Source of the DNA: Acidimicrobiia bacterium | GTDB taxonomy: Bacteria; Actinomycetota; Acidimicrobiia; Spongiisociales; JAENVV01 | Assembly (NCBI GenBank): GCA_041586155.1 | Contig: JBFHAT010000003.1 | Coordinates: 27,115 to 91,114, forward strand | Reading direction: 5' to 3' | Length of the DNA stretch: 64,000 bases | Shown here: piece after piece, positions 1 through 64,000 of the stretch | How the letters are laid out: every line of letters starts with the position of its first letter | Numbering within the stretch: position 1 is the first letter of the stretch | The notes under the pieces: model-generated | Databases searched by the model: none | Told to the model about the DNA's origin: nothing | The model's input: the letters and a program-made list of their open reading frames with translations, nothing else | Program-made: the position numbers and the translations under genes

Positions 1-1
1 C

Positions 2-3000
2 GCCTCCGAGGCCGGTGTGTGCCCGGAGGAAGAAGCGCTGGCGATCGACACCGGCCAGCTCGGTCCCGGCGAAGCCGTCCACTTCGACCCGGTGCACGAC
101 CGGCTTGTGTTCGCCGAAGACATCCTCGAGGGCCTCGCTGCCCGCCAGCCCTACGGACAGTGGATCTCCACCGAGACGCTGTACGTGCAAGATCCCTTCG
201 ACGACACCTTCGACACCCGCATCGACTTCGAACGCTTCGCCCGGGTCTTCGGATACACGCCCGAGGATCGCCGCATGGTCCTCCAGCCGATGGCCGAGGG
301 AAAAACCCCGACCGGATCGATGGGCAATGACACGCCGCTGGCAGCGCTGTCGGAGACTCCTCGCCGTCTCAGCCACTACTTCCATCAACTGTTCGCCCAG
401 GTGACGAACCCGCCGATGGATCCCATCAGGGAGAAGAGAGTGATGTCGCTGCGCACGTACCTCGGCAGGAGGGGATCCTTACTCGAAGAAACACCCCAGC
501 AGGCTGCACTGATCGAAGTGTCCTCACCCGTCCTGTCGGGGGCTGAGCTCGACCGAATCGTCCGATCCGGCGACGCGCGCTTCTTCTCCTACTGGATTCC
601 CACCGTCTACCACGCTGAGCTCGGTCCACGCCGGCTCCAAGAACGTCTCGTCGAGATCGTCGACGAGGCGGTGACCGCGGTCAAGGGGGGCGCCACGATC
701 CTCGTGCTCTCCGACCGCGAAGTGGACGCCGAACACGTCGCCATGCCCATGCCGCTGGCCGTGTCGGCCCTGCACCACAGGCTGATCGAAGAGGGCATCA
801 GGCTCGACACGTCCATCGTGTGCGTCTCGGGCGAGACACAAACCGACCACGACGTTGCGGTGCTCCTCGGACTCGGCGCCTCGGCCGTGAACCCGTACCT
901 CGCCATCGAGCTCATACAGCACATGGCGGCCGACGGCACCGTCACCGTTGGGTCGGTCGTCGCTCAAGAGAACTACCGGATGGCACTCCAGAACGGCCTG
1001 CTGAAGATCATGTCGAAGATGGGAATCTGCACACTGAGCTCATACCGGGGGAGCGAACTGTTCGAAGTCGTCGGTCTCGGCGACGACCTCGTCTCCACCG
1101 CATTCCGATTCTGCGCCCGCCGAACCAGCGGCATCGGCTTCGAGACTCTGGCGCAGCAGGGCCTCGACCTGCACGGGCTCTGGGAGGAAGGCGAGGAAGG
1201 GGTCGGCGGCTTCTACAAGTACCGGCGCGGGGGCTCCGTGCACGTCACCAGTCCTTCGGTCGTCCTCGCACTACAGAAAGCCGTCCGGTCGGGCCAGCGA
1301 GCCGAATGGGATGCGTACGTCAAAGCCATCGAAGACCGCCCCGCCTCCCAACTGCGGGACCTGTTGGTGTTCAAGGAGCGGCGGCCCGTGCCCGTCCACG
1401 AAGTCGAGCCCCCCGAGCGCATCATGCGGAGATTTGTCACCGCAGCGATGTCGCTCGGTGCGTTGTCGCGGGAAGCTCACACCGCGTTGGCCGAGGCGAT
1501 GTCCCTCATCGGCGGGCTGTCCAACTCGGGCGAAGGAGGCGAAGATCCAGGCCGCTACGACACGCCCCGCAACTCGGACATCAAACAAGTGGCTTCGGGG
1601 CGCTTCGGAGTGACGCCCGGGTATCTCGCATCAGCCGAGGAATTCCAGATCAAGATGGCACAAGGCTCGAAGCCCGGCGAAGGAGGACAGCTTCCGGGAC
1701 ACAAGGTGACCGACGAGATCGCCTGGCTCCGCCACACCGAACCCGGCGTGTCGCTCATCTCTCCACCACCCCACCACGACATCTATTCGATCGAGGATCT
1801 CGCCCAGCTGATCTACGACCTCAAAGCCTTCAAGCCCACCGCCCGGGTGTCCGTCAAGCTCGTCTCGGAACCCGGTGTGGGGACGATCGCAGTGGGAGTC
1901 GCCAAAGCACAAGCCGACGCGATCACGATCTCCGGCAATGATGGAGGAACCGGAGCGTCGCCGCTGACCTCCATCAAACATGCCGGCTCGCCCTGGGAAC
2001 TCGGACTGGCCGAAGCGCACCAGGTGCTGCTCGCCAACGGCCTCCGCTCGCGCGTCGCCCTCGAAACCGACGGAGGCATGCGCACCGGTCGCGATGTGGT
2101 CGTGGCCGCGCTGCTTGGAGCCGAGCGCTTCGGATTCGGCACCCTTCCCCTCCTCGCCCTCGGCTGCAAGATGGTGCGCCAATGCCACGAGAACACGTGC
2201 CCCGTGGGGATCGCCACCCAACGTGAAGACCTCAGGGCCAAATTCTCCGGAGCCCCCGACCAGATCGTCCAGCTGTTCCGGCTCCTCGCCGAAGAAGTGC
2301 GAACCCACCTGGCTGCGCTGGGAGCCCGCTCCATCGAAGAGATCGTCGGGCGAGCCGACCTCCTCGAACCCGCACAGCCCGACCATCCGATGGCCGGCTC
2401 CCTTGCCGCCGCACTCGTCAGGGCCGAAGGACGCCGCCGGCACCCCGGATACATCAAAGTGGAACGCTCGCCGCTGTCCCATCTGCTCGCGGGCCACGTG
2501 AGAGGTGCCCTCGACGACGGCCGCCGAGTAGACGTCGCCTATCCCATCACCAACGGAGACCGAACGATCGGCGCCACTGTCTCTGGGCTCATCGCCACCC
2601 GCCACGGCGACCTGGGGCTTCCGGCAGACAGCGTCAGAATCCGACTCGCTGGCACCGCGGGGCAGAGCCTCGGCGCCTTCCTCGCCGAAGGCGTGTCCAT
2701 ACACCTCGACGGGCCCGCCAACGACTACGTCGGCAAAGGGATGGGAGGAGGATCCGTCGTCGTCGTACCCGCCCGCCCCAACCCCGAGCGGATCCCCCAA
2801 GCCGCCGGCAACGCCGTTCTCTACGGCGCAACCGGAGGCACCGTGCACCTGGCGGGCCGCGTCGGCCAGCGCTTCGCAGTCCGCAACAGCGGAGCCGTGG
2901 CCGTCGTCGAAGGCATCTCCGACCACGGGTGCGAATACATGACCGGAGGCATCGCCGTGGTGATCGGGCCAGTCGGTAGGAACTTCGCTGCAGGAATGAC

Positions 3001-3292
3001 CGGCGGAACCGCCTACGTGTGGGACCCCGGCGTTCGCCTCAACGCTCTCGTGGCCGAATCAGCACCCTCGATGCAACGACTCTCGGAAGCCGACGAGGCC
3101 ATCGTGAGCGCCCTCCTCGCGTCGCACCTCGAACTCACCGACAGCCCCACCGCTCGCATGATCATCGACGACTGGGATCGGCAGCGACGGCGGTTCTGGG
3201 CAGTCGCCGCCCGAACCAGCGAACGAGTCGACGAACGACCATGGAGAGCGATCGCCGGCGTCGCGGAACAAAGCGGCCACCGAACGCGTTGA
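2..3292 (+). CDS. gltB: glutamate synthase large subunit, C-terminal ~1090 aa (5' end outside window)
   Basis: ORF open to the window edge. The central domain, FMN-binding TIM barrel and C-terminal GXGXG beta-helix domain are recognisable ('GEGGEDP', 'CHENTCPVGIATQ', 'GGTAYVWD'). Confidence 0.9.
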   Translation, partial: ASEAGVCPEEEALAIDTGQLGPGEAVHFDPVHDRLVFAEDILEGLAARQPYGQWISTETLYVQDPFDDTFDTRIDFERFARVFGYTPEDRRMVLQPMAEGKTPTGSMGNDTPLAALSETPRRLSHYFHQLFAQVTNPPMDPIREKRVMSLRTYLGRRGSLLEETPQQAALIEVSSPVLSGAELDRIVRSGDARFFSYWIPTVYHAELGPRRLQERLVEIVDEAVTAVKGGATILVLSDREVDAEHVAMPMPLAVSALHHRLIEEGIRLDTSIVCVSGETQTDHDVAVLLGLGASAVNPYLAIELIQHMAADGTVTVGSVVAQENYRMALQNGLLKIMSKMGICTLSSYRGSELFEVVGLGDDLVSTAFRFCARRTSGIGFETLAQQGLDLHGLWEEGEEGVGGFYKYRRGGSVHVTSPSVVLALQKAVRSGQRAEWDAYVKAIEDRPASQLRDLLVFKERRPVPVHEVEPPERIMRRFVTAAMSLGALSREAHTALAEAMSLIGGLSNSGEGGEDPGRYDTPRNSDIKQVASGRFGVTPGYLASAEEFQIKMAQGSKPGEGGQLPGHKVTDEIAWLRHTEPGVSLISPPPHHDIYSIEDLAQLIYDLKAFKPTARVSVKLVSEPGVGTIAVGVAKAQADAITISGNDGGTGASPLTSIKHAGSPWELGLAEAHQVLLANGLRSRVALETDGGMRTGRDVVVAALLGAERFGFGTLPLLALGCKMVRQCHENTCPVGIATQREDLRAKFSGAPDQIVQLFRLLAEEVRTHLAALGARSIEEIVGRADLLEPAQPDHPMAGSLAAALVRAEGRRRHPGYIKVERSPLSHLLAGHVRGALDDGRRVDVAYPITNGDRTIGATVSGLIATRHGDLGLPADSVRIRLAGTAGQSLGAFLAEGVSIHLDGPANDYVGKGMGGGSVVVVPARPNPERIPQAAGNAVLYGATGGTVHLAGRVGQRFAVRNSGAVAVVEGISDHGCEYMTGGIAVVIGPVGRNFAAGMTGGTAYVWDPGVRLNALVAESAPSMQRLSEADEAIVSALLASHLELTDSPTARMIIDDWDRQRRRFWAVAARTSERVDERPWRAIAGVAEQSGHRTR

Positions 3293-3303
3293 TCAAACCA
3301 TCT

Positions 3304-3496
3304 GGTGCATTGGGGGTAACTTCGGTCTTCCCCACTTCCAACGGTGCCCCCAATGCACCGGCGTGCTCGCTGAAGCGAGCACGTTTGAGAATCCTTCGGA
3401 TTCTCATGCGTGTGTTGGTAGGGGCCGTCTTCTGGTCCGGCGTGTTCGCTGAAGCGAGTGCGTTTGAGAGTCCTTCGGATTCTCATGCGTGTGTTG
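3304..3496 (+). promoter_or_regulatory. structured intergenic element: one 13-bp-stem hairpin plus two 60-nt direct repeats, each folding into two hairpins (candidate cis-regulatory RNA/leader of sufB or gltB terminator module)
   Basis: 13-bp inverted repeat GGTGCATTGGGGG(3304-3316)/CCCCCAATGCACC(3347-3359). Direct repeats 3358-3417 and 3437-3496 each contain CGTGCTCGC-TGAA-GCGAGCACG and GAGAATCC-TTCG-GGATTCTC hairpins. All 4 differences between the copies are transitions that give G·U pairs on the + strand. Confidence 0.5.
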
Positions 3497-3592
3497 ATGG
3501 CGGCCCGAGATCCTCGATCACGCCGTACCGGCTTGTTCTGGTCGGGTTGGGTCGGTGATACGATATGAATTCGAGAACGAAGGTGAAACCTC

Positions 3593-5005
3593 ATGGCGAC
3601 CGTTGACATCGACCTCGGTGCTTATCAGCTCGGTTGGCACGACTCGGAAGAGGATTACGTGTTCAAGCCCCAGAAGGGCTTGAACGAAGACATCATCCGC
3701 GAGATGTCGCGGATCAAGAGCGAACCCGAATGGATGCTCGCGTTCCGGCTCAAGGCCTACCAGCGCTTCCTGCGCAAGCCCATTCCGACGTGGGGTGGTG
3801 GCGGAGCCCTGCAGGAGATCGACTTCGACGACATCTACTACTACGTCAAGCCCACCGACGGTCAAGCCAAGGACTGGGACATGGTGCCCGAGTCCATCAA
3901 GGACACGTACGAGAAGCTCGGCATTCCCGAGGCAGAGCGCAAATACCTCGCCGGCGTCACCGCCCAATACGAATCGGAAGTCGTCTATCACCGGAACCGT
4001 GAAGACCTCGAGGCGCTTGGAGTGCTGTTCTGCGACATTGACACCGCCGTACGCGATTACCCCGAGATCGTCCAGGAATACTTCGGAACCATCATCCCTC
4101 CGAACGACAACAAGTTCGCCGCGCTCAACAGCGCGGTGTGGTCGGGAGGATCCTTCATCTACGTGCCGCCAGGGGTCCACGTCGATCAGCCACTGCAAGC
4201 GTACTTCCGGATCAACGCCCAGAACATGGGCCAGTTCGAGCGCACGCTCATCATCGTCGACGAGGACGCCTTCGTGCATTATGTCGAGGGATGCAGCGCC
4301 CCGGTGTACTCGTCGGACTCGCTTCACTCCGCCGTCGTGGAGATCGTCGTCAAGCGCGGAGGGCGCTGCCGGTACACCACGATCCAGAACTGGTCGAACA
4401 ACGTCTACAACCTCGTCACCAAACGCGCCGCCACCTACGCCAACGCCACAATGGAATGGATCGACGGAAACCTCGGCTCCAAGCTCACCATGAAATACCC
4501 GGCAGTGTGGATGCTCGAACCGGGCGCCCACGGCGAAGTGCTCTCGATCGCATTCGCCGGCGAAGGGCAGCATCAAGATGCCGGCGCCAAGATGGTGCAC
4601 GCCGCGCCCAACACCACCTCCACCATCGTGTCCAAATCGATCAGCAAAGGTGGGGGACGCGCCGGCTACCGAGGCCTCGTACGAGTCGAGCCCGGAGCGG
4701 AGCACGTCAAGTCGTTCGTGCGCTGCGACGCCCTCATCCTCGACGAGAACTCCAGGTCCGACACCTATCCGTACATGGAGATCGAGGAAAACGACGCTGA
4801 GATCGGACACGAAGCGAGCGTCTCTAAAGTCGGCGAGGACCAGCTCTTCTATCTGATGAGTCGCGGCCTTTCCGAAGACCAAGCCACGTCGATGGTCGTC
4901 GCCGGATTCATCGAGCCGATCGTCAAAGAGCTGCCCATGGAGTACGCCGTCGAGATGAACAGGCTCATCGAGCTCAACATGGCGGAAGCCGGCGCAGTCG
5001 GCTGA
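3593..5005 (+). CDS. sufB: Fe-S cluster assembly protein SufB
   Basis: 470 aa. Shows the conserved SufB C-terminal beta-helix region ('[14 protein letters not shown]', '[34 protein letters not shown]', '[11 protein letters not shown]'). Confidence 0.9.
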
Positions 5006-5082
5006 TCTGCCGCCCCTCGCGGGCATCCTACGAAGCCAGAGCCGATACGGCTGAGGACGGCACGTGTGCAACATCGGCCCGA

Positions 5083-5610
5083 TCATCCACGGCGGGTGAA
5101 GCGCCGTCCCAGCCACAGCCACAGCCAGCCCAAGCCGAGGCCGGCGGTCACGTCAGTGATCCAATGGACCCCCAACAGGACCCGCGTTGCCCCGACGACC
5201 GGACCCACGGCATAGGAAGCCGCCCGTACGCCACGAGGCGCGCCGACGGCGGCGGTCACTGCCGGCCAGACCGCCGCGGCCGTTGTCGTATGTCCGCTCG
5301 GAAACGACGAGCCGGCGAAATGAGAATGATGGGGCCCCGATGGCCTCCGGCGGCGAGCGAGCAGCTTGATGCCGTTGTGCAGCAGGTTCTGCCCGGCCAC
5401 GATGACCAGCAGGCGTTGCGTTCCCGCCCAGCCCCCCGTCCTCAGCCGGTTGATGGTGGCAGCCGCCAAACCGGCGACGACCGCGCTCTCGGTCCCACCC
5501 GCCTGGGTGACGGCACGAAGCATCGGGATGTGACGTGCCTCGACGTTCTGCGCCGCCCAAGCGGCCGCTGCGTCGTCGATCTGATCGAGGACCGTCAGCA
5601 CGTTGGTCAC
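5083..5610 (-). CDS. PAP2 superfamily (phosphatidic acid phosphatase type 2-like) membrane phosphatase; start uncertain (GTG/TTG candidates at 5601/5610/5616)
   Basis: PAP2 motifs 'SFPSGHTT' and 'RVLLGVHWITDV' with hydrophobic helices. The longer ORF (to 5814) would overlap the sigma-factor gene, so a downstream alternative start is inferred. Confidence 0.6.
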   Translation of the reverse strand: MTNVLTVLDQIDDAAAAWAAQNVEARHIPMLRAVTQAGGTESAVVAGLAAATINRLRTGGWAGTQRLLVIVAGQNLLHNGIKLLARRRRPSGPHHSHFAGSSFPSGHTTTAAAVWPAVTAAVGAPRGVRAASYAVGPVVGATRVLLGVHWITDVTAGLGLGWLWLWLGRRFTRRG

Positions 5611-5650
5611 TGCCAACGAGGTGGCGCGGCCGACGGTTCGGGCCTGTCGC

Positions 5651-6712
5651 CTACAGCAGGCTCTCCAACTCGACGGCGGAACTCGGATGACGCAACTTGG
5701 CGAGCGCCCGACCCTCGATCTGACGTACCCGCTCACGGGTGAGGTTGAACATCTTCCCAACGTCGGACAACGTCCTTGGATCCGACCCGTCGAGACCGAA
5801 GCGGAGGAGAACAACCTGCTTCTCCATCTCCTCCAGCAGGCCTAGCGCGTCCAAGAGATGCTGGCGCCGCAACACCTCGGCCGCGTGGATGAACGGATCC
5901 GGCATGCGCTCGTCCTCGACGAAGTCCTGAAGCTCGGCGTCACCGTCTTCGCCGACCGGACGATCGAGCGAGACCGTATCCGATGGTGCATTCAGCGCCG
6001 CGTTGACCTTGTCGATGTCGAGGCCGCTGGCGTCGGCGATCTCTGTCCTCGTCGGAGACCTCCGAAGCTCTTCGGCCAGCAGCTGCTCTGTCTCCTGCAC
6101 CGTCCGGACCACATCCACCATGTGGACCGGCAGCCGGATCGTCCTGGCCTGGTTGCCGAGGCCCCGGGTGATCGCCTGCCTGATCCACCACGTTGCGTAC
6201 GTCGAGAACTTGAAACCCTTGCGCCAATCGAACTTCTCGACTGCCCGGATCAAGCCGAGGTTGCCTTCCTGAATCAGGTCGAGAAGATCGAGCCCCCTAC
6301 CCGAATAGCGCTTGGCGATCGAGATGACCAAGCGCAGGTTGGAACGAATGAACGCCATCTTTGCTTCTTCGCCCTGATGGACGAGGCGATACAGCTTGGC
6401 TCGATCGGTGGGGGTGAGCTTCTCGCCCGATTCCAGCTTGGCCTGAGCTCGCCGGCCGCGCTCCATCGAGCGAGCCAACCGCACTTCGTCCTCTGCAGTG
6501 AGCAGGGTGTGCCCCGAGACTCGCTCCAGATAGAGGCCCACCGTGTCTGATACGGATGCCGATTCACGTCGCCGTGTGGCCACTTGCTCCCCTTTTAAAC
6601 TGTCGGTGATCCAACCCGCGACTGGCAACGTAACATCGCTCCGGCACAACGAGCAACGGAAAAACGATGTGGTAGCGGTTCCACCAGTGGATTCCGTGAG
6701 AAATTTTGGCAA
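5651..6712 (-). CDS. RNA polymerase sigma-70 family factor, group 1/2 (SigA/SigB-like)
   Basis: Regions 1.2-4.2 are recognisable: 'DTVGLYLERVS..LLTAEDEVRLA', 'LIRAVEKFDWRKGFKFSTYATWWIRQAITR', 'TIRLPVHMVDVV', C-terminal HTH 'TLSDVGKMFNLTRERVRQIEGRAL'. At 353 aa it lacks a long N-terminal extension. Confidence 0.85.
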   Translation of the reverse strand: MPKFLTESTGGTATTSFFRCSLCRSDVTLPVAGWITDSLKGEQVATRRRESASVSDTVGLYLERVSGHTLLTAEDEVRLARSMERGRRAQAKLESGEKLTPTDRAKLYRLVHQGEEAKMAFIRSNLRLVISIAKRYSGRGLDLLDLIQEGNLGLIRAVEKFDWRKGFKFSTYATWWIRQAITRGLGNQARTIRLPVHMVDVVRTVQETEQLLAEELRRSPTRTEIADASGLDIDKVNAALNAPSDTVSLDRPVGEDGDAELQDFVEDERMPDPFIHAAEVLRRQHLLDALGLLEEMEKQVVLLRFGLDGSDPRTLSDVGKMFNLTRERVRQIEGRALAKLRHPSSAVELESLL

Positions 6713-6754
6713 TACGCCGTCTACCTCTCGCTGCGTGTTCAGAACTCACGAATA

Positions 6755-7480
6755 GTGGGCGAATCGGTCGTTGCGTCGTCGGCTGCCAAGCTGACTCCCG
6801 TGGACCGCCGGATCCGACTGCTGAACGAACGCCTCATTGGATGTCGGCGCTGCCCGAGACTGGTCGAATGGCGGCAGGCTGCAGCGCTCTCGCCACCTGC
6901 CCGGTACCGCGCCGAGCCGTATTGGGCTCGACCCGTACCCGGGTTCGGCGACGAGCGCGGCCCCGTCCTGATCGTGGGCCTCGCTCCGGCCGCCCACGGT
7001 GCCAACCGGACCGGGCGCATGTTCACGGGTGATCGCTCGGGCGATTGGCTCTTCTCGGCGCTGGCGGAAGTGGGGCTCGCCAACCAACCCGAGTCGACCG
7101 ATGTCGGCGATGGCCTGACGCTGGAGGGCGCCTATGTGACGGCGTCGGTCCGATGCGCGCCGCCTCAGAACCGGCCTACTGCGGACGAGCGAGACAACTG
7201 CCGGCCCTGGTTGGAGGAGGAATTCGACCTCATCGACCCCAAGGTGGTTCTGTGTCTCGGCGGATTCGCATTCGACCAGACGCTTCGGCTCCTGGGCGAG
7301 AGAGGAGCACCCTTGCCACGCCCTCGCCCGCGGTTCGGCCACGGCATCGAACTAGAACTCGGTGAGCCGTGGCCGGTGGTAGTCGCCTCGTACCATCCAT
7401 CGCAGCAGAACACCTTCACCGGTCGACTCACCCGCCAAATGACGGTCGAGGTGTTGCGTCAGACGATGCGGCATCGGTAG
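6755..7480 (+). CDS. uracil-DNA glycosylase superfamily protein (family 4/5, UdgB-like)
   Basis: 'GLAPAAHGANRTGRMFTGDRSG' motif-A region, 'CRRCPRL' cluster ligands, 'VLCLGGFAF' and the C-terminal 'HPSQQNT' motif B. Confidence 0.75.
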   Translation: MGESVVASSAAKLTPVDRRIRLLNERLIGCRRCPRLVEWRQAAALSPPARYRAEPYWARPVPGFGDERGPVLIVGLAPAAHGANRTGRMFTGDRSGDWLFSALAEVGLANQPESTDVGDGLTLEGAYVTASVRCAPPQNRPTADERDNCRPWLEEEFDLIDPKVVLCLGGFAFDQTLRLLGERGAPLPRPRPRFGHGIELELGEPWPVVVASYHPSQQNTFTGRLTRQMTVEVLRQTMRHR

Positions 7481-7491
7481 CGTGCCGCGCC

Positions 7492-8667
7492 ATGTCGAAT
7501 CGTCGCCCCGAAACCGATCTCGTGAGGGCCGGGCTGGAGCGGAGCCGCTATCTCGAAACGGCCGAGCCGCTCTACCTCACGTCGGGCTACGTGTACGAAT
7601 CGGCTGCCGAAGCCGAAGCCGCCTTTGCCGGGGAGGTGGACCGGTACATCTACTCCCGATACGGAAACCCAACGGTGGCCATCTTCGAAGAGAGGCTGCG
7701 TTTGCTGGAGGGAGCCGAGGCCTGTCAGGCAACCGGGTCCGGAATGGGTGCCGTGTTCACAGCGATGGCGGCGACGCTGCGGACGGGGGATCGGGTCGTC
7801 GCCGCCCGGGATCTGTTCGGCTCGTGCTACATCGTCCTCGACGAGTTGCTCCCGCGCTGGGGAATCGAGACGGAGTTCGTGGACGGGTCGGACACAGATC
7901 AGTGGGCTGATGCGCTGTCACGGGAGGCCGCACTCGTGTTCTTCGAGACACCATCGAATCCGATGCAGCAGCTGGTGGACATCGAGACCGTCGCCGAGCT
8001 CGCCCATGCCGCCGGCGCGCAGGTCATGGTCGACAACGTCTTTGCAACACCTCTCGGGCAGCAGCCTCTGGCGCTCGGGGCAGACATCGTCGTCCATTCG
8101 GCCACCAAGCACGTCGATGGGCAGGGCAGGGCCCTGGGTGGCGCGATCTGCGCCAGCGAAGAGTTCATCCACGGCGATCTCCGCCCATTCGTACGCCACA
8201 CCGGTCCTGCCATGAGCCCCTTCAACGCTTGGCTACTCGCCAAGTCGCTGGAGACGATGCCCGTGCGGGTGGGAGCGATGGCGGCGGCTGCGTCGGCTCT
8301 TGCCGACTGGCTGTCCCAGCATGACCGAGTCGTCCGCGTGATCTATCCAGGTCACTTCACTCACCCCCAGCACGACTTGGCACGGCGGCAGATGTCGATG
8401 GGTGGGACGGTCGTGACGATCGAACTCGAGGGCGGCAAACCCGAGTCCTTTCGATTCCTCGATGCACTGGAGCTGATCGACATCTCCAACAACCTCGGTG
8501 ATGCGAAATCCCTCGCCACCCACCCGGCTTCGACCACCCACCGCCGGCTCGGCGAGGCGGTGAGAGCAGCAATGGGCATCACTGATGCGATCGTGCGGAT
8601 CTCGGTTGGGCTCGAGCACCTCGCCGACCTACAGGAAGACGTCGACCGGGCTCTCCTTGCTTCATGA
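7492..8667 (+). CDS. metZ: O-succinylhomoserine sulfhydrylase / cystathionine gamma-synthase family PLP enzyme
   Basis: Cys/Met-metabolism PLP-dependent family ('SGYVYESAAEAEAAF', 'YSRYGNPT', 'VVHSATKHVDGQG'). ATG at 7492 chosen over the upstream in-frame ORF start. Confidence 0.8.
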   Translation: MSNRRPETDLVRAGLERSRYLETAEPLYLTSGYVYESAAEAEAAFAGEVDRYIYSRYGNPTVAIFEERLRLLEGAEACQATGSGMGAVFTAMAATLRTGDRVVAARDLFGSCYIVLDELLPRWGIETEFVDGSDTDQWADALSREAALVFFETPSNPMQQLVDIETVAELAHAAGAQVMVDNVFATPLGQQPLALGADIVVHSATKHVDGQGRALGGAICASEEFIHGDLRPFVRHTGPAMSPFNAWLLAKSLETMPVRVGAMAAAASALADWLSQHDRVVRVIYPGHFTHPQHDLARRQMSMGGTVVTIELEGGKPESFRFLDALELIDISNNLGDAKSLATHPASTTHRRLGEAVRAAMGITDAIVRISVGLEHLADLQEDVDRALLAS

Positions 8668-8701
8668 GCGGGTTCGCCCTACCCAGGCGGCCGCCGGTAC
8701 C

Positions 8702-9982
8702 ATGACATCGACTGCGAGGAACGGCCCCGACGTGCTTTCACTGGAACAATCCACCTACGAACGCGTCCTGGACGCGACGCCCGCAGCAGCTCGTCCCGCC
8801 CGTTCAGATGCCATCGCTCGCTTCTCCGCTGCGACCATGCCGACCGGCAAGGAGGAAGCGTGGCGGTATGTCGAGCTGGACTTCGACCTGGCCGAATTTG
8901 GCCTGCCCGAAGCACCCGGTACGCCCTCACCTTCACCGTTCTCGCTCGCAGCCGAGGACCGGGTGGCCTCGGTGAGCCTCGTCGACGGATTCGTCACCGA
9001 TGCCACCTCGGGCAACGGACTCACCATCACCTCACTGCAAGGAGCACCAGACCTCGTGGCCGGACCAAAGGGTGCGGCCGATGTGTTCGCAGCAGCTCAG
9101 GCGGCGCTCGCCCGCGACGGAGTACGCATCGAGGCTGCTCGTGGACACGGCGACGGGCGCCCCGTCGTCGTCGATGTCGCGGCGACTCAGTCCGAGTCGC
9201 TGTCCCTGCCGCAGATCCACATCGAGGTCGCCACCGGCGCCGAGCTGGCCGTCGTCGTGGTGTTTCACTCGGCCGAGCATCGTATGGTGGTCTCGCCGAA
9301 CATCGTCGCCAGCGTGGCCGATGGCGGTCACCTGCGGATGACGACCGTCCAAGCCTGGGGAAGCAAGACGCGTGCGATCGGGTTCCAGCGATACGGCCTC
9401 GGTCGGGATGCCACCTTGCGGCTCGGCGAAATCGGATTGGGTGGAGCGCTGGCGCGACTCGATCTGGGGATCGATCTCGACGGCGATGGCTCGACGTCGG
9501 ACACCACTGGCATCTACTTCGGGGATGGCTCTCAGGTTCTCGACTATCGCGTCGTCGTGAACCATCGGGGGCGGAACACCGCTTCGGACGTTCACCTCAG
9601 AGGGGCGGTCGAGGACGACGCAGAATCGATCTTCACCGGTTTGCTGAAGATCTGGCCGGCCGCCACCAACACGTCGACATTCGAGCAGAACCGCAACCTG
9701 GTCCTCTCCGATGGAGCCAAGGCCCATTCGGTACCCAACCTGGAGATCTTGTGCGACGACGTCGTGTGCGGGCATGGCTCCACCGTTGGACCCTTCGAAT
9801 CTGAGCATCTCTACTACCTGGAGTCACGTGGTCTGGGTCGCGAGCGGGCCGAGCGCCTGCTCCTGCGTGGGTTTTTCGAAGAGGTGATCGGCCGGCTCCC
9901 CGCGCCGCAGCTGGCCGACGCGGTCCGGGAAGCGGTCAACGCCAAGTTCGTTGCCGCCCAACGGGAAGGACGGATTGCATGA
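8702..9982 (+). CDS. sufD: Fe-S cluster assembly protein SufD
   Basis: SufD beta-helix C-terminal region ('NHRGRNTASDVHLRGAV', 'NLEILCDDVVCGHGSTVGPFESEHLYYLESRGL'). ATG at 8702 avoids overlap with metZ. Confidence 0.85.
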   Translation: MTSTARNGPDVLSLEQSTYERVLDATPAAARPARSDAIARFSAATMPTGKEEAWRYVELDFDLAEFGLPEAPGTPSPSPFSLAAEDRVASVSLVDGFVTDATSGNGLTITSLQGAPDLVAGPKGAADVFAAAQAALARDGVRIEAARGHGDGRPVVVDVAATQSESLSLPQIHIEVATGAELAVVVVFHSAEHRMVVSPNIVASVADGGHLRMTTVQAWGSKTRAIGFQRYGLGRDATLRLGEIGLGGALARLDLGIDLDGDGSTSDTTGIYFGDGSQVLDYRVVVNHRGRNTASDVHLRGAVEDDAESIFTGLLKIWPAATNTSTFEQNRNLVLSDGAKAHSVPNLEILCDDVVCGHGSTVGPFESEHLYYLESRGLGRERAERLLLRGFFEEVIGRLPAPQLADAVREAVNAKFVAAQREGRIA

Positions 9983-10296
9983 CGTGGGTGCGGATCGGTG
10001 CGCTCGAGTCGCTCCCTTCAGGTAGGGGCGTACGCGTCGAGACGGGGGATCACCGCATCGCCCTCTTCCGGATCGACGACTCGGTGTATGCGATCGGCGA
10101 CCGATGTTCTCACGCCGAAGCGTCGCTGGCGGAAGGCGAGGTCTTCGACACCGATGTGGAGTGCCCGCGTCACGGCTCAGAGTTCAGCCTCGTGACGGGC
10201 GAGCCGGGTTCGTTGCCCGCCACCCGGCCCGTGCCCACCTACGAAGTCCGGGTGGTCGACGGCGAAGTCGAGTTGTACATCGGGGATCGGCCATGA
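9979..10296 (+). CDS. Rieske [2Fe-2S] domain ferredoxin-like protein
   Basis: 'CSHAEASL...CPRHGSEF' Rieske ligand boxes. 105 aa, 4-nt overlap with sufD. Confidence 0.75.
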   Translation: MTWVRIGALESLPSGRGVRVETGDHRIALFRIDDSVYAIGDRCSHAEASLAEGEVFDTDVECPRHGSEFSLVTGEPGSLPATRPVPTYEVRVVDGEVELYIGDRP

Positions 10297-11087
10297 GCAT
10301 GGCGTTGCGCGTGGCGGATCTCACCGCGTCGGTCGGCGATGTCGAAATTCTGAGAGGCGTCGACCTCGAGGTTCCATTCGGCGAGATCCACGCCATCATG
10401 GGTCCCAACGGGTCAGGAAAATCCACGCTGAGCCACGTGCTCACCGGCCGAGAAGGCTACGAGGTGACCGGGACGGCGGAGCTGGCAGGCAATCCTCTGC
10501 TCGACAAGCCCGTAAGCGAACGGGCGCAGCTGGGGTTGCTGCAGGCGTTCCAATACCCGGTGGAGGTTCCCGGCGTGGCCCTCGGACGGTTGGTACGCGA
10601 GGCTGCCGAAGAGCGAGGGCTGGCGGACGTCGACGAGCGGATCGAGGCAGCCGCAAAACGGTTTTCGATGCAGGAGTTCCTCGACCGTGCGGTCAACGAC
10701 GATCTCTCGGGCGGCGAGAAGAAACGGTCCGAGATCTTTCAGCTGGCGGTCTTGGCACCCAAGGTCGCCGTGCTCGACGAGATCGACTCCGGCCTCGACA
10801 TCGACGCCGTCCGTCAGGTCGCCGAGGCCGTAGAGGCGATGCGCAGTCCCGAAGTGGGCGTGATCATCGTCACTCACTACAACCGGATCCTTCGCTACCT
10901 CCAGCCCGACAAGATCCACATCATGCTGGACGGAAAGATCGTCGAATCCGGAGGCCCGGAGCTCGCCGATGAACTCGAGGCGGGCGGATACGAAGCCGTG
11001 CGGGCGAGGCTGGGTCTCGAGGCCCCTACGCCACCGGTGCGCCCCAAAGCGGCCAGCGAGTACTTCACCGACACTCCATTCGATTGA
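10293..11087 (+). CDS. SufC-like ABC ATPase (divergent second SufC paralog)
   Basis: Walker A 'GPNGSGKST', 'FQYPVEVPGV', signature 'LSGGEKKR', Walker B 'LDEIDSGLDIDA', 'VTHYNRIL'. ATGA overlap with the Rieske gene. Confidence 0.8.
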   Translation: MSMALRVADLTASVGDVEILRGVDLEVPFGEIHAIMGPNGSGKSTLSHVLTGREGYEVTGTAELAGNPLLDKPVSERAQLGLLQAFQYPVEVPGVALGRLVREAAEERGLADVDERIEAAAKRFSMQEFLDRAVNDDLSGGEKKRSEIFQLAVLAPKVAVLDEIDSGLDIDAVRQVAEAVEAMRSPEVGVIIVTHYNRILRYLQPDKIHIMLDGKIVESGGPELADELEAGGYEAVRARLGLEAPTPPVRPKAASEYFTDTPFD

Positions 11088-11815
11088 TGGATCTGTCGGT
11101 CCAAGTCTGGGGGGACGGCGACCGAAGGGCTCTCCTCCTCCACGGCATCTCCTCCAATGCCGCCGGATGGTTCCGGGTGGGCGCAACCATGGCCTCTTGG
11201 GGATACCGAGTCGTAGCCCCCGATCTTCGCGGCCACGGCAAGAGCCCCGCTGCCGACTCGTATCGCCTGGAAGATCACGCCGATGACGTTGCCGCCCTGG
11301 GAACTGAATGGGAGGTCGTCCTGGGTCATTCGATGGGGGCCGCAGTAGCGTTGCTGCTGGCCCATGACTCGTTTTGCCGCAGCCTGATCCTCGAAGATCC
11401 GGCGTTGGTGGTGGTCGACTCCGACATGACACGCGACTGGATGCTCGCGCCCTACCGCAATGAGATCTCTGCCCACGCCGTTGCAGCCGACAATCCCACA
11501 TGGCACCCGGAAGATGCCCGTATCAAGGCCGAGGCGCTGCTTCAATCGAGCCCCGAGATGGTAGAACGGACCCTCGTCGACAACCCGAGTTGGAACGTGA
11601 TGAAGGAGGTGCTCGCGGTGGAGGTGCCCACGTTGCTGCTGGTCGCTGATCTCGCCAGTGGAGGGCTCGTTCCCGTGGAGCTCGGCGAGTCGATCGCCGC
11701 CCACAATCCCGCCGTCGTGTATCGCCACATTCCCGGTGCGAGTCACTCGATGCATCGCGACCAGTTCGACCGCACGATGAGAGAGATCGGCTCTTGGCTC
11801 GGCCATGGCGCATGA
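11084..11815 (+). CDS. alpha/beta hydrolase fold protein
   Basis: 'LLLHGISSNAAGW', nucleophile elbow 'GHSMGA', C-terminal His. 4-nt overlap with the upstream gene. Confidence 0.7.
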   Translation: MMDLSVQVWGDGDRRALLLHGISSNAAGWFRVGATMASWGYRVVAPDLRGHGKSPAADSYRLEDHADDVAALGTEWEVVLGHSMGAAVALLLAHDSFCRSLILEDPALVVVDSDMTRDWMLAPYRNEISAHAVAADNPTWHPEDARIKAEALLQSSPEMVERTLVDNPSWNVMKEVLAVEVPTLLLVADLASGGLVPVELGESIAAHNPAVVYRHIPGASHSMHRDQFDRTMREIGSWLGHGA

Positions 11816-12911
11816 TCGAGCCGAAGCCTGGCTGCGGCAGCTGACTGCGCTGCCCACTGCCCCGGGCCACGAAGGAGAGGTGATCCGGTGGGTCCGGTCG
11901 TGGGCGAAGCGCCGACCCGATCTCGAACTGTCCGCCGACCGGGCGGGCAACCTCTTCATCACACAACGCCTGCCGCTTCGGGCGAGGCCGCTGTGGATCA
12001 CCGCGCATCTCGATCACCCGGCTTTTGTCGTGACGGACGTCGGCGGCAGCTCCGTCGAATGGGAGTTTCGGGGTGGGGTGCGGCCCGCCTACTTCGACGA
12101 CGCGTTGATCGAGTTCCATCGAGGGGCGAAGCCTCAGGGAAAGGCCCGAATCGTCGAGCGCAGCTCCGACGCCCGTACCGGCGTCGCTCGGCTGGTGAGA
12201 GGCTCAGCTACACCGTCGACCGGAGACATCGGCCGATGGTGGTTTCGGGAGGATGCCCTTGGTGTGAGACGCGGACGCCTGCGCGCGCATGCCTGCGACG
12301 ACCTCGCAGGCGTGGCAGCGGCGTTGTCGGTGCTCGACGAGCTGCGATCCGGCGCCGAGCATGGGCACATCGGGGTTCTTCTGACGAGGGCCGAGGAGGT
12401 CGGCTTCGTCGGGGCGATTGCAGCAGCGAAGGGCAGCCGGCTGTCTCCGTCGTCGCGGCTGATCTGTCTGGAGATGTCCCGCAGCTTTTCCGACGCTCCC
12501 ATCGGCGGAGGTCCGGTCGTCCGGGTCGGCGACGCCTCCAGCGTCTTCAGCCCGCAGCTCACCAACGCGCTGACCACCGCAGCCGGTGCGTGGTCGAGCG
12601 ACCACGGACGCCCCCACCAGCGCAAGCTCATGGCAGGCGGTTCGTGCGAGGCAACTGCGTTCGCTGCCTACGGATTCGAGGCTGCGTGCCTATGCCTCCC
12701 TCTCGGCAACTACCACAACATGGGCCGGCTCGACGAGGTGGAGAAGGGCCGCACACCGGCCAGGGTGGGCCCCGAGGAGATCGCACTCCGAGACTGGCAT
12801 GGTTTGGTCGATTTCCTCGTCGACCGAGTTGGAGCGTTGGAGCACGTGCAACCGGGTCTGCGGGAGCGGCTCGATGAGCTGTTCGAAGCGGGTCGGCCGA
12901 TCCTCGACTAG
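11805..12911 (+). CDS. M42-family metallo-aminopeptidase (FrvX/glutamyl aminopeptidase-like)
   Basis: 'AHLDHPAF', 'ACDDLAGV', 'TRAEEVGFVGA' metal-ligand motifs typical of M42 peptidases. Confidence 0.6.
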   Translation: MAHDRAEAWLRQLTALPTAPGHEGEVIRWVRSWAKRRPDLELSADRAGNLFITQRLPLRARPLWITAHLDHPAFVVTDVGGSSVEWEFRGGVRPAYFDDALIEFHRGAKPQGKARIVERSSDARTGVARLVRGSATPSTGDIGRWWFREDALGVRRGRLRAHACDDLAGVAAALSVLDELRSGAEHGHIGVLLTRAEEVGFVGAIAAAKGSRLSPSSRLICLEMSRSFSDAPIGGGPVVRVGDASSVFSPQLTNALTTAAGAWSSDHGRPHQRKLMAGGSCEATAFAAYGFEAACLCLPLGNYHNMGRLDEVEKGRTPARVGPEEIALRDWHGLVDFLVDRVGALEHVQPGLRERLDELFEAGRPILD

Positions 12912-13106
12912 CGATGCCAGTTCGTCGATTTCTCTCGAAGCGCTGATTCCGCCCGATTCTCCGATTAGCGATGCCAGGTCGTCGAATCGGCCCGATTCTC
13001 CGACTAGCGATGCCAGGTCGTCGAATCCGCCCGATTCTCCGACTAGCGATGCCAGGTCGTCGAATCCGCCCGATTCTCCGACTAGCGATGCCAGGTCGTC
13101 GAATCG
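12903..13106. repeat. 39-bp tandem repeat x5 (first copy carries a 16-nt insertion) in convergent intergenic space
   Basis: Unit CCCGATTCTCCGACTAGCGATGCCAGGTCGTCGAATCCG with anchors at 12909, 12964, 13003, 13042, 13081. Each unit has a CTAG and junction dyads GAATCGG-C-CCGATTC. Confidence 0.85.
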
Positions 13107-14200
13107 GGGCCGTCGTTCACTTCGACGCCCCGCTTCGCCAGCTCGTCTCGGATGAAATCGGCCGTGGCCCAATCGCCCGCACCTCGAGCCCTGGAGCGCA
13201 GGGTGATCAGCAGGTCCACGAACGGCGCCACCACCTCGTCGGGGTCACCCAAGCCGGCCTCCGCAGCCGCTGCGAGCTGGACCACCATGGGGGCGGCCTC
13301 CTTGCCGTCGAGCAGATGGTCCATCAAGATGGCCGCAGCGGCGTTGACGTCGCCCTCCTCCAACGCCTCGTCGAAGCCCTGCGAGTGCACCGGCGGGGCA
13401 ACAGGCGGCGGCGAAGCCGATCCGGCGATCTCGCTCAGGTCGAACGCGTTACCTGCCTCGTGGCGCCGTGATCCCGTGTCGGTGACGATGGTGACGGCTC
13501 CCTTGCCCATCACGGAGCCGGTGCCAGCAATCGGGTCGAGCACGACCGCAGTGTGCTCGTCGATCCCGAGAACCGGTACGTCCAGCTCTGCCAGCAGCGC
13601 GTCGAAGCGACGTTGACCCAAATAGCAGTAGCGAGTGTCGTGCGTCCCTCCTTCTGCGTTGTCGAAGTGCGGCACGACGGCAGCCCGAAGACCAATGAGC
13701 CCGAGGAGGTCGAGCCCTTCCAGCCAGTAGGGTCGAATCCCCACCTTGTAGATCTCATAGACGGGGATGGCGTGGCTGCCCGATGTCACCGCCGCCGCCG
13801 AGGCAAACACAACCGCCCCGCCACCTGAGATCGTGGCACCGAGTGCGTTGCGCAGTCCCACCGCCCTCCAATGTCCGAGCGCGTAGCTTGGGCTGCCCGG
13901 GCCGGCGAACACGTAGTCGGCGTGGCGAACCGCCTCCAGCATCGCTTCGCCGTCGAATCGCGATTCGCCGGGCGTGCCACGAAAGCGGGGAGCCTGGATC
14001 GGGGTGTGCAGGCTCACATCGAAGAACTCGACGATTTTGTTGGTCAGTTCGTCGGCGTTCTCTTGAAACCCGAATGGGGTGTCGAGGAACACGGCCGAAG
14101 GCGCCGGACCCACTCTGGCCAGGAGCTCACGATGGAGCCGCACCATGGTGGGTGCCATCTCGCCAGAGCCGATCAACGCGATCACGCCCATCCGGCCCAA
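13082..14200 (-). CDS. peptidase S51 / class-I glutamine-amidotransferase-like domain protein with C-terminal cysteinyl-tRNA-synthetase-like tail
   Basis: N-terminal ~250 aa resembles the cyanophycinase/peptidase-E fold. The C-terminal 'WATADFIRDELAKRGVEVNDGPDSTTWHR' resembles the CysRS C-terminal helical segment. Confidence 0.5.
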   Translation of the reverse strand: MGRMGVIALIGSGEMAPTMVRLHRELLARVGPAPSAVFLDTPFGFQENADELTNKIVEFFDVSLHTPIQAPRFRGTPGESRFDGEAMLEAVRHADYVFAGPGSPSYALGHWRAVGLRNALGATISGGGAVVFASAAAVTSGSHAIPVYEIYKVGIRPYWLEGLDLLGLIGLRAAVVPHFDNAEGGTHDTRYCYLGQRRFDALLAELDVPVLGIDEHTAVVLDPIAGTGSVMGKGAVTIVTDTGSRRHEAGNAFDLSEIAGSASPPPVAPPVHSQGFDEALEEGDVNAAAAILMDHLLDGKEAAPMVVQLAAAAEAGLGDPDEVVAPFVDLLITLRSRARGAGDWATADFIRDELAKRGVEVNDGPDSTTWHR

Positions 14201-14979
14201 TCCAACATCAGATCGGCGATGCGCTTGGGTTGCTGAGCGTGGAGGTCGTGGTCACCTTCGACGACGATCACCTCGGTCGGCCAGTCGATCCCGTCAGGCT
14301 CGGTGGCCGCGACGAGAAGCATGGGCACCGTGGCGTGCTCGGCGGCGTGCCTCGGATCGTGATGGTAGAGCGACTCCAAGATCCGCATGTGCTTGTCGAA
14401 CGGGAGATTGGGGGTGACGGTGCCGTCTTCCAGCACTCGGAAGTTGGCCAAAGCGCCTTCGATTCCGGAGTCCGGCCAGTCGGGTCGCATCTGGCGCAGA
14501 CGGGTGCGCAGCTGCTCAGCAGTGACGCCGGAGAAGCGGGGGGGTGCCAGCTCGGCGGCGGCGCGATCCCAAGTGGGATACCGGTCGGCCAGTCGGATCG
14601 CTCCTCCGTCGATTCCCACCGCTCCCCGGCACCGCTCGGGATGGCGCAGAGCGAACTCGAAGACCACATTCCCGCCCCATGACTGACCGACTACGAGCGG
14701 CTTTCCCAGGCCGGTGGCAATCACAACGGCGAGGAGGTCGGCGGTGTAGGTATCGAAGTCGTAGCCGTTCTCTGTCACCTCAGAGCGGCCGTGCGATCTC
14801 TGATCCACGGCAATGACCCGTGCTCCGGCCGCCGACAACGACTCGCCGACGCCGGTCCACGTCGCAGCGTTGGAGGACAGGCCGTGAACCAGCAGCGCCT
14901 GCCGGGTCGGATCGCCGCCCTCCCACTCGAGCACGGAGAGAAGCGAATCGGTGCTGCTGCGAACACTACGGCGATGCAT
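14182..14979 (-). CDS. alpha/beta hydrolase fold protein (paralog of 11084-11815)
   Basis: 'LLVHGLSSNAATW', 'VGQSWGG' nucleophile elbow. Start placed at the internal ATG (14979), not the long ORF start. Confidence 0.7.
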   Translation of the reverse strand: MHRRSVRSSTDSLLSVLEWEGGDPTRQALLVHGLSSNAATWTGVGESLSAAGARVIAVDQRSHGRSEVTENGYDFDTYTADLLAVVIATGLGKPLVVGQSWGGNVVFEFALRHPERCRGAVGIDGGAIRLADRYPTWDRAAAELAPPRFSGVTAEQLRTRLRQMRPDWPDSGIEGALANFRVLEDGTVTPNLPFDKHMRILESLYHHDPRHAAEHATVPMLLVAATEPDGIDWPTEVIVVEGDHDLHAQQPKRIADLMLDWAGWA

Positions 14980-15053
14980 GATGTCGACCCTATCTTCGCG
15001 TCTAGCCGCCTCGGGACGCGGCCTAGGCTTTGCTACCACAGTCGAGGAGCTAC

Positions 15054-16445
15054 ATGGATTTCCGGACGGAGAAGGACTCGATGGGCGAGGTGAAGGTCCC
15101 TGCCGGTGCCTACTACGGAGCGTCGACGCAGCGGGCGGTCGAGAATTTCCCCATCTCGCAGCTCAGGTTCGGCAGACGCTTCATCTGGGCGCTCGGGTTG
15201 ATCAAAGGTTCAGCTGCAGCCGTCAACGGCCGGCAGGGCAACATCGAAGCCGACAAGGCGGAAGCAATCGCTGCGGCGGCCACCGAGGTGATGTCGGGCG
15301 AGCTGGACGAGCATTTCGTGCTGGACATCTTCCAGACCGGTTCGGGTACGTCGTCGAACACGAACGCCAACGAGGTCATCGCCAACCGTGCCGCGGAGCT
15401 GTTGGGTGGTGCGATTGGGGACCGGCTCGTCCACCCGAACGACGACGTGAACTACGGACAGTCGTCCAACGACGTGATTCCCACGGCGATCCACGTTTCT
15501 GCGTATGCAGCGATCGCAGAGGGGCTTATGCCCGCCCTGGAGCGCTTGGCGAATGCGCTCGACCACAAGGCCGACGAGTTCGCCGACGTGGTGAAGTCCG
15601 GTCGCACCCATTTGATGGATGCGACGCCCGTCACGCTCGGGCAAGAGTTCTCAGGATATGCGACCCAAGTGCGCAACGGTCACCGCCGAGTGAGCGAAGC
15701 AGCGGCAGAGCTGAGGGAGCTGGCACTGGGCGGGACCGCCGTCGGGACGGGACTGAACGCACCCCCCGGATTCGCGGAGCAGACGATTGCCGAGATGTCG
15801 GCACGGTCGGGGTTTGGATTCGTCGAGGCGCCGAATCACTTCGAGGCGCAGGCAGCCAAAGACGCGGCGGTGTCGGTGTCCGGAGCATTGCGCACCGTAG
15901 CTGTGTCGCTGTTCAAGATCGTCAACGACCTCCGGTGGTTGTCGTCGGGACCACGCACCGGGATCGCCGAGATCTCGCTGCCCTCGCTGCAGCCGGGCTC
16001 TTCGATCATGCCCGGCAAGGTCAACCCGGTCATGCCCGAGATGGTGATGCAGGTCGTGGCCCAAGTGATCGGCAACGATTCGACCATTGCCTGGGCGGGA
16101 GCCAACGGCAACTTCGAGCTCAATGTCATGATGCCGGTGCTGGCACACAACCTGCTGGAGTCCATCGAGCTCCTCACCTCCGCCAGCGAGACACTCGTTG
16201 AACGCTGTATCGATGGCATCACCGCCAACGAGGACCGGGCTCGCGAGCTGGTCGAGCGCAACATAATCGTGGTCACGGCTCTGAACCCTCACATCGGTTA
16301 CGACAAGGGCGCAGAGATCGCCAAAGAGGCGTTTGCCACCGGACGCTCGGTGCGCGCCGTCGCGCTGGAAAAAGGGGTCATGAGCGCCGAAGAGCTCGAC
16401 GCCGCGCTCGATCTCAAGAAGATGACCGAGGGTGGGGTGGTCTGA
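15054..16445 (+). CDS. fumC: class II fumarate hydratase
   Basis: '[28 protein letters not shown]', '[11 protein letters not shown]' signature, ~463 aa. Confidence 0.9.
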
Positions 16446-16470
16446 GTCCTCGCAGAGGAAAGGGTTGATT

Positions 16471-16489
16471 TAGCACTAAAATAGTGCTA
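16471..16489. promoter_or_regulatory. perfect inverted repeat TAGCACTA-AAA-TAGTGCTA 11 bp upstream of the whiB start codon
   Basis: 8-bp arms with a 3-bp spacer and a TAAAAT -10-like hexamer at the centre. It sits as an AT-rich island in a GC-rich genome. Confidence 0.4.
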
Positions 16490-16499
16490 GCGTGCCGCC

Positions 16500-16781
16500 A
16501 TGGACGACGAGTTCGATTGGCGATCCCTCGGCGAGTGTCGAAATCACGACCCGGAGCTCTTCTTTTCCGGCTCCCATCCCCACGGTGATGCTGCAGCCAA
16601 GCTCGTGTGCCAATCGTGTCCGGTCCGTACGGAGTGCCTGACATACGCGGTGGTCACCGCCCAGCGCTACGGGGTTTGGGGAGGCGTGGGCGCAGACGAG
16701 CGTGCGCTTCTTCGACGCCGGTACGTCGCTGCGATCCGATCCGGCGCCGACTTCGAGCGAGCCCTGGAAGCCGCCGTCTGA
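16500..16781 (+). CDS. WhiB-family (Wbl) transcriptional regulator
   Basis: Four Cys 'C..C(x)..C..C' ('LGECRNHDPELFF', 'AKLVCQSCPVRTECL') and 'GVWGG' turn. 93 aa. Confidence 0.85.
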   Translation: MDDEFDWRSLGECRNHDPELFFSGSHPHGDAAAKLVCQSCPVRTECLTYAVVTAQRYGVWGGVGADERALLRRRYVAAIRSGADFERALEAAV

Positions 16782-16798
16782 CCGTATAGGCTGCACCC

Positions 16799-17731
16799 AT
16801 GCGAGTGGTTGTGGCCGGGGCGACAGGCGTCATCGGCAGGTCTCTGTTGCCCAAGCTGCGGATCGACGGCCGTTCCGTCATCGCCGTGGTCCGCAGCGAA
16901 GACCGGGCGGAGCAAGTACTCGCCGACGGTTACGACGCCTTGGTGGTGGATGCCGCCGATCCGAGCGCCCTGGAGGAAGCCGTGGTGGCGGCGGCGCCGG
17001 AGGTCATCATCAACCAGCTCACCAGCCTGCCGCGGTCACTGCTCAACCCGATCGCAGCCAAGCGGGCCGCCGACCAGACCAACGCACTCAGGAGGAATGC
17101 AGGTGCGGCGCTCGCTGCGGCGGCCAAGGCCTCCAACGCCCGGCTCATCTCCCAGTCGATTGCATTCGCCCAGCGGCCCGGGGAGGGGATCCGCACCGAG
17201 GACGACCCATTGTACCTCGATGCTCCCGGCGGCCACCGGCCCGTGGTTGAGGCCATCGCCGCCCTCGAGCAGGTGACGCGCTCGGTCGGCGGCACAGTGC
17301 TGCGGTACGGAGCGTTCTACGGTCCGGGCACATACTTCGATCCCGAGGAGGCGTATGGGGTGATGCTGCGCCGCCGGCTGTTGCCCATCATCGGCGAGGG
17401 GCGTGGCGTCTGGGGTCTTCTGCACATCGAAGATGCCGTAGACGCCACCATCAAGGCGATTGCCGGCCCGTCCAGCGTCTACAACATCACCGACGATGAG
17501 CCGGTTCCGGCCTCTGAGCTGCTGCCGTGGTTGGCGGACACGATGGGAACCAAGCCGCCCAGGCGCATGCCTCGGGCAATGTTCTCGACGGGTCCCGCCA
17601 CTGTGCTGCGCTACCTGGTCGACGAGCAACCTCGAGTGTCCAACGAGAGGGCCCGAAACGAGCTGGGTTGGGAACCGAAGCACCCGTCGTGGCGTGAGCC
17701 GCTGGCTCAACTCCTCCAGGGAACCTCTTGA
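16799..17731 (+). CDS. NAD(P)-binding epimerase/dehydratase family protein
   Basis: N-terminal 'VVVAGATGVIGRSL' Rossmann motif. Atypical SDR length. Confidence 0.7.
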   Translation: MRVVVAGATGVIGRSLLPKLRIDGRSVIAVVRSEDRAEQVLADGYDALVVDAADPSALEEAVVAAAPEVIINQLTSLPRSLLNPIAAKRAADQTNALRRNAGAALAAAAKASNARLISQSIAFAQRPGEGIRTEDDPLYLDAPGGHRPVVEAIAALEQVTRSVGGTVLRYGAFYGPGTYFDPEEAYGVMLRRRLLPIIGEGRGVWGLLHIEDAVDATIKAIAGPSSVYNITDDEPVPASELLPWLADTMGTKPPRRMPRAMFSTGPATVLRYLVDEQPRVSNERARNELGWEPKHPSWREPLAQLLQGTS

Positions 17732-17766
17732 CGCCATCCGGACGTTGAAGACGCACGATCCGGTCG

Positions 17767-18313
17767 GTGACCGCGTTTGCGCTCGTGCTTATGGTGGTCG
17801 GGACTTCACCCTCCGCCCGAGCTTGTTCCTGCTCGATGCCGACCGCAGCCGTTATGGCGACACATCACGACGCGGCGTTCATCGGTGAGCTGGACAATCG
17901 TCGGCGAGCCGGACGCGACGATGCAGGCATGGCGCAGGACCGTTTCTCCTTCGCGGTCGAGGGTTGGCTGGATAGAACTGGGTCCGGCGGCGGCGGTGTT
18001 CTCACCCGATAGCGGGGCCGCCTGCGGCATCGAGCCGGCGATCGATGATCGAGCCGGGATCCTCCTGGCCGGCGACGAGGCGGCGTACGAATCGGGCCTG
18101 TGTTCCACACTGGACGCCGCACTTGCCCGGCGTGAGCTCGTGTTGTTGCCTGTGGGTGCCCCACGTGTGTCGATGGCGAGCGCCGAAAGGCAGGCGGTCG
18201 GGCCCGGCGGAATGGAACCGCAGCCTGTCGCGATGGGCATCGGCGGCGGGCACCTGCTGCTGGCCGGCAGCATCGCATGGGCGCGCCGCCGAGCTCACTT
18301 GCAGTATTCGTAG
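17767..18313 (+). pseudogene. secreted TIMP/NTR-module-like protein, reading frame interrupted (frameshift or sequencing error ~17900-18000)
   Basis: Frame 1 gives signal peptide 'MTAFALVLMVVGTSPSARA' followed by 'CSCSMP..AAFIGEL' and stops at 18010. Frame 2 continues with 'AVFSPDSGAACGIEPAIDDRAGILLAGDEAAYESGLCSTLD', matching TIMP N-domain '[25 protein letters not shown]...ITLCDF'. Confidence 0.45.
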
Positions 18314-20826
18314 GGCTCGAAGTCCAACTCCTCGAGGGAGAATCCAGGGATCCCCAGCAAGGGCTCGAGCCATCCCTCCATCGCCGAGACGCTTCCGTCG
18401 GAGGTTTCGACACGAACGGTGTTGATCCACTCGTCCCAGTCGCATCGCTCGGTGTGGTTGGCAGGAGGGCGCAAACCGCCCAGGTCGTTGACGAATGGCG
18501 GTTCTGAGTCGAGTAGGCCTTCTCGGCGAAGCGCGTCGAGCGCCGCGAGCTGGGTTTCGTACGCCAGGGCATTGAGGACCAGATACCCCTCGACCAGGGC
18601 CTGCTCGGCGTTGTCTGACGGCAGAACCGATCCCACCGCTTTGTTGCGGATCTGACCCCACAGAAAGCTGTTCAGCGCTTTGGCGCCCAGCCTGGCGGCG
18701 CCGGTGAGGCCCAGCTTGGTGATGACCATGGTGCCGATGCCGCCGGTGGCGAGCCCCACGACCGCGGCGAAGACGCCTTTGGCCAGTGCGATGGCGGCGT
18801 CGCGTTCTCTCCCGTCGATGTATGAGTTCGTCAGGTACGCGTCTACGGTGATGCCTTCGATGGTGCCCAACTCGTAGTTGAGGCGTGTATCGGCGCCGTC
18901 TGGCGTGACTTGCCCTTGGATGGCCTGATACCGGAACGCCCCCACCATCATGAGGAACAGGTCGGCGACGTCGCGGTCCCGATTGATGTACTCCAGAACG
19001 TTGGCCAGCTGGGCTGGCTCCAGGTGAGCGGCGAGCAGACTTGGGCTCAGCTCCGAACTGGCGCCGCGGCCGCCTTCCAGCGTCAACAACGACGCGAGGT
19101 GCCCTTCCATCATGAGCGGGAGCGCCAGGAGGTAGCCGGGATGGTAGCTGAGCTGGTTGCGATCGAGGCCGGTGATCGTCGTCAAGGCGAGCGCCGCGAG
19201 GGCGACGGCATTGGGGTCGTCGGGCTGCGAACCGAGCGTGCCGAGAGCGGCTGCCATGGCGTCGCCGTCATCGCCGTACGACCAGATCGGCTCCATGAGC
19301 ATCGACCAGCCGTCATCGATCCACGGCAGATCGGAGGTATCGAGCGCGCGCATGTGATCGACGAAGTCGACCACGGCGTCGGGCCCGGCCGCTGCCAGGG
19401 CGCGCAGACCGTAGACACGAAGATCCTCTACCGTGCCCCGGTCGACCGTCACGTCGTACCAGGCATCGAGCGACGGACCTGCTCCCGGGTCCGCCATCGC
19501 CACGACGACCTGCGCCATGTACTCGATCAGGAATTCGGTGTCGTAACGTCCCCAATTGAGGAGCACGGATGCATCCATCCTGCCGCTTCGCCAGTCGGCC
19601 AAGTCGGCCGGCCTGATGGTGAGGCCCGGGGCCTGAGTGGCCGCCGCCAGGGCGTTCCCGAATCCGTCCAGGTGGTTGGCCCAGGCGTAGTCGCTGAGGG
19701 GAACGTATCCGTCGAACGCCCTCATGTATGTGTCAGGGAGACCTGCCAGGCCGTCGGGCCCCAACGCATTGAAGAACGACACGGCGACGGTGGGCTGACC
19801 AGAGAAGTGTTCCATCTGGTCGGCGAGCAGGCCGAGAAGGCCAGCGTCGAGTTCGGCGGAGGCCATGCCGTACAGATCGGCGAGGAGGATCCCGATCGAT
19901 GCGTCGCGCGTTTCGGCCGGTAGGTCGAAGGTGTACAAGCGATCGATCAGCAGCCTGTGGTCCGGGCGTGGCAGCGCTGCCCGAACTTCCTCGACCCAAC
20001 GGATCAGATCCGCGCGCTCCCCTGCAAGCTCGACGAGACGAATGTACGTGTCGTTGGACTGCCACCACGGCAAGTCTGCCTGTGCCTCCAGCTCCGAGCG
20101 GAGGTCGCCGATCTCAACATCGACGCGCGCCAGACGCACGGTCAGCGCCGCGATCGGTGACGACTCCCAGGCGGCCCGGTAGTCGGCCGTGAAATAGTGG
20201 CTTGGCAGACCCGCCTCTCGGGGCGAGAGGCCGCTCGTCATCGCGTCCAGGGCGCGTTGAAAGGTAGTGGGGTCGAACCCGACCTCTCGGAGGGCGATCG
20301 CCAAGTCCTCGAGGGTGCCTTCGATCGAGGAACCGACGTTCACGTAGCGAGCGAGCGATCGGAGCTCGGCCAGGCGATCTTGGAGCGCTTCAACCGATGA
20401 AGCGGAACTCGTGGTCAGCCTTGAAGCCAGCTCGTCCCTGGCGGCGATCATGTCATCGAGGATGGGATCGTTGTCGGACCCTGACCAATTCGCGATCCGG
20501 CGGTCGAGGTCCGCCGAAAGGGCCGCCATGTCCGAGAGGTCATCGCCGGCGAGCGTGTCGAACCGCCGAGGGTCGAAGCTGGGCACCGTCACCACCGCTG
20601 CGATGGGATCGAGGTGCTCGACGAACGCGGCCCGCGCATCCAGGTCGGTTGCCCGATCCCGCAGCTCGCTCACCGTCGTGGACAACGCACGGGTGCTGGG
20701 AGAGGTGACGCCGACCAGAGCGAGGACCTCCAACAGGTCTGACGTGGTGCGGCCGAGATCATCGGCATGTCTGCGCAGCGATCCGGCTCGCAATCGCAGC
20801 TCCGCAGGATCGAGCGCATAGATCAT
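18295..20826 (-). CDS. large hypothetical protein (843 aa), helical N-terminus, one predicted Gly-rich TM segment near residue 690
   Basis: Long ORF with high GC3. No recognisable catalytic motif. Candidate own promoter: TTGACA -35, 16 bp before the start codon, and a TAACGT -10-like hexamer 18 bp downstream of it, ending ~8 nt before the ATG. Confidence 0.5.
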   Translation of the reverse strand: MIYALDPAELRLRAGSLRRHADDLGRTTSDLLEVLALVGVTSPSTRALSTTVSELRDRATDLDARAAFVEHLDPIAAVVTVPSFDPRRFDTLAGDDLSDMAALSADLDRRIANWSGSDNDPILDDMIAARDELASRLTTSSASSVEALQDRLAELRSLARYVNVGSSIEGTLEDLAIALREVGFDPTTFQRALDAMTSGLSPREAGLPSHYFTADYRAAWESSPIAALTVRLARVDVEIGDLRSELEAQADLPWWQSNDTYIRLVELAGERADLIRWVEEVRAALPRPDHRLLIDRLYTFDLPAETRDASIGILLADLYGMASAELDAGLLGLLADQMEHFSGQPTVAVSFFNALGPDGLAGLPDTYMRAFDGYVPLSDYAWANHLDGFGNALAAATQAPGLTIRPADLADWRSGRMDASVLLNWGRYDTEFLIEYMAQVVVAMADPGAGPSLDAWYDVTVDRGTVEDLRVYGLRALAAAGPDAVVDFVDHMRALDTSDLPWIDDGWSMLMEPIWSYGDDGDAMAAALGTLGSQPDDPNAVALAALALTTITGLDRNQLSYHPGYLLALPLMMEGHLASLLTLEGGRGASSELSPSLLAAHLEPAQLANVLEYINRDRDVADLFLMMVGAFRYQAIQGQVTPDGADTRLNYELGTIEGITVDAYLTNSYIDGRERDAAIALAKGVFAAVVGLATGGIGTMVITKLGLTGAARLGAKALNSFLWGQIRNKAVGSVLPSDNAEQALVEGYLVLNALAYETQLAALDALRREGLLDSEPPFVNDLGGLRPPANHTERCDWDEWINTVRVETSDGSVSAMEGWLEPLLGIPGFSLEELDFEPYEYCK

Positions 20827-20841
20827 GCAGTGACGTTATCA

Positions 20842-20857
20842 AACGATAATTATCGTT
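20842..20857. promoter_or_regulatory. 16-bp perfect AT-rich palindrome AACGATAATTATCGTT between candidate -35 and -10 of the 843-aa gene
   Basis: Flanked by an 11-bp direct repeat GTT(A/G)TCAAACG. The whole sufU / 843-aa-gene intergenic region is 32 bp. Confidence 0.4.
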
Positions 20858-20858
20858 G

Positions 20859-21305
20859 TCAAACGTTTGTCTGGGTGAGGGCCAGGTCGAGCGTCTCCCA
20901 TCCGAGCAGTGCGCATTTGATGCGGACCGGGTACCGCCGAACCCCATGCAGCGCCTCGAGGTCGCCCAAGTAGCGGCCCGGCTCCTCGGGGTCGATCGGC
21001 GCCTGGTCGTCGGATGTCATCATGCGCTTGAAGCGCTCGGCCAGCGCTTGGATCTCTTGGACCGACCTGCCTTCGACTGCCTGTGACATCATCGATGCCG
21101 AGCTCTGGCTGATGGAACATCCCTGCCCGCGAACGGAAACCCCACTCACTCGGTCGCCATCCAGCGTGAGGTCTAACTCGATCCGATCACCACACAGAGG
21201 GTTGTCACCCTCGGCATGGGCGTCCACCCGGTCGAGAGGTTTGCGATTGCGGGGGTTGCGATAGTGGTCGAGCACCACTTCGCGGTAGAGGTCTTCAAGG
21301 GCCAT
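20859..21305 (-). CDS. sufU: SufU/NifU-like Fe-S cluster scaffold (sulfur acceptor)
   Basis: 'NPLCGDRIELD', 'GQGCSISQSSASMM', 'RIKCALLGWETL' conserved Cys ligands. 148 aa. Confidence 0.85.
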   Translation of the reverse strand: MALEDLYREVVLDHYRNPRNRKPLDRVDAHAEGDNPLCGDRIELDLTLDGDRVSGVSVRGQGCSISQSSASMMSQAVEGRSVQEIQALAERFKRMMTSDDQAPIDPEEPGRYLGDLEALHGVRRYPVRIKCALLGWETLDLALTQTNV

Positions 21306-21315
21306 CGAGTTCAGG

Positions 21316-22539
21316 CTAGTGCGGCCCTACTCCAAACAATTCCGAAGCGTGATGCAACGCATCGACCAGTTGGTCGACGTCCTGTTCGTCCGAATATACG
21401 GAGAACGATGCTCGAGCGGTGGCGGGTACCCCGAGGTGATCCATGAGCGGTCGCGCACAGTGGTGGCCGGCCCGCACCGCCACGTGGTGCTCATCCAAGA
21501 TCGTGGCGAGGTCGTGGGCATGCACGTCGGCCAGAGTGAACGAGATCACCCCACCCCGCCGTTCGACGTTGTTCGGGCCGTACACGGTGAGATGATCGAA
21601 CTCGCCGAGACGGTCCAACGCGTATCGGGTGAGCTCCATGTCGTGATCACGAACCGTGCCCATCCCCAGCTCGCCGAGATAGTCGACCGCAGCCCCCAAA
21701 CCGATCGCTTCCACGATCGGTGGCGTTCCGGCCTCGAGCTTCTGGGGAACCGGCGCCCAGGTAGATTCGTAGAGGCCCACATCGGCGATCATCTCACCGC
21801 CCCCCTCGAACGGCTCCAGGGCCTCGAGGAGTTCGAGCCGGCCCCACAGCACGCCGACGCCGGTTGGTCCCAGCATCTTGTGTGCCGAGAATGCCAAGAA
21901 ATCGGCACCGAGCGACTTCACATCCACCGGGGCGTGCGGAACCAGTTGGGCGCCGTCGACGATCAGGATCGCGCCCGCATCTTCTGCCATCGTCCGGATC
22001 GGTCCGATCGATGGGATCGTTCCGAGGACATTCGACATGCCGGTGACAGAGATCACCGCAATGCGCTCGTCGACGAGGTGGTTCATCGCTGCCAGGTCCA
22101 ACTCGTATCGGTCGTCGAGCGGCGCGAAGACCAGCTCTGCCCCGGTACGCGCCGCCACCATCTGCCAGGGCACCAGGTTGGCGTGGTGTTCCATCTGTGT
22201 GAGCAGGATCCGGTCGCCCGGACGGAGACGCGCGCCGGCCCATGCGAACGCCAGCATGTTGAGGCTGGTCGTGGTCCCGCGCGTGAATACGATCTCCCGA
22301 GGGTCCGCCGCCCCGATGAACGCTGCCACCTTGGCGCGTGCGGCCTCGTAGGCTTCGGTGGCCATCTCGGAGAGACGGTAGGCGCCTCGATGAACGTTGG
22401 AGTAGTACGACGAATACGCCTCCGTCATCACGTCGAGCACCTGTTGCGGCTTTTGAGACGACGCAGCCGAGTCGAGGAACGCCAGCCGCGGCCCGGTGCC
22501 GTTCAGGATCGGAAAGTCACGCCTTCGGTCAACCCGCAT
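21316..22539 (-). CDS. sufS: cysteine desulfurase SufS
   Basis: Class V aminotransferase: 'FSAHKMLGPTGVGVLWG' (PLP Lys), 'RAGHHCARPL' active-site Cys loop. Start likely the internal 'MRVDRRRDFPIL'. Confidence 0.9.
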   Translation of the reverse strand: MRVDRRRDFPILNGTGPRLAFLDSAASSQKPQQVLDVMTEAYSSYYSNVHRGAYRLSEMATEAYEAARAKVAAFIGAADPREIVFTRGTTTSLNMLAFAWAGARLRPGDRILLTQMEHHANLVPWQMVAARTGAELVFAPLDDRYELDLAAMNHLVDERIAVISVTGMSNVLGTIPSIGPIRTMAEDAGAILIVDGAQLVPHAPVDVKSLGADFLAFSAHKMLGPTGVGVLWGRLELLEALEPFEGGGEMIADVGLYESTWAPVPQKLEAGTPPIVEAIGLGAAVDYLGELGMGTVRDHDMELTRYALDRLGEFDHLTVYGPNNVERRGGVISFTLADVHAHDLATILDEHHVAVRAGHHCARPLMDHLGVPATARASFSVYSDEQDVDQLVDALHHASELFGVGPH

Positions 22540-23278
22540 GCGTGCGGAACGCGTCGTAGCCATCCTCCTCCAAGGTCTGGGCCAGGTCTGGTCCGCCCGA
22601 GGTCAGGATACGCCCATCCATGAAGATGTGGACGACGTGCGGTTCGATGTAGTCGAGCAGTCGCTGGTAGTGGGTGATGATCAGGAATCCTCGCTCGGGG
22701 GAGGTCAAGCGGCCGATGCCCTCAGCCACGATACGAAGGGCATCGATATCCAGACCGCTGTCGGTTTCGTCCATGATCGCCAGGGCGGGCTCGAGTACGG
22801 CCATCTGTAGGACTTCGTTGCGCTTTCGTTCCCCACCCGAGAACCCCTCGTTGAGGTAGCGGTCGGCAAATCCCGAGTCCATGCCGAGATCAGCCATCGC
22901 CTCCATGACTTTGAGACGGAGCTCGAGCACCGTGTAGTCGATCCCACTCTTGTTCGAGAGCGCTTGGCGAAGAAACTGGATCACCGAGACTCCGGGGATC
23001 GTCTCGGGGTGTTGGAAGGCCAAGAACATGCCCCGGGTGCCGCGGTCATTGGGGGACAGCTCGCCGACGTCCTCGCCCTCGAAGCGAATCGAGCCCGCCG
23101 TGATCTCGTAGGCGGGATGACCCATCAGGACCTTGGCCAGCGTCGATTTGCCAGACCCATTCGGACCCATCAACGCATGAACCTCGCCCCGCTCGACGGT
23201 GAGGTCGACGCCCCTCAGGATGGGGACGCCGTCGACCGAGGCGTGCAAGCCGTCGATCTCCAACAAAGGGGCGCTCAT
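22529..23278 (-). CDS. sufC: Fe-S cluster assembly ATPase SufC (canonical copy)
   Basis: 'GPNGSGKSTLAKVL', 'LAFQHPETIPGVSV', 'FSGGERKRNEVLQ', 'MDETDSGLDIDAL', 'ITHYQRLLDYI'. Confidence 0.9.
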   Translation of the reverse strand: MSAPLLEIDGLHASVDGVPILRGVDLTVERGEVHALMGPNGSGKSTLAKVLMGHPAYEITAGSIRFEGEDVGELSPNDRGTRGMFLAFQHPETIPGVSVIQFLRQALSNKSGIDYTVLELRLKVMEAMADLGMDSGFADRYLNEGFSGGERKRNEVLQMAVLEPALAIMDETDSGLDIDALRIVAEGIGRLTSPERGFLIITHYQRLLDYIEPHVVHIFMDGRILTSGGPDLAQTLEEDGYDAFRTHAG

Positions 23279-23356
23279 GTGGGTTCTCCGCTCGGGAGGT
23301 CAGAATGGTAGTAGCCGCACCGAGCACACGATCCGGAGCGCTAACGTCGAGAAGCC

Positions 23357-23851
23357 ATGGGAGCATCCGACGCCAGCCACCGGGTCGTCGCCGCCGCCCG
23401 GGCGGGCGGGGTGACGGTGCGCATCCAGGAGTTCCCAGCAGGAACCAAGACGGCAACCGATGCCGCCGAAGCGGTCGGGTGCGAGGTCGCGGCCATCGTC
23501 AAGTCGCTCGTGTTCGAAGTGGACGGAGAACCCGTCGTTGCGCTGATTCCCGGTGATCGCATCCTCGACGTGGATCTTCTGGCGAACGCGGCAGGCGGCG
23601 CCCAATGCCGCCGGGCGGATCTCGACATGGTTCGGGCTGCGACGGGCTTCGTTGCCGGCGGAACCCCACCATTCGGGCACCGCAGCGCTTTGCGGGTGTT
23701 CGCCGATCTGGGCCTCCGCCGTCACCAGCTGCTCTGGGCGGCCGGGGGCACGCCGACCACCGTCTTCGAGATCGCTCTGGAAGATCTGATCGCTCTGGCC
23801 GAGGCAGCTTGGGCCGACATCAGCGTCCCTCAGTCGAACAACCCTCCGTAG
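23357..23851 (+). CDS. YbaK/ProX-type aminoacyl-tRNA deacylase domain protein
   Basis: 'KSLVFEVDGEPVVALIPGDRILD', 'GGTPPFGH' typical of YbaK/prolyl-tRNA editing domains. Confidence 0.7.
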   Translation: MGASDASHRVVAAARAGGVTVRIQEFPAGTKTATDAAEAVGCEVAAIVKSLVFEVDGEPVVALIPGDRILDVDLLANAAGGAQCRRADLDMVRAATGFVAGGTPPFGHRSALRVFADLGLRRHQLLWAAGGTPTTVFEIALEDLIALAEAAWADISVPQSNNPP

Positions 23852-24855
23852 GCTCGATCGATCCGCCCGGCGTCCAGCCGATCCAGGAACTGCAGATACA
23901 GCTTGTCGACGCCCAGGTCGGCGAGTTCATCCAACCTCGCCTCGACCGCCGGGCGCATTCCCATCGGCAGCCCCCGATTCCTGGCTCTGTGCTCGAATTC
24001 GTCGACGTCCTCATGCCAGAACGCAGCGGCGTCCTCGAGGTTCTGCCGGTACTCGTCCTCATCCCGGCCGCTGAACACCTGGCTCATGACGCTGATCGTG
24101 ATCGACTCGGGATCTCGGCCCGCATGCTCGGCCGCCCGTCGCATCCGGGCGATGCGGTCCCGCATCTCGTGCGGTTCGTCGATGAACATGTTGTACTCGT
24201 CGGCGTATGTGCCGGCGACTCGCGGGGTACGTCGAGGGCCGGAGCCGCCGATGACGATCGGGAGGGGACCGGTCCGGCCAGGCCAGGCCTCGGTGGAAAG
24301 GGAGAAGAAGGTCCCGGCGTGCGGCCTCCCGTCGAACGCCGCCCGCAGATAGCCCAGCGAGTCCTCGAACCGCTCGAAGCGTTCTGCCGGTTCGGGGAAG
24401 GGGATCCCATATTGACGGTGCTCCGACCCCATCCATCCGGTGCCGATTCCGAGATCGAAGCGTCCGTTCGACATCTGGTCGATCGTGGCGGCGTTCTTGG
24501 CGATCACGGCGGGATGGCGGAATGTGAGCGGCGACACGAGCACGGTCAGCCGGATCGTGGCGGTATCCCTGGCGAGGCCGGCGAGGGTGGCGAATGCGTC
24601 GGTGGCGGGGCGGGGGTCACCATCGGTCCACCCGTAATGGTCCGATCGGGCGAAAGCCACCAGGCCGTGGCGTTCGGCCCATCGTGCGACCGCCAATATC
24701 TCGTCGTACGTTCCGCCGAGCTGAGGCTCGACCATCAGTGCCAAGTCCACAAGGTCCCGTTCACTCCCGGCCGGCGCCAGGGTAGCGAGGCCGAGCTCCT
24801 CGCTCAGACCGCCGAGCGGATGATGCCCTCCAGGTCGGATTGGTGGGCCTGCCAT
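23830..24855 (-). CDS. LLM-class (luciferase-like) flavin/F420-dependent oxidoreductase; start uncertain
   Basis: 'ELGLATLAP...DLVDLA', 'SDHYGW', 'LGIGTGWM' luciferase-like monooxygenase motifs. The only canonical start in the ORF overlaps the galE 3' end. Confidence 0.7.
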   Translation of the reverse strand: MAGPPIRPGGHHPLGGLSEELGLATLAPAGSERDLVDLALMVEPQLGGTYDEILAVARWAERHGLVAFARSDHYGWTDGDPRPATDAFATLAGLARDTATIRLTVLVSPLTFRHPAVIAKNAATIDQMSNGRFDLGIGTGWMGSEHRQYGIPFPEPAERFERFEDSLGYLRAAFDGRPHAGTFFSLSTEAWPGRTGPLPIVIGGSGPRRTPRVAGTYADEYNMFIDEPHEMRDRIARMRRAAEHAGRDPESITISVMSQVFSGRDEDEYRQNLEDAAAFWHEDVDEFEHRARNRGLPMGMRPAVEARLDELADLGVDKLYLQFLDRLDAGRIDRAYGGLFD

Positions 24856-25751
24856 CCGAACAGCTCCATTGCCAGCCTGGGATCAGCCACCAACTCGGCC
24901 GGATCGCCCTCCCGCCGGGGGGCGAACTCCCACGGCACCGTCCATCCCGTTACATGTTCGACGGACTTGATCATCTCCAGTACCGAGCACCCCGTGCCGG
25001 TGCCGAGGTTGGCGGCGGTCGACGATCCGCCGGCCCTCAAGTAGTCGACCGCGGCCAGGTGGGCGAGCCCGAGGTCGGCGACGTGGATGTAGTCGCGAAT
25101 CGCCGTCCCGTCGGGCGTGGGATAGTCGGAGCCGAATACGGACAGACTCTCCGATCGACCCGATGCCGCGGCGAGCACCAGCGGAAGGAGGTGAGTCTCC
25201 GGCTCGTGCGCCTCGCGCCGCCGCTCCGTGCCTCCGGCGGCGTTGAAATATCGCAGCGCCACTGACCTCATGCCGTGTGGGCGCTGCATGTACCCCAGCA
25301 TTTGCTCCACCGCCAGCTTGGTCCAGCCATAGGGACTCGTGGGGCTGGTTGGATGGCTTTCGGGGATCGGTACCTGGATCGGATCGCCGTAGACAGCGGC
25401 CGATGACGAGAACACGAAGCTCTCCACGCCCGCCTTTCCGAGCTCGTCGAGCAAGCTGATCGTCTGGCCCACGTTCATGTCGAAATACAAGCCGGGGTCG
25501 CGCGTGCTCTCGCCGACTGCGATGTAACCGGCGAAGTGGATCACGGCGTCGGGACGTTGCTCGGCGAGTAGCCGGCCGACCAGGTCGCGGTCGCCGACCG
25601 ATCCCACGGTGAGGCGAGCATCCGGGTGGACGGCCGATTCGTGGCCCCGCGACAGGTCGTCGAGCACGACGACGTCGTCGCCTCTCTCTACCAGCAGGTC
25701 GACGACGACCGAACCGATGTAGCCGGCGCCCCCTGTCACCAAGATCGTCAT
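24804..25751 (-). CDS. galE: UDP-glucose 4-epimerase
   Basis: 'ILVTGGAGYIGS', 'YGWTKLAVEQML' (YxxxK), 315 aa. The long ORF 24804-26405 is GalE in the same frame plus a spurious upstream extension; galK overlaps in another frame. Confidence 0.9.
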   Translation of the reverse strand: MTILVTGGAGYIGSVVVDLLVERGDDVVVLDDLSRGHESAVHPDARLTVGSVGDRDLVGRLLAEQRPDAVIHFAGYIAVGESTRDPGLYFDMNVGQTISLLDELGKAGVESFVFSSSAAVYGDPIQVPIPESHPTSPTSPYGWTKLAVEQMLGYMQRPHGMRSVALRYFNAAGGTERRREAHEPETHLLPLVLAAASGRSESLSVFGSDYPTPDGTAIRDYIHVADLGLAHLAAVDYLRAGGSSTAANLGTGTGCSVLEMIKSVEHVTGWTVPWEFAPRREGDPAELVADPRLAMELFGWQAHQSDLEGIIRSAV

Positions 25752-26881
25752 CAGAGGTGCTCGAGACGGGCGCCCGGGCCCGGCGTCGTGGCGAAGATGG
25801 AAGGAACGAGTCCGGTCTGGCGGTGGAACGCGTGCGTCACCTCTTCGACGAAGGCCTGGGTGGCCGCGCGGTCGACGAGCGCGACGGCTGCCCCTCCGAA
25901 TCCGGCGCCGGTGAGCCGGGCACCCAGACATCCTGGAGCATGGCGTGCCAGGGCGGTGATCGCATCGAGGGCCGGGGTCGACACCTCGAAATCGCGAGCC
26001 AAGCTCTCGTGGCTTTCGTTCATCAGTTTGCCCATCATCATGCGGTCTCCTCCCGCGGCCCGGAACGACGCTACGCGCTCGTTCTCCGTGATCACGTGCG
26101 TTCCTCGCCGCATCTCGACCGGTGAGAGGCGTGCAGCATGGCGGTCCAGCTGACCGAGTGTGGCGAACCGCAACGAGGGGACGCCCAGCGTAGCGGCGAC
26201 CCGCTCGCAGGCTGCCCTTCGCTCGTTGTATTCCGAATCGACCAGGCCGCGACGCGTGCTCGTGTCCATGACCACCGTGGTGGTGTCGGAGGGCAACGCC
26301 ACCGACTCCGTCTCGTTCGTGTGGCAGTCGATGAAGAGGGCGGTCCCTTCTGTCGCTGCTGCCGATACGAGCTGATCCATGATGCCGCTGTTCATGCCGA
26401 CCCATTCATTCTCAGCCCGCTGGGCCAGCAGCGCCATCTCCAGCGGGTCCCAATCAACGCCGACGGTGAAGGCGACCAGGGAGGCGATCTCGAGAGCGGC
26501 GGACGACGACAATCCCGAACCCCGGGGCACGTCGCTGGCGATGACTCCCTCCCAACCCCGCAGCGTTTTGCCGGCCTTCTGCAGCTCGTTTGCGACCCCG
26601 ATCAAATAGTTGCTCCACGCCCGTGGCCGGGCTCTCATCTTGCTGAACCCGAACTGAACCCGGCTCCCGAGGTCGTCGGCCACTGCGTCCACCCAGTCGC
26701 CATCGATGGGCGTGAACGCGATCCACGTGCGGAGGTGAAGCGCCATGGGAAGGACGAAGCCGTCCTGGTAGTCCGTGTGGTCGCCGATCAGATTGACCCG
26801 TCCGGGAGCCGACGCCAGATGGGTCGGTGGCGTGCCGAAGGTCTGCCGATAGGCGTCGATTGCCCGGTCGCGTCCGATCAT
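25751..26881 (-). CDS. galK: galactokinase
   Basis: 'APGRVNLIGDHTDYQDGFVLPMAL' signature and GHMP kinase motif 'PRGSGLSSSAALE'. 1-nt overlap with the galE start. Confidence 0.85.
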   Translation of the reverse strand: MIGRDRAIDAYRQTFGTPPTHLASAPGRVNLIGDHTDYQDGFVLPMALHLRTWIAFTPIDGDWVDAVADDLGSRVQFGFSKMRARPRAWSNYLIGVANELQKAGKTLRGWEGVIASDVPRGSGLSSSAALEIASLVAFTVGVDWDPLEMALLAQRAENEWVGMNSGIMDQLVSAAATEGTALFIDCHTNETESVALPSDTTTVVMDTSTRRGLVDSEYNERRAACERVAATLGVPSLRFATLGQLDRHAARLSPVEMRRGTHVITENERVASFRAAGGDRMMMGKLMNESHESLARDFEVSTPALDAITALARHAPGCLGARLTGAGFGGAAVALVDRAATQAFVEEVTHAFHRQTGLVPSIFATTPGPGARLEHL

Positions 26882-26913
26882 CGCCGGAGCCTATTGCCAG
26901 GGTTCTGCGAGGG

Positions 26914-28176
26914 TCAACCGAAGAGGTGCACGGCGCCGTGGATCGCCACTCCGACCAGTCCTCCGACCAGTGTCCCGTTGATGCGGACGAACTGGAGGTC
27001 CCGTCCGACCTGAAGCTCGAGGCGGCGGCTCGTTTCCTCGGCGTCCCATTTGGCGACGGTCGATGCGACCGCATCGGCGACGTGGTCCCCGGACTCGCGG
27101 ACGAGTTGGCTGGCCAGGCGTTCTGCCCATTCGTTGATACGCGCCTGCAGCGACTCGTCCTCTTGGATGCGGTGGCCGGCGTCGACGATCGCGTCGGTGA
27201 TGCGCATCCGCAGCTCGGAGTCGGCTTGAGCCGCCGCGGCCTGGATTTGGCCGGCGAGGTCGGCGACGATCCTGTCGATCCATTCGGCCACTTCGGGACG
27301 CTCGAGTAACTCGTCCCGGAAGTCGTTGACGCGCTGCTGCACCTCGGGGTTCTCGCGCAAGTCGATTGCCAGCTCTTCCATGTGCAGCTCGAGCTGCTTG
27401 CGCATCGGGTGGCGTTCGTCGTGGATGAGCTCCGCCAGGAAACGCTGCACTCCGAGATAGATGCGATCGAACACCCGGTTGTCGATCTCGTCGGGAACCC
27501 ACCAAGGCGACTCGGCGTGCAGACGCTGGCGCAATAGGGCTTTCTGGTCGCTGAGGATGCCCGAAACCGACCGAAGCATGCTGGAAACGACGGGACGATG
27601 ATGCCCATGAGCGAGGATCCAGTCCGTTGCCGACCCGATCGCGGGTCCCGGGTCGATCTGGCGGAGTCGGTCGGCCGCCAGCCTGCGAAGTCGCTCGCGG
27701 TAGTCGTCGCCCTCGAGCGACTCGGCGACCACTCCTACGATCACCGACACCTGCCCCGCCACCGTGGCGGCATTGTCGCGGTCGGTCAACCATGCCCCGA
27801 CCTTGCGCGCAGGATCGGCCTGGCGGAGGCGTGCCAGCAGATGCTCCTGATCGAGGAAGTTGTGACGGATGAACTCACCCAATCCGATGCCGATCGCCTC
27901 CTTGCCGCGAGGGATCAGGGCGGTGTGAGGAATCGGGATGCCCAGCGGGTGCCGAAACAGCGCGGTCACTGCGAACCAATCAGCCATGCCGCCCACCATG
28001 GCCGCCTCGGCTGCTGCTCGTAGGTACCCCCAGCCGCCGCTGCCGTCGGTGAGGAACGTCGCAACGAACACCAGCGCCGCCAGCACCAGCAAGCCGGACG
28101 CCCGCCGCTTGGCAGCCCGGAGGCGGCGGGAGCGTCGTTCGTCGAATTCGATCGTGGTGGCCGGCAGGGTCACCAC
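26914..28176 (-). CDS. DUF445-family membrane protein
   Basis: N-terminal TM helix then a long helical domain. Pattern ('GGMADWFAVTALFRHPLGIPIPHTALIPR') recalled as DUF445. Confidence 0.5.
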   Translation of the reverse strand: MVTLPATTIEFDERRSRRLRAAKRRASGLLVLAALVFVATFLTDGSGGWGYLRAAAEAAMVGGMADWFAVTALFRHPLGIPIPHTALIPRGKEAIGIGLGEFIRHNFLDQEHLLARLRQADPARKVGAWLTDRDNAATVAGQVSVIVGVVAESLEGDDYRERLRRLAADRLRQIDPGPAIGSATDWILAHGHHRPVVSSMLRSVSGILSDQKALLRQRLHAESPWWVPDEIDNRVFDRIYLGVQRFLAELIHDERHPMRKQLELHMEELAIDLRENPEVQQRVNDFRDELLERPEVAEWIDRIVADLAGQIQAAAAQADSELRMRITDAIVDAGHRIQEDESLQARINEWAERLASQLVRESGDHVADAVASTVAKWDAEETSRRLELQVGRDLQFVRINGTLVGGLVGVAIHGAVHLFG

Positions 28177-28202
28177 GACATGTTATTGGCGAATCGCGCT
28201 AC

Positions 28203-28949
28203 TCAGCGATGTTCGGGGTTGGGAAAGTCAAACCGGCAGCCCGCATCCCACTCTGATCGCTGATTGCCGTGCGCGGGGATTCCTCCGGCGTCCCGCAAGA
28301 GCCTGGCCATGTGCAGCAGGTTCCACGTCATGAAGGTGGTGTTCCGGTTGGTGAAGTCGTTCTCGGGGCCGCCCGATCCCTCGTCGAGGTAGGACGGGCC
28401 CGGTCCGGCCTCGCCGATCCAACCGGCGTCGGCCTGCGGTGGGATCAGGTAACCCAGATGCTGCAATGCGTACAGAACGCTCATCGAGCAGTGCTTGACG
28501 CCGTCTTCGTTGCCGGTCACGAGACATCCGGCTACCCGGCCGTAGTAGGCGTATTGTCCCGAATCGTTGAGTTGGCTGCTGTTGGCGTACAGCCGCTCGA
28601 TGAGCGACGTGCACACCGAAGACTTCTCGCCCAACCAGATTGGCGTGCCGATGACCAGAATGTCGGCTGCGATGACTTTGGCGAACAGCTCCGGCCAGTC
28701 GTCGCTGGAGAACCCGTGCGCGGTCATGTCGGGCCAAACACCGGGTGGCAGGTCATGGTCGACGGCCCGGATCATCTCGACTGCCACGCCGTTGACCCGC
28801 ATGATCTCAGCCGAGATGTCCATGAGCCCTTGTGTGTGCGACAGCTGTGGGCTGGGCTTCAGCGTGCAGTTGATGAAGATCGCCGAGAGGTCCGAGAAGT
28901 CCCAGTCGTGGGATTCGCAGAGTTCTTGCTGTCGGGGAGTCAGAGGCAT
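28203..28949 (-). CDS. flavodoxin-like fold NAD(P)H-dependent oxidoreductase
   Basis: 'ADILVIGTPIWLG' FMN-reductase-like motif. 248 aa. Confidence 0.55.
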   Translation of the reverse strand: MPLTPRQQELCESHDWDFSDLSAIFINCTLKPSPQLSHTQGLMDISAEIMRVNGVAVEMIRAVDHDLPPGVWPDMTAHGFSSDDWPELFAKVIAADILVIGTPIWLGEKSSVCTSLIERLYANSSQLNDSGQYAYYGRVAGCLVTGNEDGVKHCSMSVLYALQHLGYLIPPQADAGWIGEAGPGPSYLDEGSGGPENDFTNRNTTFMTWNLLHMARLLRDAGGIPAHGNQRSEWDAGCRFDFPNPEHR

Positions 28950-29069
28950 GTCCCGTCCTTTCTGCGCATTGTCCGCGGAGGCTAGCCGCAGTGGTGTTTG
29001 GAGGGATCACCGCGCGACAACGGCGCCCCGCGGGCGCCGCCGTCACATCGTGGAAAGTGTCGCTGAGTC

Positions 29070-29282
29070 TCAGCCCCAGGTCACCAGCCGGAGGGTCGAA
29101 ATCGGGCCCGAGCCGTCGCCGTCGACCACGACTGCGTTCTTGCCGTTTTCCCGGCCAGCCTCGATGGATGCAGGTGCCCCGCCCACCGACGCCACGGCAA
29201 CAGCGACCACGGCGATCAGAGCTACGAGTGCGAGAAGAACCCGGCGCTTGCCGTGATCCCAAGCAAGTCCGAAAGCTGCCAT
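29070..29282 (-). CDS. small hypothetical membrane/secreted protein (70 aa)
   Basis: Single hydrophobic helix 'VLLALVALIAVVAVAVASVGG'. Weak support. Confidence 0.25.
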   Translation of the reverse strand: MAAFGLAWDHGKRRVLLALVALIAVVAVAVASVGGAPASIEAGRENGKNAVVVDGDGSGPISTLRLVTWG

Positions 29283-29369
29283 TGGAGTCGTCCTTTCTGG
29301 TCCGTACTCAGGAGTTATCGACGACAGCAGTCGAAATCTAGAGGGTCATCGGAGCGACATCCGATGTGA

Positions 29370-29786
29370 CTAGTCCCCGGAACGGGTCAGGGGGGCCGTC
29401 TCCACCATGATGCAACGGTCGCTGACGAACGCGACGCCGTTATCGGTGAGGCGGTCCATGAGGCTCGAGCTCTCGGCGCCGGGCTGAAGCCACACGTTGT
29501 CGAGGCCGAGTCGTCGCACCTCATCGGCCACCGACTCACCGATACCGGCCGGTACGACCATGTCGATCAGGTCAGGGGACTCCGGGAGCGCTGAAAGGGA
29601 GGGATAGGCCCGGTCGCCGTCCACGGTGGCCCGATTGGGGTTGACGGCCACGACTCGGTACCCCTTTGCTTTCAGGTCGCGATAGATCCGTCCGCCGAAT
29701 TTGCCCGGTGTGTCCGTCGCTCCTACCACGGCGATGACGGTATCGGGGTCGGCCAACAGGCGTACGGTGTCCACTGCTCCCATCAC
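29370..29786 (-). CDS. CoA-binding domain protein
   Basis: 'IAVVGATDTPGKFGGRIYRDLKAKGYRVVAVNP' Rossmann-like CoA-binding motif (YccU family). Confidence 0.7.
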   Translation of the reverse strand: MMGAVDTVRLLADPDTVIAVVGATDTPGKFGGRIYRDLKAKGYRVVAVNPNRATVDGDRAYPSLSALPESPDLIDMVVPAGIGESVADEVRRLGLDNVWLQPGAESSSLMDRLTDNGVAFVSDRCIMVETAPLTRSGD

Positions 29787-29802
29787 AACACCGCAGGCGC
29801 GC

Positions 29803-30615
29803 TCAACCTTCCCAGATCCGTAGACGATCGAGGTTCACCTCGGCTTCCGTGTTGCCCAGTTTGACCGCGTGCTGGTACGCCTCGCGTGCATCGCGAGATC
29901 GTCCTTCAAGCTCGAGTACCACGCCGAGATTGTTGGCGGCCACGCCGTCGTGACGAGCCGCCCCCCTCAAGACGCCCTCGGCTTCGCTGAGCTTTCCCCA
30001 CTCGAGGAGCTTGGATCCGAGGGCGGCATCTGCCCCTGTCAGGCCATTGAGGGAAGCCGACCGGAGCAGGCGAGCGGAGCGTGCTCGGTCGGTCTCGCCC
30101 AACGCGGCGGCGACCGCGTCGTCGACCGTGTCGGGAAAGGCGATCACGGGATCGTCGGGAGGCGGGGGATCGGAGTTGCCGACGTCGGTCTCTCGATCAG
30201 TCGCCGGCTCGTCGGGCAGGGTCTCGCCCGCATCGGGAGGATCGCCCCCATCGAGGCTGAGGGCGGCAGCTGGCGACGTCGTCGAGGCCGTGGCCGATCC
30301 TCCGACGACCACACCAGCTTGCGACAGTTCGGCGAGCTGTTGGCCGACGTGGTTGCCGGCCAACCGGACGCGAGCGGGCAGCGTGGAGAGCATGGCGCGC
30401 GCCGTCACCGGTTCGATGCCAGTGACGCGAGCCAGCACATGCGCGGCCCGCTCGGTGTCCTCGACGGCCGTCACGATGACATCGGTGGTCACCTCCGGTT
30501 CGATGGCAGGCACCCGTACGGCTTCGGCGACGCGACGCCGACGCGCACGCCTACGGCTCGAGACGATCGACACGATGACGATGATGATGAAAAGCGTGAA
30601 GAAGAAGTCGCTCAT
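29803..30615 (-). CDS. membrane-anchored TPR-like repeat protein
   Basis: N-terminal TM 'FFFTLFIIIVIVSIVSS' plus Arg cluster. C-terminal TPR-like helices ('AANNLGVVLELEGRSRDAREAYQHAVKLG'). ATGA overlap with the upstream gene. Confidence 0.4.
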   Translation of the reverse strand: MSDFFFTLFIIIVIVSIVSSRRRARRRRVAEAVRVPAIEPEVTTDVIVTAVEDTERAAHVLARVTGIEPVTARAMLSTLPARVRLAGNHVGQQLAELSQAGVVVGGSATASTTSPAAALSLDGGDPPDAGETLPDEPATDRETDVGNSDPPPPDDPVIAFPDTVDDAVAAALGETDRARSARLLRSASLNGLTGADAALGSKLLEWGKLSEAEGVLRGAARHDGVAANNLGVVLELEGRSRDAREAYQHAVKLGNTEAEVNLDRLRIWEG

Positions 30616-31328
30616 GAAGCGCCGATGGACACGTGGTGGCACTCTGAGCACACGCGACGCACGATCCCACCAGAGATGACGTTCTCCTCGAAGGTGTGGA
30701 CGTGGTTGACTTTGCTTCGTATCCGATTCACGACACCAGCCCGAGCGACGGCGCGGTCTGTGATGTCGAGGACGATAGCGGTTTCGTCCTGGGTGACCTC
30801 GTGACTGGGGGCGTCGAAGGGGTCGCCACCCGGATGGTCATCTTCTGCCACTGCGGGTTCGTAGCCGTGAGCGAGGGTCCCGGCGGTCGAGCCGGGCGCA
30901 GGTGTGACGGCTCGGCGGCGCGGCGGGAGTGGTGGCTCCGAGGTAGTGGAGACAGGCGGCGTCGGGCTGCTCGCCGGCCGTGGCCCCACCGGTGTGACGG
31001 GTTGGTCGTCCTGCGATGCGCGCCGCCGTCGCCTGCGGACCCCACGCAGGCCCTGGTTCAACTTCAGCTCGAGCTCGGCGAGCTCGCGAGGCGCGTCATA
31101 GGCGAATGCCAACCGGTTGGCGGCTTCGAAGATGAATGACTCGTCGCCGAATGTGACCTTGAACAGGTCCCCCATGAAGCGATCGAATGTGACGTCTTCG
31201 GGGTCCCACTTGCCCAGCACCACATCGGAGTCGTCTTGGATGACGACTGCGTCGTCGACGATCCCGATCTTGACCGCCAGCCCTGGTGTGGCTGTCTCGT
31301 CGATGCGTAGAAATCCCGTGTAATGCAT
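30612..31328 (-). CDS. hypothetical protein with Pro-rich linker and C-terminal Cys cluster
   Basis: ORF in an operon-like position between the GGDEF-EAL gene and the TPR gene. N-terminal ~95-aa domain, PT-rich linker, 'CSECHH'. Confidence 0.35.
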   Translation of the reverse strand: MHYTGFLRIDETATPGLAVKIGIVDDAVVIQDDSDVVLGKWDPEDVTFDRFMGDLFKVTFGDESFIFEAANRLAFAYDAPRELAELELKLNQGLRGVRRRRRRASQDDQPVTPVGPRPASSPTPPVSTTSEPPLPPRRRAVTPAPGSTAGTLAHGYEPAVAEDDHPGGDPFDAPSHEVTQDETAIVLDITDRAVARAGVVNRIRSKVNHVHTFEENVISGGIVRRVCSECHHVSIGAS

Positions 31329-31433
31329 CTCGTCCCTGCCCGAAGGCCGCCCCTGGCCCCCGCCTCCCCTACACGGAGCCAACATCCGTGCCGTGCGAAG
31401 GCTCGCGGCTCCAATGCTAGCTGTCAAGGGGTT

Positions 31434-33986
31434 CTAGCTGATGATGCGCAGATGTGCGTGCTGGGACCGGTCGTCGCGCCGCGCCGGGGAGACGAGCGGT
31501 TTGCCTTCCACCAGCAGTGCACCCAGCTGGTCCAGGTCCAGTGGGCGGGAGATGAAGTATCCCTGGCCGGCGGCACAGCCAAGCTGACGGAGTCGTTCGA
31601 GCTGCTTGCCGGTCTCGATTCCTTCGATGACGGAGTCCATGCCGATCGCTTGGCCGATCTGCAAGACCGTGCGAACCAACGGCGTCTCGTCGTCGAGACG
31701 TTCCACGAACGACTTGTCGATCTTGATGAGTTCGATCGGCAGTCGGTCCAAGTAGGCGAGCGAGCTGTACCCGGTACCGAAGTCGTCGATGGCGATGCGG
31801 ACGCCCAATGCTCTCAGGTCGTCCAGCGTGTGGATCGCGGTCTGCATGACGATGTTCTCCGTGATCTCCAGGATGAGCAGCCCTCGGTCGACGTTGTGGA
31901 CGTTGAGTCGGCGCCCGATCTCTCGCACGAGGTCCGGATCTGCGAGCTGGCGGGGAGAGAGGTTCACCGACATCGTGAGCCGACGTGCCGGGTAGCGGCT
32001 CTGCAGCACACCGAGGTCGGTGATTGCCTGGTCGAGCACCAGTCGTCCGATAGCGTCGATCTGGCCGGTCTCCTCGGCGAATGCGATGAACTGGCCCGGT
32101 GGAACCTCTCCTCGGGTGGGGTGATCCCAGCGAACGAGCGCCTCCACGCCGGTGATCTCGCCTGAGAACAGGTCGACGATCGGTTGGTACTTGACGTGGA
32201 GCTCCTGACGTTCGAGGGCCTTGCGCAAATCGGCTTTCAGTTCCAGTCGCCGCACCAGCTCGGAATGCATCTCGTCCTCGAAGACGCGGTAGGTGCCTTT
32301 CGTCGACTGCTTGGCTGCATACATCGCAGCGTCGGCGTTGCGGAGCAGCTGGTCTGCTTCGATCGCCAGCCCGGCCCCAAAGGCCACGCCGATGGACGTG
32401 CGGACTGCGAGATCGTGACCTTCGATTGCGAACGCCGGCTGCATCCCGGTGAGGATGCGCTCTGCGACGTCGGTGCCCTGGCGCGGGTCTGAGAGATCGG
32501 TGAGCAGGACCGCGAACTCATCGCCGCCGAGTCGCGCCACGACGTCGTTCGGGCGGGTCAGCGTGCGCAACCTGTTGGCGACCTGAACGAGCAAGCTGTC
32601 TCCCGCAGCATGCCCGAGAGAGTCGTTGACGGTCTTGAAATCGTCGAGGTCCAAGAACAGCACGCCCACCAGGGCATTGGGTCCGGACTCGATCGCTGCC
32701 TCGACCTGCTCGGTGAACAAGATGCGGTTGGCGAGCTGCGTCAACGAATCGTGGAGCGCCTGATGTCGGAGCTGGTCTTTGAGCTCGGTCAGCTGCATGA
32801 GCGAATCCTCGAGGCGACCGTTTTCGAGCGAGACGCTCACCTGCGAGGCGAACGTCTCCAAGAGCCGTACGTCGCTGCGGTCGAACTCACTGACGTCTCC
32901 CAGGCGGTTGGCGAGCAACAACACGCCGAACACCTGCCCGTCGGATGTGAGGGGTGCGGCGATCACGTCGGTCATCGCCGCATCGCGACCGACGAACTTG
33001 GTGGTCGGTTCCTCGATGAATGCCGCTTCCCCGGTCTCGGAGATCTGTCGGAGCACAGCCAGCTCGGCACCCAACTCGACCGGCTGCATCGTCATCGCCC
33101 CACCGTCCGATCCGATGGCCGTGCGGTACGCCTGCTGATTGTCGTCCTCGGGAAGGAGCGTGATCTCCACCAGTTCTGCTTCGAACATGTTCTGGGCGAA
33201 CTCTGCGGCAGCCATCAGCGCGGCCTCGATCTGCGGCGACGAATGGAGTGCGCGGGTCGCCTCGTACAGCGACTCGAGGCGCGACTTCTCGACCCGCTGC
33301 GAGATGTAGGCCCGGTATGCCAGGAACAGGACGACGGGGGGGACCAGCGCGAGCCATGCCGTCTCGGGCGCGGTCCACAGGATCGTGACTGCAACCAACG
33401 CCAGCGATGTGTTCATGGCCGCCGCCAGCGCAGTGATTCCGTATACCTCGAAACGCTCGTGGGTACCGATGCTCGAACCTGAGAGCTGGATGGCGGCGTT
33501 GATGAGGATGTTGGCAATGAGTACGGCGATCTGCATTGCCAGGATCGCCGCCACCCATCCGGCGAGCCCGAGCGGTTCGCCGAACGAGATGACGCTGCGG
33601 AATACGATCACCGCAACCGCCGATTCCAACGTCAGCTGCGCGAGGTTGAACGTCAGCTTCACCCACGGTTGACGCCGGTTGACCACGAGAGCTGTGCCGT
33701 TGGCGAGGAGCTGCGCAGCGATGAATCCCAGCGGGCCCGTCATGAACAGGGCGACGACCATCGGGATCTCGCTCATCGAGAAGGAATAGGCGTGACGGTT
33801 GAAGCGGATGTGAACGACCGTCACTTCGGCGAGGTAGAGCGTGAGCGCCAGAACCCACCACGAGACTTGGAACGCCTCCGGTCTCAGCGTCGTAACGTCG
33901 CGGATCGCCAGAATCAGCAGCGTTGCCGTCACGGTGATTCCGGCCGTCAGCAGCCAGACCCGCTTCGCTCCTGATTTCAGTCGCAT
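31434..33986 (-). CDS. polytopic membrane sensor with GAF, GGDEF (diguanylate cyclase) and EAL (c-di-GMP phosphodiesterase) domains
   Basis: N-terminal ~300 aa with multiple TM helices. 'RLGGDEFAVLL' GGDEF motif. 'EALVRW', 'DDFGTGYSSL', 'KIDKSF' EAL motifs. Confidence 0.85.
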   Translation of the reverse strand: MRLKSGAKRVWLLTAGITVTATLLILAIRDVTTLRPEAFQVSWWVLALTLYLAEVTVVHIRFNRHAYSFSMSEIPMVVALFMTGPLGFIAAQLLANGTALVVNRRQPWVKLTFNLAQLTLESAVAVIVFRSVISFGEPLGLAGWVAAILAMQIAVLIANILINAAIQLSGSSIGTHERFEVYGITALAAAMNTSLALVAVTILWTAPETAWLALVPPVVLFLAYRAYISQRVEKSRLESLYEATRALHSSPQIEAALMAAAEFAQNMFEAELVEITLLPEDDNQQAYRTAIGSDGGAMTMQPVELGAELAVLRQISETGEAAFIEEPTTKFVGRDAAMTDVIAAPLTSDGQVFGVLLLANRLGDVSEFDRSDVRLLETFASQVSVSLENGRLEDSLMQLTELKDQLRHQALHDSLTQLANRILFTEQVEAAIESGPNALVGVLFLDLDDFKTVNDSLGHAAGDSLLVQVANRLRTLTRPNDVVARLGGDEFAVLLTDLSDPRQGTDVAERILTGMQPAFAIEGHDLAVRTSIGVAFGAGLAIEADQLLRNADAAMYAAKQSTKGTYRVFEDEMHSELVRRLELKADLRKALERQELHVKYQPIVDLFSGEITGVEALVRWDHPTRGEVPPGQFIAFAEETGQIDAIGRLVLDQAITDLGVLQSRYPARRLTMSVNLSPRQLADPDLVREIGRRLNVHNVDRGLLILEITENIVMQTAIHTLDDLRALGVRIAIDDFGTGYSSLAYLDRLPIELIKIDKSFVERLDDETPLVRTVLQIGQAIGMDSVIEGIETGKQLERLRQLGCAAGQGYFISRPLDLDQLGALLVEGKPLVSPARRDDRSQHAHLRIIS

Positions 33987-34094
33987 TCGTCTACCTCGTC
34001 GATCTTTGCGGGCCGCAACCTAGACATATGCCGCCCAGATTCTGGGTATCGGCATCGGAGCCGGAGTCGTTGAGCGGTGCTCCGCGGACGATCG

Positions 34095-34805
34095 TCATGG
34101 CCCATAGATCTGGCTGAACGTTCCCAGCAGCTCTTCGCGAACCCCGGCAGTGCGGCCCTTGCGCTGAGGTTGCGGTTCGGAGCCGGCGTCCGCATCGTCC
34201 AAGGGCGGGGCGGGCTCGTCCGACACGGCCTGGTCGTCGGCATCCGCGTCTTCCGCAAGGGCTGCTTCTGACTCGACCTCATCCTGCTCGATGAGGTCCG
34301 GTTGGAGTGGCGTCACCTCGTTCGCGGCGCGGGTGGTGGCGGCGTCCGGCGACAGCGCTCCGTCGGGGGTCTCGACGCCTGTGTGCTCGGGTTCCGCGGT
34401 GAGCGCATCCTCTGTATGGTCGGGCGAGGCGTCCTCAATCGATGCCGGCTGAGGGGCCGACTGCGGCTCATCTGAATGAACGGCTTCGATCGGCAGGGGA
34501 GACGAGTAAGGGGCCACGGCCTCCGCGGGTTCATCCCACACCGGCGCATCCGAGCCGGCTGTGGCGTCGGCGGGGCTCGCCGGCTCGGGCGTGCCGACGT
34601 CTTCCGACGACGCGTTCTGCTCGATGTCGCCTGCATCATCGCTACCGAACACCGACGCCAGCCATGCGTAGTCGTCCGACTGCGCACTCACCTCATCTTC
34701 GGTCGGGCTGGCGGTCTCCGGTGCATGGGTCTCTCGCGTCGGAAACCCAATCTCGATTGGATCGTGATCCGCCAATGATCCTCCAGAAACACCTGTGTCG
34801 AACAT
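34095..34805 (-). CDS. acidic low-complexity (likely disordered) hypothetical protein
   Basis: 236-aa D/E/P/A-rich ORF with high GC3 in the same orientation as its neighbours. No domain recognisable. Confidence 0.35.
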   Translation of the reverse strand: MFDTGVSGGSLADHDPIEIGFPTRETHAPETASPTEDEVSAQSDDYAWLASVFGSDDAGDIEQNASSEDVGTPEPASPADATAGSDAPVWDEPAEAVAPYSSPLPIEAVHSDEPQSAPQPASIEDASPDHTEDALTAEPEHTGVETPDGALSPDAATTRAANEVTPLQPDLIEQDEVESEAALAEDADADDQAVSDEPAPPLDDADAGSEPQPQRKGRTAGVREELLGTFSQIYGP

Positions 34806-34884
34806 CGGCAGGCGGGCCTCCAGGCTTGAGATGTTCGGGCTCGTGGTCAGGATCCTGGGGAAGTGCGGGGCGAGCGGTCAATGC

Positions 34885-35505
34885 TCACCAGCCCCGTGCC
34901 CTCCAATCGTCGAGGGCCGGCTGTTCCTTCGCCACCGTGCTCGGCGAGCCGTGGCCCGGATAGAAGACCGTCTCTGCGGGAAGGCTGAACAGCCGGGCTT
35001 CGATACTCGCCATGATCTGATCGAAGTCGGAGTACGGGAACCGGGTTGCTCCGGGCCCACCCGGGAAGAGAGTGTCCCCGGAGAACAGCACGCCGTCGAC
35101 GAGAAAGCAGCAAGAACCCGGTGTGTGCCCCGGGGTTTGGATCACCTCGATGCTGGTGCGACCGACCGGGATCGCCATCCCGTCGGCGAGCGGCAGGTCG
35201 ATGGGATGGTCGACCAGGAAGGCATCGTGGGGGTGCATCGCGAACCGGCAGCCGGCCTCGACCAGCTCGGGGATGGCCCCCACGTGGTCGGAGTGACCGT
35301 GAGTGGTCAGCACGATCGACGGGGGTCGGTAGCCCTTCCAGGCCAGCAACCGATTTGGCTGGTCGGCGGCGTCGATGAGGATCGTGTGGCCAGTCCGCCG
35401 ACATTCGACGGAGTACACGTTGTTCTCCAGCGGTCCGACCACGAGTCGGTGCACGAGAACGTGGTCTGTGGCAGCGAACGATTCCACGGCCGGCACGCTA
35501 CTCAC
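34885..35505 (-). CDS. MBL-fold metallo-hydrolase (glyoxalase II-like)
   Basis: 'HGHSDHVG' metal-binding motif, 'GDTLFPGGPG'. Confidence 0.8.
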   Translation of the reverse strand: MSSVPAVESFAATDHVLVHRLVVGPLENNVYSVECRRTGHTILIDAADQPNRLLAWKGYRPPSIVLTTHGHSDHVGAIPELVEAGCRFAMHPHDAFLVDHPIDLPLADGMAIPVGRTSIEVIQTPGHTPGSCCFLVDGVLFSGDTLFPGGPGATRFPYSDFDQIMASIEARLFSLPAETVFYPGHGSPSTVAKEQPALDDWRARGW

Positions 35506-35552
35506 CGGGGAGCGTGACCTGCAGTTAACATGCGGGGCGGAGGAAGGACGCC

Positions 35553-36674
35553 GTGCATTTTGGATTCAGCAACGAGCAGGAGCTGCTCCGGGAGACAGCC
35601 CGGCGCTACCTCACCGATCGTCTGCCGACGAGTCACGTGCGGCAGCTCATGATCACGCCTTCGGGTCACGATCCCCTCATCTGGAAAGAGATGGCCGAGA
35701 TGGGCTGGCATGGTTTGGCCCTGCCCCGGGAAGTGGGGGGTTCGGGCTCCTCGGTTCGTGAACTGGCGATCGTATTGGAGGAGATGGGCCGGGTGCTGGC
35801 GCCGGGCCCCTTCTTTTCGACCGTGGCGTTGGCCGCCCCGCTCGTGGAGGCGGCGGCATCGGGCGAGCAGCGCCATGAGGCGCTCGGCGCCATCGCCGAT
35901 GGGCGGATGACCGCAACGGTGGCGCTGGTGGCGCCCGACGGCAGGTGGGGTGAGGGCCGGATGGGGGTCGATGCCACCCAGGTCGGCGACGGTTGGATCC
36001 TTGCCGGACAGAAGTCCTTCGTCGTCGACGGACACACAGCCGACCTGCTGATCGTGCCGGCGGATACCGGCGACGGTCCTGCCCTCTTCCTCGTCGAGGG
36101 CAGTCGGTCGGGTGTGCGGCGAGAAGCGGCGGAGGTCATGGACCTCACCAGAAAGCTCGCCGACGTGCGGTTCGACGGAGTGCGGGTCGAAGACGCCCGC
36201 CGCATCGGCGAACCGGGTGCGGCCGCAGCATCCCTGCAGAGGATGCTCGACATCGCCTCGGTGTGCCTGGCCGCTGAGCAGGTCGGGGGTGCCGAGCGCG
36301 TGTTGGAGATTGCGGTGGCGTATGCCAAGGACCGAAAGCAGTTCGGGCGGCCCATCGGCAGCTTCCAAGCTGTCAAGCACATGTGCGCCGACATGCTGGT
36401 TTCCGTCGAGGCAGCCAAGTCGGTGGCACATCATGCGGCCTGGGCGGCCGGCGCCGACGACGAGGACCTGCCAGTGGCGGCTTCGCTGGCGGCCGCGTAT
36501 TGCTCCGAGGTGTACTACCGGGTCGCCGCGGACAACATCCAGATCCATGGCGGCATCGGGTTCACATGGGAGCATGATGCCCACCTGTTCTTCAAACGGG
36601 CCGCGTCGTCTCGGATGCTGCTCGGAACGCCTACCGACCACCGAGCCGAGCTCGCAGCGCGACTGGGGGTGTGA
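35553..36674 (+). CDS. acyl-CoA dehydrogenase
   Basis: ACAD family N-terminal/middle/C-terminal domains ('FQAVKHMCADM', 'IHGGIGFTWEHD'). Confidence 0.85.
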   Translation: MHFGFSNEQELLRETARRYLTDRLPTSHVRQLMITPSGHDPLIWKEMAEMGWHGLALPREVGGSGSSVRELAIVLEEMGRVLAPGPFFSTVALAAPLVEAAASGEQRHEALGAIADGRMTATVALVAPDGRWGEGRMGVDATQVGDGWILAGQKSFVVDGHTADLLIVPADTGDGPALFLVEGSRSGVRREAAEVMDLTRKLADVRFDGVRVEDARRIGEPGAAAASLQRMLDIASVCLAAEQVGGAERVLEIAVAYAKDRKQFGRPIGSFQAVKHMCADMLVSVEAAKSVAHHAAWAAGADDEDLPVAASLAAAYCSEVYYRVAADNIQIHGGIGFTWEHDAHLFFKRAASSRMLLGTPTDHRAELAARLGV

Positions 36675-37117
36675 CGGTGAGCAGCGTGACGGCGGTGGCT
36701 CTCGGGGCGGTGTTGGCGGCATTTCTGCTCGTACTGGCTGCGCTGATGGTGTGGCAGGAGGGGAGACGCGGCCGCGGTGCCGGGTCGGATCCGATCGAAT
36801 ACGTCCTCGACGACGCTGTGGCCTGGACGATCGACCGGATCGATGCGGCGACGAGGGCTCGGCTCGCTCGACACGACGTGCTCCGGATCCTCGAATGGCA
36901 GGTGTTCTACCTGCAGCAGTCGGTACGTGGTGCACGCCGAGGGCAGGCCGAGGTGGTGGTAGGTGACACGGCGCCGGCCGTCGAGTACATCGTGACCAGG
37001 GCGGCCGACACGCAGGGCGTCCACTACCGCCCCGACGATGTCGCCGAAGTGCTCTCGCAGCAGGGCTCGTACCTGGAGTCGCTCGGAGCAATCGCAGAGC
37101 CCGTCCGGGAGGTGTGA
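36671..37117 (+). CDS. hypothetical membrane protein (N-terminal TM)
   Basis: GTGA overlap with the acyl-CoA dehydrogenase stop. 'VTAVALGAVLAAFLLVLAALMVW'. Confidence 0.35.
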   Translation: MTVSSVTAVALGAVLAAFLLVLAALMVWQEGRRGRGAGSDPIEYVLDDAVAWTIDRIDAATRARLARHDVLRILEWQVFYLQQSVRGARRGQAEVVVGDTAPAVEYIVTRAADTQGVHYRPDDVAEVLSQQGSYLESLGAIAEPVREV

Positions 37118-37118
37118 G

Positions 37119-37388
37119 ATGTTGGCAAAATGCGGGCGGTGCGGCGCCACCGTCGAGGTGTTGGGCGCGGGAAGATTCCAGTGCCCGGTGTGCGGGACAA
37201 CCAACCAGATCCCCGGCGCGTTGGATCCGGAACCTCCGTCCGGGATCGAGACCGCTGATGCCCCGGCGCCCCGCGACGAGGCCCCTTCGCCGCGCACCCG
37301 CTGCCCAGCTTGTAGCTTCGAATTCATCGTGGGTGACATCGACAGTGCGGTGTGCCCCAACTGTCGGGAGGAGGTGAGCCTCAAGTGA
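37119..37388 (+). CDS. double zinc-ribbon small protein (89 aa)
   Basis: 'CGRCG...CPVCG' and 'CPAC...CPNC' pairs. Stop overlaps the GTG start of the downstream mutase (GTGA). Confidence 0.45.
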   Translation: MLAKCGRCGATVEVLGAGRFQCPVCGTTNQIPGALDPEPPSGIETADAPAPRDEAPSPRTRCPACSFEFIVGDIDSAVCPNCREEVSLK

Positions 37389-39016
37389 GAGATCTCTGGG
37401 AGGCCGCCTATGGAGAAGGGCGCAAGCGGCGAGACCGGTTCGAGACCCTGTCTCAGATGGAGCTCCCCGATCTTCCGGCGCCAGAAGAGGTACGGGAAGA
37501 CATCTCGTACCCCGGCTTCTATCCCTACACCCGTGGGATCCACGCCACCGGATATCGGGGAAAGGTGTGGACCCACCGACAGTTCGCCGGTTTTGCCGAC
37601 GTCGCGTCCACCAATGAACGGTTCCACCAGCTCCTGGCGCAGGGCCAGCATGGCTTGTCGGTGGCGTTCGACATGCCCACCCTCATGGGGTACGACTCGG
37701 ATCATTCGATGGCGTTGGGTGAGGTCGGCCATTGTGGGGTCGCCGTCGACTCAGCCGACGACATGCTCGCGCTGTTCGATGGGATCGATCTCGGCAGCGT
37801 CTCGGTGTCGATGACGATCAACGGTCCAGCTCAGATCCTGTTCGCCCAACTGCTGGTGGCTGCCGAGGAGCGTGGCGTCGAGTGGGCTCGCCTCAACGGA
37901 ACCCTTCAGAACGACATCCTCAAGGAATACATCGCCCAGAAGGAGTGGATCTTCCCGCCGCAGCCGCATCTGCGCCTGATCACGGACATGATGGCGTTCT
38001 GTGCTGACGAGGTTCCGAAGTGGAACACGATCTCGGTGTCGGGCTATCACATCCGCGAGGCCGGGGCGACCGCCGCTCAGGAGCTGGCGTTCACATTGGG
38101 AGACGGCTTCGCCTACGTAGAGGCTGCACAGCGGGCGGGGATGGACGTCGATACGGTTGCGCCCCGGCTGTCGTTCTTCTTCGACGCCCACATCGACTTC
38201 TTCGAAGAGATCGCAAAGTTCAGGGCGGCCAGGCGAATGTGGGCGACCTGGATGAGAGAGCGGTACGGAGCAGAGAACGAGCGCTCTCTCAAACTGCGAA
38301 CGCACGCCCAGACGGCCGGTGTGTCGCTGACGGCGCAACAGCCTGACAACAACATCGTCCGAACCGCCATCGAGGCGCTCGCCGCAGTCCTGGGTGGCAC
38401 ACAGAGCCTCCACACCAATGCGCTCGATGAGGTGTACGCCCTGCCGACGGCCCGGGCGGCGGAGATCGCGCTGCGCACGCAACAGGTGCTGGCCCTCGAG
38501 ACGGGAGTGGCGGATGTCATCGACCCCCTCGGCGGGTCGTGGCTGGTGGAGGAGCTCACGGATCGGATCGAACGCGAGGCGCTGGCCATTCTCGCCCACG
38601 TCGACGAGCTGGGAGACGGGTCGATGCTCGACGGGACGCTACGCGGCATCGAGGAGGGCTACTTCCAGGGAGCCATCGCCGACTCGGCGTTTGCCTACGA
38701 GCAGGCGCTCGCTGCAGGCGACCGCCATGTGGTGGGAGTCACCATCCACGCGGCGACCGACGAACAACCGATCGAGATGCTACGGATCTCGGGGGAGGTC
38801 GAGGCTGCCCAGCACCGGCATCTCAAGCAACTGCGGTCCAGGCGAGACCAGAGCGCCGTGGACAGCGCACTCGGAGCTGTGCGCACTGCGGCCGTTGGCA
38901 CCGCCAATCTGATGCCCGTAATCATCGATGCTTGCCGAGTGAGAGCGACGATGGGCGAGATCGTCGCATCGCTCAAGGATGTGTTCGGCACGTACACCGA
39001 GCAGGCGAGGATCTGA
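37385..39016 (+). CDS. methylmalonyl-CoA mutase family catalytic (TIM-barrel) subunit without B12-binding domain (IcmA/McmA-like), paralog 1
   Basis: 'FYPYTRGIHATGYRGKVWTHRQFAGF', 'GLSVAFDMPTLMGYDSDH', '[21 protein letters not shown]'. ~543 aa, so the C-terminal cobalamin-binding domain is absent. Confidence 0.85.
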   Translation: MRDLWEAAYGEGRKRRDRFETLSQMELPDLPAPEEVREDISYPGFYPYTRGIHATGYRGKVWTHRQFAGFADVASTNERFHQLLAQGQHGLSVAFDMPTLMGYDSDHSMALGEVGHCGVAVDSADDMLALFDGIDLGSVSVSMTINGPAQILFAQLLVAAEERGVEWARLNGTLQNDILKEYIAQKEWIFPPQPHLRLITDMMAFCADEVPKWNTISVSGYHIREAGATAAQELAFTLGDGFAYVEAAQRAGMDVDTVAPRLSFFFDAHIDFFEEIAKFRAARRMWATWMRERYGAENERSLKLRTHAQTAGVSLTAQQPDNNIVRTAIEALAAVLGGTQSLHTNALDEVYALPTARAAEIALRTQQVLALETGVADVIDPLGGSWLVEELTDRIEREALAILAHVDELGDGSMLDGTLRGIEEGYFQGAIADSAFAYEQALAAGDRHVVGVTIHAATDEQPIEMLRISGEVEAAQHRHLKQLRSRRDQSAVDSALGAVRTAAVGTANLMPVIIDACRVRATMGEIVASLKDVFGTYTEQARI

Positions 39017-39026
39017 GGCGCACACG

Positions 39027-39230
39027 ATGGCAAGGCTGAGACGATTCGATGAGTTCCGATACGTTGGCACGCGCGACACCATGGTCGTCTACGACTGCGA
39101 CGATCCCGACCAATTCGAGGAGTTGCAGGAGCGGGTAGACGATGGCGATCTCGTTGCGGTCAACCTCGTATCGGTGTTTGGACCTGACACACTCGAAGAG
39201 GCTCGAAACCGCGGATTCAGACCGCGGTGA
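39027..39230 (+). CDS. small hypothetical protein (67 aa)
   Basis: ORF sits between the mutase and the amidohydrolase. No known motif. Confidence 0.3.
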   Translation: MARLRRFDEFRYVGTRDTMVVYDCDDPDQFEELQERVDDGDLVAVNLVSVFGPDTLEEARNRGFRPR

Positions 39231-40075
39231 CCCGTCTCATCGACCTGCACGTCCACCCGCCGGTGGAAGCCGTGATCGAGGGCGTTTTCGGTCCGTTCCT
39301 GCCCAGCTTGGAAGCGACGTTCCGCCGCAAGTTCCCTGTCATGTCGCCCGAGCAGATCGCCGACTACTACCGCTCGCTCGACGGCAAGGCGGTCTTGCTC
39401 GGTTTGGATGCCCAGACGGCGACCGGGCTGCGTCCGTTCAGCAACACAGAGGTGGCGGACATCGTTGCGGCGCATCCCGATGTGTTCGTCGGGTTCGGCT
39501 CGGTCGATCCGCACAAAGGTGCGGCGGCGGTCATGGCCGTCTCTGAAGCCGCAACACTGGGCCTGAAAGGTCTGAAGCTTCACCCATCGTTGCAGCGCTT
39601 CTCGCCGAATGACGTCGCCTTCTTTCCGCTGTACGAGGAAGCTGCCAACTATGGCCTCATCCTCCTGTTCCACACCGGTGTCACGGCGTTGGGCGCAGGG
39701 ATGCCGGGTGGCGCTGGGATCAGGCACCGGCATTCTCATCCGCTCCTGCTCGACGAACTCGCAGCTTCGTTTCCGCAGCTGTCCATCGTCATGGCACATG
39801 CCGGGGTGCCGTGGCACACAGATGCCATCGCGATCGCCTCCCACAAACCGAACGTCTACCTGGACCTGTCTGGTTGGTCGCCCCGGCGGTTCCCGCCAGA
39901 GCTGATCGACGCGATCAAGGGTCCGTTGCGACGGCAAGCGCTCTTTGGGAGCGACTTCCCCTTCATCACGCCAGATCGATGGATCAAGGCCTGGGACGAG
40001 TGGGGGGTGGAACCGGAGATCACATCGGACGTGCTCGCCGGCAATGCCGCTCGCCTGCTCGACCTCGATCAGTAG
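39227..40075 (+). CDS. amidohydrolase-2 family (TIM-barrel metal-dependent hydrolase)
   Basis: 'LIDLHVHP' N-terminal His pair, 'LLFHTG', 'VMAHAG', 'FGSDFP' typical of ACMSD-like amidohydrolases. Confidence 0.75.
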   Translation: MTRLIDLHVHPPVEAVIEGVFGPFLPSLEATFRRKFPVMSPEQIADYYRSLDGKAVLLGLDAQTATGLRPFSNTEVADIVAAHPDVFVGFGSVDPHKGAAAVMAVSEAATLGLKGLKLHPSLQRFSPNDVAFFPLYEEAANYGLILLFHTGVTALGAGMPGGAGIRHRHSHPLLLDELAASFPQLSIVMAHAGVPWHTDAIAIASHKPNVYLDLSGWSPRRFPPELIDAIKGPLRRQALFGSDFPFITPDRWIKAWDEWGVEPEITSDVLAGNAARLLDLDQ

Positions 40076-40572
40076 CTCCGAGCGCCATCGCGCAGCCACG
40101 ACGGCAATCTCCCGATTTGACGGTCGGCCAGCGGTTGGACTCGTTCGGTGACAGCAACTGCATCGCCATCCAACCGTGTCGCCAGTCGTTCCCGAAGCAG
40201 CGTGCGCAAGCCGTGGGGACGGAGGAGGCGCTGGGAGCGGCGAGCGGTGGCGACCAGCCGCAGAAGATCGCCGACGGCGCTCGGTCCGATCAGGGCCGTC
40301 CAATAGCGACGTACGTACAGGTGCCGTACGTCGAACGTGACGTCACCGTGGGTCAGGCCGAATGGAGCCGCTCCGGGCACGATCAGCGGCGTGATCATCG
40401 GGCGGACCTGCATCGAAGGTCTGCCCGGGCTGCGCTCGGTACCCAGGAATTCGTGGCGAGGGTCGCTACCCGAAGGTGGCGCGACATGGGTTGCAACGGG
40501 AGGACGAGCTTCCTGGTGCAATTCCTCGGGCAGCGACCTCGCCATGGGACGTTTGATATCAACAAACCCCAA
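40069..40572 (-). CDS. hypothetical protein (start uncertain; internal Met candidates)
   Basis: ORF with high GC3 filling the gap between the amidohydrolase and the PBP gene. No recognisable domain. Confidence 0.25.
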   Translation of the reverse strand: MGFVDIKRPMARSLPEELHQEARPPVATHVAPPSGSDPRHEFLGTERSPGRPSMQVRPMITPLIVPGAAPFGLTHGDVTFDVRHLYVRRYWTALIGPSAVGDLLRLVATARRSQRLLRPHGLRTLLRERLATRLDGDAVAVTERVQPLADRQIGRLPSWLRDGARSY

Positions 40573-40616
40573 CTGAGGTCAATGACGTTGAAACGAGATC
40601 GCGAAAAAAGCTCGGT

Positions 40617-43103
40617 CTAGCCGCCGTCACCCTTGGGGGCGATGCCCACGGTGACGATGAGGAAGGCGCCGTTCTCCACCACCGTGCCCGGCGGTGGGGT
40701 CACTGCGATCACGACTCCCTGATTGTCCTTCTTGCGTGCCTCGACAAAACGGAATGACCATTCGACGTCGATGCCGTTGGCCGCCTCCCAGTTGGCGATC
40801 GCTCCTCCCACCTGGGCCTGCTTCAGGCCGAACAAGTCGGGCACGGGCGCAGTCGGCAGAATCCCCGTCGAGACCTCGATCGTCACGGCCGAACCTTCGT
40901 TCACCACTGCTCCGGCGCCCGGTGCCTGGGCAATGACGGTGCCTTCGGGCTCGTTGGACGGCGTCTCGACGACCGAGGCATTGAGGTGGGCGTTGAGGAG
41001 CGCATTGACCGCACTGCCCCGGCTCAGGCCGACGACGGAAGGCACGGTTGCGACCGGGGTCTTGAAATAGCCGGTCGTTCCGGACGGGTCGGGCGGGAAG
41101 GACTCGACCGGCACGTCGGCCAACGCGATCTGCATGAACTCCTTCCAGAGCGGAGCGGGTCCTGTGCCGCCGAACACCCGGGAGAGGGTCTGTCCGTTGA
41201 TGACGACATTGGTGAGCGGAACCTGCTCCTCCGGGAAGCCGATCCAGACCGCGGCCGAGTATTGCGCCACGAAACCGACGAACCAGGCTTCCATGAAGTT
41301 CTGGTGGGTCCCGGTCTTGCCGCCCTGAGGTCGACCACCCAGATTGGCCCGAGGGGCGGTGCCGCTCACGGGTACGACCTCAAGGGGCTGGCGCGCGGCG
41401 GCTGCCAGGCTCGGGTCGATCGTCTGAATGGGATTGGCTTCGTGCTGGTAGATCATCTCTCCGGCGCTGTTCGTGATCGACTCGACGATGTACGGCTTGG
41501 ACCACAGCCCGTTCGTTGCGAAGTTGCTGTACGCGGAGGCCATCTCCAGCGGGCTCACGGCCCCGGCGCCCAGGGCGATCGACGGAACCGGCGCAAGCTC
41601 GGACTTGATGCCCATGCGGTGGGCGACGTCGATGATCTGCTCCGGTCCCACCGCCACCGACACCTGGGCGTAGACCGTGTTCACCGAGTTGTACGTGGCG
41701 TCGAACAGCCGCATGAGGCCGGCGCGTCCGCCTCCTGCGTTGCGAACGCGCCAGATGTTCCCCAGCGACGAGCAGGTGTACGGGCATTGCACATCTTTGG
41801 GGCTGGAAGCGTCCCAGAACGAGTTCAGCGAGATGCCCGACTCCAAGGCGGCCACGAGCGCGAATGGCTTGAACGACGAACCGGGATTGCGACGGCCCTG
41901 CACTGCGAGGTCGAACTGCTCTTGCTCGAAGGGAAGTCCCGACGACATGACTCGCACTGCCCCGGTCCAGTTGTCGACCATGGCGATGGCGCCGGTCGGT
42001 GCGCTCTGGTCGGGGTCGCTCGGTACCGGTAGCCAGGTTTGCAGCAAGTCGTTGGCGGAGTCCTGGAGATCGAGATCGATGGACAGGGTGATGTTGAGAC
42101 CGCCACCACCGTCGCAGTCGGCGTCATCAGCCGGGCAGCCAAACACCGCGATCTTTCGTTCCTCGCGGGTGGCGCCGAGGAACGCGAACTCCGGCTCGCT
42201 CAGGAGTTGGCGCTTGACCTCCGCCACGACATGATCGTCGGGGCTGACGAACACCGTGGGGTCTTCCACTTGGAGCGGCTGCGCCCAGGCTTGGTCGCGA
42301 GCGGCCTCCGTGATGAATCCGTTCTCGTACATCTCACGGATGACCTCGTCTCGTCGCTCCAAAACGGCGTCGAAGTTGCGGCGCGGGTTGTATTCGGTCG
42401 GGTTCCGAGGCAGGACAGCCAGCGTCGCCGCCTCGGCGATGGACAGCTCGTCGAGGTTCTTCTGGAAGAACTCCTCGGAAGCGGCATTGACGCCGTAGGC
42501 GCTTGCGCCGAAGTACACGGAGTTCATGTAGAACTCCAGGATCTGTTCCTTCGAGTAGCGCCGCTCCAGCTCGATCGCGGTCACCGCTTCACGGATCTTG
42601 CGCTTGAGGGTCTGCTCTTCGCCGACGAACGTCTTCTTCACCACCTGTTGAGTGATGGTCGATCCGCCCCGAGTCGTTTCGGAGACGAGATTGTCGCGAG
42701 CCGCCGAGATGATGGCCTGCCAGTCGATGCCGTCGTGCTGGAAGAAGTCGGCGTCCTCGGCCGACAGAACGGCGTAGACGACGACGTCCGGTACCTCCTC
42801 GAACGGTGTCGGCTCGGACACGCGGCCATCGTGCAGCTCGGCCAGCAACGTGCCGTTGGATGCGTACACCCGGGAGACACGCGACAAGTCGGGGAAGTTG
42901 AGCGCCTCGGACTCGACGTTGGGGATGTACTTCTCTTCGATCTCGACGAAGCTGCCGTGCGCCGCCGAGGCGGTCATGAACGTGAAGAGACCCAGCCAAG
43001 AGGAAGCGAGAACAGAGATGGACACGAGCATGAGCACAGCGATGAATCCGCGCCCGCGGCGATCGGTTCGCTCGAGGTTATGGATGGCAGAACGTGAAAC
43101 CAT
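40617..43103 (-). CDS. class A penicillin-binding protein (glycosyltransferase GT51 + transpeptidase) with C-terminal PASTA domain
   Basis: '[12 protein letters not shown]', '[13 protein letters not shown]' (GT51). 'SSFKPF' (SxxK), 'SVNT', 'KTGT' (transpeptidase). C-terminal PASTA-like beta-rich segments. Confidence 0.85.
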
Positions 43104-43109
43104 GTCCGG

Positions 43110-44744
43110 TTGTCTAACGAAAGAGGAGGGGAAAAAGTTGCGGGTAGCATCCCACGAGCTGTCAGGATACCCAAGTCGGAGGCGCTATCGGTGACAGGTC
43201 GGAAGACAACGACCAGCGGTATCGAGGTGCGCCCCGCATACGGGCCGGTCGGCGCCGAGCAACCCGGCGAGTACCCGTTCACACGAGGTCCGTACCCGAC
43301 GATGTATCGGGGACGGCTGTGGACGATGCGCCAATACGCAGGATTCGGCACGGCGGCCGAGACCAACCGACGTTTCCACGCCCTCCTCGATGCGGGTCAG
43401 ACCGGTCTGTCGGTCGCATTCGATTTGCCCACCCAGATGGGGCTCGACTCCGACCATCCGCTGGCGGCGGGTGAGGTGGGGAGGGTTGGGGTGGCCATCG
43501 ACTCGGTCGACGACATGCGCGTCCTCTTCGACGGCCTGCCGCTCGACACCGTGTCGACGTCGATGACGATCAATGCGACGGCTCCCATCCTGCTCTTGCT
43601 CTACGAGCTGGTAGCGGCCGAACGGGGGATCGATCCCGCCGACTTGAAGGGCACCGTCCAGAACGACGTACTCAAGGAGTACATCGCACGCGGCACCTAC
43701 ATCTATCCACCGCGCCCATCGATGCGGATCGTCACGGACCTCTTCGCGTACTGCGCCGAACGCCTTCCGCAGTGGAACACAATCTCCATTTCCGGCTATC
43801 ACATACGGGAGGCAGGAGCCACCGCGGCGCAGGAGTTGGGGATCACGATCGCCAACGGCCTCGCCTACGTGCAAGCGGCCCTCGATGCCGGACTCGAAGT
43901 CGATGCGTTTGCGCCGCGCCTCTCGTTCTTCTGGAACGGCCACAACCACTTCTTCGAAGAGGTCGCCAAGTTTCGGGCCGGCCGCCGCCTGTGGGCCAAG
44001 CTCATGAGAGAACGGGTGGGTGCCACTGATCCGAAGGCTCTGGCGATGCGCTTTCACACCCAGACGGCCGGCAGCACGCTCACCGCGCAGCAGCCCCTCA
44101 ACAACGTCGTCCGTACCACGGTTCAGGCGCTGGCGGCGGTGCTGGGCGGTACCCAGTCGCTTCACACCAACGCCTACGACGAGGCGCTCGGTCTACCGAC
44201 GGAGGGCTCCGCATTGCTCGCGCTCCGCACCCAGCAGATTCTCGCTCACGAGTCCGGCGTCGCCGACACCGCCGACCCACTGGCAGGCTCGTACTTCGTC
44301 GAGGAACTGACCGACGCGCTGGAGCGTCAGGCCAATGAGATCATCGATCTCATCGACGCGGCCGGAGGAGCAGTGGCGGCGATCGAGGCGGGCATCCCCC
44401 AATCGATGATCGAAGACGCCGCATACGAGACGGCCAAATCCATGGAATCCGGCGACTCGGTGGTCGTGGGAGTCAACCGGTATGGCGGCGAAGGCGGCGA
44501 TGAACCAGATGTGATGTCGGTGGATCCCGCAGTGGAGGCGGCGCAGCGGCGACGACTCCACACCCACCGAGCAGGGAGAGAGTCCGAGCGAGTCGACGGC
44601 GAGCTGGCGGAGCTGCGATCGATCGCCGGCGGCGACGGCAACCTGCTGCCGGCGATGCGGTCGGCGCTCACGGCCGGGGCCACGGTTGGTGAGGTGTCTG
44701 ACGCCCTCAGGGACGTCTTCGGCATCTATCGTCCTAGCGCATGA
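43110..44744 (+). CDS. methylmalonyl-CoA mutase family catalytic subunit without B12-binding domain, paralog 2 (TTG start)
   Basis: '[26 protein letters not shown]', '[21 protein letters not shown]'. 544 aa. Only 6 bp separate its start from the divergent PBP start. Confidence 0.85.
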
Positions 44745-44760
44745 CAAGCGAGGAGCGTCG

Positions 44761-46122
44761 GTGAGCGACGAGACAAAGGCCCGATTCTTGATCATCGGCG
44801 CCGGCCCGGCTGGATCGATGGCGGCCACGGTTGGAGCAGCGCTGGGTGCGAGAGTCACGCTCGTCGAAGATTCCATCGTCGGAGGCGCCGCCCACTTGTG
44901 GGACTGCATCCCCTCCAAGGCGATGGTGGCGGCGTCCCATCGAAAGCTTTCCGTGCTCGATGCCGACAAGCTGGGCTACGTGGTGGAGGGTGGTGGGATC
45001 GACCTGCCCAAGCTGTCCGATCGCATCGCCACCATCTCGACCGACCTGTCCCGCAACTCTGTAGCGATTCTCGAGGACCAGGATGTGGACATCATCCACG
45101 GACGGGGGCGGTTCATCGGCCCTCACCAGGCCGTCGCCGAGACGCCCGAAGGCGAGCGGACTCTCTCGTTCGACGTAGCGCTCGTGTCGACCGGCTCCGC
45201 GCCGCGCGTGCCGGAGTGGGCGGTCGTCGACGGCGAGCGAATTCTCACCACGCGCCACGCATACGATCTGAAGGAGCCACCGGAACACATCATCGTCATC
45301 GGATCAGGTGTGACCGGCGTGGAGTTCGTCAACATCTTTGCTTCGTTGGGTTCGAAGGTGACGCTTCTCGTCAGCCGCCAGCAGGTGCTGCCTCATCGCG
45401 ACCCCGAGGTGGCTGCGGTCATCGAAGAGGATTTCCTCGAGCGCAACGTTGCGTTGTTGAAAGGGGCGCGGGCGGTGTCGATCGATCAGAGTCCCGACGG
45501 TGTCGTCGTCCACGTCGAGGATGGCCGGCGAGTCGCCGGAAGCCATGCGCTCCTCGCCATCGGCGCCGTTCCCCTGACCGCCGGCATCGGTTTGGATACA
45601 GCCGGGGTCGACGCCCCGGGTGGCTACATCTCTGTTGACGAGTTCCAGCGCACCAGCGTCCCCCACATCTACGCCGCCGGCGACGTCACGGGTCAGATGC
45701 CTTTGTCGTCGGTGGCTGCCATGCAGGGTCGCAAGATCGCCCGGCACGCGCTTGGACAGCAAGTCAAGCCGATCGACTATTCGCGGGTGGCCCAGGCGGT
45801 GTTCACCGAACCGGAGATCGCCTCGGTCGGGTTGGAGGAAGCCGAGATCACGGCAGCCGGCCGGCGGATTCGGACCACAAAGGTTCCTTTTGCAGCCAAC
45901 AGCCGGGCGGTCATCCAAGGCAAACCCCGTGGATTCGTGAAGGTGTTCTCGGATCCGGCCACGCACGAAATCCTCGGAGGAACCATCGTGGGAACCCGAG
46001 CCAGCGAGTTGATCGGCATCCTCGCGCTGGCGGTTCAAGGGCGGGTGCGCGTCGAGACGCTCATCGAGACGTTGATGGTCCATCCCAGCTTGAGCGAGAG
46101 CCTGACGGAGGCGGCGGACTGA
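44761..46122 (+). CDS. flavoprotein disulfide-reductase family, single-Cys LpdA-like NAD(P)H dehydrogenase
   Basis: 'FLIIGAGPAGSMAA' FAD motif. 'GGAAHLWDCIPSKA' has one Cys where canonical enzymes have CxxxxC. C-terminal dimerisation domain present. Confidence 0.8.
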   Translation: MSDETKARFLIIGAGPAGSMAATVGAALGARVTLVEDSIVGGAAHLWDCIPSKAMVAASHRKLSVLDADKLGYVVEGGGIDLPKLSDRIATISTDLSRNSVAILEDQDVDIIHGRGRFIGPHQAVAETPEGERTLSFDVALVSTGSAPRVPEWAVVDGERILTTRHAYDLKEPPEHIIVIGSGVTGVEFVNIFASLGSKVTLLVSRQQVLPHRDPEVAAVIEEDFLERNVALLKGARAVSIDQSPDGVVVHVEDGRRVAGSHALLAIGAVPLTAGIGLDTAGVDAPGGYISVDEFQRTSVPHIYAAGDVTGQMPLSSVAAMQGRKIARHALGQQVKPIDYSRVAQAVFTEPEIASVGLEEAEITAAGRRIRTTKVPFAANSRAVIQGKPRGFVKVFSDPATHEILGGTIVGTRASELIGILALAVQGRVRVETLIETLMVHPSLSESLTEAAD

Positions 46123-46138
46123 CCCGTGCCGCTTGGGG

Positions 46139-47896
46139 TCAGCGGACGATTGCGATCACTTGTCCCGCGGACACGGTGTCTCCCGCCCGAACCCGCAGCT
46201 CGACCAGCTCGCCGGCGATGGGCGACTTGACCTCATTCTCCATCTTCATGGCTTCGAGGACGCAGATCGGCTCGTCGGCATCGACCGAGCTTCCTGCTGC
46301 CACCGCCACCTTCACGATCGTTCCCTGCATAGGGGCGGTGATCACGCCGGCTTCACCATTCGTCTGACGCTCGGGCGTCTTCAGCTTGGGCGGCCTCCGG
46401 CGGGCGGCGGCCGTTCCGTCTGGAGCGGTGGCGTCGACTTCAGGAGTCCAGATGGTCACGTCGAACCTCTTGCCCCCCACTTCGACGGTCAGCGCTCGGC
46501 GGCTCGATGACTCATCTTCCGGCAGTGTCTCGGTCTTGTGGGCCGAACGGACCCCAGTCAGGTCGACCTCGTCTTCGACGAACCGCGTGTGGTGATCACC
46601 GGCTTGGAACTTCGGGTGATCGAGGAGCGCCAGATGGGCAGGGATCGTCGTCGAGATTCCATCCACCACGTACTCGCCCAGCGCCCGGCGGGACCGCTCG
46701 ATGGCCTCCTGCCGGGTGGCCCCCCACACGACCAACTTGGCAACGAGATTGTCGTAGTACTGGCTCACCCGCGACCCGGCCTCGACCCATCCGTCCACCC
46801 TGACTCCGAAGCCGGCCGGTTCCCGATACCGAACGATCTGGCCAGGACTGGGAAGGAATCCCGATGCCGGGTTCTCGGCGTTGATCCGGAACTCGATGGC
46901 GTGGCCGCGGGCGGCCACGCCGGAGAAGTCGACCGCCTCGCCTGCCGCCGTGGCGAGTTGGGCCCGGACGAGGTCGATGCCTGTGACCATCTCGGTGACC
47001 GTGTGCTCCACCTGGAGGCGGGTGTTCATCTCCAGGAAGTAGAGGTCGCCATCCTCCGACATCAAGAATTCGATCGTGCCGGCGTTCTGGTAGTCGCAGG
47101 CAGCTGCAACCGACAGCGCTGCCTTGGACAGAGCCGCCCGCTGGTCGTCGGTCATGGTGGGAGCCGGGCTCTCCTCGATGAGCTTCTGGTGCCGGCGTTG
47201 CACGGAGCAGTCCCGCTCGCCGAGGAACCATCCGGTTCCGTCGGCGCCAACGAATATCTGCGCTTCGATGTGCTTGGGGCGGACGAGATATTTCTCGACG
47301 TAGACGGCGGCGTTGCCGAAGTAGGCGTCCGCCTCGCGGCTGGCGCCTTCGAACGCCTCCACGAGCTGTTCGGGGCCGCCCACCACCCGTAGCCCCTTGC
47401 CTCCGCCTCCATGGGCTGCCTTGATGGCGACGGGATAGCCGAACTGCGACGCGACGTCGGCGATCTCTTCAGCCGAAGTCAGCGGTTCTGTCGTCCCGGG
47501 AACAGAGGACACGCCAGCTGCTTCCACGGCTTTGCGCGAAGCGATCTTGTCGCCCATGGTGGCGATCGCCTCCGCGGGCGGGCCGACCCAGGCCAGCCCC
47601 AAATCGATCACACGCCTCGCGAACTCGGCGTTCTCGGCGAGAAATCCGTAGCCAGGGTGGATCGCCGACGCCTTGGCCGCCTGGGCGACCTGGAGGATAC
47701 GGTCCATGTTCAGGTACGACTCGGCGGCGGGTGCGCCCCCGATGTTCCAGGCCTCGTGCGCCAGGCCCACGTGGAGGGCGTCTCGATCCAGCTCCGAGTA
47801 GACCGCGATCGTCCGAAGGCCCATCTCGCGCGCAGACCGGATGACCCGCACGGCGATCTCGCCTCGGTTGGCAACCAGCACGGATTCGAGTGGCAT
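46139..47896 (-). CDS. accA: acyl-CoA (acetyl/propionyl-CoA) carboxylase alpha subunit: biotin carboxylase + BCCP
   Basis: 'VLVANRGEIAVRVIR', ATP-grasp motifs, C-terminal biotinyl-lysine motif 'EAMKMENEV'. Confidence 0.9.
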   Translation of the reverse strand: MPLESVLVANRGEIAVRVIRSAREMGLRTIAVYSELDRDALHVGLAHEAWNIGGAPAAESYLNMDRILQVAQAAKASAIHPGYGFLAENAEFARRVIDLGLAWVGPPAEAIATMGDKIASRKAVEAAGVSSVPGTTEPLTSAEEIADVASQFGYPVAIKAAHGGGGKGLRVVGGPEQLVEAFEGASREADAYFGNAAVYVEKYLVRPKHIEAQIFVGADGTGWFLGERDCSVQRRHQKLIEESPAPTMTDDQRAALSKAALSVAAACDYQNAGTIEFLMSEDGDLYFLEMNTRLQVEHTVTEMVTGIDLVRAQLATAAGEAVDFSGVAARGHAIEFRINAENPASGFLPSPGQIVRYREPAGFGVRVDGWVEAGSRVSQYYDNLVAKLVVWGATRQEAIERSRRALGEYVVDGISTTIPAHLALLDHPKFQAGDHHTRFVEDEVDLTGVRSAHKTETLPEDESSSRRALTVEVGGKRFDVTIWTPEVDATAPDGTAAARRRPPKLKTPERQTNGEAGVITAPMQGTIVKVAVAAGSSVDADEPICVLEAMKMENEVKSPIAGELVELRVRAGDTVSAGQVIAIVR

Positions 47897-47905
47897 GGGC
47901 AGATC

Positions 47906-49456
47906 CTAGAGCGGGATGTTGCCGTGCTTCTTCGGAGGGAGGTGTTCTCGTTTGTTGCGGAGCATGTCGAGCGCCCTGATCAGACGGATTCGGGTCTCTC
48001 GAGGCTCGATGACGTCGTCGACCAAACCCAGCTCGGCGGCTCGATACGGGTTGTTGAATCGGCGCTCGTAGTCGTCGATCAGCTCGGAACGCCGTGCCTC
48101 CTGGTCGTCGGCGTCGGCCAGTTCGCGCCGGAAGACGACGTTGACGGCCCCCTGCGCGCCCATCACGGCGATCTCCGCCGACGGCCACGCGTATACGACG
48201 TCGGCGCGGATCCCCCGCGCGTTCATGACGAGGTAGGCGCCGCCGTAGGCCTTTCGGGTGATCACCGTCACTCGCGGCACCGTCGCCTCACAGTAGGCGT
48301 AGAGCAATTTGGCCCCGTGGCGGATGATCCCGCCGTGCTCTTGATTGACGCCGGGCAGAAAACCCGGGACATCAACGAACGTGATGAGTGGGATGTTGAA
48401 CGCGTCGCAGAATCGGACGAACCGCGCCGCTTTCTCGGAGGCCGAGATGTCGAGCGTTCCTGCCAACGCTGCCGGCTGATTGCCGATGACCCCCACGGTG
48501 TGGCCGTCGAGCCGCCCCAGTCCGACCACGATGTTGGGTGCGAACAGCTCGTGCACCTGATAGAACTCCTCGTCGTCCAGCACCGTCTCGATCAGATCGA
48601 CCATGTCGTACGGCTGGTTGGGACTGTCGGGAATGATGCGGTCGAGTGAGTCTTCCGTTCGATCGGGGATGTCGGTCGGCGTGAAATATGGAGGCACCTC
48701 CATGTTGTTCTGCGGCAGGAACGACAACAGGTAGCGGACCGCATCGAGAGCTGCCGTGCCCGATTCGGCCACGAAGTGGGTGACGCCGCTGGTTTGGGCG
48801 TGGGCGTGTGCCCCGCCCAACTCCTCCATCGTGACGTCCTCGCCGGTGACGGCCTTGATCACCTCGGGGCCGGTGATGAAGAGATGGCTCGTCCCCTCCA
48901 CCTGGAACACGAAGTCGGTCATGGCAGGGGAGTAGACCGCGCCACCTGCGCAGGGCCCCATGATCACCGAGATCTGGGGAATCACGCCGGACGCCCGGAC
49001 GTTACGCTCGAAGATTCGCCCATAGCCGTCCAGGGACGACACTCCCTCCTGGATTCGTGCGCCGCCGGAGTCCTTCAGACCGATCACCGGCGCGCCGACG
49101 TCGAGGGCCATATCCATCACTTTGCAGATCTTGTCGGACACAGCCCGGCCGAGCGACCCGCCGAAGACCGTGAAGTCCTCGGCGAAGACGAAGACGGTTC
49201 GCCCATCGATGGTTCCCCATCCGGTGACCACCGCATCGCCCGGCGGTCGCCGGTCCTCGATGCCGAATCCGGAAGCCTGATGCTTGACCATCATGTCGAC
49301 TTCCTGGAAAGAGCCTTTGTCGAGAAGGAGCGCGAGGCGCTCCCGCGCGGTCAGCTTGCCTTGGTCGTGCTGGCGTTCGATGGCCCGCTTGCTCCCCGCA
49401 TGCAACGCCTGGTCTTTCAACGCTCGCAGCTGTTCGATGCGTTGCTCGGTTCCCAC
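47906..49456 (-). CDS. pccB: propionyl-CoA/acyl-CoA carboxylase beta subunit (carboxyltransferase)
   Basis: Carboxyltransferase N- and C-domains ('GGSLGRAVSDKI', 'PGFLPGVNQEHGGIIRHGAKLLYAY'). Confidence 0.9.
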   Translation of the reverse strand: MGTEQRIEQLRALKDQALHAGSKRAIERQHDQGKLTARERLALLLDKGSFQEVDMMVKHQASGFGIEDRRPPGDAVVTGWGTIDGRTVFVFAEDFTVFGGSLGRAVSDKICKVMDMALDVGAPVIGLKDSGGARIQEGVSSLDGYGRIFERNVRASGVIPQISVIMGPCAGGAVYSPAMTDFVFQVEGTSHLFITGPEVIKAVTGEDVTMEELGGAHAHAQTSGVTHFVAESGTAALDAVRYLLSFLPQNNMEVPPYFTPTDIPDRTEDSLDRIIPDSPNQPYDMVDLIETVLDDEEFYQVHELFAPNIVVGLGRLDGHTVGVIGNQPAALAGTLDISASEKAARFVRFCDAFNIPLITFVDVPGFLPGVNQEHGGIIRHGAKLLYAYCEATVPRVTVITRKAYGGAYLVMNARGIRADVVYAWPSAEIAVMGAQGAVNVVFRRELADADDQEARRSELIDDYERRFNNPYRAAELGLVDDVIEPRETRIRLIRALDMLRNKREHLPPKKHGNIPL

Positions 49457-49511
49457 GCCGCGATCCTCCTTGCCAACTAGCGTTCTCGTGTTGGACTTCC
49501 CGAACGACGAG

Positions 49512-50243
49512 ATGGCTACACCCTACGTTTTCTACTCAGAGCCGGAAGTCACCTCGACACAAGATCTGGCTCGCGCGGCGTACGAGGGAATGCCGGTGGT
49601 GTACACCGCTGAGCGCCAGACGCAGGGGAGGGGCCGGCGAGGTGCCCCGTGGTTGACCGCCGATGAGGCGTTGGCGGTCTCGGTGGCGTTCGGCCCGAGC
49701 TGGCCCTCGTCGGCGTGGCCGCGGTTCTCGCTTGCGGCCGGTCTCAGTGCTGCCGTCGCCGTGGATCGGCTGATGTCCACCGTCATCGAGCTGAAATGGC
49801 CGAACGATCTCATGATCGAAGGCCGCAAGGTGGGAGGTGTCCTGGCCGAGGCGGGACCGGACCTGGTCGTGATCGGGGTCGGCCTCAACCTGGTGTGGGA
49901 GCGCCCGCCTGAGGGAATGGGCGCCCTCGCCACCGAGCTGCCTCGCCCGCGGATCCGCGAAGAAATCGCACGTACATTCGCCGCCGACCTCCTCACCCGA
50001 GCATCCGGACCTCCCGAGGCGTGGGGGCGCGACGAGTACGTGGCACGCTGCCAGACGATCGGGCGGACAGTCTCGTGGCAACCGGCGGGGCGCGGTCACG
50101 TGGTGGGGGTCGACGACGAAGGGGCGCTGGTGGTGGACACGGATCGGGGGCGCATCACCCTTCGATCAGGCGCCGTCGCCGAGCTGCGCGATGTGTCGGA
50201 TCTGCAATCCGATGGCGACCGGCCCACGGGACACCGGCCGTGA
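49512..50243 (+). CDS. birA: biotin--[acetyl-CoA-carboxylase] ligase (group I, no HTH)
   Basis: 'ERQTQGRGRRGAPW' biotin-binding loop, 'GRKVGGVLAE'. ~243 aa, divergent from pccB. Confidence 0.8.
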   Translation: MATPYVFYSEPEVTSTQDLARAAYEGMPVVYTAERQTQGRGRRGAPWLTADEALAVSVAFGPSWPSSAWPRFSLAAGLSAAVAVDRLMSTVIELKWPNDLMIEGRKVGGVLAEAGPDLVVIGVGLNLVWERPPEGMGALATELPRPRIREEIARTFAADLLTRASGPPEAWGRDEYVARCQTIGRTVSWQPAGRGHVVGVDDEGALVVDTDRGRITLRSGAVAELRDVSDLQSDGDRPTGHRP

Positions 50244-50295
50244 ATCTCGGATGAGACACCTCCTACTACCATGCCGCCGGATCCAAGGAGGTTGA

Positions 50296-51054
50296 GTGGC
50301 GGTCTTGCCGCACGAGGGCTCATACAACATTCTCTACCGGTCGTATGCCGTCCCGGTCGGGGCCGGGTCCCAACCCGGATACCTCGCTCGCCCCGACGAG
50401 GTGGGCCAGTACCCGGGCATCCTGGTGCTACCGGACATCTTCGGCCTCACGTCCTTCGAGAAGGAGCTGTGCCGTCGGCTGGCTCGCCGCGGATTCGTGG
50501 CGATCGCCCTCGATCTGTATCGCGACAACCGACCCCTTCCGGGCGCCGGCCTCGACGAGGCGGTGGAGGCATATGCCGCCACCTCGGATCGCCGGGCCCT
50601 GACCGACATCGACGAGGCGTACCAGTTCATGATGAGCGACGACGTCGAATGGGTGCTGGACGCCCCGATCGGCCTGCTCGGACTCGACACCGGCGGCCGC
50701 TTCGCCCTTCTCTACGCAGCCGACCGTCCACACGTCGGCGCTGTCGCCGTGGTCCACGCTCCACTGGCCGGCGACGACGACCGGTCGTTGCAGGTCGTTG
50801 ACGTCCTCGAACGTCTGACGATGCCGGTGTTGGGCCTCTATGGGAGGGAAGACGAACTCGTGCCCGCCGAGGGTGCAGACACGGCGGCGGAGCTCAACCC
50901 GAACGGGACCTGGATCGTCTACGAGGACACGGGCCACGATTTCATGAACGATGGCGCAACCGGGTATCACCACGGGGCGGCCTCCGATGCAGAGGTTCGG
51001 CTCGTGCGGTTCTTCACCACCCACCTCGCCGCGCCGGTCATCCCGGCATACTGA
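50296..51054 (+). CDS. dienelactone hydrolase family protein
   Basis: 'GILVLPDIFGL', 'IGLLGLDTGG' nucleophile region, C-terminal 'GHDFMND'. AAGGAGG RBS 5 nt upstream. Confidence 0.7.
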   Translation: MAVLPHEGSYNILYRSYAVPVGAGSQPGYLARPDEVGQYPGILVLPDIFGLTSFEKELCRRLARRGFVAIALDLYRDNRPLPGAGLDEAVEAYAATSDRRALTDIDEAYQFMMSDDVEWVLDAPIGLLGLDTGGRFALLYAADRPHVGAVAVVHAPLAGDDDRSLQVVDVLERLTMPVLGLYGREDELVPAEGADTAAELNPNGTWIVYEDTGHDFMNDGATGYHHGAASDAEVRLVRFFTTHLAAPVIPAY

Positions 51055-51058
51055 ACCC

Positions 51059-52366
51059 ATGGCCGGCGGCACTCGTGCTTGGCGGATCCTCCGATGGACG
51101 ATCGTCCTCGCCCTGGTGGTAGCGAACGTCGCGGTTCTCTACGCGATCCGCAAGGTGGACGATGTGCAGGATGCCATCGCGGAAACGTTCGTGACCGTTC
51201 CGGAGATGGGACAAGTGCTGGACGAGCCACCGCCCCCGGAAGACCGGGATCCGGTCACCATCCTGGTGCTCGGCTCCGACTCACGGGAGAACCTGCCCGA
51301 CGAGCTGCTGTCGGACTTCGGCGACTTCGGTGGGCAGCGCGCCGACGTGATCATGCTGATGCAGTTGATTCCCGATGCAGGCCGGATGCGCCTGCTCAGC
51401 ATTCCGCGAGACCTCAAAGTCGACATCGAGGGCTACGGTTCCGACAAACTCAATGCAGCGTATGCGTACGGCGGTGCTCCCCTGATGGTCGACACCGTGC
51501 GCAACATCACGGGATTGCCGATCCATCATTACCTGGAGGTCGACTTCGTTGGGTTCGCCGGCCTGGTGGACGAGCTCGGGGGAGTCGTGATCGATTTCCC
51601 CCATCAGGCGCGAGACCTCAAATCGGGACTGTCGGTCGAGGCTGGTAGGCAGCGCCTCGACGGGATCACCGCCTTGGCCTACGCCCGGTCACGCAGCTAT
51701 CAGGAACTGCGCGACGGATCGTGGACGTCAGTGGCGGCCAACGATCTGGGTCGGACGCAACGGCAGCAGGATCTGGTGCTGGCGATCATGAACGAAGCAC
51801 GCTCGCCGACCGCCGTCCTCGAAGTGGACAGAGTCATCTCTCGGCTCGGCGGTTACGTCTCCGTCGATCCGGGATTCCTTGGACTGGACTTCGTGGACCT
51901 GGGGTTGACGTTCCGCTCGCTGGGCACCGACGACATCGACCGGATGACCCTTCCCACGGAGTCGGTTCGGGAGAATGGCATCTGGTACGAAGTCCGATCC
52001 GAGCCTGCCGCCAGCGAGGCGCTCAGCGCGTTCCTCACTGCGGACTCCGAGATCCGCGCCACTCCGACCACCAGCGTCGAGTCGGCCCCCGCCATGCCGA
52101 GCGCCGCAGAACTGGCGCTCGAGGTGCTCAACGGGAACGGCCGCAAGGGTGCGGCGGGGGAGGTCGCCACGATGCTCGAAGCGTCCGGCTTCACGATCGA
52201 CGCCGTCGGCGACGCCGACCACTACGACTACGGCGAGACGTTGATTCTCGCCACGAGCCTGGATGTGGGCGAGGTCGTGGCCTCTGCGCTCGGCTTCGGC
52301 TCCGTCGAGGTCGGCTCGCCGCCCGACGGCTACGACGTCGTCGTGATCGTCGGCGCAGACAGATGA
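51059..52366 (+). CDS. LytR-CpsA-Psr (LCP) family cell-envelope glycopolymer transferase with LytR_C domain
   Basis: N-terminal TM, 'VLGSDSRE', 'RADVIMLMQL', 'SIPRDLKVDIEGYGSDKLNAAY'. C-terminal LytR_C-like segment. Confidence 0.8.
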   Translation: MAGGTRAWRILRWTIVLALVVANVAVLYAIRKVDDVQDAIAETFVTVPEMGQVLDEPPPPEDRDPVTILVLGSDSRENLPDELLSDFGDFGGQRADVIMLMQLIPDAGRMRLLSIPRDLKVDIEGYGSDKLNAAYAYGGAPLMVDTVRNITGLPIHHYLEVDFVGFAGLVDELGGVVIDFPHQARDLKSGLSVEAGRQRLDGITALAYARSRSYQELRDGSWTSVAANDLGRTQRQQDLVLAIMNEARSPTAVLEVDRVISRLGGYVSVDPGFLGLDFVDLGLTFRSLGTDDIDRMTLPTESVRENGIWYEVRSEPAASEALSAFLTADSEIRATPTTSVESAPAMPSAAELALEVLNGNGRKGAAGEVATMLEASGFTIDAVGDADHYDYGETLILATSLDVGEVVASALGFGSVEVGSPPDGYDVVVIVGADR

Positions 52367-52457
52367 GGCGGCCGCGGCGGCGAGCGCAGGGCTTCGGGCG
52401 CGTCAGGGTTCCGTTGCTACTCTGCCGGACTGGCACGACATGCATCGGGGGGTCGTC

Positions 52458-53717
52458 ATGCAGGTAGCGGTGATCGGCGCCGGGTACGTGGGCTTGGTTC
52501 AGGCAGTGGGGCTCGCTTCGCTCGGCCACGACGTTGCGGTCGGTGAAGCCGATCCGGTGCGGCGGGTGGCGCTCGAGCAGTCGAGGTCACCCATCTACGA
52601 GCCCGGCCTTCAGGATCTCCTCGAACGTGTCATCCAAGCGGGCACGCTGTCCATCCATGCCGACAATCGCGCAGCGGTGGCGGGATGCCATGTCGTATTC
52701 CTCGCCGTCCCCACGCCGTTGTCGGAGGACGGAACCGCGAATCTCTCGGCGGTCGATGCCGTCCTCGACGAGATTGGTCCCGTGCTGGAGGAGGGCGTCG
52801 TCGTCGCATTCAAGTCGACGGTCCCTGTGGGTACGGTTGCGGCAACCCAACGCCGGCTCGGCCCCAGGGTTCACGTTGCCAGCAACCCCGAATTCCTGCA
52901 GGAAGGCAACGCCGTCGCTGGCTTCTTTCACCCCGACCGCATCGTCGTCGGCGCTTCCGACGACCGGGCAGCGCTCTTGCTGACCGACCTCTATGACGGC
53001 ATCGACGCCCCGATCGTCCTGACCGACCCCGTCGCGGCGGAGCTGGCCAAGTACGCCGCCAATGCCTATCTGGCTACCAGGGTGACGTTCGCCAACTCCA
53101 TCGCCAACGTCTGCGAGGCAGTCGGCGCCGACGTACATGAGGTGCTGCATGGGATGGGCTACGACCGTCGCATCGGCCACCACTTCATGCGACCCGGGCC
53201 GGGCTACGGAGGGTCGTGCTTCCCCAAGGACACTGCCGCGCTGGTCTCGGTTGCCGGCGACGCAGGCTACGACTTCTCGCTGCTCAAGGCCGTGATCGCC
53301 GAGAACGACGCTCAGCGACGCCGGATCTTGCACAAGGTCGAGCGCGCCGTGGGCGGGGATCTGTCGGGATCGCGGGTTGCCGTCTGGGGTGCGACATTCA
53401 AAGCGGGGACCGACGACTTGCGCGACTCGCCGGCGTTGTGGCTGATCCGCCAGCTCATGGCGCACGGGGCGGTGCCGGTCGTGTTCGACCCGCTGGTGGT
53501 CGTCGACGGTGTCGAGAACGCGCCCGACCCGCTCGCCGCGGCGCATGGGGCGGATGCGGTGCTGCTCGGAACCGAATGGACGGATTTCGCCAAGGTCGAT
53601 CTCGTTCAGCTCGCCGAGGTGATGGCGGGCCGGCATGTGATCGACGCCAGAAACCTGCTCGACCCCGAACAGGTGAGAGCTGCCGGACTGGTCTACACAG
53701 GCGTCGGTCGGCAGTGA
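52458..53717 (+). CDS. UDP-glucose 6-dehydrogenase (nucleotide-sugar dehydrogenase family)
   Basis: 'VAVIGAGYVGL', catalytic 'GGSCFPKD', UDPG_MGDP_dh N, central and C domains. Confidence 0.85.
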   Translation: MQVAVIGAGYVGLVQAVGLASLGHDVAVGEADPVRRVALEQSRSPIYEPGLQDLLERVIQAGTLSIHADNRAAVAGCHVVFLAVPTPLSEDGTANLSAVDAVLDEIGPVLEEGVVVAFKSTVPVGTVAATQRRLGPRVHVASNPEFLQEGNAVAGFFHPDRIVVGASDDRAALLLTDLYDGIDAPIVLTDPVAAELAKYAANAYLATRVTFANSIANVCEAVGADVHEVLHGMGYDRRIGHHFMRPGPGYGGSCFPKDTAALVSVAGDAGYDFSLLKAVIAENDAQRRRILHKVERAVGGDLSGSRVAVWGATFKAGTDDLRDSPALWLIRQLMAHGAVPVVFDPLVVVDGVENAPDPLAAAHGADAVLLGTEWTDFAKVDLVQLAEVMAGRHVIDARNLLDPEQVRAAGLVYTGVGRQ

Positions 53718-54664
53718 TGGTTCTCGCCGGCAGGCGCGTCCTCGTCACAGGTGGGGCGGGATTCCTCGGCGTCAACCTCGTGGAGCGGTTGGTTGGTCTC
53801 GAAGCGGAGGTGACGGTCGTGGACAACATGGCGACGCCGTCGCCAATACCGCCCATCGTCGAGATCATCGAGGCGGACGTGCGGGCGATGCCCGATTTTC
53901 CCGAGCACTTCGATGTGATCTTTCACCTCGCTGCCACCGCCTCGCCCCCTCGATATCTCGCCGACCCGGTCGATACGCTCGAAACGAGCGCCGAGGGAAC
54001 TCGCGCGGTGCTCGACCTCGCCGCGCAGACCGATGCCCGCCTCGTGTTCACCTCTACCTCAGAGGTCTATGGCGACCCCGACGTCCACCCTCAGCCGGAG
54101 TCCTACGTGGGAGCGGTGGACGTCCAAGCCGAACGCGCCTGCTATGACGAGGGCAAGCGCTACGCCGAAGCGCTCATCTATGCGTTCCGCCGGATGGGTC
54201 GCTACACCGATGGCCGGATCGCCCGCATCTTCAACACCTACGGCCCTGGCATGGACCCCAACGACGGGCGGGTGGTCTCCAACTTCCTGACTCAAGCCTT
54301 GGCGGGCGAGCCGTTGTCGGTGTACGGCGACGGCTCGCAAACCCGTTCACTCTGCTACGTCGACGACCTGATCGATGGGCTGGTGCGACTGGCCCAGACA
54401 GATGATCCCCGGGCCGTGGGTGGTCCGATCAACCTGGGCTCGCAGTTCGAGGTGACGGTCGCGCAGCTGGCCGACCTGGTCGCATCGATCGTGGGAGACA
54501 CCGGTCGGCGTCACGCCCGCCTCCCCGAAGCCGACCCGGCCCGACGGCGACCGGATACGACACTGGCGTCGGAGGTCCTCGACTGGGAGGCATCGACGCC
54601 GATCGAGGTGGGGTTGGCTGCGACGGCCGAGTACTTCCGGTCGTTCCGGAACACCAGGGTATGA
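53717..54664 (+). CDS. UDP-glucuronate decarboxylase (UDP-xylose synthase)-like NAD-dependent epimerase/dehydratase
   Basis: 'VLVTGGAGFLG', 'TSEVYGDP', 'YDEGKRYAEAL' (YxxxK) typical of the UXS/ArnA decarboxylase subfamily. ATGA overlap with the UGDH stop. Confidence 0.7.
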   Translation: MVLAGRRVLVTGGAGFLGVNLVERLVGLEAEVTVVDNMATPSPIPPIVEIIEADVRAMPDFPEHFDVIFHLAATASPPRYLADPVDTLETSAEGTRAVLDLAAQTDARLVFTSTSEVYGDPDVHPQPESYVGAVDVQAERACYDEGKRYAEALIYAFRRMGRYTDGRIARIFNTYGPGMDPNDGRVVSNFLTQALAGEPLSVYGDGSQTRSLCYVDDLIDGLVRLAQTDDPRAVGGPINLGSQFEVTVAQLADLVASIVGDTGRRHARLPEADPARRRPDTTLASEVLDWEASTPIEVGLAATAEYFRSFRNTRV

Positions 54665-55623
54665 AGGGCATCGACGGCATCCGTCGAGCACTGGTCACGG
54701 GTGGGGCCGGCTTCATCGGATCGCACTTGGTTGACCGGCTCGTCGACCACGATGTCGAGGTGCTCGTGGTCGACGACCTCTCCACCGGCCGGTTCGACTT
54801 TCTCGCCGAGGCGCGCGCTCGCGGCAGCGTCGCACTGCACCGCATCGATGTCCGGTCCGAGGGACTCGGCATGGTGGTCGAGCGGTTCCATCCGGACACG
54901 ATCTTCCACCTCGCTGCGCAGGCTTCCGTCCCTGCCTCGATGAGCGATCCCCGCAACGACGCCGACATCAACGTGATGGGAACCATCAATCTCTTGGAGA
55001 CGGCCCGGGCTGTCGGCGCGCGCCGGTTCGTGTTCGTCTCGTCGGGTGGTGCGCTGCATGGAGCGGGCTCGAAGCTTCCGTCGAAGGAGACACACGCGTT
55101 CCGGCCGGAATCGCCGTACGGGGTATCCAAGATGGTGGCACTGGCCTACCTCGACTTCTATCGGTCGCGCCACGGCATCGACTACGTCGCGCTCGCTCCC
55201 TCCAACGTGTACGGGCCTCGACAGAACTCGTCCGCCGAAGGCGGCGTCGTGGCGATTTTTGCGCGCGCCATGCTGGTCGGCCGACCCACGGTGATCTATG
55301 GGGACGGCGAGCAGACCCGGGACTTCGTGTTCGTGGAGGACGTCGTCGAGGCATTGATCGCCGGCGCCCGCAAGTTGGGAGGCAAGTTCTTGCACGTTTC
55401 CACGGGGATGGAGACCTCGATCAACGCTTTGCACGAGATCATGGCCGAGATCGTGCCGACCGACCGGTCGCCTCGTCACGAAGCCGAGAAGCCCGGTGAC
55501 ATACGGCGGTCGTGGCTCGATTCCAGCGCGGCGCGCAAGCACCTCGGTTGGGAAGCATGGACACCGCTCGACGAGGGCCTCGCCGCCACCGTTGCCTGGC
55601 TCAGGGCCAATCCAGAGCCCTGA
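54661..55623 (+). CDS. NAD-dependent epimerase/dehydratase (UDP-sugar 4-epimerase-like)
   Basis: 'ALVTGGAGFIGSHLV', 'YGVSKMVALAY' (YxxxK). 4-nt overlap with the upstream gene. Confidence 0.75.
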   Translation: MKGIDGIRRALVTGGAGFIGSHLVDRLVDHDVEVLVVDDLSTGRFDFLAEARARGSVALHRIDVRSEGLGMVVERFHPDTIFHLAAQASVPASMSDPRNDADINVMGTINLLETARAVGARRFVFVSSGGALHGAGSKLPSKETHAFRPESPYGVSKMVALAYLDFYRSRHGIDYVALAPSNVYGPRQNSSAEGGVVAIFARAMLVGRPTVIYGDGEQTRDFVFVEDVVEALIAGARKLGGKFLHVSTGMETSINALHEIMAEIVPTDRSPRHEAEKPGDIRRSWLDSSAARKHLGWEAWTPLDEGLAATVAWLRANPEP

Positions 55624-55626
55624 GCG

Positions 55627-56337
55627 TCACCGAAACAGGTCGTCGGCCGGCGATCGAACCAGATCGCGTCCCGTCCCGGCGGGAAGGCCCTCGAGATCCA
55701 GCCCCCGGACTACCGCCACCGGGATGTTCCGAGACTTGCCCATCACGAGATCGGCTGCGGCGGCGATCTCATCCGCCACGGCGACCTGTGTCACGACCAG
55801 CTCGTTTCCGTGCGAGTCGGTCGTTCCTCGATGGTCAACGATTGCGGGAATCCCTGCCACGCCGATCGCCACGTCGGTCAGTCCTTGGCGCCACGCTCGA
55901 CCGAACGTGTCGGTGATGACGACTGCCGGTGCAATGCCGACGAGACGTTCGAGCCGGGTCCGAATCCGCCGGGCCGAGCGGTCGGGATCCCGCGGGAGGA
56001 GGACGACGAGGCCCGCCTCCACGTTGGATCGATCGACTCCGGCGTTTGCGCACACGAACCCGTGGGGCGTCTCCGTGATCACCAAGTCGCCGCGCCGGCG
56101 GATGATCTGAACCGCTTCGGCCTCGATGATCGCGCGACGCTCCTCTTCGTCGGCGTAGGTTCGGATCGCTCCTTCGGCCTTGGAGACGACCTTGTGGGTC
56201 ACGACCACCACGTCGCCCGACACCAGCTCGAAGGTCAGCGCATCGGCGATCAGCGCGGCGATGTCGTCGCCTTCGGCCACCTCGCCGATGCCCTCGACCG
56301 GGAATACTCGCATCAAGCGACGAGGTCCAGCAGCCAT
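55627..56337 (-). CDS. cofE: coenzyme F420-0:L-glutamate ligase
   Basis: 'GDVVVVTHKVVSKAEG', 'ANAGVDRSN', 'TDTFGRAWRQG' CofE motifs. 236 aa (standalone, no nitroreductase domain). Confidence 0.8.
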   Translation of the reverse strand: MAAGPRRLMRVFPVEGIGEVAEGDDIAALIADALTFELVSGDVVVVTHKVVSKAEGAIRTYADEEERRAIIEAEAVQIIRRRGDLVITETPHGFVCANAGVDRSNVEAGLVVLLPRDPDRSARRIRTRLERLVGIAPAVVITDTFGRAWRQGLTDVAIGVAGIPAIVDHRGTTDSHGNELVVTQVAVADEIAAAADLVMGKSRNIPVAVVRGLDLEGLPAGTGRDLVRSPADDLFR

Positions 56338-57233
56338 TCGGCGAAGTCGGTCGATTGCTCAGCAGTCGTGAGCATGGTGCTGCGAACGTGGATCGTCACG
56401 TCACTCGCGGTGAGTGAACTCCGTTCCGATGCATCGCCGGTGTCGATCACGAGATCCCGGACGAGACCGTCGTAGGCTTGGATGACACCGAGATTCCCCC
56501 GCGCCAGGCCCACGTCTGCCATCACGATGTGGGCGGGACCCTTCAATGCTTCACCCCCGAACAGCGGGCTGACCGCGATGACGCGGGGCGCCGATGCCAC
56601 CGCCGCAGCGATGCCCGGCACTGCCAAGATCGGCCAGATGGAAAGCACAGGGTTGGATGGGCCGATCACGACAGCATCTGCTTCCGAGAGCGCCTCGAGA
56701 ACGCCAGGAGCCGGCGTGGAGTCCTCTACCCCCTCGAACCGCACGTCGCGCACGCGGTCACGATGTTGTCGGGTCACGAAATACTCGCGAAACGACAGCC
56801 AGTCGCCGCCGTCGATCTGGATGGCCGTCGACACTCGCTGGTCGCTCATCGGGAGCACTTCGGGGATCAGCTGGAGAAGGGAGCCGAGCCGTCGGGTCAC
56901 CTCTGACAAGGGCACTCCTTCTGAGAGAAGCTGACTCCGATAGAGGTTCGTCGCCAGGTCGGCGTCGCCGATGCGAAAGCTCGTGTCGATCTCGAATCCA
57001 TTCATGTGGTCCATCACGCTGAACCGGTCGTCGGCCAGACCCCATCCATCCGGTCCTTCGATGCCGCTCATCGTGTACATGACGGTATCGAGGTCGGGCG
57101 ACACCGTCAGGCCGTAGATGACGGCGTCGTCACCGGTGTTCACGACGACCGTGAGGTCGCGTTGCAGGATTCGACCCAATCCCCGCGCCAGCCGCGCACC
57201 TCCGACTCCGCCCGAGAGCAGCACGATCTTCAT
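56313..57233 (-). CDS. cofD: 2-phospho-L-lactate transferase (LPPG:FO transferase)
   Basis: 'KIVLLSGGVGGARL', CofD/UPF0052 fold. Overlaps the cofE start. Confidence 0.85.
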   Translation of the reverse strand: MKIVLLSGGVGGARLARGLGRILQRDLTVVVNTGDDAVIYGLTVSPDLDTVMYTMSGIEGPDGWGLADDRFSVMDHMNGFEIDTSFRIGDADLATNLYRSQLLSEGVPLSEVTRRLGSLLQLIPEVLPMSDQRVSTAIQIDGGDWLSFREYFVTRQHRDRVRDVRFEGVEDSTPAPGVLEALSEADAVVIGPSNPVLSIWPILAVPGIAAAVASAPRVIAVSPLFGGEALKGPAHIVMADVGLARGNLGVIQAYDGLVRDLVIDTGDASERSSLTASDVTIHVRSTMLTTAEQSTDFAEWLLDLVA

Positions 57234-57294
57234 TCTCTACCGGCCTCCGCTTGGATTGCCCTTTTCATACAAGGACTCCAGAATACGACCTCAC

Positions 57295-60054
57295 ATGACG
57301 TCACTCCCCGATGTCGCCCCCTCCTCCACGAGGGCAGTCACGCTCGCCGTTCTCGGCTCGAACCCCGACGAGGTCGCGGCGTGTCTCGAGGCGGCTTCAA
57401 GAGAAGAGATCGCAGCCTCCTTCGTCGTGGGCGGGGGCGCCAAGACGCGTCGGTCGGCCGAAGCAGGCGGCGCCTCGTGGCTGCCCAACCTTCCGGCGCT
57501 GCAGGGCGAGTTGGGCAGCGACGCCACCCATGTGTGGTTGCTGCACGCCGATTGCCGGCCTCGCCCCGGTGCGCTGTCGGCCCTGATCCGCGAGGCCGAG
57601 CGGACCGACGCGTCGGTCGCCGGGTCCAAGGTCCTTCGGGCCGCCGATCCGGGTGAGCTGGAGTCCGTCGGCGGTGCCACCGATGTGTTCGGGCATCCCT
57701 ACAGCGGCCTGTCCGAGGGCGAGCTCGATCAAGAGCAATACGATGTCGTCCGGGACGTCGCCTTCATCCCTGTCGTTTCGGTGTTGATCCGGCGGGACCT
57801 GCTGAAGGGGATCGGTGGACCGGATCTTCTGTTGGCACCCGTGGCGCAGGGGATCGATCTCGCCCAGAGGGCGCGCCTTCTCGGCGGCCGGGTCGTGGTG
57901 GTGCCGTCGTCGGAGGTCGTGCACGAGGGCAATTGCGCCGAGGGGATTCCCCCCTGGCGGGAGCGAGCAGGGGAGCTGCGAGCCGTCGCCAAGGCCTACA
58001 GCACATTGACATTGAGCTGGGTGCTGCCGTTCTCTCTCGCCATCGGTCTGATGGCGGCGCTCGTACGAACCGTTCTCGGCCGGCCCAATGCCCTCCTCGG
58101 TGAGCTCAAGGCGTGGATGTGGAACGCCAAGAATCTGGGCTCGACCTTGCGCGGAAGACGCGCGGCCACCAAGGCCCGATCGATCGGCGATGAAGAGCTC
58201 TTTCGGTATCAGTCGTCCGGCTCCGAGATGGCCAGGCAGGTCGGGGAGGAGCTGACGACCTGGGTGAGAGAGCGCAGCCATCCTGAGGGGGCGCTCGGGG
58301 CGCTCATCGCACGTCGGCGTGGGTTCTGGCACGAGCCGGGATTCGTGGCCACCATCGCGGCGGTGGTCGTGGCCGCCATTGCACTGCGCGCAACGTGGCT
58401 CGATGGTATGCCGCTCACAGGCTTCCGCCTCGAACCGTCGAGCGACTGGCGCGCTGTTCTCGCCAACTACGCCGGAGGCTGGAATCCTTCCGGGTTGGGG
58501 TGGGTAGAGCCGCTCCGCCCGGCGGTTGGCCTGCTGGCCCTGACGACGGCGGTGGGACTGTCCTCAACGGTCGTGTCGTTCGGCTCCATGGTGCTGGCGT
58601 TCACCGGCATGTCACGACTCATGAGAACGCTCAGAGCGGACGATGTCAGCCGCATCAGTGGGGCGTTCGCCCTCGCCTTCGGGCCGCCGCTGTTCGGCAT
58701 CGCTGAAGTCGGCCACTGGCCGGCGTTCCTGGCGGTGGGTTTGGTGCCATGGGCGGTGGATGCTGCTGTCCGGCCGCTGGTCGGATCATTGCGGATGAGG
58801 GTCGGCCGGGTAGGAGCGGCAGTGTTCGTCACCGGGCTCATGACCGTGTTGGTGCCGTGGCTCGCGGTCCTTCCGCTACTCACCCTGCTGATCCTCTCCG
58901 CGATGCGGGGAGAAGGGTGGCGTAGCGTGGCAAGGGCCGGCGTGTACGGCGCCGTCTCGCTGGGATTCGCCGTCCCGTGGCTTTGGTGGGCTCCGGCGGC
59001 CAGCCTCCTCAGGTCTGGCGAGCCCCTCTGGTGGCAGCTCGATGCACGCTGGGCCATCGGCTGGGCAATCGCGACGCTGGGGTCTCTGGCGATCGGGTCA
59101 GTCGATCGATTACGGCTCATCGGCCCCGGGGCGTTGATCGCCCTGGGAGGCACGATCCTGAGCCGAGCTCAGTACGGTGGTGTCGGCCTCGAGCTCGCCG
59201 TCGCCGGGATGGTGGCGGCTCATCTGGGGTTTGCGATCGCCGCAGGCGCAACCATCGGCCTGTGGACCAGCGACGACGGCTTTGCCCGGCGCGGCCTGGC
59301 CAAGCTCTTGGCGGCCCTGATGGTGGTATTGCTGTTGGCCGGATCCGGCACTGCGCTCCTGTCGGGTCGCGGTGGCTTCGGAGCCGACCGGTTCGGGGCG
59401 CCGTTGGCATTCCCCGGCCCCCGCGCGGGGTCGCACGGTCCGGACCGGGTACTCGTCGTCGGTGGCGATGGGCCGGGTGAGAGCCGAGTCGTCGACGGGG
59501 TCCCGTACCGGGTGATCTCCGGCGGCGTTCCGTTGACCGAGGCTTGGCTGCCTGTGCGCCAGGCCGGGGATGCAGCACTCGAACAAGCCCTACGATCGAT
59601 GACCGACCCGCAGGTGCAGCGCGCCGGCGCCGAACTGGCGCGATTCGGGATCAGGTGGGTCGCAGTGCTGGAGCCCAATGCACTCCAACCAGCCTTCGAG
59701 GCCAAACTCGACCTGCGCCGACTCGAGCTCTTCGAGACCGGCTACGCCGTCTACGAGAACTTGGAATCGAGTCCCCGAGCCGTCCGGGATGATGGCACGA
59801 TCTGGCGGCACGAAGGATTCGAGTACTCCGGACAACCACAAGCGGGGAGCACCGTGCTCATCGCGGAGCAATTTCACCCGCGCTGGCGCCCAAGCGCTGT
59901 CGAGGAAGGCTGGTCGGTGCGAGTCGACGCCTCATCCGGTCGGGCCGACGTGGCGATCGATCCGACGCTGAGGGCGTTGGCAGTGGGGGCGGCGGTGTTG
60001 GCCGCCTTGTCCGCTGCTGCAGCAGTCTCCGGCCTGTTTGCGCCCAAACGATGA
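57295..60054 (+). CDS. GT2-like glycosyltransferase domain fused to a large (>12 TM) polytopic membrane domain
   Basis: N-terminal ~270 aa with GT-A-like features ('HVWLLHADCRP', 'FIPVVSVLIRRDLL'), then ~600 aa of hydrophobic helices. Confidence 0.55.
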   Translation: MTSLPDVAPSSTRAVTLAVLGSNPDEVAACLEAASREEIAASFVVGGGAKTRRSAEAGGASWLPNLPALQGELGSDATHVWLLHADCRPRPGALSALIREAERTDASVAGSKVLRAADPGELESVGGATDVFGHPYSGLSEGELDQEQYDVVRDVAFIPVVSVLIRRDLLKGIGGPDLLLAPVAQGIDLAQRARLLGGRVVVVPSSEVVHEGNCAEGIPPWRERAGELRAVAKAYSTLTLSWVLPFSLAIGLMAALVRTVLGRPNALLGELKAWMWNAKNLGSTLRGRRAATKARSIGDEELFRYQSSGSEMARQVGEELTTWVRERSHPEGALGALIARRRGFWHEPGFVATIAAVVVAAIALRATWLDGMPLTGFRLEPSSDWRAVLANYAGGWNPSGLGWVEPLRPAVGLLALTTAVGLSSTVVSFGSMVLAFTGMSRLMRTLRADDVSRISGAFALAFGPPLFGIAEVGHWPAFLAVGLVPWAVDAAVRPLVGSLRMRVGRVGAAVFVTGLMTVLVPWLAVLPLLTLLILSAMRGEGWRSVARAGVYGAVSLGFAVPWLWWAPAASLLRSGEPLWWQLDARWAIGWAIATLGSLAIGSVDRLRLIGPGALIALGGTILSRAQYGGVGLELAVAGMVAAHLGFAIAAGATIGLWTSDDGFARRGLAKLLAALMVVLLLAGSGTALLSGRGGFGADRFGAPLAFPGPRAGSHGPDRVLVVGGDGPGESRVVDGVPYRVISGGVPLTEAWLPVRQAGDAALEQALRSMTDPQVQRAGAELARFGIRWVAVLEPNALQPAFEAKLDLRRLELFETGYAVYENLESSPRAVRDDGTIWRHEGFEYSGQPQAGSTVLIAEQFHPRWRPSAVEEGWSVRVDASSGRADVAIDPTLRALAVGAAVLAALSAAAAVSGLFAPKR

Positions 60055-61379
60055 GACGCATCTCGCTCCTCGTCGCCGTCGGAGCCCTCATCGCGCTGGT
60101 CGTGTTCTTGCCGCAGCCGAAGGAAGCATCCACGGCCCCCCCGGTCGAAGACACCGCGGATGGGGCCGCCGACGTCGACACGGCTCGGTCCATCGGCCGG
60201 TGCCCGTGGGTTCGAGGCGACGCATTCCTCGACGGTTCCGTCGTCCTGGCGGCCGTCGACGAGGTCCAGGCGACGATCACCGTCTCCGAAGCAGGAGAAG
60301 TGGTCGCATCGGTCGAACGGCCGGTCCCTGGTTTCGCCGGAGTGGCCTTCTCGGAGCTCACCGACACGGGCACCGGCTCGGCGTTGGTCGAATTCGACGG
60401 TGAGCCGGCAGGAGCGGTGTCGGTCGGTGCGGGCGAGAGAGCCGCAGCCTCGGCCGGATGCCGGTCGGGCACGTCGAAGCGATGGTTGCTGGCCGGCGGC
60501 GATACGACCGCCGGCGAATCCCTCCAACTGCGGCTCTTCAACCCCTTCCCACAAGATGCTCGCGTGGATATCCGAGTGGTCAGCGAGAACGACCTCGAAC
60601 CCGAGCCGACCCTCGACTCCGTCACGGTCGGGGCCCAGACCACTGCCACCTTCGACCTGAGCGAGCTGATCACCCTTCGCGAGGTGCTCGCCCTCGCCAT
60701 CACGGACGCCGAGGGGCTCGTGGTCCCGGCGTTGGTTCAAGCGGCCGAGGTGGAGGACGCCGAAGGTGCCAAGATCGACGCCGACCTGGCCGCATGGTCT
60801 GCGGTCGCGCCCAGCACACGCTGGGAGTTCCCGTTCGCTGCGATCGAAGGGATCGAAACGTCTATCACGCTGTTCAACGACCAGACAGTTCCCGTCGAGT
60901 GGAGCATGGACGCGGTGAGAGGTGAAGGAGCCGACCGGGCGGTCGCCGCCGGCACGCTCGAGCCGCTCGCCACGGTCCGAATCCCCGTCAGTGATCTCGG
61001 CTCAGGCACCTTCGGTGTCGTGCTGTCGGCGGAGTCACCCATTGGAGCATTTCTGACCGGCAAGGGGCCCACCCAGCGGGGGGCGACGGAGGGGCTGCGC
61101 GGGCCGTCGTCGTCGTGGTTGGTGCCCGGTATCGGCGTGTTGCCGGGCCCGTCGGCGGTGTGGGTCATGAATACCGGCGTCGCTCCGGCCACGGTGACGA
61201 TCAGACCGTCCGCTGGTGAGGCGCCGGAAGCGGTCCGGGTCCCGCCGGGAGCGGTCCGGATCGTCCGATCCGAAACGGACCTGTCGATCGAGAGCGACTC
61301 ACCGGTGTCGGTGGCGTGGATTCACCGATCGGCGGGAGCGATCTCGTTCACGACCGGCATCCCCGTCGACGATGAGTGA
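60051..61379 (+). CDS. hypothetical secreted/anchored protein (N-terminal signal-anchor)
   Basis: 'ISLLVAVGALIALVVFL' N-terminal hydrophobic segment. 4-nt overlap with the upstream GT gene. No catalytic motif seen. Confidence 0.4.
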   Translation: MRRISLLVAVGALIALVVFLPQPKEASTAPPVEDTADGAADVDTARSIGRCPWVRGDAFLDGSVVLAAVDEVQATITVSEAGEVVASVERPVPGFAGVAFSELTDTGTGSALVEFDGEPAGAVSVGAGERAAASAGCRSGTSKRWLLAGGDTTAGESLQLRLFNPFPQDARVDIRVVSENDLEPEPTLDSVTVGAQTTATFDLSELITLREVLALAITDAEGLVVPALVQAAEVEDAEGAKIDADLAAWSAVAPSTRWEFPFAAIEGIETSITLFNDQTVPVEWSMDAVRGEGADRAVAAGTLEPLATVRIPVSDLGSGTFGVVLSAESPIGAFLTGKGPTQRGATEGLRGPSSSWLVPGIGVLPGPSAVWVMNTGVAPATVTIRPSAGEAPEAVRVPPGAVRIVRSETDLSIESDSPVSVAWIHRSAGAISFTTGIPVDDE

Positions 61380-61758
61380 TCTCCAGCGTCTGGCGGTGCT
61401 GGCCGGCGTGGCGCTCGCAGCGGCCGCTGTCGGCTACCTCGCAAAGAGATTGCCCGGCTTTGCCAAGACCATTCCGCCCGAGGTGGGACCGTTCCCTGCG
61501 GTCTTTCTCTTCGGTTCGGCCACTTGTGCGTCGTGTCAGCCGGTCGCCGCTCGGCTACGCGAGGAGCGCCTCCGGGTGCGGACGTTCGAGTGGGAAGCAC
61601 ATCCCGAGCTGTTCGAACAGCTCGACGTCGCCGAAGTTCCGTGGACGATCGGAGTGGACGATCGCGGGCGAGTGGCGGTACAGGTCCACGGTATGCCCAG
61701 CGCCCGTGAGGTGATCCGGCTGCGGCGCTTCTCGGAATTACACGAATCTGCAGAATGA
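61372..61758 (+). CDS. membrane-anchored thioredoxin-fold protein with CxxC
   Basis: TM 'LAVLAGVALAAAAVGYL', then 'FLFGSATCASCQ' (CxxC). Overlaps the upstream stop. Confidence 0.45.
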   Translation: MSDLQRLAVLAGVALAAAAVGYLAKRLPGFAKTIPPEVGPFPAVFLFGSATCASCQPVAARLREERLRVRTFEWEAHPELFEQLDVAEVPWTIGVDDRGRVAVQVHGMPSAREVIRLRRFSELHESAE

Positions 61759-61765
61759 CAAAATC

Positions 61766-61793
61766 GTCTTACGCGCGGTCGTGCGCGTAAGAC
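61766..61793 (+). terminator. GC-rich hairpin (12-bp stem, GTCG loop) 8 nt after stop codon; candidate intrinsic terminator without U-tract
   Basis: GTCTTACGCGCG-GTCG-TGCGCGTAAGAC, 11/12 bp complementary. Confidence 0.35.
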
Positions 61794-61842
61794 CCGTTCC
61801 GATGCTTGGAATGAAAGGCTCGTTCGCCTAGCGTTTCTGCCC

Positions 61843-62082
61843 ATGATCGAATCCTGCGCGCGATGCGGAGCACCGGCCTCGGCGATGATGTCATACCATT
61901 ACGGCGACCGCGCCGTGTGGTTGGACGATCTGATCGATCGCATCGAGCCGGGAGCCGGATACGCGGTCTGCGCCATGCACGGCGACCGACTCGTACCGCC
62001 GATGGGCTGGACGCTCACCGACCGCCGCAACACGGTTCGGCTGTTCGCCCCATCGCCCATGCAGGCTGCCGGAGTCGCCTGA
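61843..62082 (+). CDS. DUF3499-like small Cys-containing protein
   Basis: 'CARCGAPASAMMSYHYGDRAVWL...CAMHGDRLVPPMGWTL' matches the recalled DUF3499 pattern (CxRCG...TLxY...C..H..RL..P.GW). Confidence 0.5.
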   Translation: MIESCARCGAPASAMMSYHYGDRAVWLDDLIDRIEPGAGYAVCAMHGDRLVPPMGWTLTDRRNTVRLFAPSPMQAAGVA

Positions 62083-62090
62083 CCAGAGCG

Positions 62091-62363
62091 ATGTCGCTCG
62101 ATCGGGACCTGCTCGATGCCGTTCGCGACCTCGATGAGCACGAGCTGCGGCGTCTCCTGATCCTTGCTCGCGCCCATCTCGAACGCACCGGTGTCCTCGC
62201 GCCCGGCGACGATGGCCCGTCGGTCCGACTCCGACAGCGACCCGTCCGTTGCGGGAAGGCGGCGTGCACCTCGTGTCCGCACGGGCCCTACTGGTACGCC
62301 TATTGGACCGAAGACGGCCGTCGTCGCAGCAAATACGTCGGGCGGCTCTTGGAGGAGGGTTGA
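62091..62363 (+). CDS. small hypothetical protein with C-terminal 'CGKAACTSCPHGPYWY' motif
   Basis: ORF with good coding bias, followed by the hairpin GACGCC-N9-GGCGTC. Confidence 0.35.
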   Translation: MSLDRDLLDAVRDLDEHELRRLLILARAHLERTGVLAPGDDGPSVRLRQRPVRCGKAACTSCPHGPYWYAYWTEDGRRRSKYVGRLLEEG

Positions 62364-62503
62364 CGCCTACGCAGCGGGCGTCTCTACACTGGTCGACGAG
62401 TGACCGTTGGCGGTCGGCAATCGGATCGGTACCACAACACGGAACGAACCGCGAGCGTATGACGAAACGTGCTGCGCCGGCGCACTCGGGAGGTTGAACG
62501 TAG

Positions 62504-62680
62504 ATGCAGTGTCCTCGATGTCAGGTTGTTGACGTGATCGAGATCCATCAAAGGCTGCCCGACGGCACCGAGATCGATTTCTTCTCATGCCACAAGTGCG
62601 ACGAGCGTTGGTGGGATCGGGATGGCAAAGAGATCGCACTGGCAGACGTTCTCAGGATGGCGCGCCGGCCCCGAGTGTGA
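62504..62680 (+). CDS. 58-aa zinc-ribbon protein (CxxC...CxxC), below ORF-track cutoff
   Basis: 'MQCPRCQVVDVIEIHQRLPDGTEIDFFSCHKCDERWWDRDGKEIALADVLRMARRPRV'. GGGAGG RBS 9 nt upstream. Stop overlaps the GTG of the downstream membrane gene. Confidence 0.4.
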   Translation: MQCPRCQVVDVIEIHQRLPDGTEIDFFSCHKCDERWWDRDGKEIALADVLRMARRPRV

Positions 62681-64000
62681 CATCCGAGACGGCCGCGCGA
62701 CGTCGGCACCTCCCATCCGATCTGGTGCCGAGTTGGGTTCCCTGGCTCACGGTCGGCGCCGTGGTCGCCACCGTCGTCGGCATCCTCCAGCCTCACCTGG
62801 TCCTGTCGGACTCGACTCCCACCGGCGGCGACATGGGCGCCCATGTGCTGGGCCCGGCGTTTCTCCGTGATTTCCTCCTCCCCTCGGGCACGGTGATCGG
62901 ATGGTCGGACTCCTGGTTCGCGGGATTCCCTGCCTTCTACTTCTACTTCCCGCTCCCGTCGATCGTGATCGTGCTCCTCGACGTGCTGCTGCCCTACGGC
63001 GTGGCCTTCAAGATCGTCACCACATTGGGGCTCATCGCCACGCCCGTGGCGTCGTATTACCTGGCCCGATCGATGGAGCTTCCCCGGGTCATCGCTTCGT
63101 CCGCCGGAGTCGCCGGCGGGGCGTTCGTGCTCATCGAATCCTTCACCATCTACGGAGGAAACGTCGCCTCGACCATGGCGGGCGAGTTCTCGTTCTCGTG
63201 GTCCTTTGCGCTGGGGTTGACGTATTTGGGTCTGACGATGCGGGCGATACGCGACGACCGCAGGCTCCTGCCGCTCGCCGCGCTCGCCCTCGGTCTGACC
63301 GCGTTGGCACACGTCATCACCACCATCATGTTCGTGATCGCTTCGCTCCCGATGTTGTTCTGGAGGCAAGGCGCGCTCAGGGTCGTGACGACGTGGGTAT
63401 GGGGTTTCTTCGTTTCGGCGTTCTGGTCGCTGCCCCTGCTCCGGAGTATCGGGTACACGGCCGACATGGCTTGGTCGCCGCTGCGGCGATGGGACGAGAT
63501 CTTCCCGACCGAGGTGTGGATCCTCGCCATCCCCGCCGCGGTCGGACTGGGGTGGGCCCTCGCCCGGACGAGACGGGCGCCGCCGCTGGTGCTCATGACC
63601 TTCGTCCCGATCGTCTACTTCTGGCTGCCGTTTCAAGCCGAACGTCTCGAGCTGTACGACGGAACCTGGAAGCTCTGGAACGGAAGGCTGCTCCCGTTCT
63701 GGTTCTTTGGTGTGGTGTTCTTTGCCGGGATCACGTTTGGCCTCGTCAGTCGAGCGCTGATCCGCCGGCTCCCGGCGACACTGCCGACGTGGACCCCCTT
63801 CGCGGCGTTCGCGGTCCTGCTCGCTCCAGCCATGGCTTTTTGGGGGGAGTACCGATTCATGGAGTATTGGGCGTGGGGTCTGGGCGGCGTGGGGGTCGTG
63901 GCTCTGGGGCTCATCGTCAACAACCGATACGCCCGCGCACCCACGTCGGCGTTGGTGACCTCACTTGCCGGATTCTTGCTCTTGAGCATCATCGCCGCCG
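62677..64000 (+). CDS. large polytopic integral membrane protein, 3' end outside window (possible GT-C-type glycosyltransferase)
   Basis: Frame 1 is open from GTG 62677 to the window end and encodes >10 hydrophobic helices. It is not in the ORF track because no stop falls within the window. The antisense ORFs 62548-63636 and 63150-63992 are spurious. Confidence 0.5.
   Translation, partial: MTSETAARRRHLPSDLVPSWVPWLTVGAVVATVVGILQPHLVLSDSTPTGGDMGAHVLGPAFLRDFLLPSGTVIGWSDSWFAGFPAFYFYFPLPSIVIVLLDVLLPYGVAFKIVTTLGLIATPVASYYLARSMELPRVIASSAGVAGGAFVLIESFTIYGGNVASTMAGEFSFSWSFALGLTYLGLTMRAIRDDRRLLPLAALALGLTALAHVITTIMFVIASLPMLFWRQGALRVVTTWVWGFFVSAFWSLPLLRSIGYTADMAWSPLRRWDEIFPTEVWILAIPAAVGLGWALARTRRAPPLVLMTFVPIVYFWLPFQAERLELYDGTWKLWNGRLLPFWFFGVVFFAGITFGLVSRALIRRLPATLPTWTPFAAFAVLLAPAMAFWGEYRFMEYWAWGLGGVGVVALGLIVNNRYARAPTSALVTSLAGFLLLSIIAA

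Follow-up and report, generated by a model that had tools for sequence, protein, structure and literature searches.

A Conserved C-Rich-Loop Hairpin and an Apparently Young Tandem Repeat Upstream of sufB in an Acidimicrobiia Bacterium

Introduction

The question raised by this locus is whether the segment between gltB and sufB in an uncultured Acidimicrobiia bacterium (Actinomycetota) specifies a regulatory RNA and, if so, which part of the segment is the conserved one. The DNA studied is a stretch of 64,000 nucleotides, here called the window. An initial annotation, made from the letters of the window, proposed that the segment holds a tandem, structured RNA module that is under selection as RNA and could take the role of the SufR repressor. 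Had a tandem riboregulator replacing SufR held, it would have represented a new mode of Fe-S assembly control. Here, the module and its surroundings are compared with sufB loci of relatives, designated L001, L002, and so on.

The gltB–sufB Intergenic Region

The window opens inside gltB, which encodes the large subunit of glutamate synthase. In the ORF list, this 3′ part of the gene extends from 17 to 3292 on the + strand; the ORF runs off the start of the window, covers the C-terminal two-thirds of the protein with the Pfam domains Glu_syn_central, Glu_synthase, and GXGXG, and stops with the TGA at 3290–3292. The gene sufB follows on the same strand, from its ATG at 3593 to 5005. Its product contains the Pfam domains SUFBD_core and SufBD_N and is 87–100% identical to homologues named SufB in MAGs of Acidimicrobiia. 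The gap is 300 nt long, as annotated. Its GC content is ~57% versus ~65% in the flanking genes, and folding of the whole gap against shuffled sequences gives z-scores of −5.8 on the + strand and −4.5 on the − strand.

The sufB-proximal region, 3556–3586 of the + strand, was read from the sequence and compared with relatives. It contains a possible extended −10 element, TGATACGAT, at 3556–3564, whose promoter function is putative; the sequence GAATTCGAGAA at 3567–3577, which is common to the promoter region of the relatives; and the Shine–Dalgarno sequence of sufB, GAAGGTGA, at 3579–3586. A scan of 3150–3700 for the sigma-70 promoter consensus found no site.

The Tandem 79-nt Repeat

A repeat search identified a direct repeat, 3358–3426 and 3437–3505, with a period of 79 nt and 90% identity over 69 nt, bearing out the annotated pair of 60-nt direct repeats lying 79 nt apart. 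The 42-nt core of the repeat occurs twice in the window and not once in 100 shuffles of the window. Together with the hairpin folds, the search defines unit 1 as 3358–3436 of the + strand, composed of hairpin H1 (3362–3383; 9 bp, UGAA loop, −15.8 kcal/mol), hairpin H2 (3386–3406; 9 bp, UUC loop, −10.8 kcal/mol), and a tail (3407–3436). Unit 2, at 3437–3515 of the same strand, is the last and diverged copy. Its H1′ (3441–3462) has three adjacent G·U pairs, its H2′ (3465–3485) has one, and its tail diverges after 3496. Downstream, at 3524–3563 of the + strand, the repeat search found the unit junction once more in a partial, degenerate form (GTACCGGCTTGTTCTGGTCGGG...), with 71–83% identity. This copy resembles a unit tail followed by a unit head, and it probably marks the original duplication boundary. 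The array of the window, with its 1.9 copies, was not reported by TRF.

Folding confirmed H1 as a 9-bp stem with a UGAA loop. For H2, the hairpin stands but the UUCG-type loop, c(UUCG)g, does not: the G of ‘TTCG’ is paired, so H2 is a 9-bp stem with a UUC triloop or an 8-bp stem with a CUUCG pentaloop. The annotation also pointed to a short ORF starting with MRVL in each copy as a potential leader peptide. The ORFs exist, with ATG codons at 3406 and 3485, but no Shine–Dalgarno sequence precedes either of them, and relatives lack them. The 79-nt period, not being divisible by 3, also throws the two out of register, and their frames differ after 4 codons. A leader peptide or attenuation was rejected on these grounds.

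The argument for selection on the repeat was drawn from the substitutions between its copies. The first 60 nt of the units differ at four positions, 3366, 3380, 3381, and 3391, and all four differences are transitions, exactly as annotated. It is also correct that each change converts a Watson–Crick pair of copy 1 into a G·U pair when copy 2 is read as the + strand and into an A·C mismatch when it is read as the − strand. Copy 2 folds better on the + strand, with −7.5 kcal/mol versus −4.1 on the − strand for H1 and −10.8 versus −6.9 kcal/mol for H2. However, a transition within a stem has a probability of one in two of yielding G·U on a given strand. For four events, the one-sided p is 1/16, and p for either strand is 1/8; taking the adjacent CA>TG change as one event raises these values to 1/8 and 1/4, respectively. 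The description of these substitutions as a covariation-type signal of selection therefore does not hold up, as three to four events with p of about 0.06–0.25 are within chance. The strand-biased pairing of the four substitutions is compatible with some selection on RNA hairpins and is no proof of it. With its three adjacent G·U pairs, H1′ is about half as stable as H1, a change suggestive of decay more than of upkeep.

The only other carrier of the unit found is L005, a 3.9-kb contig of MAG GCA_041564755.1, whose SufB and neighboring sigma factor are both 100% identical to those of the window. The contig starts inside the array, with a partial unit followed by a full intermediate unit and then by a unit identical to the last unit of the window. 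The intermediate unit has T at the position of 3366, CA at 3380/81, and G at 3391, and it adds no independent event to the G·U pattern. TRF reports a period of 79 nt and 2.3 copies with 98% matches for this contig. The head-to-tail arrangement with a 79-nt period is therefore found in both the window and L005, and the partial, intermediate, and last units of L005 indicate at least three units there versus two in the window. Thus, the copy number differs within the species, as in a VNTR, although a collapse of the array during one of the two assemblies could in principle account for the difference. Further conspecific assemblies were sought by exact look-up of SufB and of the neighboring sigma factor, and these look-ups returned only the one conspecific contig of 3.9 kb. 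The listed members of the SufB 90% cluster are just 85–90% identical.

The unit is missing from the nearest relatives. BLAST found none in L001 (SufB 94% identical to that of the window), in L002/3 and L006 (93%), or in L004 and L007 (91–92%), and no unit-like sequence was visible on reading the sufB-upstream regions of the other loci. The closest lineages keep gltB, sometimes a small membrane-protein ORF, and then sufB. The initial annotation had named a lack of conservation in related genomes as an outcome that would speak against its proposal, and the relatives indeed lack the module. The tandem module does not show the combination of conservation and covariation in front of the same gene that marks a conserved leader or riboswitch. 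Nor did the 60-nt unit match an Rfam family (Rfam 15 at the gathering threshold, whole window); at E ≤ 10, the segment 3200–3700 gave chance matches only, none overlapping the module.

The spacers of several loci hold repeats of their own. In L004, there are unrelated repeats of 44 nt (three copies), 139 nt (three copies), and 10 nt (8.5 copies). The L004, L007, and L170 spacers contain 44-nt and 139-nt arrays around GGGGGGACGACCCCCC, plus a CCTCCGCCTT simple repeat. The L006 spacer has two CCGTTTCC(G/A)CAAACGG hairpins, and that of L105 has a 46-nt perfect palindrome. The window contains one other intergenic tandem array, unrelated to the unit, of 39 nt in 4.1 copies at 12948–13105; such expansions therefore occur elsewhere in the source genome.

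The sequences of the units also recall a REP- or MITE-like dispersed palindromic element that landed in the gap and was then duplicated. The units lie between genes, downstream of a long one, and each has two perfect 9-bp palindromes; in L005 and L007, the contigs are broken within the gltB–sufB intergenic region, and a related lineage has a different GC-rich palindromic repeat at the same site. However, not even a low-stringency search detected a second site of the unit in the 64-kb window. An exact-pattern scan with the 23-nt unit core came up empty in 185,579 species genomes, among which the source species is seemingly not included, as well as in 241 M metagenome records and in IMG/VR, and the 158-nt module had no blastn match in plasmids. 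There are no terminal inverted repeats and no target-site duplication, the only inverted repeats being the internal hairpins, and a tandem array alone explains a contig break. We consider a REP- or MITE-like origin very unlikely, although dispersed copies of the unit may lie outside the 64 kb. Instead, we read the tandem module as a young, species-specific, and copy-number-variable duplication in a fast-evolving spacer.

Hairpin 0 Is the Conserved Element

Upstream of the repeat lies a hairpin, hairpin 0, at 3304–3359 of the + strand, delimited by folding and covariation. The 13-bp-stem hairpin of the initial annotation was confirmed: the core stem, 3304–3316 paired with 3347–3359, is perfect, and the loop is ~30 nt long. 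The stem can be extended to about 20 pairs over 3299–3365, with a ΔG of −34.4 kcal/mol and a z-score of −4.9. The loop carries a conserved C-rich motif, GGUCUUCCCCACUUCC, at 3324–3339.

Homologues were found by searching the fetched sufB loci with the loop sequence and then with a covariance model. This gave 14 instances of hairpin 0 at sufB loci of Acidimicrobiia, 13 of them independent (the window, L001, L002/3, L014, L016, L019, L093, L094, L100–L103, L105, and L106). The 14 hairpins have stems of 18–29 bp, ΔG values of −33 to −45 kcal/mol, and loops of 19–30 nt. The stem sequences are wholly different between sub-lineages, as illustrated by GGUGCAUUGGGGG, CGCUGGGGUCGC, GAUCCGCCGGGGCGG, and GGCGCCGGACACGG, while the loop is nearly invariant and reads (C)GGUCUUCCCC(C)(C)ACU(C/U)CC(C)AC. 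In the 13-pair core, 91.6% of the cells are paired, and 12 of the 13 pairs show compensatory changes involving both sides. As a control, sliding the partner strand by 1–3 columns reduces the pairing to 38–49%, and none of 500 column shuffles reached the observed values on any of five measures. Compensatory changes thus recur in independent lineages, as expected of a conserved structured RNA. Across the 14 hairpins, G·U pairs number 20 and A·C only 1; the selected structure is therefore RNA, in the sense that places the C-rich sequence in the loop.

The covariance model, R1, scores the hairpin of the window at 58.5 bits, as its sole match in the 64 kb, and it found nothing else in about 950 kb of other loci. 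Four additional relatives (L169–L172) have no instance of hairpin 0. Rfam 15 has no family for hairpin 0 of the window, and a search of the loci of ten relatives at E ≤ 5 found nothing credible on the hairpin, the best being Pxr at 24 bits versus a threshold of 80.

The genes upstream of hairpin 0 vary. In the window, L001, L002, L019, and L102, gltB lies upstream; in L014, L016, and L105, the neighbor is a ~400-aa ORF ending in ...PWCxExF, which we take to encode a putative Eis-like acetyltransferase; and in L094, L100, and L101, it is an NmrA-like gene transcribed divergently. sufB, on the other hand, always adjoins the hairpin. This arrangement bears on the suggestion that hairpin 0, H1, and H2 are simply a multi-hairpin terminator of gltB. 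The first of the GC-rich, stable stems does begin 12 nt downstream of the gltB stop codon, and many predicted actinobacterial terminators have no U-tract. Against this, hairpin 0 stays with sufB where the gene upstream is a different or even a divergent one, which argues that it is not a gltB terminator, and a terminator has no need of a conserved loop or of the promoter-like box that hairpin 0 possesses (see below). Further, a terminator scan of 3150–3700 found no terminator-like site and no hairpin with a following T-run; H1 is followed by UUUG only, which falls short of the GC-rich hairpin plus U-tract of an intrinsic terminator. That the array and hairpin 0 are only a terminator is quite unlikely, although H1 and H2 could still act as barriers, and this activity is part of the explanation that we favor.

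Two other arrangements concern the fate of the hairpin-0 RNA. In L019, the whole promoter–hairpin module has the opposite orientation and faces away from sufB; this speaks against a role purely as a leader and favors an independent small RNA. A T-run like that of an intrinsic terminator follows the stem in two to three of the 14 instances (L093, L094, and, weakly, L100) and is absent from the others, so that a simple terminated small RNA is not to be expected in every lineage. Pairing in cis of the C-rich loop with the Shine–Dalgarno sequence of sufB was also considered, by eye, for the 14 loci and was rejected, as the complementarity is short and inconsistent; in the window, the CUUCC of the loop does not match the GAAGGUGA Shine–Dalgarno sequence. 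In sum, hairpin 0 is a conserved and probably stress-induced RNA element lacking a curated family, its conservation being well supported.

A Promoter-Like Box and the Control of sufB

A box resembling the promoters of ECF sigma factors of the SigH/SigR type, GGAACA-16 nt-CGTTGA, is found at 3265–3292 of the + strand. The −35 sequence GGAACA is at 3265–3270, and CGTTGA, at 3287–3292, overlaps the gltB stop codon. Hairpin 0 of the window begins ~12–13 nt after the box and the stop codon. All 14 loci have the sequence G(G/C)A(A/T)(C/T)N, exactly 16 nt, and (C/G/T)GTT before hairpin 0, and the distance from the box to the stem is 12–18 nt in 13 of them and 62 nt in L019. The background frequency of a strict pattern (GGAA[ACT], 16–19 nt, [CG]GTT), measured in the loci, is 0.076 per kb per strand. 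Given this low background, finding the box in all loci, at a set distance, is far beyond chance. When aligned pairwise, the window and L001 are highly similar over the stretch that runs from the −35 box to the end of hairpin 0, beyond which the similarity collapses.

The published consensus sequences are (G/T)GGAA(C/T)A-16 nt-(C/G)GTT for SigH of M. tuberculosis, GGGAAT(G/C)-16 nt-(C/G)GTTG for SigR of S. coelicolor, and GGAA(T/C) with GTT and a 16–19-nt spacer for SigH of C. glutamicum (PMC3489674, PMC6338062). The box matches these SigH/SigR promoters of Mycobacterium, Streptomyces, and Corynebacterium in its −35 GGAA(C/T)A, its 16-nt spacer, and its (C/G)GTT(G). The SigH/SigR-type promoter sequence is thus present in the window and in the 14 loci, and the assignment of the box to this type is a putative one made by consensus, GGAAC...CGTT being common to several ECF groups. 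A crude motif scan for an ECF sigma gene found none in the 64-kb window.

From the position of the box, transcription would start at about 3296–3299, and a start there would place hairpin 0 at the very 5′ end of the RNA. The proposal of the initial annotation that a structured RNA is made from the + strand before sufB is therefore very probably correct, considering the box, the covarying hairpin 0, and the predicted start just upstream of 3300. The tandem module, however, is not the conserved part of that RNA.

Most relatives have a palindromic, operator-like site, CACTAYC-N2-4-GATAGTG, at a TACAAT −10 sequence before sufB. This site points to a protein repressor encoded elsewhere, and the idea that an RNA replaces SufR finds no support. 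The H1/H2 palindromes themselves might be imagined to serve as an array of DNA operators, bound by a transcription factor, ahead of sufB, since they are perfect 9-bp inverted repeats with 3–4-bp centers that recur at a constant interval of 79 bp in front of a regulated gene. Yet the operator-like site shared by the relatives has a different sequence and lies beside the −10 box, and H1 and H2 are not conserved in any relative. Their GC-richness and very short centers are typical of RNA hairpins, and the substitutions break the dyad symmetry of the DNA while keeping the RNA pairing on one strand. An operator function for H1 and H2 is extremely unlikely.

The window and L001 are without a clean TACAAT-plus-palindrome arrangement, and the window keeps only the right part of the palindrome, GATACGATATGAATTCGAGAA. 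In the lineage of the window, the long transcript running through the repeats may therefore matter more for sufB than is assumed here. Mainly because of this possibly greater role of the long transcript in the lineage of the window, the repeat is not dismissed entirely. This brings us back to the proposal that the 60-nt units are a selected cis-regulatory RNA that senses iron or oxidative stress or binds a factor, replaces SufR, and controls sufB. Besides the missing clean operator, the probable location of the units within a transcript from the ECF-type promoter would fit such a role, as would the four differences that keep pairing on the + strand as G·U and the better folding of copy 2 on that strand. 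But units serving this purpose would hardly be missing from every other lineage examined, including the nearest, with its 94% identical SufB, or vary in number within the species; the substitution events are too few, Rfam offers no match, and the weakened H1′ resembles decay. We regard a cis-regulatory role of this kind as very improbable, and we retain the reading of the units as a young duplication.

In sister clades lacking the hairpin, a similar ECF-like box, GGAAAT-17 nt-CCGTT, occurs 60–72 nt before the sufB start, where it overlaps the TACAAT −10 sequence and a CACTAYC-GG-GATAGTG palindrome. To judge from these sequences, sufB in this group seems to be served by two promoters, a housekeeping one under a repressor and another used by a stress sigma factor, and this dual arrangement favors read-through from the hairpin promoter into sufB. 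It would follow more generally that sufB in Acidimicrobiia probably has a stress-sigma promoter besides a repressor-controlled housekeeping one.

Proposed Mechanism

We consider it reasonably likely that the locus is composed of an old module, the ECF-type promoter with hairpin 0, to which a young 79-nt duplication without a dedicated riboregulator role has been added. SUF is generally needed under oxidative stress. We propose that thiol or oxidative stress would activate the ECF-type promoter, a suggestion that fits both the general need for SUF and the control of sufR by SigH in C. glutamicum (PMC3489674). The resulting RNA would begin with hairpin 0, whose exposed C-rich loop would be the conserved working part. 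By analogy to GsrN and 6C RNA, discussed below, the loop may pair with G-rich sequences or bind a protein. Two fates of the RNA can be envisioned. It may end soon after hairpin 0, giving a small RNA, or it may run on into sufB as a long, stress-induced leader.

Each 79-nt unit would add two stable hairpins to any transcript crossing the gap. Most likely, these hairpins would be unspecific barriers to read-through and to 3′ exonucleases, helping to separate the gltB and hairpin-0 transcripts from sufB, and their copy number would drift freely. The slight strand bias in the conservation of these hairpins agrees with such a barrier role and gives no evidence for a dedicated function.

It is tempting to go further and to propose that hairpin 0 founds an undescribed class of SigH/SigR-dependent, C-rich-loop RNAs that serve both as small RNAs and as the 5′ end of sufB transcripts, with the number of 79-nt units setting the level of read-through into sufB. 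We think this extended proposal unlikely. If it were true, changes in copy number would make the stress induction of an essential gene heritable and tunable across strains, and RNAs of the hairpin-0 class would link thiol-oxidative stress with the assembly of Fe-S clusters in Acidimicrobiia.

Comparison with Known Systems

H1 and H2 resemble REP/BIME elements, which are likewise palindromes that form stable hairpins downstream of a gene and at times occur in tandem. REP/BIME palindromes can act as stabilizers of mRNA 3′ ends, and REPs are defined by many dispersed copies. In contrast, no copies of the unit were found beyond the gltB–sufB locus. There is also a likeness to a minisatellite or VNTR: the 79-nt units are arranged head to tail and differ in number, the unit at the edge is more diverged, the array is absent from sister lineages, and short-read contigs break at it. 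Unlike in a plain VNTR, each unit consists of two strong hairpins and lies inside a probable stress-induced transcript. For VNTR-type repeats, no function is known or required.

ANTAR targets are dual stem-loops with hexanucleotide loops having A1 and G4, and Streptomyces has a predicted one in front of sufR (PMC8164766). H1 and H2 are similarly adjacent hairpins with a short linker before a suf gene in an actinobacterium. An ANTAR target was rejected on loop size, H1 having a UGAA tetraloop and H2 a UUC triloop, and on the absence of an Rfam match.

The 6C RNA has two loops with at least six C each in a structure of ~80 nt and is SigA/SigB-dependent in C. glutamicum (PMC5014011). Hairpin 0 shares with it an actinobacterial host and runs of cytosines in a hairpin loop. 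Identity with 6C RNA was rejected, since hairpin 0 is a single hairpin with a loop of 19–30 nt and has no Rfam match.

Another parallel is GsrN of Caulobacter, a small RNA that depends on the ECF sigma factor sigma-T and has a conserved 5′ C-rich loop that binds G-tracts, for example in the katG leader (PMC5869019). Like GsrN, hairpin 0 has an ECF-type promoter and would be a 5′-terminal stem-loop; its C-rich loop is the most conserved part, and it is tied to oxidative-stress physiology. Unlike GsrN, to which it has no sequence homology, hairpin 0 belongs to another phylum and another sigma group and lies directly before sufB, where it may be a leader. We found no description of a regulatory RNA for the class Acidimicrobiia, and hairpin 0 is a testable candidate for RNA-level control of SUF under oxidative stress. 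By analogy, hairpin 0, an element absent from Rfam 15, would belong with a known kind, namely the stress-sigma-dependent RNAs with C-rich loops.

Repeats and hairpins

Repeat expansion appears to have a hotspot in the intergenic region upstream of sufB. In the L004-type lineage (L-numbers denote sufB loci of related Acidimicrobiia, each with its own local coordinates), whose SufB is 91–92% identical to that of the window, large tandem arrays of 44 nt (three copies) and 139 nt (three copies) lie directly 5′ of sufB, occupying the same place as the window's repeat. They are found at 3052–3937 of L004, where they are downstream of gltB, as well as at 1–260 of L007 and about 575–860 of L170. The core of both array types is a GGGGGGACGACCCCCC hairpin, and a simple repeat, CCTCCGCCTT, present in 8.5 copies, accompanies them. 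A perfect 46-nt palindrome in L105, TTCTGGCGTCCAAACGAGCAACATGTTGCTCGTTTGGACGCCAGAA (about 1830–1876), located 3′ of the conserved covarying hairpin 0, is one more lineage-specific hairpin of the variable spacer.

The window holds another tandem array, unrelated to the module before sufB. This intergenic repeat, at 12948–13105, was reported by TRF as 4.1 copies of a 39-nt unit, TCCGCCCGATTCTCCGACTAGCGATGCCAGGTCGTCGAA, with 97% identity; an extra, more diverged copy sits immediately 5′ of it, across the stop codon of the ORF at 11805–12911.

In L019, the promoter and hairpin 0 module is inverted as a whole (2233–2385), with predicted transcription directed toward the gltB 3′ end, opposite to sufB, and with about 45 additional nt between the promoter box and the stem.

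Gene neighborhood

The nearest relatives carry a small hydrophobic ORF of 129–141 amino acids between gltB and sufB (L001 3322–3747, L002 2673–3089, and L006 3472–3861), which has no Pfam match and is absent from the window. In two relatives, an AHSA1-domain gene and a 105-residue ArsR-family HTH gene directly 5′ of sufB (L169 604–1298 and L171 573–1267) could be a local regulator.

The window's suf genes are split (5083–9982), four genes separating sufB from a sufD-like gene (8585–9982), as follows: a PAP2 gene (5083–5610, minus strand), a full-length sigma-70-family gene (5651–6628, minus strand), a uracil-DNA glycosylase (6755–7480), and a Cys/Met PLP enzyme (7369–8667). In relatives, a Rieske protein is part of the downstream suf cluster.

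Operator-like palindrome and ECF-like box

Most relatives have a palindrome, CACTA(T/C)C-N2-4-GATAGTG, upstream of sufB and immediately 3′ of a TACAAT −10 box. It is at about 2455–2480 in both L016 and L019, and at about −95 to −65 relative to sufB in L009, L010, L018, and L090. A degenerate form is at window 3556–3580, the window and L001 retaining the right half alone. The palindrome is likely a repressor operator. In clades without hairpin 0, the sequence GGAAAT-17 nt-(C)CGTT forms an ECF-like box immediately upstream of sufB, 60–72 nt 5′ of its start in L009, L010, L011, L018, L090, L091, and L099, and it overlaps the putative housekeeping promoter and putative operator. The relatives' palindrome is unlike the M. 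tuberculosis SufR site, ACACT-N5-TGTGA.

Follow-up and report, generated by a model that had tools for sequence, protein, structure and literature searches.

Three-part SUF gene layout with two SufC paralogs in Acidimicrobiia

The SUF genes in the 64-kb stretch of DNA analyzed here (the window) lie in three units: a solitary sufB, a sufD-Rieske-sufC' set and, on the opposite strand, a sufC2-sufS-sufU set. This three-part split with two SufCs is the conserved norm of the class Acidimicrobiia, not a local rearrangement. The reading preferred, at a probability of roughly 55%, is that the units encode one SUF machine, derived from an ancestral operon, whose two SufCs would be specialized for different partners. 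The SufBC2D scaffold is asymmetric, in that SufB and SufD each carry one SufC. Model organisms fill both positions with one and the same protein, which makes it difficult to tell apart what each ATPase site does. In a class that retains two distinct, catalytically intact SufCs alongside one SufB and one SufD, either site could be mutated or deleted alone.

SUF genes of the window and their layout in relatives

SUF gene calls relied on the curated equivalog families TIGR01978, TIGR01979, TIGR01980, TIGR01981 and TIGR01994, with NCBI cut-offs. The seven SUF genes of the preliminary description were all confirmed at the coordinates given there by family profile searches, and all scored above the curated family cut-off except for SufD. 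The features concerned are:

3593–5005, plus strand: sufB, solitary scaffold subunit (TIGR01980, 714 bits; cut-off 346)
5083–8667, mixed strands: non-SUF genes of the sufB-to-sufD interval (PAP2, sigma-70, UDG, MetZ)
within 5083–8667, minus strand: PAP2
5651–6712, minus strand: SigB-like sigma-70
6755–7480, plus strand: family-4 UDG
about 7490–8667, plus strand: MetZ
8702–9982 (ORF from 8585), plus strand: sufD (Pfam SUFBD_core, 216 bits)
9979–10296, plus strand: Rieske [2Fe-2S] ferredoxin (Pfam Rieske, 67.8 bits)
10293–11087, plus strand: sufC', 264 aa (TIGR01978, 269.4 bits; cut-off 212.8)
11016–11084, plus strand: SufC' C-terminal extension, a variable Pro/Ala-rich linker followed by EYFTDTPFD (11058–11084)
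11084–11815, plus strand: alpha/beta hydrolase (Pfam)
11805–12911, plus strand: M42/M20 peptidase (Pfam)
20859–21305, minus strand: sufU, sulfur-transfer protein (TIGR01994, 156 bits; cut-off 92.5)
21316–22563, minus strand: sufS, cysteine desulfurase (TIGR01979, 539 bits; cut-off 475)
22529–23278, minus strand: sufC2, 249 aa, first gene of sufC2-sufS-sufU (TIGR01978, 321.6 bits)

The neighborhood thus holds one copy of each SUF component and two of SufC. The gene before sufB is gltB, and 3.7 kb lie between sufB and the start of sufD downstream. On TIGR01981, SufD scored slightly below the cut-off (220.5 bits versus 222), and far lower on the SufB model (91 bits). Its start is most likely the ATG at 8702, right after the metZ stop at 8667, with 8585 also possible. 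ATGA overlaps join the start and stop codons of the Rieske gene to sufD and sufC', and the Rieske ligands are intact (CSH...CPRH, fitting CxH...CxxH). The third unit runs on the minus strand from 23278 to 20859, with sufS and sufU adjacent, just 10 bp apart, and SufU of the SufU rather than the IscU type.

The four genes named earlier as lying between sufB and sufD (PAP2, a sigma factor, UDG and metZ) were each identified. The sigma factor and UDG are in the same position in most relatives, while metZ before sufD has no counterpart in 80 related loci and is an insertion unique to this genome. The unrelated hydrolases said to follow sufC' proved to be an alpha/beta hydrolase and then an M42/M20 peptidase, both by Pfam matches. 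Overlapping stop and start codons of sufC', the hydrolase and the peptidase suggest that the latter two are co-transcribed with sufC'. Most related loci likewise have an M42 gene after sufC'; the alpha/beta hydrolase is seen in the closest relative (L001) only.

Synteny was compared in 80 Acidimicrobiia species genomes (L001–L080) and two distant loci (L082 and L084). Nearly all of the 80 have sufB, then sufD-Rieske-sufC', then sufU-sufS-sufC2 on the opposite strand, so that the rearrangement is not, as first supposed, peculiar to this genome. The same three-part layout is found in L082, from an acIV-like freshwater lineage, and in L084, where sufB was not seen. SufB is 86–94% identical across the Acidimicrobiia loci and constant in position; the position of the Rieske gene is likewise the same in all related loci. 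The synteny check proposed earlier thus found a shared layout that is the lineage norm, for the loci around the SUF genes.

That the genes are split relative to a canonical operon was borne out by two loci in which the operon is single: L081, from a Mycobacterium genome, and L085, a metagenome contig whose Rieske gene lies between sufD and sufC and whose SufC groups with the mycobacterial ones (73% bootstrap). Other Actinomycetota have a single operon, sufR-sufB-sufD-(Rieske)-sufC-sufS-sufU-sufT. Given the canonical order in L081 and L085, each Acidimicrobiia fragment keeps the ancestral order around its own sufC. Identities to the canonical-operon proteins fall in the usual order for both modules (SufB > SufC > SufS > SufU > SufD), and so give no sign of foreign origin.

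On the preferred reading, an ancestral operon sufR-sufB-sufD-Rieske-sufC-sufS-sufU-sufT would have broken beside sufC, leaving one sufC on each fragment (sufD-Rieske-sufC' and sufC2-sufS-sufU), and sufR and sufT would have been lost from the locus. A SufC duplication within the lineage can only be proposed, because the two SufC clades have no supported sister relationship in an NJ tree, and the distance between them (0.88) is on a par with their distances to mycobacterial SufC (0.83 and 0.73). The same observations would be expected if one module, most plausibly sufC2-sufS-sufU, had been horizontally acquired and had replaced a native sufS-sufU, making the SufCs xenologs, since the two clades are as far apart as from other Actinomycetota. 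However, the deep nodes of the tree are simply unresolved, and SufC2 is the nearer of the two to the SufCs of two canonical single operons (52–57% identity, versus 50–51% for SufC'). The identities of SufS and SufU to actinobacterial proteins are those of vertical descent, and the order sufC-sufS-sufU is that of the ancestral operon. Acquisition of a module is the least probable of the explanations considered.

The two SufC paralogs and their possible partners

SufC' and SufC2 are 46% identical. The possibility, named earlier as a refuting outcome, that one of them is a generic ABC ATPase was checked by profile score and rejected: both exceed the SufC equivalog cut-off (TIGR01978, 269.4 and 321.6 bits versus 212.8). 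Among solved structures, SufC' matches Thermus SufC at 241 bits and E. coli SufC at 207 bits; for SufC2 the values are 294 and 247 bits. The ATPase motifs, described earlier as intact, are indeed complete in both by sequence and alignment, from Walker A, Q-loop and signature to the Walker B glutamate, D-loop and H-loop (GPNGSGKST, FQ(Y/H)P, (L/F)SGGE(K/R)KR, (L/M)DE(I/T)DSGLD and THY), and they are conserved in both clades.

The preliminary description had called the copy at 10293 divergent, and more clade-fixed changes and faster evolution agree with this. SufC' forms a clade of its own with 100% bootstrap. Fixed within that clade are nine departures from the outgroup state, compared with five for SufC2; among the nine are NEGFSGGE to NDDLSGGE beside the signature motif and a deletion that shortens the helical subdomain. 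Its mean distance is 0.39 versus 0.23 for SufC2, i.e., it evolves about 1.6 times faster, and SufC2 is 73–84% identical across related loci. Judged from alignment and distances, SufC' is the derived, faster-evolving copy and SufC2 the conservative one.

The C-terminal extension attributed to the same copy is also real, at 23 residues. Across 118 homologs its terminal motif, (E/D)(F/Y)FTDTPFD, is conserved, and in the window and all loci compared it is confined to SufC' C-termini apart from one extra copy in L035; no FTDTPFD-type terminal motif is present in the SufCs of E. coli, Thermus or mycobacteria. In an AF2 model of SufC' (mean pLDDT 90), values along the tail drop to 68, 61 and 49, so that the tail is predicted to be flexible, with an invariant motif at its end.

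It is very unlikely that the two SufCs are interchangeable isoforms, able to occupy either site and retained to adjust dosage or to meet different conditions, iron or oxidative stress among them. All catalytic motifs are present in both and both score as SufC, as this would require, but the 46% identity, the clade-specific fixed differences, the indel in the helical subdomain that contacts partners and the paralog-specific terminal motif all speak for distinct proteins. Moreover, virtually every genome sampled has both paralogs, and throughout the class they form separate clades. The sub-functionalization of the SufCs proposed earlier is consistent with this separate conservation, while the partner roles assigned to them are a proposal.

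Gene linkage places SufC' with sufD and SufC2 with sufS-sufU. In the one-machine reading, SufC', with its altered helical subdomain and docking-type tail, would sit on SufD and the conservative SufC2 on SufB; on ATP binding the two would close as a heterodimer, with SufS-SufU supplying sulfur and the Rieske protein electrons. A mirror-tree correlation did not discriminate partner specificity of the SufCs, as an unrelated control gene correlated equally.

The same linkage, with sufB alone, could also reflect two separate sub-machines: a SufB2C2-type scaffold served by SufC2 and SufS-SufU, and a SufC'2D2-like accessory complex that includes the Rieske protein and might, for instance, deliver iron or electrons, with no mixed SufB-SufD scaffold bearing two different SufCs. 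SufB2C2 and SufC2D2 complexes are on record from E. coli and archaea, and rates are matched in a slow pair (SufB and SufC2) and a fast one (SufD and SufC'). However, sufB has no linkage to sufC2, and an operator common to all three units in relatives (see below) argues for one co-expressed system; separate sub-machines are therefore considered unlikely.

A bolder version of the one-machine reading, offered tentatively and held to be possible rather than probable, is that the SufC heterodimer is obligate, with SufC2 dedicated to SufB and SufC' to SufD, that FTDTPFD docks another SUF component, for which the Rieske protein, SufS-SufU or SufB may be candidates, and that the operator described below marks a suf regulon of a new kind, the regulator having been lost in this sublineage.

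A shared operator in relatives and its absence here

The preliminary description had noted that no ArsR-type SufR is present in the window, and searches by Pfam, tblastn, motif and box were all blank. A Pfam scan of the approximately 60 window ORFs found no SufR-like HTH family, mycobacterial SufR and SufT queries gave no tblastn match in the window (nor did SufR in related loci), the SufR signature motif was not found and the CAAC-N6-GTTG box has no matches in the window. No related locus has a sufR within 10 kb. Neither feature of a SufR-regulated operon, a linked sufR gene (COG2345 type, with wHTH, AT-hook and Cys3 cluster site) or a known operator, was thus seen. The search for sufR and sufT had been proposed genome-wide; it covered the window and related loci, and neither gene is in the window by tblastn. 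A 2021 review (PMC8593673) describes the regulation of suf genes as unknown in most Gram-positive bacteria without SufR.

In relatives, a 26-bp palindrome, ATTTC-CACTAY-N4-RTAGTG-GAAAT, is found upstream of sufB, sufD and sufC2, in the last case by about 31 bp. A PWM scan of 1.28 Mb gave 113 matches of at least 15 bits, every one upstream of one of these three genes. Of loci outside the PWM training, L082 has the operator at all three units and L084 at two. With the same palindrome at all three, the SUF units of most relatives form one regulon. This runs against the separately regulated modules first proposed, and equally against interchangeable SufCs kept for different conditions, since the same operator on both leaves no differential regulation.

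In the window, the operator is absent at all three units (best match in the whole window 2.9 bits; real sites have a median score of 35). A PWM scan found none in the closest relative, L001, either, while L062 retains it at two of three units. The two intergenic regions concerned are:

3293–3592, plus strand: gltB-sufB intergenic region, strongly structured (RNA fold z = -6.3), relatives' operator absent
23279–23356, no strand assigned: sufC2/ybaK divergent intergenic region, relatives' operator absent

The first contains two copies of a double-hairpin unit of about 55 nt (3363–3417 and 3441–3497) that is found nowhere else in the window; the region has no Rfam match. The missing operators point to a loss of control rather than to module-specific control, and this loss implies that the SUF system in this genome may be constitutive or otherwise controlled. 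The operator regulon may be new and, on the boldest reading, its regulator was lost in this sublineage. The three-promoter operator offers a handle on suf regulation where sufR is not linked to suf genes, and its loss in this genome and the nearest relative a natural contrast for probing the purpose of that regulation.

Comparison with known systems

The core of the canonical actinobacterial operon (SufB, SufD, Rieske, SufC, SufS and SufU) is the same here, and the orders sufD-Rieske-sufC and sufC-sufS-sufU are preserved. The Mycobacterium operon is sufR-sufB-sufD-sufC-sufS-sufU-sufT, and in some other operons sufD and sufC are separated by a Rieske gene. Here, in contrast, the genes form three units that span 20 kb and use both strands; there are two divergent copies of sufC, and sufR and sufT are unlinked. 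For annotation, the scattered SUF genes of Acidimicrobiia should be taken as normal and complete, not as degraded.

Known SufR operators are CAAC-N6-GTTG in cyanobacteria and Streptomyces, and ACACT-N5-TGTGA with A/T tracts in M. tuberculosis, whose SufR is described in bioRxiv 10.64898/2025.12.26.696629 as having a winged helix and AT-hook and an operator core flanked by A/T tracts. The operator of the Acidimicrobiia relatives resembles the M. tuberculosis site in having a core palindrome with A/T tracts on both sides, about 18 bp apart, and a comparable site was seen in L081; it differs from SufR sites in its core, CACTAY-N4-RTAGTG, and in serving three separate promoters.

Two papers (PMC8038749, PMC10500019) report more than one SufC per genome, in Paenibacillus (sufC2D2B2) and in Methanosarcina (a second sufCB). 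There each additional SufC is accompanied by a SufB or SufD of its own, whereas in this neighborhood one SufB and one SufD are shared by the two SufCs. Both SufCs align end to end with the SufC of E. coli SufBC2D (PDB 5AWF; SufC2D2, 2ZU0), with ATPase motifs kept, and like that complex the neighborhood encodes one SufB and one SufD. E. coli, however, uses one SufC twice, while here two different SufCs are available for the two positions. If an obligate SufC heterodimer is formed, it would be a natural separation-of-function machine, open to independent study of each ATPase site.

Gene content of the suf region

The suf genes named in the preliminary description were all recovered, both in the ORF listing and by profile searches. 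SufC′ denotes the SufC encoded beside sufD and a Rieske gene, and SufC2 that of the opposite-strand sufC2-sufS-sufU unit.

Genes of the suf region in the window
3593–5005, forward strand: sufB (TIGR01980, 714 bits)
7369–8667, forward strand: metZ, O-succinylhomoserine sulfhydrylase (NF005870, 629 bits)
8702–9982, forward strand: sufD (a start at 8585 would give the longest ORF but would run into metZ, whose end is at 8667)
9979–10296: Rieske ferredoxin of 105 residues, CSH...CPRH ligands intact
10293–11087, forward strand: sufC′ (TIGR01978, 269 bits)
23278–22529, reverse strand: sufC2 (TIGR01978, 322 bits), followed by sufS
22563–21316, reverse strand: sufS, after sufC2 and before sufU
21305–20859, reverse strand: sufU, last of the sufC2-sufS-sufU run

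The gap between sufB and sufD holds genes for a PAP2 protein, a SigB-like sigma-70 factor, a family-4 uracil-DNA glycosylase (UDG) and MetZ. Because stop and start codons overlap from sufD through the Rieske gene, sufC′ and ORFs for an alpha/beta hydrolase and an M42/M20 peptidase, this run is probably transcribed as a unit. A 372-residue ORF (13082–14200, reverse strand), common to the window and its two nearest relatives (L001 and L062) only, has as its sole significant Pfam match a C-terminal CysS_C domain, the anticodon-binding domain of cysteinyl-tRNA ligase. Elsewhere in the window are two methylmalonyl-CoA mutase paralogs (37352–39016 and 43110–44744) with propionyl-CoA carboxylase-like genes nearby (46139–49456), and the F420 biosynthesis genes cofE and cofD (55627–57233); an F420-dependent LLM oxidoreductase gene adjoins sufC2.

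Gene order across the Acidimicrobiia

Window proteins were mapped by tblastn onto 80 related Acidimicrobiia loci, one genome per species. Gene order is nearly constant among them: gltB, sufB, other genes, the sigma-70 gene (opposite strand), UDG, sufD, Rieske, sufC′, M42 and fumC, then on the opposite strand sufU, sufS and sufC2, followed by ybaK and the LLM oxidoreductase. The layout first described as a rearrangement is thus the norm of the class and no trait of this genome. It extends to more distant loci, one (L082, freshwater, acIV-like) with an identical three-part SUF layout among quite different intervening genes and another (L084) with the same layout apart from sufB, which was not seen there. 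In L084 a called 350-aa gene (18265–19317, reverse strand) joins Rieske and SufC′-like ABC domains; a genuine fusion is possible, as is a frameshift introduced by noisy assembly.

Peculiar to the window genome, relative to the 80 loci, are metZ and an ORF of 843 residues beside sufU. The former lies between UDG and sufD, where relatives have the sufD operator and promoter. The latter (18295–20826, reverse strand, just downstream of sufU) is an orphan gene inserted at this point: its coding statistics are good (GC3 0.81), neither Pfam nor NCBIfam yields a match, and the related loci have no equivalent. Between the sufU stop codon and its start is a perfect, AT-rich 16-bp palindrome, AACGATAATTATCGTT (20827–20858), flanked by TTGACA-like and TGATAAC-like elements; the region has the look of an independent promoter and operator, predicted to serve the gene downstream of sufU.

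Several neighbours are syntenic with the suf units class-wide. They include the genes for the glutamate synthase large subunit (17–3292) and family-4 UDG (6755–7480), both Fe-S enzymes, and for FumC (15030–16445), the class II, Fe-S-independent fumarase; their association with suf may be coincidental. In most Acidimicrobiia loci the sigma-70 gene (group 2, 5651–6712, reverse strand) likewise occupies the sufB–sufD gap, with 61–94% identity, and in a divergent locus (L083) a sigma-70 gene also adjoins suf genes.

Canonical operons are arranged differently. A Mycobacterium locus (L081) has a single operon, HTH(SufR)-sufB-sufD-sufC-sufS-sufU-sufT, and a metagenome contig (L085) has the same plus a Rieske gene between sufD and sufC; the SufC of the latter groups with mycobacterial SufCs in a neighbour-joining tree, and its SufB (5610–8192) carries an intein (Hint, Intein_splicing and LAGLIDADG matches). 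Since the same local orders occur in these operons, the Acidimicrobiia fragments sufD-Rieske-sufC′ and sufC2-sufS-sufU appear to keep the ancestral order, each around its own sufC. Such fragments would be expected if an operon had broken at a duplicated sufC.

A common operator in relatives and its loss

A 26-bp palindrome first came to notice upstream of sufB in related loci and was then defined by pattern search and a position weight matrix (PWM), with the consensus GGTATTTC-CACTAY-N4-RTAGTG-GAAATACC. Among loci with usable sequence it precedes sufB in 17 of 21, sufD in 54 of 72 and sufC2 in 38 of 49. The matrix was trained on these very sites and the independent evidence is their location: 109 of the 113 matches scoring 15 bits or more across 1.28 Mb were automatically assigned to sufB, sufD or sufC2 promoters, and with lenient gene assignment a single match was left over, itself immediately 5′ of a sufD that was matched in part. 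Outside the training set, L082 has the operator at all three units (24–34 bits) and L084 at two. With a common operator at three units, the dispersed suf genes form one regulon in most Acidimicrobiia, which contradicts the initial suggestion of separately regulated modules.

The operator consists of a core palindrome with A/T tracts on either side, about 18 bp apart. In this it resembles the site of M. tuberculosis SufR, whose AT-hooks read flanking A/T tracts while variation in the core is tolerated (bioRxiv 10.64898/2025.12.26.696629); a site of this architecture is also present in the mycobacterial locus L081. None of the related loci has a sufR gene less than 10 kb from its suf genes. Pfam searches of roughly 60 window ORFs found no SufR-like HTH regulator, DUF59 (SufT) protein or A-type carrier, mycobacterial SufR and SufT from L081 had no tblastn match in the window or any related locus, and gap ORFs of related loci, checked as candidates, included no regulator. 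The SufR signature pattern had no match and the SufR box CAAC-N6-GTTG none in the window, so its lack of SufR, noted at the outset, is borne out by every search.

The window itself lacks the operator, with a best PWM score anywhere of 2.9 bits, as does its closest relative, L001 (best score −1.5), while L062, the next relative, retains two sites out of three; this pattern points to stepwise loss in the window's sublineage. When promoters of the window and of L001 were searched for a shared replacement motif, the only matches were −10-like TACGAT/TACCAT hexamers, with no convincing common operator among them. Upstream of sufB, the operator's place is taken by a strongly structured gltB-sufB intergenic region (3296–3592, RNA fold z = −6.3). 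A long stem at about 3304–3361, partly shared with L001, precedes a ~55-nt unit present twice (3363–3417 and 3441–3497), and each copy contains two perfect hairpins, GTGCTCGC/GCGAGCAC and GAGAATCC/GGATTCTC. This double-hairpin element is unique within the window. Rfam searches of positions 1–26000 found nothing relevant (one chance snoRNA match, E = 0.83), nor did a promoter and terminator scan or Tandem Repeats Finder in the sufB upstream region. Possible identities for it are a terminator array, a REP-like element and a new regulatory leader.

Two SufC paralogs and a possible SUF machine

Both copies are true SufC, scoring 269 and 322 bits against the NCBI equivalog cut-off of 212.8, and align end to end with SufC of known structure from Thermus and E. 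coli; neither is a generic ABC ATPase, as the preliminary description had allowed one might be. They are 46% identical to each other and keep all ATPase motifs. The named closest homologs of SufC′ are all labelled Acidimicrobiia or broader Actinomycetota, and most matches are 260–270 residues long, so the C-terminal extension is a family trait. It consists of a variable Pro/Ala-rich linker and an invariant (E/D)(F/Y)FTDTPFD at the extreme C-terminus, a motif found outside SufC′ ends in 1.3 Mb of related sequence only as one stray copy in L035 (at about 8235, ~1.3 kb downstream of sufC′). In an AlphaFold2 model the ATPase core has a mean pLDDT of 90; the lower values of the tail, 49–68, are what a flexible docking peptide should give.

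A distance-based neighbour-joining tree of 138 SufCs, most of them without taxon label, gave bootstrap support (200 replicates) of 100% for the SufC′ clade, 98–100% for the mycobacterial group and a moderate 60–66% for SufC2; its deep nodes lack support and do not separate duplication from transfer. Mean distances of 0.88 (SufC′ to SufC2), 0.83 (SufC′ to mycobacterial SufC) and 0.73 (SufC2 to mycobacterial SufC) indicate an old split. Horizontal acquisition of one module, which would also account for two divergent copies, is less likely: identities to the proteins of canonical operons are in the usual order, with no hint of foreign origin for either module.

SufC′ has evolved about 1.6 times faster than SufC2. 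At 24 positions the two clades are fixed for different residues; where the outgroup state is clear, the changed copy is SufC′ at nine of these and SufC2 at five. One SufC′ change adjoins the signature motif (NEGFSGGE to NDDLSGGE), and a deletion leaves its helical subdomain, the part of ABC ATPases that contacts the partner protein, six residues shorter than that of SufC2. By these comparisons SufC′ is the derived copy. That the paralogs are interchangeable isoforms would suit their shared ATPase motifs; given these fixed differences and the class-wide conservation of both, it is also less likely.

One neighbourhood thus encodes a complete core SUF set and two SufCs. The overall picture preferred here, at a probability of roughly 0.55, is a single SUF machine with a SufB-SufD scaffold and specialised SufC′ and SufC2. 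SufC′ would pair with SufD, as suggested by the linkage of their genes, the fast evolution that both show and the change in the SufC′ helical subdomain, and SufC2 with SufB, both being slow-evolving; in the course of the cycle the two SufCs would close on each other as a heterodimer. SufS-SufU would deliver persulfide sulfur, the Rieske protein would supply electrons, and the terminal peptide of SufC′ would recruit a further partner. In its strict heterodimer form the proposal is doubtful, with about a one-third chance. The main rival keeps these pairings but in two distinct sub-complexes, one of SufB and SufC2, the other of SufD, SufC′ and the Rieske protein; the separate gene units would suit it, and the operator common to them in relatives would suit the single machine. 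Mirror-tree (distance-matrix) comparisons of SufC with SufB and SufD gave partial correlations of 0.2–0.7 throughout, the unrelated M42 control included, and so do not tell the possible partners apart.

Literature searches on paired SufC paralogs and on SufC in Acidimicrobiia turned up no account of such an arrangement, and one on Rieske genes in suf operons nothing relevant. The Acidimicrobiia SUF system is a variant of a known machine, of interest for its conserved SufC pair, its tail motif and a three-promoter operator that has been lost here.

Follow-up and report, generated by a model that had tools for sequence, protein, structure and literature searches.

The window analyzed here, a 64-kb stretch of DNA, carries on its plus strand two open reading frames that together resemble one gene for a secreted, TIMP-like protein. 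The features of this locus are as follows.

17767-18012, plus strand: frame-1 open reading frame of 81 codons, opening with GTG at 17767 and closing with TAG at 18010-18012
17767-17823, plus strand: start codon GTG and a signal peptide of 19 residues, MTAFALVLMVVGTSPSARA, its AxA site directly before Cys
17824-17832, plus strand: CSC motif, the predicted mature residues 1-3 and counterpart of TIMP Cys1-Ser/Thr2-Cys3
17824-17973, plus strand: frame-1 share of an NTR/TIMP-like domain (CSCS...AAFIG...FSFAVEGWLD), supported by its match to a family profile (A2)
17968-17977, plus strand: frameshift site, ctggat/agaa, placed by the ends of the profile matches and by a repair scan
18010-18012, plus strand: premature TAG closing frame 1, read from the translation
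about 17975-18313, plus strand: frame-2 remainder, with the second half of the NTR domain, a linker, an anchor and a TAG at 18311-18313
18227-18292, plus strand: hydrophobic helix VAMGIGGGHLLLAGSIAW at the C terminus, with RRR after it; a membrane anchor or a tail resembling a sorting signal

The frame-1 translation consists of MTAFALVLMVVGTSPSARA and then CSCSMPTAAVMATHHDAAFIG...FAVEGWLDRTGSGGGGVLTR up to the stop codon; written whole, it is MTAFALVLMVVGTSPSARA followed by CSCSMPTAAVMATHHDAAFIGELDNRRRAGRDDAGMAQDRFSFAVEGWLDRTGSGGGGVLTR. On the basis of the AxA rule, signal peptidase I is predicted to cleave after ARA and before Cys. Frame 2 is open from 17777 to the TAG at 18311-18313 and reads ...ELGPAAAVFSPDSGAACGIEPAIDDRAGILLAGDEAAYESGLCSTLD...GHLLLAGSIAWARRRAHLQYS before its stop. 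Cysteine codons are located at 17824-17826 and 17830-17832 in frame 1 and at 18023-18025 and 18101-18103 in frame 2, and 193 nt, or 64 x 3 + 1, separate 17830 from 18023. Between about 17970 and 18000, the GC3 periodicity changes from that of frame 1 to that of frame 2.

The surroundings correspond to a housekeeping neighborhood in a GC-rich (about 65% GC), WhiB-bearing, actinobacterium-like genome. In addition to the genes listed below, a fumarase gene lies upstream of the TIMP-like gene.

16500-16781: WhiB regulator, upstream of the TIMP-like gene
16799-17731: NAD-dependent epimerase, upstream of the TIMP-like gene
18295-20826, minus strand: 843-aa open reading frame that converges on the TIMP-like gene and overlaps its 3' end by 19 nt
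20859-21305, minus strand: NifU/SufU-like gene
21316-22563, minus strand: class-V aminotransferase gene (SufS-like)
22529-23278, minus strand: ABC ATPase gene (SufC-like)

The minus-strand genes at 20859-23278 form a Suf-type iron-sulfur cluster assembly segment, an ordinary housekeeping context. The 843-aa open reading frame matched no Pfam family, and a peptide-pattern scan identified no relative of it in 185,579 GTDB species genomes. It is conserved together with the locus in L001, where two adjacent nonsynonymous differences, at 19985 and 19987, separate it from the window copy. Scans for promoters and terminators in 17600-18450 identified none, and in the whole of the 64-kb window no Rfam family reached its gathering score.

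The family profile was built from 60 intact homologs, with the window sequence left out. In an hmmsearch, frame 1 matched profile positions 7-77 with 40.5 bits and frame 2 matched positions 81-185 with 58 bits. Only two of all six-frame stop-to-stop segments in the 64-kb window matched the profile, with E values of 2e-17 (frame 2) and 1.1e-12 (frame 1) and the next best at 0.1; therefore, the window holds no second copy. A protein search of 5.8 billion protein clusters, performed using a provisional repair of the gene, returned four proteins. The first (P0001, 130 aa) is 99% identical and represents the frame-2 half alone, as gene callers annotated it in other assemblies. The remaining three (P0002, 198 aa; P0003, 179 aa; P0004, 188 aa) are intact single open reading frames of about 40% identity, which carry in one frame the ACSC...AAFIG...FAVE part as well as the SP.SGASCGFE...RAGILL...SGLCSTL parts. 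The alignment of the repaired protein with the intact homologs is free of gaps over the junction. These sequence comparisons support the view of the locus as a single gene divided by a net +1 frame change. An earlier note on this DNA had described two open reading frames, a CSCS sequence after the signal peptide and the 193-nt cysteine spacing, and had proposed one gene split by a frameshift. The description is borne out by the translation and by the profile matches to both frames, and the proposal by the finding that both halves match one family of intact single-frame bacterial proteins.

The position of the lesion could be confined to a few codons. The frame-1 match ends at TGG 17965-17967 (profile position 77) and the frame-2 match resumes at GAA 17975-17977 (position 81), leaving three profile positions spanned by seven nucleotides. 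A repair scan scored all 2168 stop-free single-event repairs over 17880-18011 against the family profile, in which either one base was removed or any dinucleotide was inserted. The top repair, an insertion of GG after 17973 giving ...FAVEGWLDGELGPAAAVFSP..., scored 116.3 bits compared to 105.3 bits for the top one-base removal, and the high-scoring repairs all fell within 17968-17977. The glycine regained by the GG insertion, part of a K-G-D/E motif, occurs in all 60 homologs, and hhalign places it opposite the Gly of TIMP-2 MFKGP. Most likely, a GGA Gly codon lost its first two bases, GG, at the junction of 17973 and 17974, and the 11-bit difference in profile score makes a 2-nt deletion more likely than a 1-nt insertion. 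The indel had previously been placed between about 17900 and 18000 and given a size of 1 nt; the location stands and is narrowed to the ten nucleotides of the high-scoring repairs, while the size probably gives way to the 2 nt of the better-scoring GG re-insertion.

The searches gave no close intact ortholog, and the 2-nt deletion is called from the profile scores. The nearest intact match in the 5.8-billion-cluster protein search was 41% identical. A GTDB genome scan with the neighboring 843-aa protein as query gave no match, and a GTDB scan with the family alignment identified 6 distant loci and no close ortholog. Of two metagenome scans for a close ortholog, one was without matches and the other returned 3 distant loci.

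A sequencing or assembly artefact would mean that the true genome carries an intact single-frame gene, and the present sequence is a single 2-nt (or 1-nt) change away from such a frame; the codon-position GC signal also is still strong in both halves, as would be expected of an intact gene. However, P0001 is encoded on six contigs in Logan assemblies of six SRA runs (SRR29257478, SRR29257514, SRR29257553, SRR29257308, SRR29257470, SRR29257429), and all six align with 17700-18330 of the window without gaps and are identical except for 1 SNP. The longest of these contigs is 99.9% identical over 5.3 kb. The SNPs between the window and the Logan assemblies, at 18018 (C/T), 19141, 19985, 19987 and 20871, imply that the latter were not copied from the assembly of the window. 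The six runs have neighboring accession numbers and probably come from one study, and hence show reproducibility, not breadth. Moreover, the site is neither a homopolymer nor a repeat, which leaves no reason to expect a systematic indel error. An intact version of the site would read ctggatGGagaact, where the present sequence is ctggat-agaact. Since the same break is found in six independent assemblies and no repeat tract is present, the assembly error that had been left open before is very unlikely, and the lesion, judged on six assemblies identical at the site, appears genuine.

The SNP at 18018, at which the window differs from all six Logan assemblies, changes Ala to Val in the conserved SGA(S/A)CG segment of the frame-2 half. 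This change is compatible with relaxed constraint, but concerns one site.

In a programmed +1 ribosomal frameshift, the ribosome would pause at a rare AGA codon (GAU-AGA-A, 17971-17977) and skip one base, giving a full-length product with ...EGWLD-ELGP... at the junction. AGA is indeed the first out-of-frame codon and is rare in the neighboring genes (1.2 per 1000 in 2442 codons), a Shine-Dalgarno-like GAGGG lies 7 nt upstream, the break is stably kept in the population, and the product with the skipped base still scores 104.8 bits against the family profile. In prfB frameshifting, the working Shine-Dalgarno spacing is 3 nt. The spacing of 7 nt at the present site does not follow this arrangement, and the P-site codon GAU is unable to re-pair in the +1 frame (AUA). 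The frameshift product would also be without the Gly that is invariant in 60/60 homologs, scores 11 bits below the deletion repair, and has no parallel among the intact homologs examined, all of which are single-frame. A rare codon is expected anyway in a GC-rich gene that is read out of frame. Taken together, we consider programmed frameshifting highly improbable.

The gene had also been suggested to be phase variable, that is, a contingency gene turned off by slipped-strand mispairing. Surface or secreted proteins are typical targets of such switching, and a GGC-rich stretch is located nearby, at 17983-17996. However, the shift at 17968-17977 lies upstream of this stretch in sequence that is not repetitive (ctggatagaact), Tandem Repeats Finder detected no tandem repeat in 17700-18400, and each of the seven sequences shows the "off" state. 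Lacking a repeat tract, the site gives no support to phase variation, the probability of which is close to nil. The locus is thus very probably a disrupted gene, or pseudogene, fixed in an actinobacterial population, and its ancestor a bacterial TIMP-like surface protein of the NTR fold.

The relationship of this family to TIMPs was examined at the level of profiles and structures. When the 60-member profile was compared to all PDB sequences, 15 matches were obtained and every one was TIMP-1, TIMP-2 or TIMP-3, the best being the TIMP-2 N-domain (E 2.9e-6) over residues 1-115 from Cys1. An hhalign comparison to TIMP-2 residues 1-115, in which the repaired window protein headed the family alignment, gave a probability of 94.3% and an E value of 1e-7. 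In these alignments, the Cys of SGA(S/A)CG matches TIMP-2 C72 and the Cys of SGLCS matches C101, whereas TIMP-2 C13 aligns with a non-Cys column. The positions equivalent to the disulfide partners in C1-C70/72 and C3-C99/101 are present, in the window as the frame-2 codons 18023-18025 (C72) and 18101-18103 (C101), and bonding between them is predicted. The alignment that the earlier note had made by hand, of SGAACGIE...SGLCSTLD with TIMP-2 SSAVCGVS...ITLCDF, is the same one returned by HMMER and hhalign. Its assignment of the partners of C1 and C3 corresponds to C72 and C101, and the comparison of the CSCS mature N terminus to TIMPs agrees with a family whose remote homology to the TIMP N-domain/NTR module is genuine.

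At the level of single sequences, the relationship is faint. Scans of Pfam and NCBIfam with the repaired protein and with both fragments gave no meaningful match, and PF00965 (gathering threshold 23.1 bits) did not match the repaired protein or either fragment at E<=10. The lack of such a match for the repaired translation had been named beforehand as an outcome that would count against a TIMP-like protein; the homology is visible at the profile and fold level only. Among the family members, sub-threshold PF00965 matches at E<1 were obtained for 18/60 (best 9.5e-5), and precomputed PF00965 matches exist for 4/84.

The structure predictions point in the same direction. The AF2 model of the homolog P0002 has a pLDDT of 85.7, with a helix predicted at 170-193, and shows a five-stranded OB barrel flanked by helices, whose closest counterparts among known structures are NTR modules. 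In Foldseek, ranks 1-17 of the matches to this model are all TIMPs, and ranks 18-23 comprise agrin NtA and two more TIMPs. Metal-binding OB proteins are found among the weaker structural matches. The likeness to TIMPs could in principle be convergent or generic to the OB fold, the family then being an unrelated secreted OB-fold protein, for example, a metal- or ligand-binding module that uses an N-terminal Cys-x-Cys. PDB matches that are confined to TIMPs and in register from Cys1 are hard to reconcile with this explanation, which we regard as improbable.

A HMMER scan with a three-sequence profile over 1.84 billion cluster representatives (50% identity clusters) identified 4056 representatives at E<=1e-3 and 1118 at E<=1e-10. 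TIMP-like NTR proteins had been described as rare in bacteria, which does not hold for a family of this size. The sources include Actinomycetota, Gaiellaceae, Acidimicrobiales, Chloroflexi, Blastococcus and an Opitutus MAG, and all of the source names seen were "hypothetical protein". The N-terminal features are nearly constant among the 60 homologs: ahead of the mature N terminus, Ala occupies position -3 in 57/60 and position -1 in 59/60, followed by Cys1 in 59/60, Ser or Thr as residue 2 in 58/60 and Cys3 in 59/60. Of the two partner cysteines, one is found in 60/60 homologs and the other in 59/60, and exactly four cysteines occur in 54/60 members.

The C-terminal tails of the family are hydrophobic helices with basic ends, and a hydrophobic run within the last 45 aa was detected in 47/60 members. 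The tail of the window gene itself matches GlyGly-CTERM weakly (E 0.27). Some of the other tails have weak matches to sorting-domain models of NCBIfam, none of which reaches its curated cut-off; these include GVDTG_CTERM in 7/60 members (best E 0.0022), LPXTG-type models and others. For the domain itself, no NCBIfam model was identified among the 60 homologs scanned, in which the only matches were these weak, sub-threshold sorting signals.

About a third of the top 150 representatives are longer forms of 440-600 aa (P0027 and 55 other representatives, alignment A6), which carry a seven-bladed beta-propeller between the TIMP-like domain and the C-terminal TM anchor. The AF2 model of a long form has a pLDDT of 89, and its Foldseek matches are G-beta/WD40 and TolB. 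A "SPDG..LA" motif is present in the long forms, on which no Pfam family was found. Loci encoding long forms include L007 (1499-2851), L008 (136-1467) and L009 (4647-6371). A tandem arrangement of family genes was observed at 3288-3917 and 4001-4618 of L016, on a 3.27-Mb contig, where the upstream gene scores 67.5 bits and the downstream gene 186 bits against the profile.

Among characterized proteins, the nearest relatives are the N-domains of animal TIMPs and stand-alone NTR modules. The family shares with animal TIMPs (TIMP-1 to -4; PF00965, MEROPS I35) a signal peptide cut directly before Cys1, a cleavage that is predicted for the bacterial proteins, as well as the C-(S/T)-C N terminus, the cysteines matching TIMP-2 C72 and C101, the K-G motif and the OB barrel. 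In contrast to animal TIMPs, it lacks the C-terminal six-Cys (three-disulfide) domain and the third N-domain disulfide of the C13-C124/126 type, and instead carries a linker and TM helix after the barrel that would serve as a C-terminal membrane anchor or sorting signal. It also differs in being bacterial (Actinomycetota, Chloroflexi and others), with most members below the Pfam threshold and the copy in the window frameshifted. Stand-alone NTR modules, such as agrin NtA, the PCOLCE NTR, the C-terminal NTR of meteorin and complement C345C, are usually internal or C-terminal, have no free N-terminal Cys, and most of them are not protease inhibitors, whereas the bacterial family keeps the free N terminus of the TIMP type.

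A bacterial TIMP-like protein has been described previously in Listeria monocytogenes. Tim (LMRG_00714) is a TIMP-like lipoprotein with a lipobox that is paired with the metzincin Mtz, always adjoins its metzincin and is cleaved by it; its authors found no earlier record of TIMP-like proteins in bacteria (PMC8235301). In the literature searched, we found no other bacterial "TIMP-like" protein besides Listeria Tim, and TIMPs are treated as a metazoan invention in work that does not discuss bacterial homologs (PMC4860685, PMC9409782, PMC10755359). The present family resembles Tim in being bacterial, in its cell-surface location and in a predicted TIMP-like fold, but differs from it in the AxA-CSC site, in TIMP homology at the sequence level and in having no adjacent protease in the loci seen. 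It is a bacterial variant of a known fold and probably of a known mechanism, and Pfam (PF00965) has in part flagged it already.

By analogy with TIMPs, the working of an intact member can be proposed. The ancestor of the window gene would have been exported by the Sec pathway and cut after ARA, leaving Cys1 with a free alpha-amino group, as the family features suggest. The mature protein would fold into a five-stranded OB barrel with two disulfides, from C1 to the Cys of SCG and from C3 to the Cys of LCS, and would be held at the membrane's outer face by the C-terminal helix and its RRR end. The N-terminal Cys-Ser-Cys ridge could then enter the active site of a zinc metalloprotease, where the amine and carbonyl of Cys1 would chelate the zinc. 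On this analogy, intact family members would most likely act in the inhibition or regulation of zinc metalloproteases.

The loss of two bases would shift the frame of this protein, and translation from the GTG would end at the TAG at 18010. The truncated product would be a mature fragment of 62 residues without both partner cysteines, half of the barrel and the anchor, and the downstream half would have no signal peptide of its own. As the exported product would lack the partner cysteines and the downstream half an export signal, the gene is regarded as non-functional.

The gene neighborhoods were searched for a partner protease. The loci of P0002, P0003, P0012, P0017 and P0021 have no conserved neighbor in common, and no metalloprotease gene adjoins these intact homologs or the window gene. 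In L019 (2422-4176), a HypA gene and a CbiA/ParA-type (HypB-like) gene immediately precede an intact family member; in L018 (214-1556), only the CbiA/ParA-type gene was seen upstream. Observed for a single protein cluster, these HypA/HypB-like neighbors possibly hint at a metal-related role rather than protease inhibition.

The broken gene of the window is by itself of little consequence, as one lineage would be without one accessory surface protein. The family, in contrast, comprises more than 4000 representative clusters with a free Cys-Ser/Thr-Cys, the core disulfide positions and the K-G motif, and on these sequence features its members are testable candidates for metalloprotease inhibitors. 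An inhibitor function, which homology suggests, would inform the origin of the NTR/TIMP module. We tentatively raise the possibility, which we consider rather less than even, that the window gene is a decayed true prokaryotic TIMP and that the thousands of bacterial AxA-CSC proteins, tethered to the cell surface, inhibit or regulate zinc metalloproteases. These would use the N-terminal cysteine wedge of animal TIMPs in two forms, one short and membrane anchored and the other a long fusion to a seven-bladed beta-propeller. If this were true, the TIMP inhibitory mechanism would predate Metazoa or would have passed between bacteria and animals.

Follow-up and report, generated by a model that had tools for sequence, protein, structure and literature searches.

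A putative type VII secretion-type effector gene beside sufU in an Acidimicrobiia bacterium, with a predicted leaderless promoter and a candidate dyad operator

Results

The gene and its setting

The window, by which we mean the whole 64-kb stretch of DNA that was analysed, carries a large ORF at the end of a suf cluster.

18295-20826, minus strand: 843-aa ORF, identified by its ATG start, codon-position GC and relatives
20859-21305, minus strand: sufU (NifU_N, 2.3e-21), last gene of the sufC-sufS-sufU cluster; a neighbour only, outside the unit studied
21316-22563: sufS, part of the sufC-sufS-sufU cluster

The 843-aa ORF is a real gene. Its start codon (20824-20826, minus strand) is unambiguous because an in-frame TAA lies four codons upstream of the ATG, and relatives start in register with its N-terminal MIYALDP in the alignment. 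GC at codon positions 1, 2 and 3 is 0.69, 0.47 and 0.81, uniform along the ORF, the same as in sufU, sufS and sufC and typical of the genes of the window. An independent Logan assembly matches positions 17847-21084 with one mismatch in 3238 bases.

The immediate neighbours of the ORF are sufU and a convergent TIMP-like ORF (17777-18313). A sequence-only reading of this DNA had placed the gene 32 bp after sufU, which is correct (20827-20858); the overlap with the TIMP-like ORF that it described is also present, but measures 19 bp and not 18. A terminator scan found none after sufU, and thus read-through transcripts from sufCSU are possible. That reading had also proposed looking for the same adjacency to sufU in relatives. 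It is not conserved: their loci adjoin unrelated genes, and the neighbours include ClpS, SHMT, heliorhodopsin, PALP enzymes and cytochrome genes.

A rare family with diverse C-terminal domains

The 843-aa protein had been described as having no assignable family. This holds for the curated libraries, as neither Pfam nor NCBIfam contained a match. However, a full HMMER scan of 1.84 billion (1.84e9) representatives returned 16 relatives, best conserved at the N-terminus, and these relatives, their domain fusions and their neighbourhoods point to a rare polymorphic effector family that no curated family matches. All loci recovered from the genome collection were in Acidimicrobiia/Acidimicrobiales MAGs. 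A full-length alignment with six relatives gave 22-27% identity. In seven members the whole length of the body is conserved, and a single genome, GCA_041581135.1, contains two paralogues.

Other relatives end in recognizable domains. Pfam identified EndoU_bacteria in P0016 (4.9e-17), CdiA_C_tRNase in P0015 (28.8 bits, cut-off 26.5), the calpain-like protease domain Peptidase_C2 in P0009 (6.1e-17) and ADPrib_exo_Tox in P0017 (22.9 bits, just under the cut-off of 23.4). The gene that follows P0017, the ADP-ribosyltransferase relative, encodes an ADP-ribosylglycohydrolase (ADP_ribosyl_GH) and is a plausible immunity gene. Relatives that share the head or its repeat thus differ widely in the toxin domain at the C-terminus. 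In our best reading, the 843-aa protein is one of a rare group of putative polymorphic effectors with WXG-like heads in Acidimicrobiia.

At the loci of the 800-aa-type members, we saw no same-strand downstream immunity candidate, which argues against an antibacterial toxin. In the window the downstream gene is convergent, and the 843-aa gene has no downstream immunity candidate.

One uncharacterised actinobacterial family, Pfam DUF6571 (a 729-position model), is of similar length, and P0003 matches it weakly at the N-terminus (residues 3-70, E 0.0023, 16.9 bits, cut-off 27). We rejected membership, as this score falls short of the gathering threshold and a single member out of seven matches. 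A literature search returned no mention of DUF6571.

Architecture of the 843-aa protein

Four regions can be distinguished along the protein.

20614-20808, minus strand: N-terminal helix-turn-helix hairpin with a WXG100-like fold (residues 7-71)
20344-20538, minus strand: second helix-turn-helix (residues 97-161), whose turn contains W114-S-G116 and DNDPILD, from conserved columns and predicted helices
18703-18798, minus strand: glycine-rich hydrophobic segment (residues ~677-708), the only candidate membrane span, from Kyte-Doolittle hydropathy
18298-18621, minus strand: C-terminal tail past the hydrophobic segment (residues 736-843), from alignment and composition

The head, the first ~140 residues, consists of the helical hairpin and a W-x-G-x-DNDP-x-LD helix-turn-helix module. 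The hairpin is modelled at pLDDT 94-97 as two ~30-residue helices joined by a turn, the arrangement of WXG100 proteins, and its top Foldseek matches are Esx/PE-PPE chains, with EsxA and EsxB the best. The W-x-G/DNDP module is the most conserved motif of the family and serves as a repeat module in related toxins, with tandem copies in P0010, P0016 and P0017; no Pfam model covers it. The predicted turn that joins its two helices (97-112 and 121-161) contains W114-S-G116, which is nearly invariant in the family.

The head resembles WXG100 (ESAT-6/EsxA-like) proteins in its ~65-residue hairpin, but the protein has 843 residues instead of ~100. A W-x-G is present in a predicted turn, although that of the second hairpin; the turn of the first reads LVGVTS. 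The window protein has no match to the Pfam WXG100 or LXG model; the best WXG100 match is below threshold (E=0.07, in one of seven members), and neither Pfam nor NCBIfam reports an LXG domain at the N-terminus. By inspection, there is no YxxxD/E export signal past helix 2, which ends ...RAAFVEHLDP; relatives read FVERFQP here, with no Y/F-x-x-x-D/E in register.

Beyond the head, residues ~677-708 form the sole hydrophobic peak (Kyte-Doolittle 1.9), where a Gly-zipper-like transmembrane segment had been placed near residue 690. The single glycine-rich peak agrees with that description, but its GLATGGIG stretch contains only one GxxxG (691-695) and a GG pair, which is less than a full glycine zipper. 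Relatives have a T-G-G-x-G stretch in common, and G714 does not vary; the confidence of the structure model is low at residues ~677-708. The C-terminal tail (pLDDT 65-78) opens with a conserved (F/L)P(T/S)DN motif and is otherwise variable and acidic. The remaining features given by the sequence-only reading are borne out: the N-terminus is helical, the hydropathy profile has no N-terminal hydrophobic segment that could be a signal peptide, and the C-terminus is acidic and contains the cysteines of the protein (795 and 842), whose net charge is -66. The full-length model has low confidence (mean pLDDT 62.8) and gave no informative fold match.

Type VII secretion genes near two relatives

Relatives at two loci, L004 and L010, are linked to an EccC/EssC ATPase. 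By hhalign, the relative at L004 has the same head (probability 98.7%, E 2.2e-16); it adjoins a WXG100/YwqH-like gene and a 1449-aa ATPase that matches EssC/EccC best (1e-140 to 1e-95, versus 1e-16 for FtsK). At a distance of 2.4 kb from P0006 are a second EccC-like ATPase, an Abhydrolase_8 gene and a 101-aa gene that is weakly WXG100-like. In the window, a scan of the large ORFs revealed no type VII secretion gene. Most family copies stand far from secretion genes.

The promoter of the 843-aa gene

The following elements lie in and around the gap between sufU and the ORF.

20857-20862, minus strand: -35 hexamer TTGACA, overlapping the TGA stop of sufU
20842-20857, both strands: perfect AT-rich 16-bp dyad AACGATAATTATCGTT in the -35/-10 spacer, candidate operator
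20834-20865: two 12-nt direct repeats CGTT(A/G)TCAAACG, 20 bp apart, flanking the dyad
20833-20838, minus strand: -10 hexamer TAACGT, of the TANNNT type, 18 nt past the -35 and 6 nt ahead of the ATG
20824-20826, minus strand: ATG and predicted transcription start of the putative leaderless mRNA

TAACGT matches TATAAT at only three of six positions, so a strict sigma-70 scan returned no promoter; it does fit the actinobacterial TANNNT form. No purine-rich Shine-Dalgarno sequence occurs in the 14 nt before the ATG. The same layout recurs before at least eight relatives in other genomes, with a 17-18 nt spacer and 6-8 nt to the start. Seven of these relatives have TANNNT 6-8 nt before the start codon, and a TTGnnn hexamer stands at the same distance from the start codon in relatives as in the window. 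The promoters read as follows (-35, spacer, -10, distance to start).

Window: TTGACA-18-TAACGT-6-ATG
L003: TTGCCA-18-TATCAT-6
L002: TTGCTT-18-TATCAT-6
L012: TTGCAG-17-TATCGT-8
L021: TTGACA-18-TATTTT-7
L020: TTAACA-17-TATAGT-7
L019: TTGAAC-17-TAGACT-7
L015: TTGCAT-18-TAGTTT-7
L018: TTGACA-17-GAAGCT-6

The recurrence of this layout and the lack of a Shine-Dalgarno sequence support a leaderless reading. Thus, the 843-aa gene probably has its own promoter and a leaderless transcript, in agreement with the sequence-only reading.

A dyad shared by family promoters

The perfect AT-rich palindrome lies between TTGACA and TAACGT as had been reported. Its symmetry is 8-0-8 (AACGATAA followed directly by TTATCGTT), and the whole gap between sufU and the ORF can be read as a 17/17-nt imperfect inverted repeat (34 bp). 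The flanking direct repeats, given before as 11 bp, are the 12-mers CGTTATCAAACG and CGTTGTCAAACG, which make up this imperfect inverted repeat between them.

Within the window the 16-mer is unique when up to three mismatches are allowed (0.04 expected). Perfect palindromes of at least 16 bp number four against 2.7 expected, so that the palindrome alone is only mildly significant; its weight rests on AT-richness, promoter position and recurrence in relatives. Near-identical 16-mers occur in four other family promoters.

L012, opposite strand: AACGATAGTTATCGGT
L018: AACGATAGTTAACGTT
L003: AGCGATAGTTATCATT
L002: AGTGATTGTTATCATT

The L018 promoter also shares the 13-mer AACGTTTGACAAC with the window. 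The core GAT[AT]NNTATC occurs four times in 189 kb, each time in the 30 nt that precede the start codon of a family member, and a weight-matrix search added no sites beyond family promoters. The proteins behind the dyad-bearing promoters share just 27-49% identity, and their neighbours differ. That orthologous promoters lack the palindrome had been named as evidence against its importance; this is not what we saw, as four family promoters carry it, although several others (L004, L010, L011, L015 and L016) do not. These results suggest that the dyad is likely a protein-binding, regulatory site.

The repressor-type placement that had been emphasized is found here, with the dyad in the spacer, but is not kept in relatives, where the dyad overlaps the -10 or stands upstream of the -35. 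Its distance from the start codon varies accordingly (-23.5, -15.5, -13.5 and about -43.5).

Discussion

On balance, and with moderate confidence, we propose that the 843-aa protein is a type VII secretion-type effector expressed from its own leaderless promoter, to which a regulator may bind at the dyad. The protein would be a large, acidic, all-helical member of a family restricted to Acidimicrobiia. Its first ~140 residues may act as a secretion-targeting head, and in these bacteria the same head also carries exchangeable C-terminal toxin domains. The protein would most probably leave the cell through a type VII (ESX/Ess-type) secretion system whose genes lie elsewhere in the genome.

WxG/LxG/LDxD heads are found on polymorphic toxins exported by type VII systems (Zhang et al., 2012, PMC3482391). 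The family described here shares with LXG/WXG-headed toxins, such as the LXG toxins of Firmicutes, a helical N-terminal domain (~150-200 residues) with a putative targeting role and exchangeable C-termini, as relatives end in EndoU, CdiA-tRNase, ADP-ribosyltransferase or protease domains, one of them with a plausible immunity gene, and some copies adjoin EssC/EccC ATPase and WXG100-like genes. It differs in its host lineage, in the repeatable W-x-G-x-DNDP-x-LD module of the head and in the failure of the Pfam LXG and WXG100 models to match; moreover, the 843-aa gene lacks a downstream immunity candidate, and no genes for small helical partners precede it. In a full-text search, no paper mentioned Acidimicrobiia together with type VII secretion.

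The 843-aa protein would represent a subfamily in which a conserved ~650-residue helical body takes the place of an enzymatic toxin and ends in a glycine-rich hydrophobic segment, followed by a short variable tail. This segment may insert into membranes, and the protein could be a membrane-damaging effector or a type VII substrate anchored in the membrane or at the surface. LXG toxins with C-terminal glycine zippers, such as TelE (PMC10434224) and EsxX (PMC12258717), damage membranes. Like the TelE/EsxX/TspA-type toxins, the 843-aa protein combines a secretion head with a C-terminal glycine-rich hydrophobic segment and has no enzymatic domain, but its body is much longer, it has one GxxxG only, an immunity gene is lacking, and its sequence shows no detectable similarity to theirs.

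It is also possible, though we consider it unlikely, that the protein is not a toxin but an accessory or structural component of a secretion system or a cell-surface protein, paralogous and PE/PPE- or Esp-like. The lack of an immunity-like gene downstream of any 800-aa-type member, the conservation of the body in seven members and the paralogous pair in one genome would fit such a role; however, most copies are distant from secretion genes and the head is otherwise joined to toxin domains. This alternative shares export with the effector proposal and differs only in what the protein does afterwards.

The second part of our proposal concerns regulation. We suggest that the 16-bp dyad, which takes up the spacer, is the target of a dimeric DNA-binding protein, and that at the 843-aa gene this protein would, most simply, block RNA polymerase. 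Rather less likely, in our view, is that the palindrome arose by chance or as a compositional by-product of an AT-rich promoter, or is a weak hairpin that ends the sufCSU transcript. The near-expected number of palindromes and the unconserved position of the dyad are consistent with chance, and because the right half of the dyad is the -10 hexamer (TATCAT/TATCGT) in L003, L002 and L012, the similarity may partly reflect promoter sequence. However, conservation extends to the left half, (A/G)CGATA(A/G), which is no promoter element, the dyad is clear of the -10 in the window and in L018, and all four core occurrences in 189 kb are in family promoters, to which the weight matrix added none. As for a hairpin, it would have an AT-rich stem of 6 bp and lack a T tract, and no terminator was predicted here by the scan.

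A role in iron/Fe-S homeostasis seems improbable to us; the protein would then not be secreted but be tail-anchored or peripheral at the membrane, and be co-regulated with suf through a metal-regulator box. Such a role is suggested by the closeness of sufU and by the closest relatives, L002 and L003, which directly follow an Fe3+-type ABC transporter operon ending in a DtxR/IdeR-family repressor gene; in addition, Fur-type hexamers resemble the GATAAT/ATTATC of the dyad core. However, the remaining family loci have unrelated neighbours, the head is common to nuclease, tRNase, ADP-ribosyltransferase and protease toxins, the Fe-ABC operon of L002 and L003 carries a different inverted repeat, and no similar site lies upstream of sufC. 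Operators of the Fur family have 7-1-7 symmetry and those of the DtxR family 9-1-9, with known consensus sequences. We tried the dyad as a Fur/Zur/PerR or DtxR/IdeR operator and rejected it, since its symmetry is 8-0-8.

Still less probable is a MerR-type activator that would bind the dyad and remodel a promoter whose spacer is too long. A dyad in an 18-nt spacer that follows a consensus -35 and precedes a weak -10 does resemble MerR-family promoters, but their spacers are typically 19-20 nt with the dyad fixed at the centre, whereas the spacer is 18 nt in the window and 17-18 nt in relatives, where the dyad shifts onto the -10 or beyond the -35 on its upstream side, and scans of the window revealed no MerR gene adjoining the ORF.

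Finally, the 843-aa gene would be expressed independently of sufCSU from a housekeeping-type promoter, TTGACA-18-TAACGT, with transcription predicted to start at the A of the ATG and to yield a leaderless mRNA. In its geometry, its lack of a Shine-Dalgarno sequence and its conservation within the family, this arrangement is like that of leaderless genes of Actinobacteria, in which TANNNT stands 6-8 nt before the start. The L010 relative differs, with a ~24-nt leader that contains the Shine-Dalgarno-like sequence AAAGGGG.

A family with one head and many ends

The ORF that directly follows sufU on the minus strand is a real gene, because its GC content at codon positions 1, 2 and 3 (0.69, 0.47 and 0.81) is even along the ORF and is the same as in sufU, sufS, sufC and fumC. 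An in-frame TAA four codons upstream of the ATG means that no longer version is possible, and the N-terminus, MIYALDP, lines up with those of relatives (MAITIDP, MVIKIDP and MIYRFDH). An independent Logan assembly matched positions 17847-21084 with one mismatch in 3238 bases. The gene and its upstream neighbours are as follows.

18295-20826, minus: 843-aa ORF, 32 bp after sufU
20859-21305, minus: sufU (NifU_N, 2e-21)
21316-22563, minus: sufS (Aminotran_5, 2e-140)
22529-23278, minus: sufC

The sequence-only reading had described the ORF, its promoter elements, palindrome, cysteines and single hydrophobic peak accurately, apart from trivial counts. It had also held that no family could be assigned to the protein, and this has changed. 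Pfam, NCBIfam and PADLOC gave no match to the 843-aa protein. A word-indexed homology search returned the query alone, both with the single protein and with a full-length alignment of it and six relatives, and the same search with an alignment of the N-terminal head gave no match. The full-length alignment proved too divergent for locus scans. When 1.84 billion cluster representatives were scanned in full with HMMER, 16 other proteins emerged, best conserved over residues 1-170, and these relatives, with a head shared by toxin ends, place the protein in a family. In a scan of genome collections the relatives were confined to metagenome-assembled genomes (MAGs) of Acidimicrobiia/Acidimicrobiales, and a metagenome scan added one duplicate and one partial locus, nothing more; every family locus recovered is from an uncultured MAG. 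Below, L002-L021 denote loci carrying relatives and P0003-P0017 the relative proteins.

Six of the 16 relatives (784-869 aa) align with the 843-aa protein over their full length at 22-27% identity. They have in common with it a hydrophobic T-G-G-x-G stretch late in the sequence and an (F/L)P(T/S)DN motif. Other relatives have in common only the head or its W-x-G-x-DNDP-x-LD helix-turn-helix module, and their C-terminal ends differ.

C-terminal domains of relatives (Pfam)
P0016: bacterial EndoU nuclease, 4.9e-17
P0009: calpain-type cysteine protease, 6.1e-17
P0015: CdiA C-terminal tRNase, 28.8 bits, over the 26.5 cut-off
P0017: ADP-ribosyltransferase exotoxin, 22.9 bits against a cut-off of 23.4

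At L016 (8001-11449), an ADP-ribosylglycohydrolase gene comes next after the P0017 gene on the same strand. The two resemble a toxin-antidote pair, the glycohydrolase being the expected kind of antidote. Polymorphic toxins are defined by one head carrying many toxin ends (Zhang et al., 2012, PMC3482391). The 843-aa protein is probably a variant form of WXG/LXG-style polymorphic type VII effector. The module, which no Pfam model covers, occurs as two to three tandem repeats in P0010, P0016 and P0017. It is also joined to a different N-terminal head (M..IRMHMGNAE...GQNP.YGPIPAL) and a pre-toxin-like segment (P0010, P0016 and P0017; L005-L007).

Likely export and the hydrophobic segment

AlphaFold2, given a 13-sequence alignment, predicted that helices 7-38 and 43-71 of the head form a hairpin (pLDDT 94-97), followed by a second helix-turn-helix (97-112 and 121-161) with W114-S-G116 in the turn. 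When the head was compared with the PDB by Foldseek, the top matches were mostly EsxA, EsxB, ESAT-6-like and PE/PPE chains at probability 0.99-1.0, with TM scores by target of 0.6-0.72 and E-values of only 0.2-1. The N-terminal profile, searched against PDB sequences, returned designed coiled coils and ZapA alone, at E ~5e-4 or weaker, and WXG100 and LXG HMMs gave no significant match.

Two neighbourhoods of relatives bear on the route of export. At L004, a 1047-aa relative has the same head (hhalign probability 98.7%, E 2.2e-16, hairpin and DNDP motif covered) and lies just downstream of a divergently transcribed 1449-aa ATPase, which matches EssC/EccC models at 1e-140 to 1e-95 versus 1e-16 for FtsK; a WXG100/YwqH-like 196-aa gene and a 138-aa gene lie between the two. 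The full-length relative P0006 is encoded 2.4 kb away from another EccC-like ATPase gene (1364 aa), near an Abhydrolase_8 protein, an 85-aa gene and a 101-aa gene whose product has a weak WXG100 match (E 0.026). Against this route, no secretion gene was present among the window ORFs scanned, the 843-aa protein has no recognizable YxxxD/E signal, and the WXG100 and LXG HMMs, as noted above, gave no significant match. Judged from the structure predictions together with these neighbourhoods, type VII-type export of the 843-aa protein is likely.

The 843-aa protein has no signal peptide by hydropathy and a single hydropathy peak at residues ~677-708 (GVFAAVVGLATGGIGTMVI). It carries a net charge of -66, with cysteines at 795 and 842. 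Its full-length AlphaFold model is all-helical and of low confidence (mean pLDDT 62.8), and gave no informative fold match, only generic alpha-solenoids with TM below 0.2. In the LXG toxins TelE and EsxX, C-terminal glycine zippers damage membranes (PMC10434224, PMC12258717). The 843-aa protein resembles these in its conserved glycine-rich hydrophobic segment near the C-terminus, but it has just one GxxxG, its body is far larger, and the genes of the 800-aa type all lack a downstream immunity candidate. The subfamily may consist either of membrane-inserting effectors or of membrane- or surface-anchored secretion substrates.

Promoters and predicted leaderless starts

The comparison covered sequences upstream of family genes that come from different genomes and have different neighbours. 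In the window, the -35 overlaps the sufU TGA.

20857-20862, minus: -35 hexamer TTGACA
20833-20838, minus: -10 hexamer TAACGT

Promoters of family genes (-35; spacer in nt; -10; distance from -10 to start codon)
Window: TTGACA; 18; TAACGT; 6 nt
L003: TTGCCA; 18; TATCAT; 6 nt
L002: TTGCTT; 18; TATCAT; 6 nt
L012 (start corrected to 7932, MIYRFDH): TTGCAG; 17; TATCGT; 8 nt
L021: TTGACA; 18; TATTTT; 7 nt
L020: TTAACA; 17; TATAGT; 7 nt
L019: TTGAAC; 17; TAGACT; 7 nt
L015: TTGCAT; 18; TAGTTT; 7 nt
L018: TTGACA; 17; GAAGCT; 6 nt

None of these nine promoters is followed by a Shine-Dalgarno sequence. The exception in the family is L010, with a leader of ~24 nt containing AAAGGGG. The common geometry and the lack of a Shine-Dalgarno sequence upstream of relatives support the view that an own promoter and a leaderless mRNA, with a predicted transcription start, are a family trait. 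This gives comparative backing to the earlier proposal of an own promoter and a leaderless or near-leaderless start for the 843-aa gene. A strict sigma-70 scan and a terminator scan found nothing. CGATAA was considered as a FliA/WhiG-type (sigma-28) -10 and rejected by inspection, with no TAAA 15 nt upstream and a leader without a Shine-Dalgarno sequence.

A recurrent dyad as candidate operator

The spacer of the window promoter contains a perfect 16-bp palindrome.

20842-20857: dyad AACGATAATTATCGTT, touching the -35

Perfect palindromes of at least 16 bp are not rare in the GC-rich window, which contains four where a first-order Markov model predicts 2.7. Thus, a palindrome by itself is only mildly unusual; it is the presence of an AT-rich one exactly in a promoter spacer that is unusual. 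The 16-mer is unique in the window at up to three mismatches (0.04 expected). The decisive evidence is the comparison among relatives.

Dyads in family promoters (centre relative to start codon)
Window: AACGATAATTATCGTT; -23.5
L012 (opposite strand): AACGATAGTTATCGGT; -15.5
L003: AGCGATAGTTATCATT; -13.5
L002: AGTGATTGTTATCATT; -13.5
L018: AACGATAGTTAACGTT; about -43.5, just upstream of the -35

Being orthologous, L002 and L003 do not count as independent instances. In 189 kb of non-redundant sequence there are four matches to the core GAT[AT]NNTATC, all of them no more than 30 nt before the start codon of a family gene. A weight matrix built from the dyad instances gave no further site, whether in the loci or in the window. 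A 13-mer, AACGTTTGACAAC, is common to the window and L018 promoters. The proteins with dyad promoters show only 27-49% identity, and the genes around them are not the same; neutral DNA would not have preserved such words. The position of the dyad is not fixed, its right half-site doubles as the -10 in three promoters, and the promoters of L004, L010, L011, L015 and L016 lack it. The proposal that the dyad is an operator is strengthened by this recurrence: a dimeric regulator that acts on part of the family probably binds there. At the 843-aa gene, where the dyad fills the spacer and touches the -35, such a regulator would most simply repress.

A minor alternative is that the 843-aa gene and its dyad are linked to iron. 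The two closest relatives (L002 and L003) follow an Fe3+-type ABC transporter operon whose last gene encodes a DtxR/IdeR-family repressor, which is mildly suggestive. However, that operon has a different inverted repeat, no similar site lies upstream of sufC, and the 8-0-8 symmetry of the dyad is unfit for Fur- or DtxR-type boxes. Adjacency to sufU, part of the original description, is not conserved at relatives' loci, which shows that the position beside Fe-S assembly genes is incidental. The repeat directly upstream of the ABC operon is a conserved 6-9-6 inverted repeat, CCCGAAGGTAGCCTGTTCGGG (L003, 5570-5620; L002, 1040-1070), itself a possible operator or leader hairpin.

Two 12-nt direct repeats, CGTT(A/G)TCAAACG, lie 20 bp apart in the gap region. 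They flank the dyad as first described, at a length of 12 rather than 11 nt, and the whole sufU-ORF gap plus these repeats makes up a 34-bp imperfect inverted repeat. In several of the family's promoters, ACG(T/A) words recur with 10-bp phasing. Two family members also have a large BTAD/AAA_16 (SARP/AfsR-like) regulator gene some kilobases upstream (L011, 363-3569; L020, 177-3728), which could encode a regulator acting on phased direct repeats. Words and genes together may point to another kind of regulator.

Implications

Neither the head domain nor the cis-element is represented in Pfam, NCBIfam, PADLOC or Rfam, and a full-text literature search did not turn up Acidimicrobiia together with type VII secretion. 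To our knowledge, type VII effectors have been studied almost solely in Firmicutes and Mycobacteria. If the family is exported by type VII secretion, polymorphic-toxin warfare reaches Acidimicrobiia; the head and repeat module, missing from Pfam/NCBIfam, could be used to recognize such effectors; and the 16-bp motif would be a handle for finding the regulator and the rest of its regulon. For annotation, a 'hypothetical protein after sufU' becomes a testable secreted-effector candidate.

A broader model is one that we regard as rather unlikely in its entirety. It holds that Acidimicrobiia possess an undescribed arsenal of type VII-dependent polymorphic effectors with a new head (a WXG-like hairpin plus the repeatable W-x-G-DNDP-LD module), that the scattered leaderless genes form one regulon under a dedicated regulator acting through an AACGATA-N2-TATCGTT dyad, and that the 843-aa subfamily represents a novel type of membrane-inserting effector with no need of an immunity gene beside it.

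Other features of the loci

A 10-bp perfect palindrome, CAAACGTTTG (20860-20869), extends across both the sufU stop codon and the -35 hexamer. The AAACGTTT at its core is reminiscent of LacI/PurR-type operators; a SufR-type reading (CAAC-N6-GTTG) was also considered. An Rfam scan of 17000-23500 found nothing relevant.

At its 3' end the 843-aa ORF shares 19 bp with a convergent ORF; the overlap with this TIMP-like gene had been noted before, at 18 bp. The convergent small-protein gene, with an ACSCS N-terminus (17767-18313, plus), is split across two frames (81 aa and 178 aa), and its codon-position GC contrast is weaker than in neighbouring genes. The Logan match, with its single mismatch in 3238 bases, takes in this region too. 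A small ORF at 16500-16781 (plus), 1.5 kb past the 3' end of the 843-aa gene, looks WhiB-like by eye, with a four-Cys pattern.

The upstream neighbour of sufC is a divergent YbaK-like ORF, not sufB or sufD. The SUF genes are split in the window, with a SufB/D-type gene at 3593-5005 (plus), 17 kb from sufC-sufS-sufU (20859-23278, minus).

At L010, the promoter region of a WXG-like/EccC-like gene cluster (10101-10335) contains a palindrome, TGACATATTGTCA, and a 10-mer, CTATCGTTAA, that is present in the L012 family promoter. The 10-mer hints that secretion genes and family genes may have common cis-elements.
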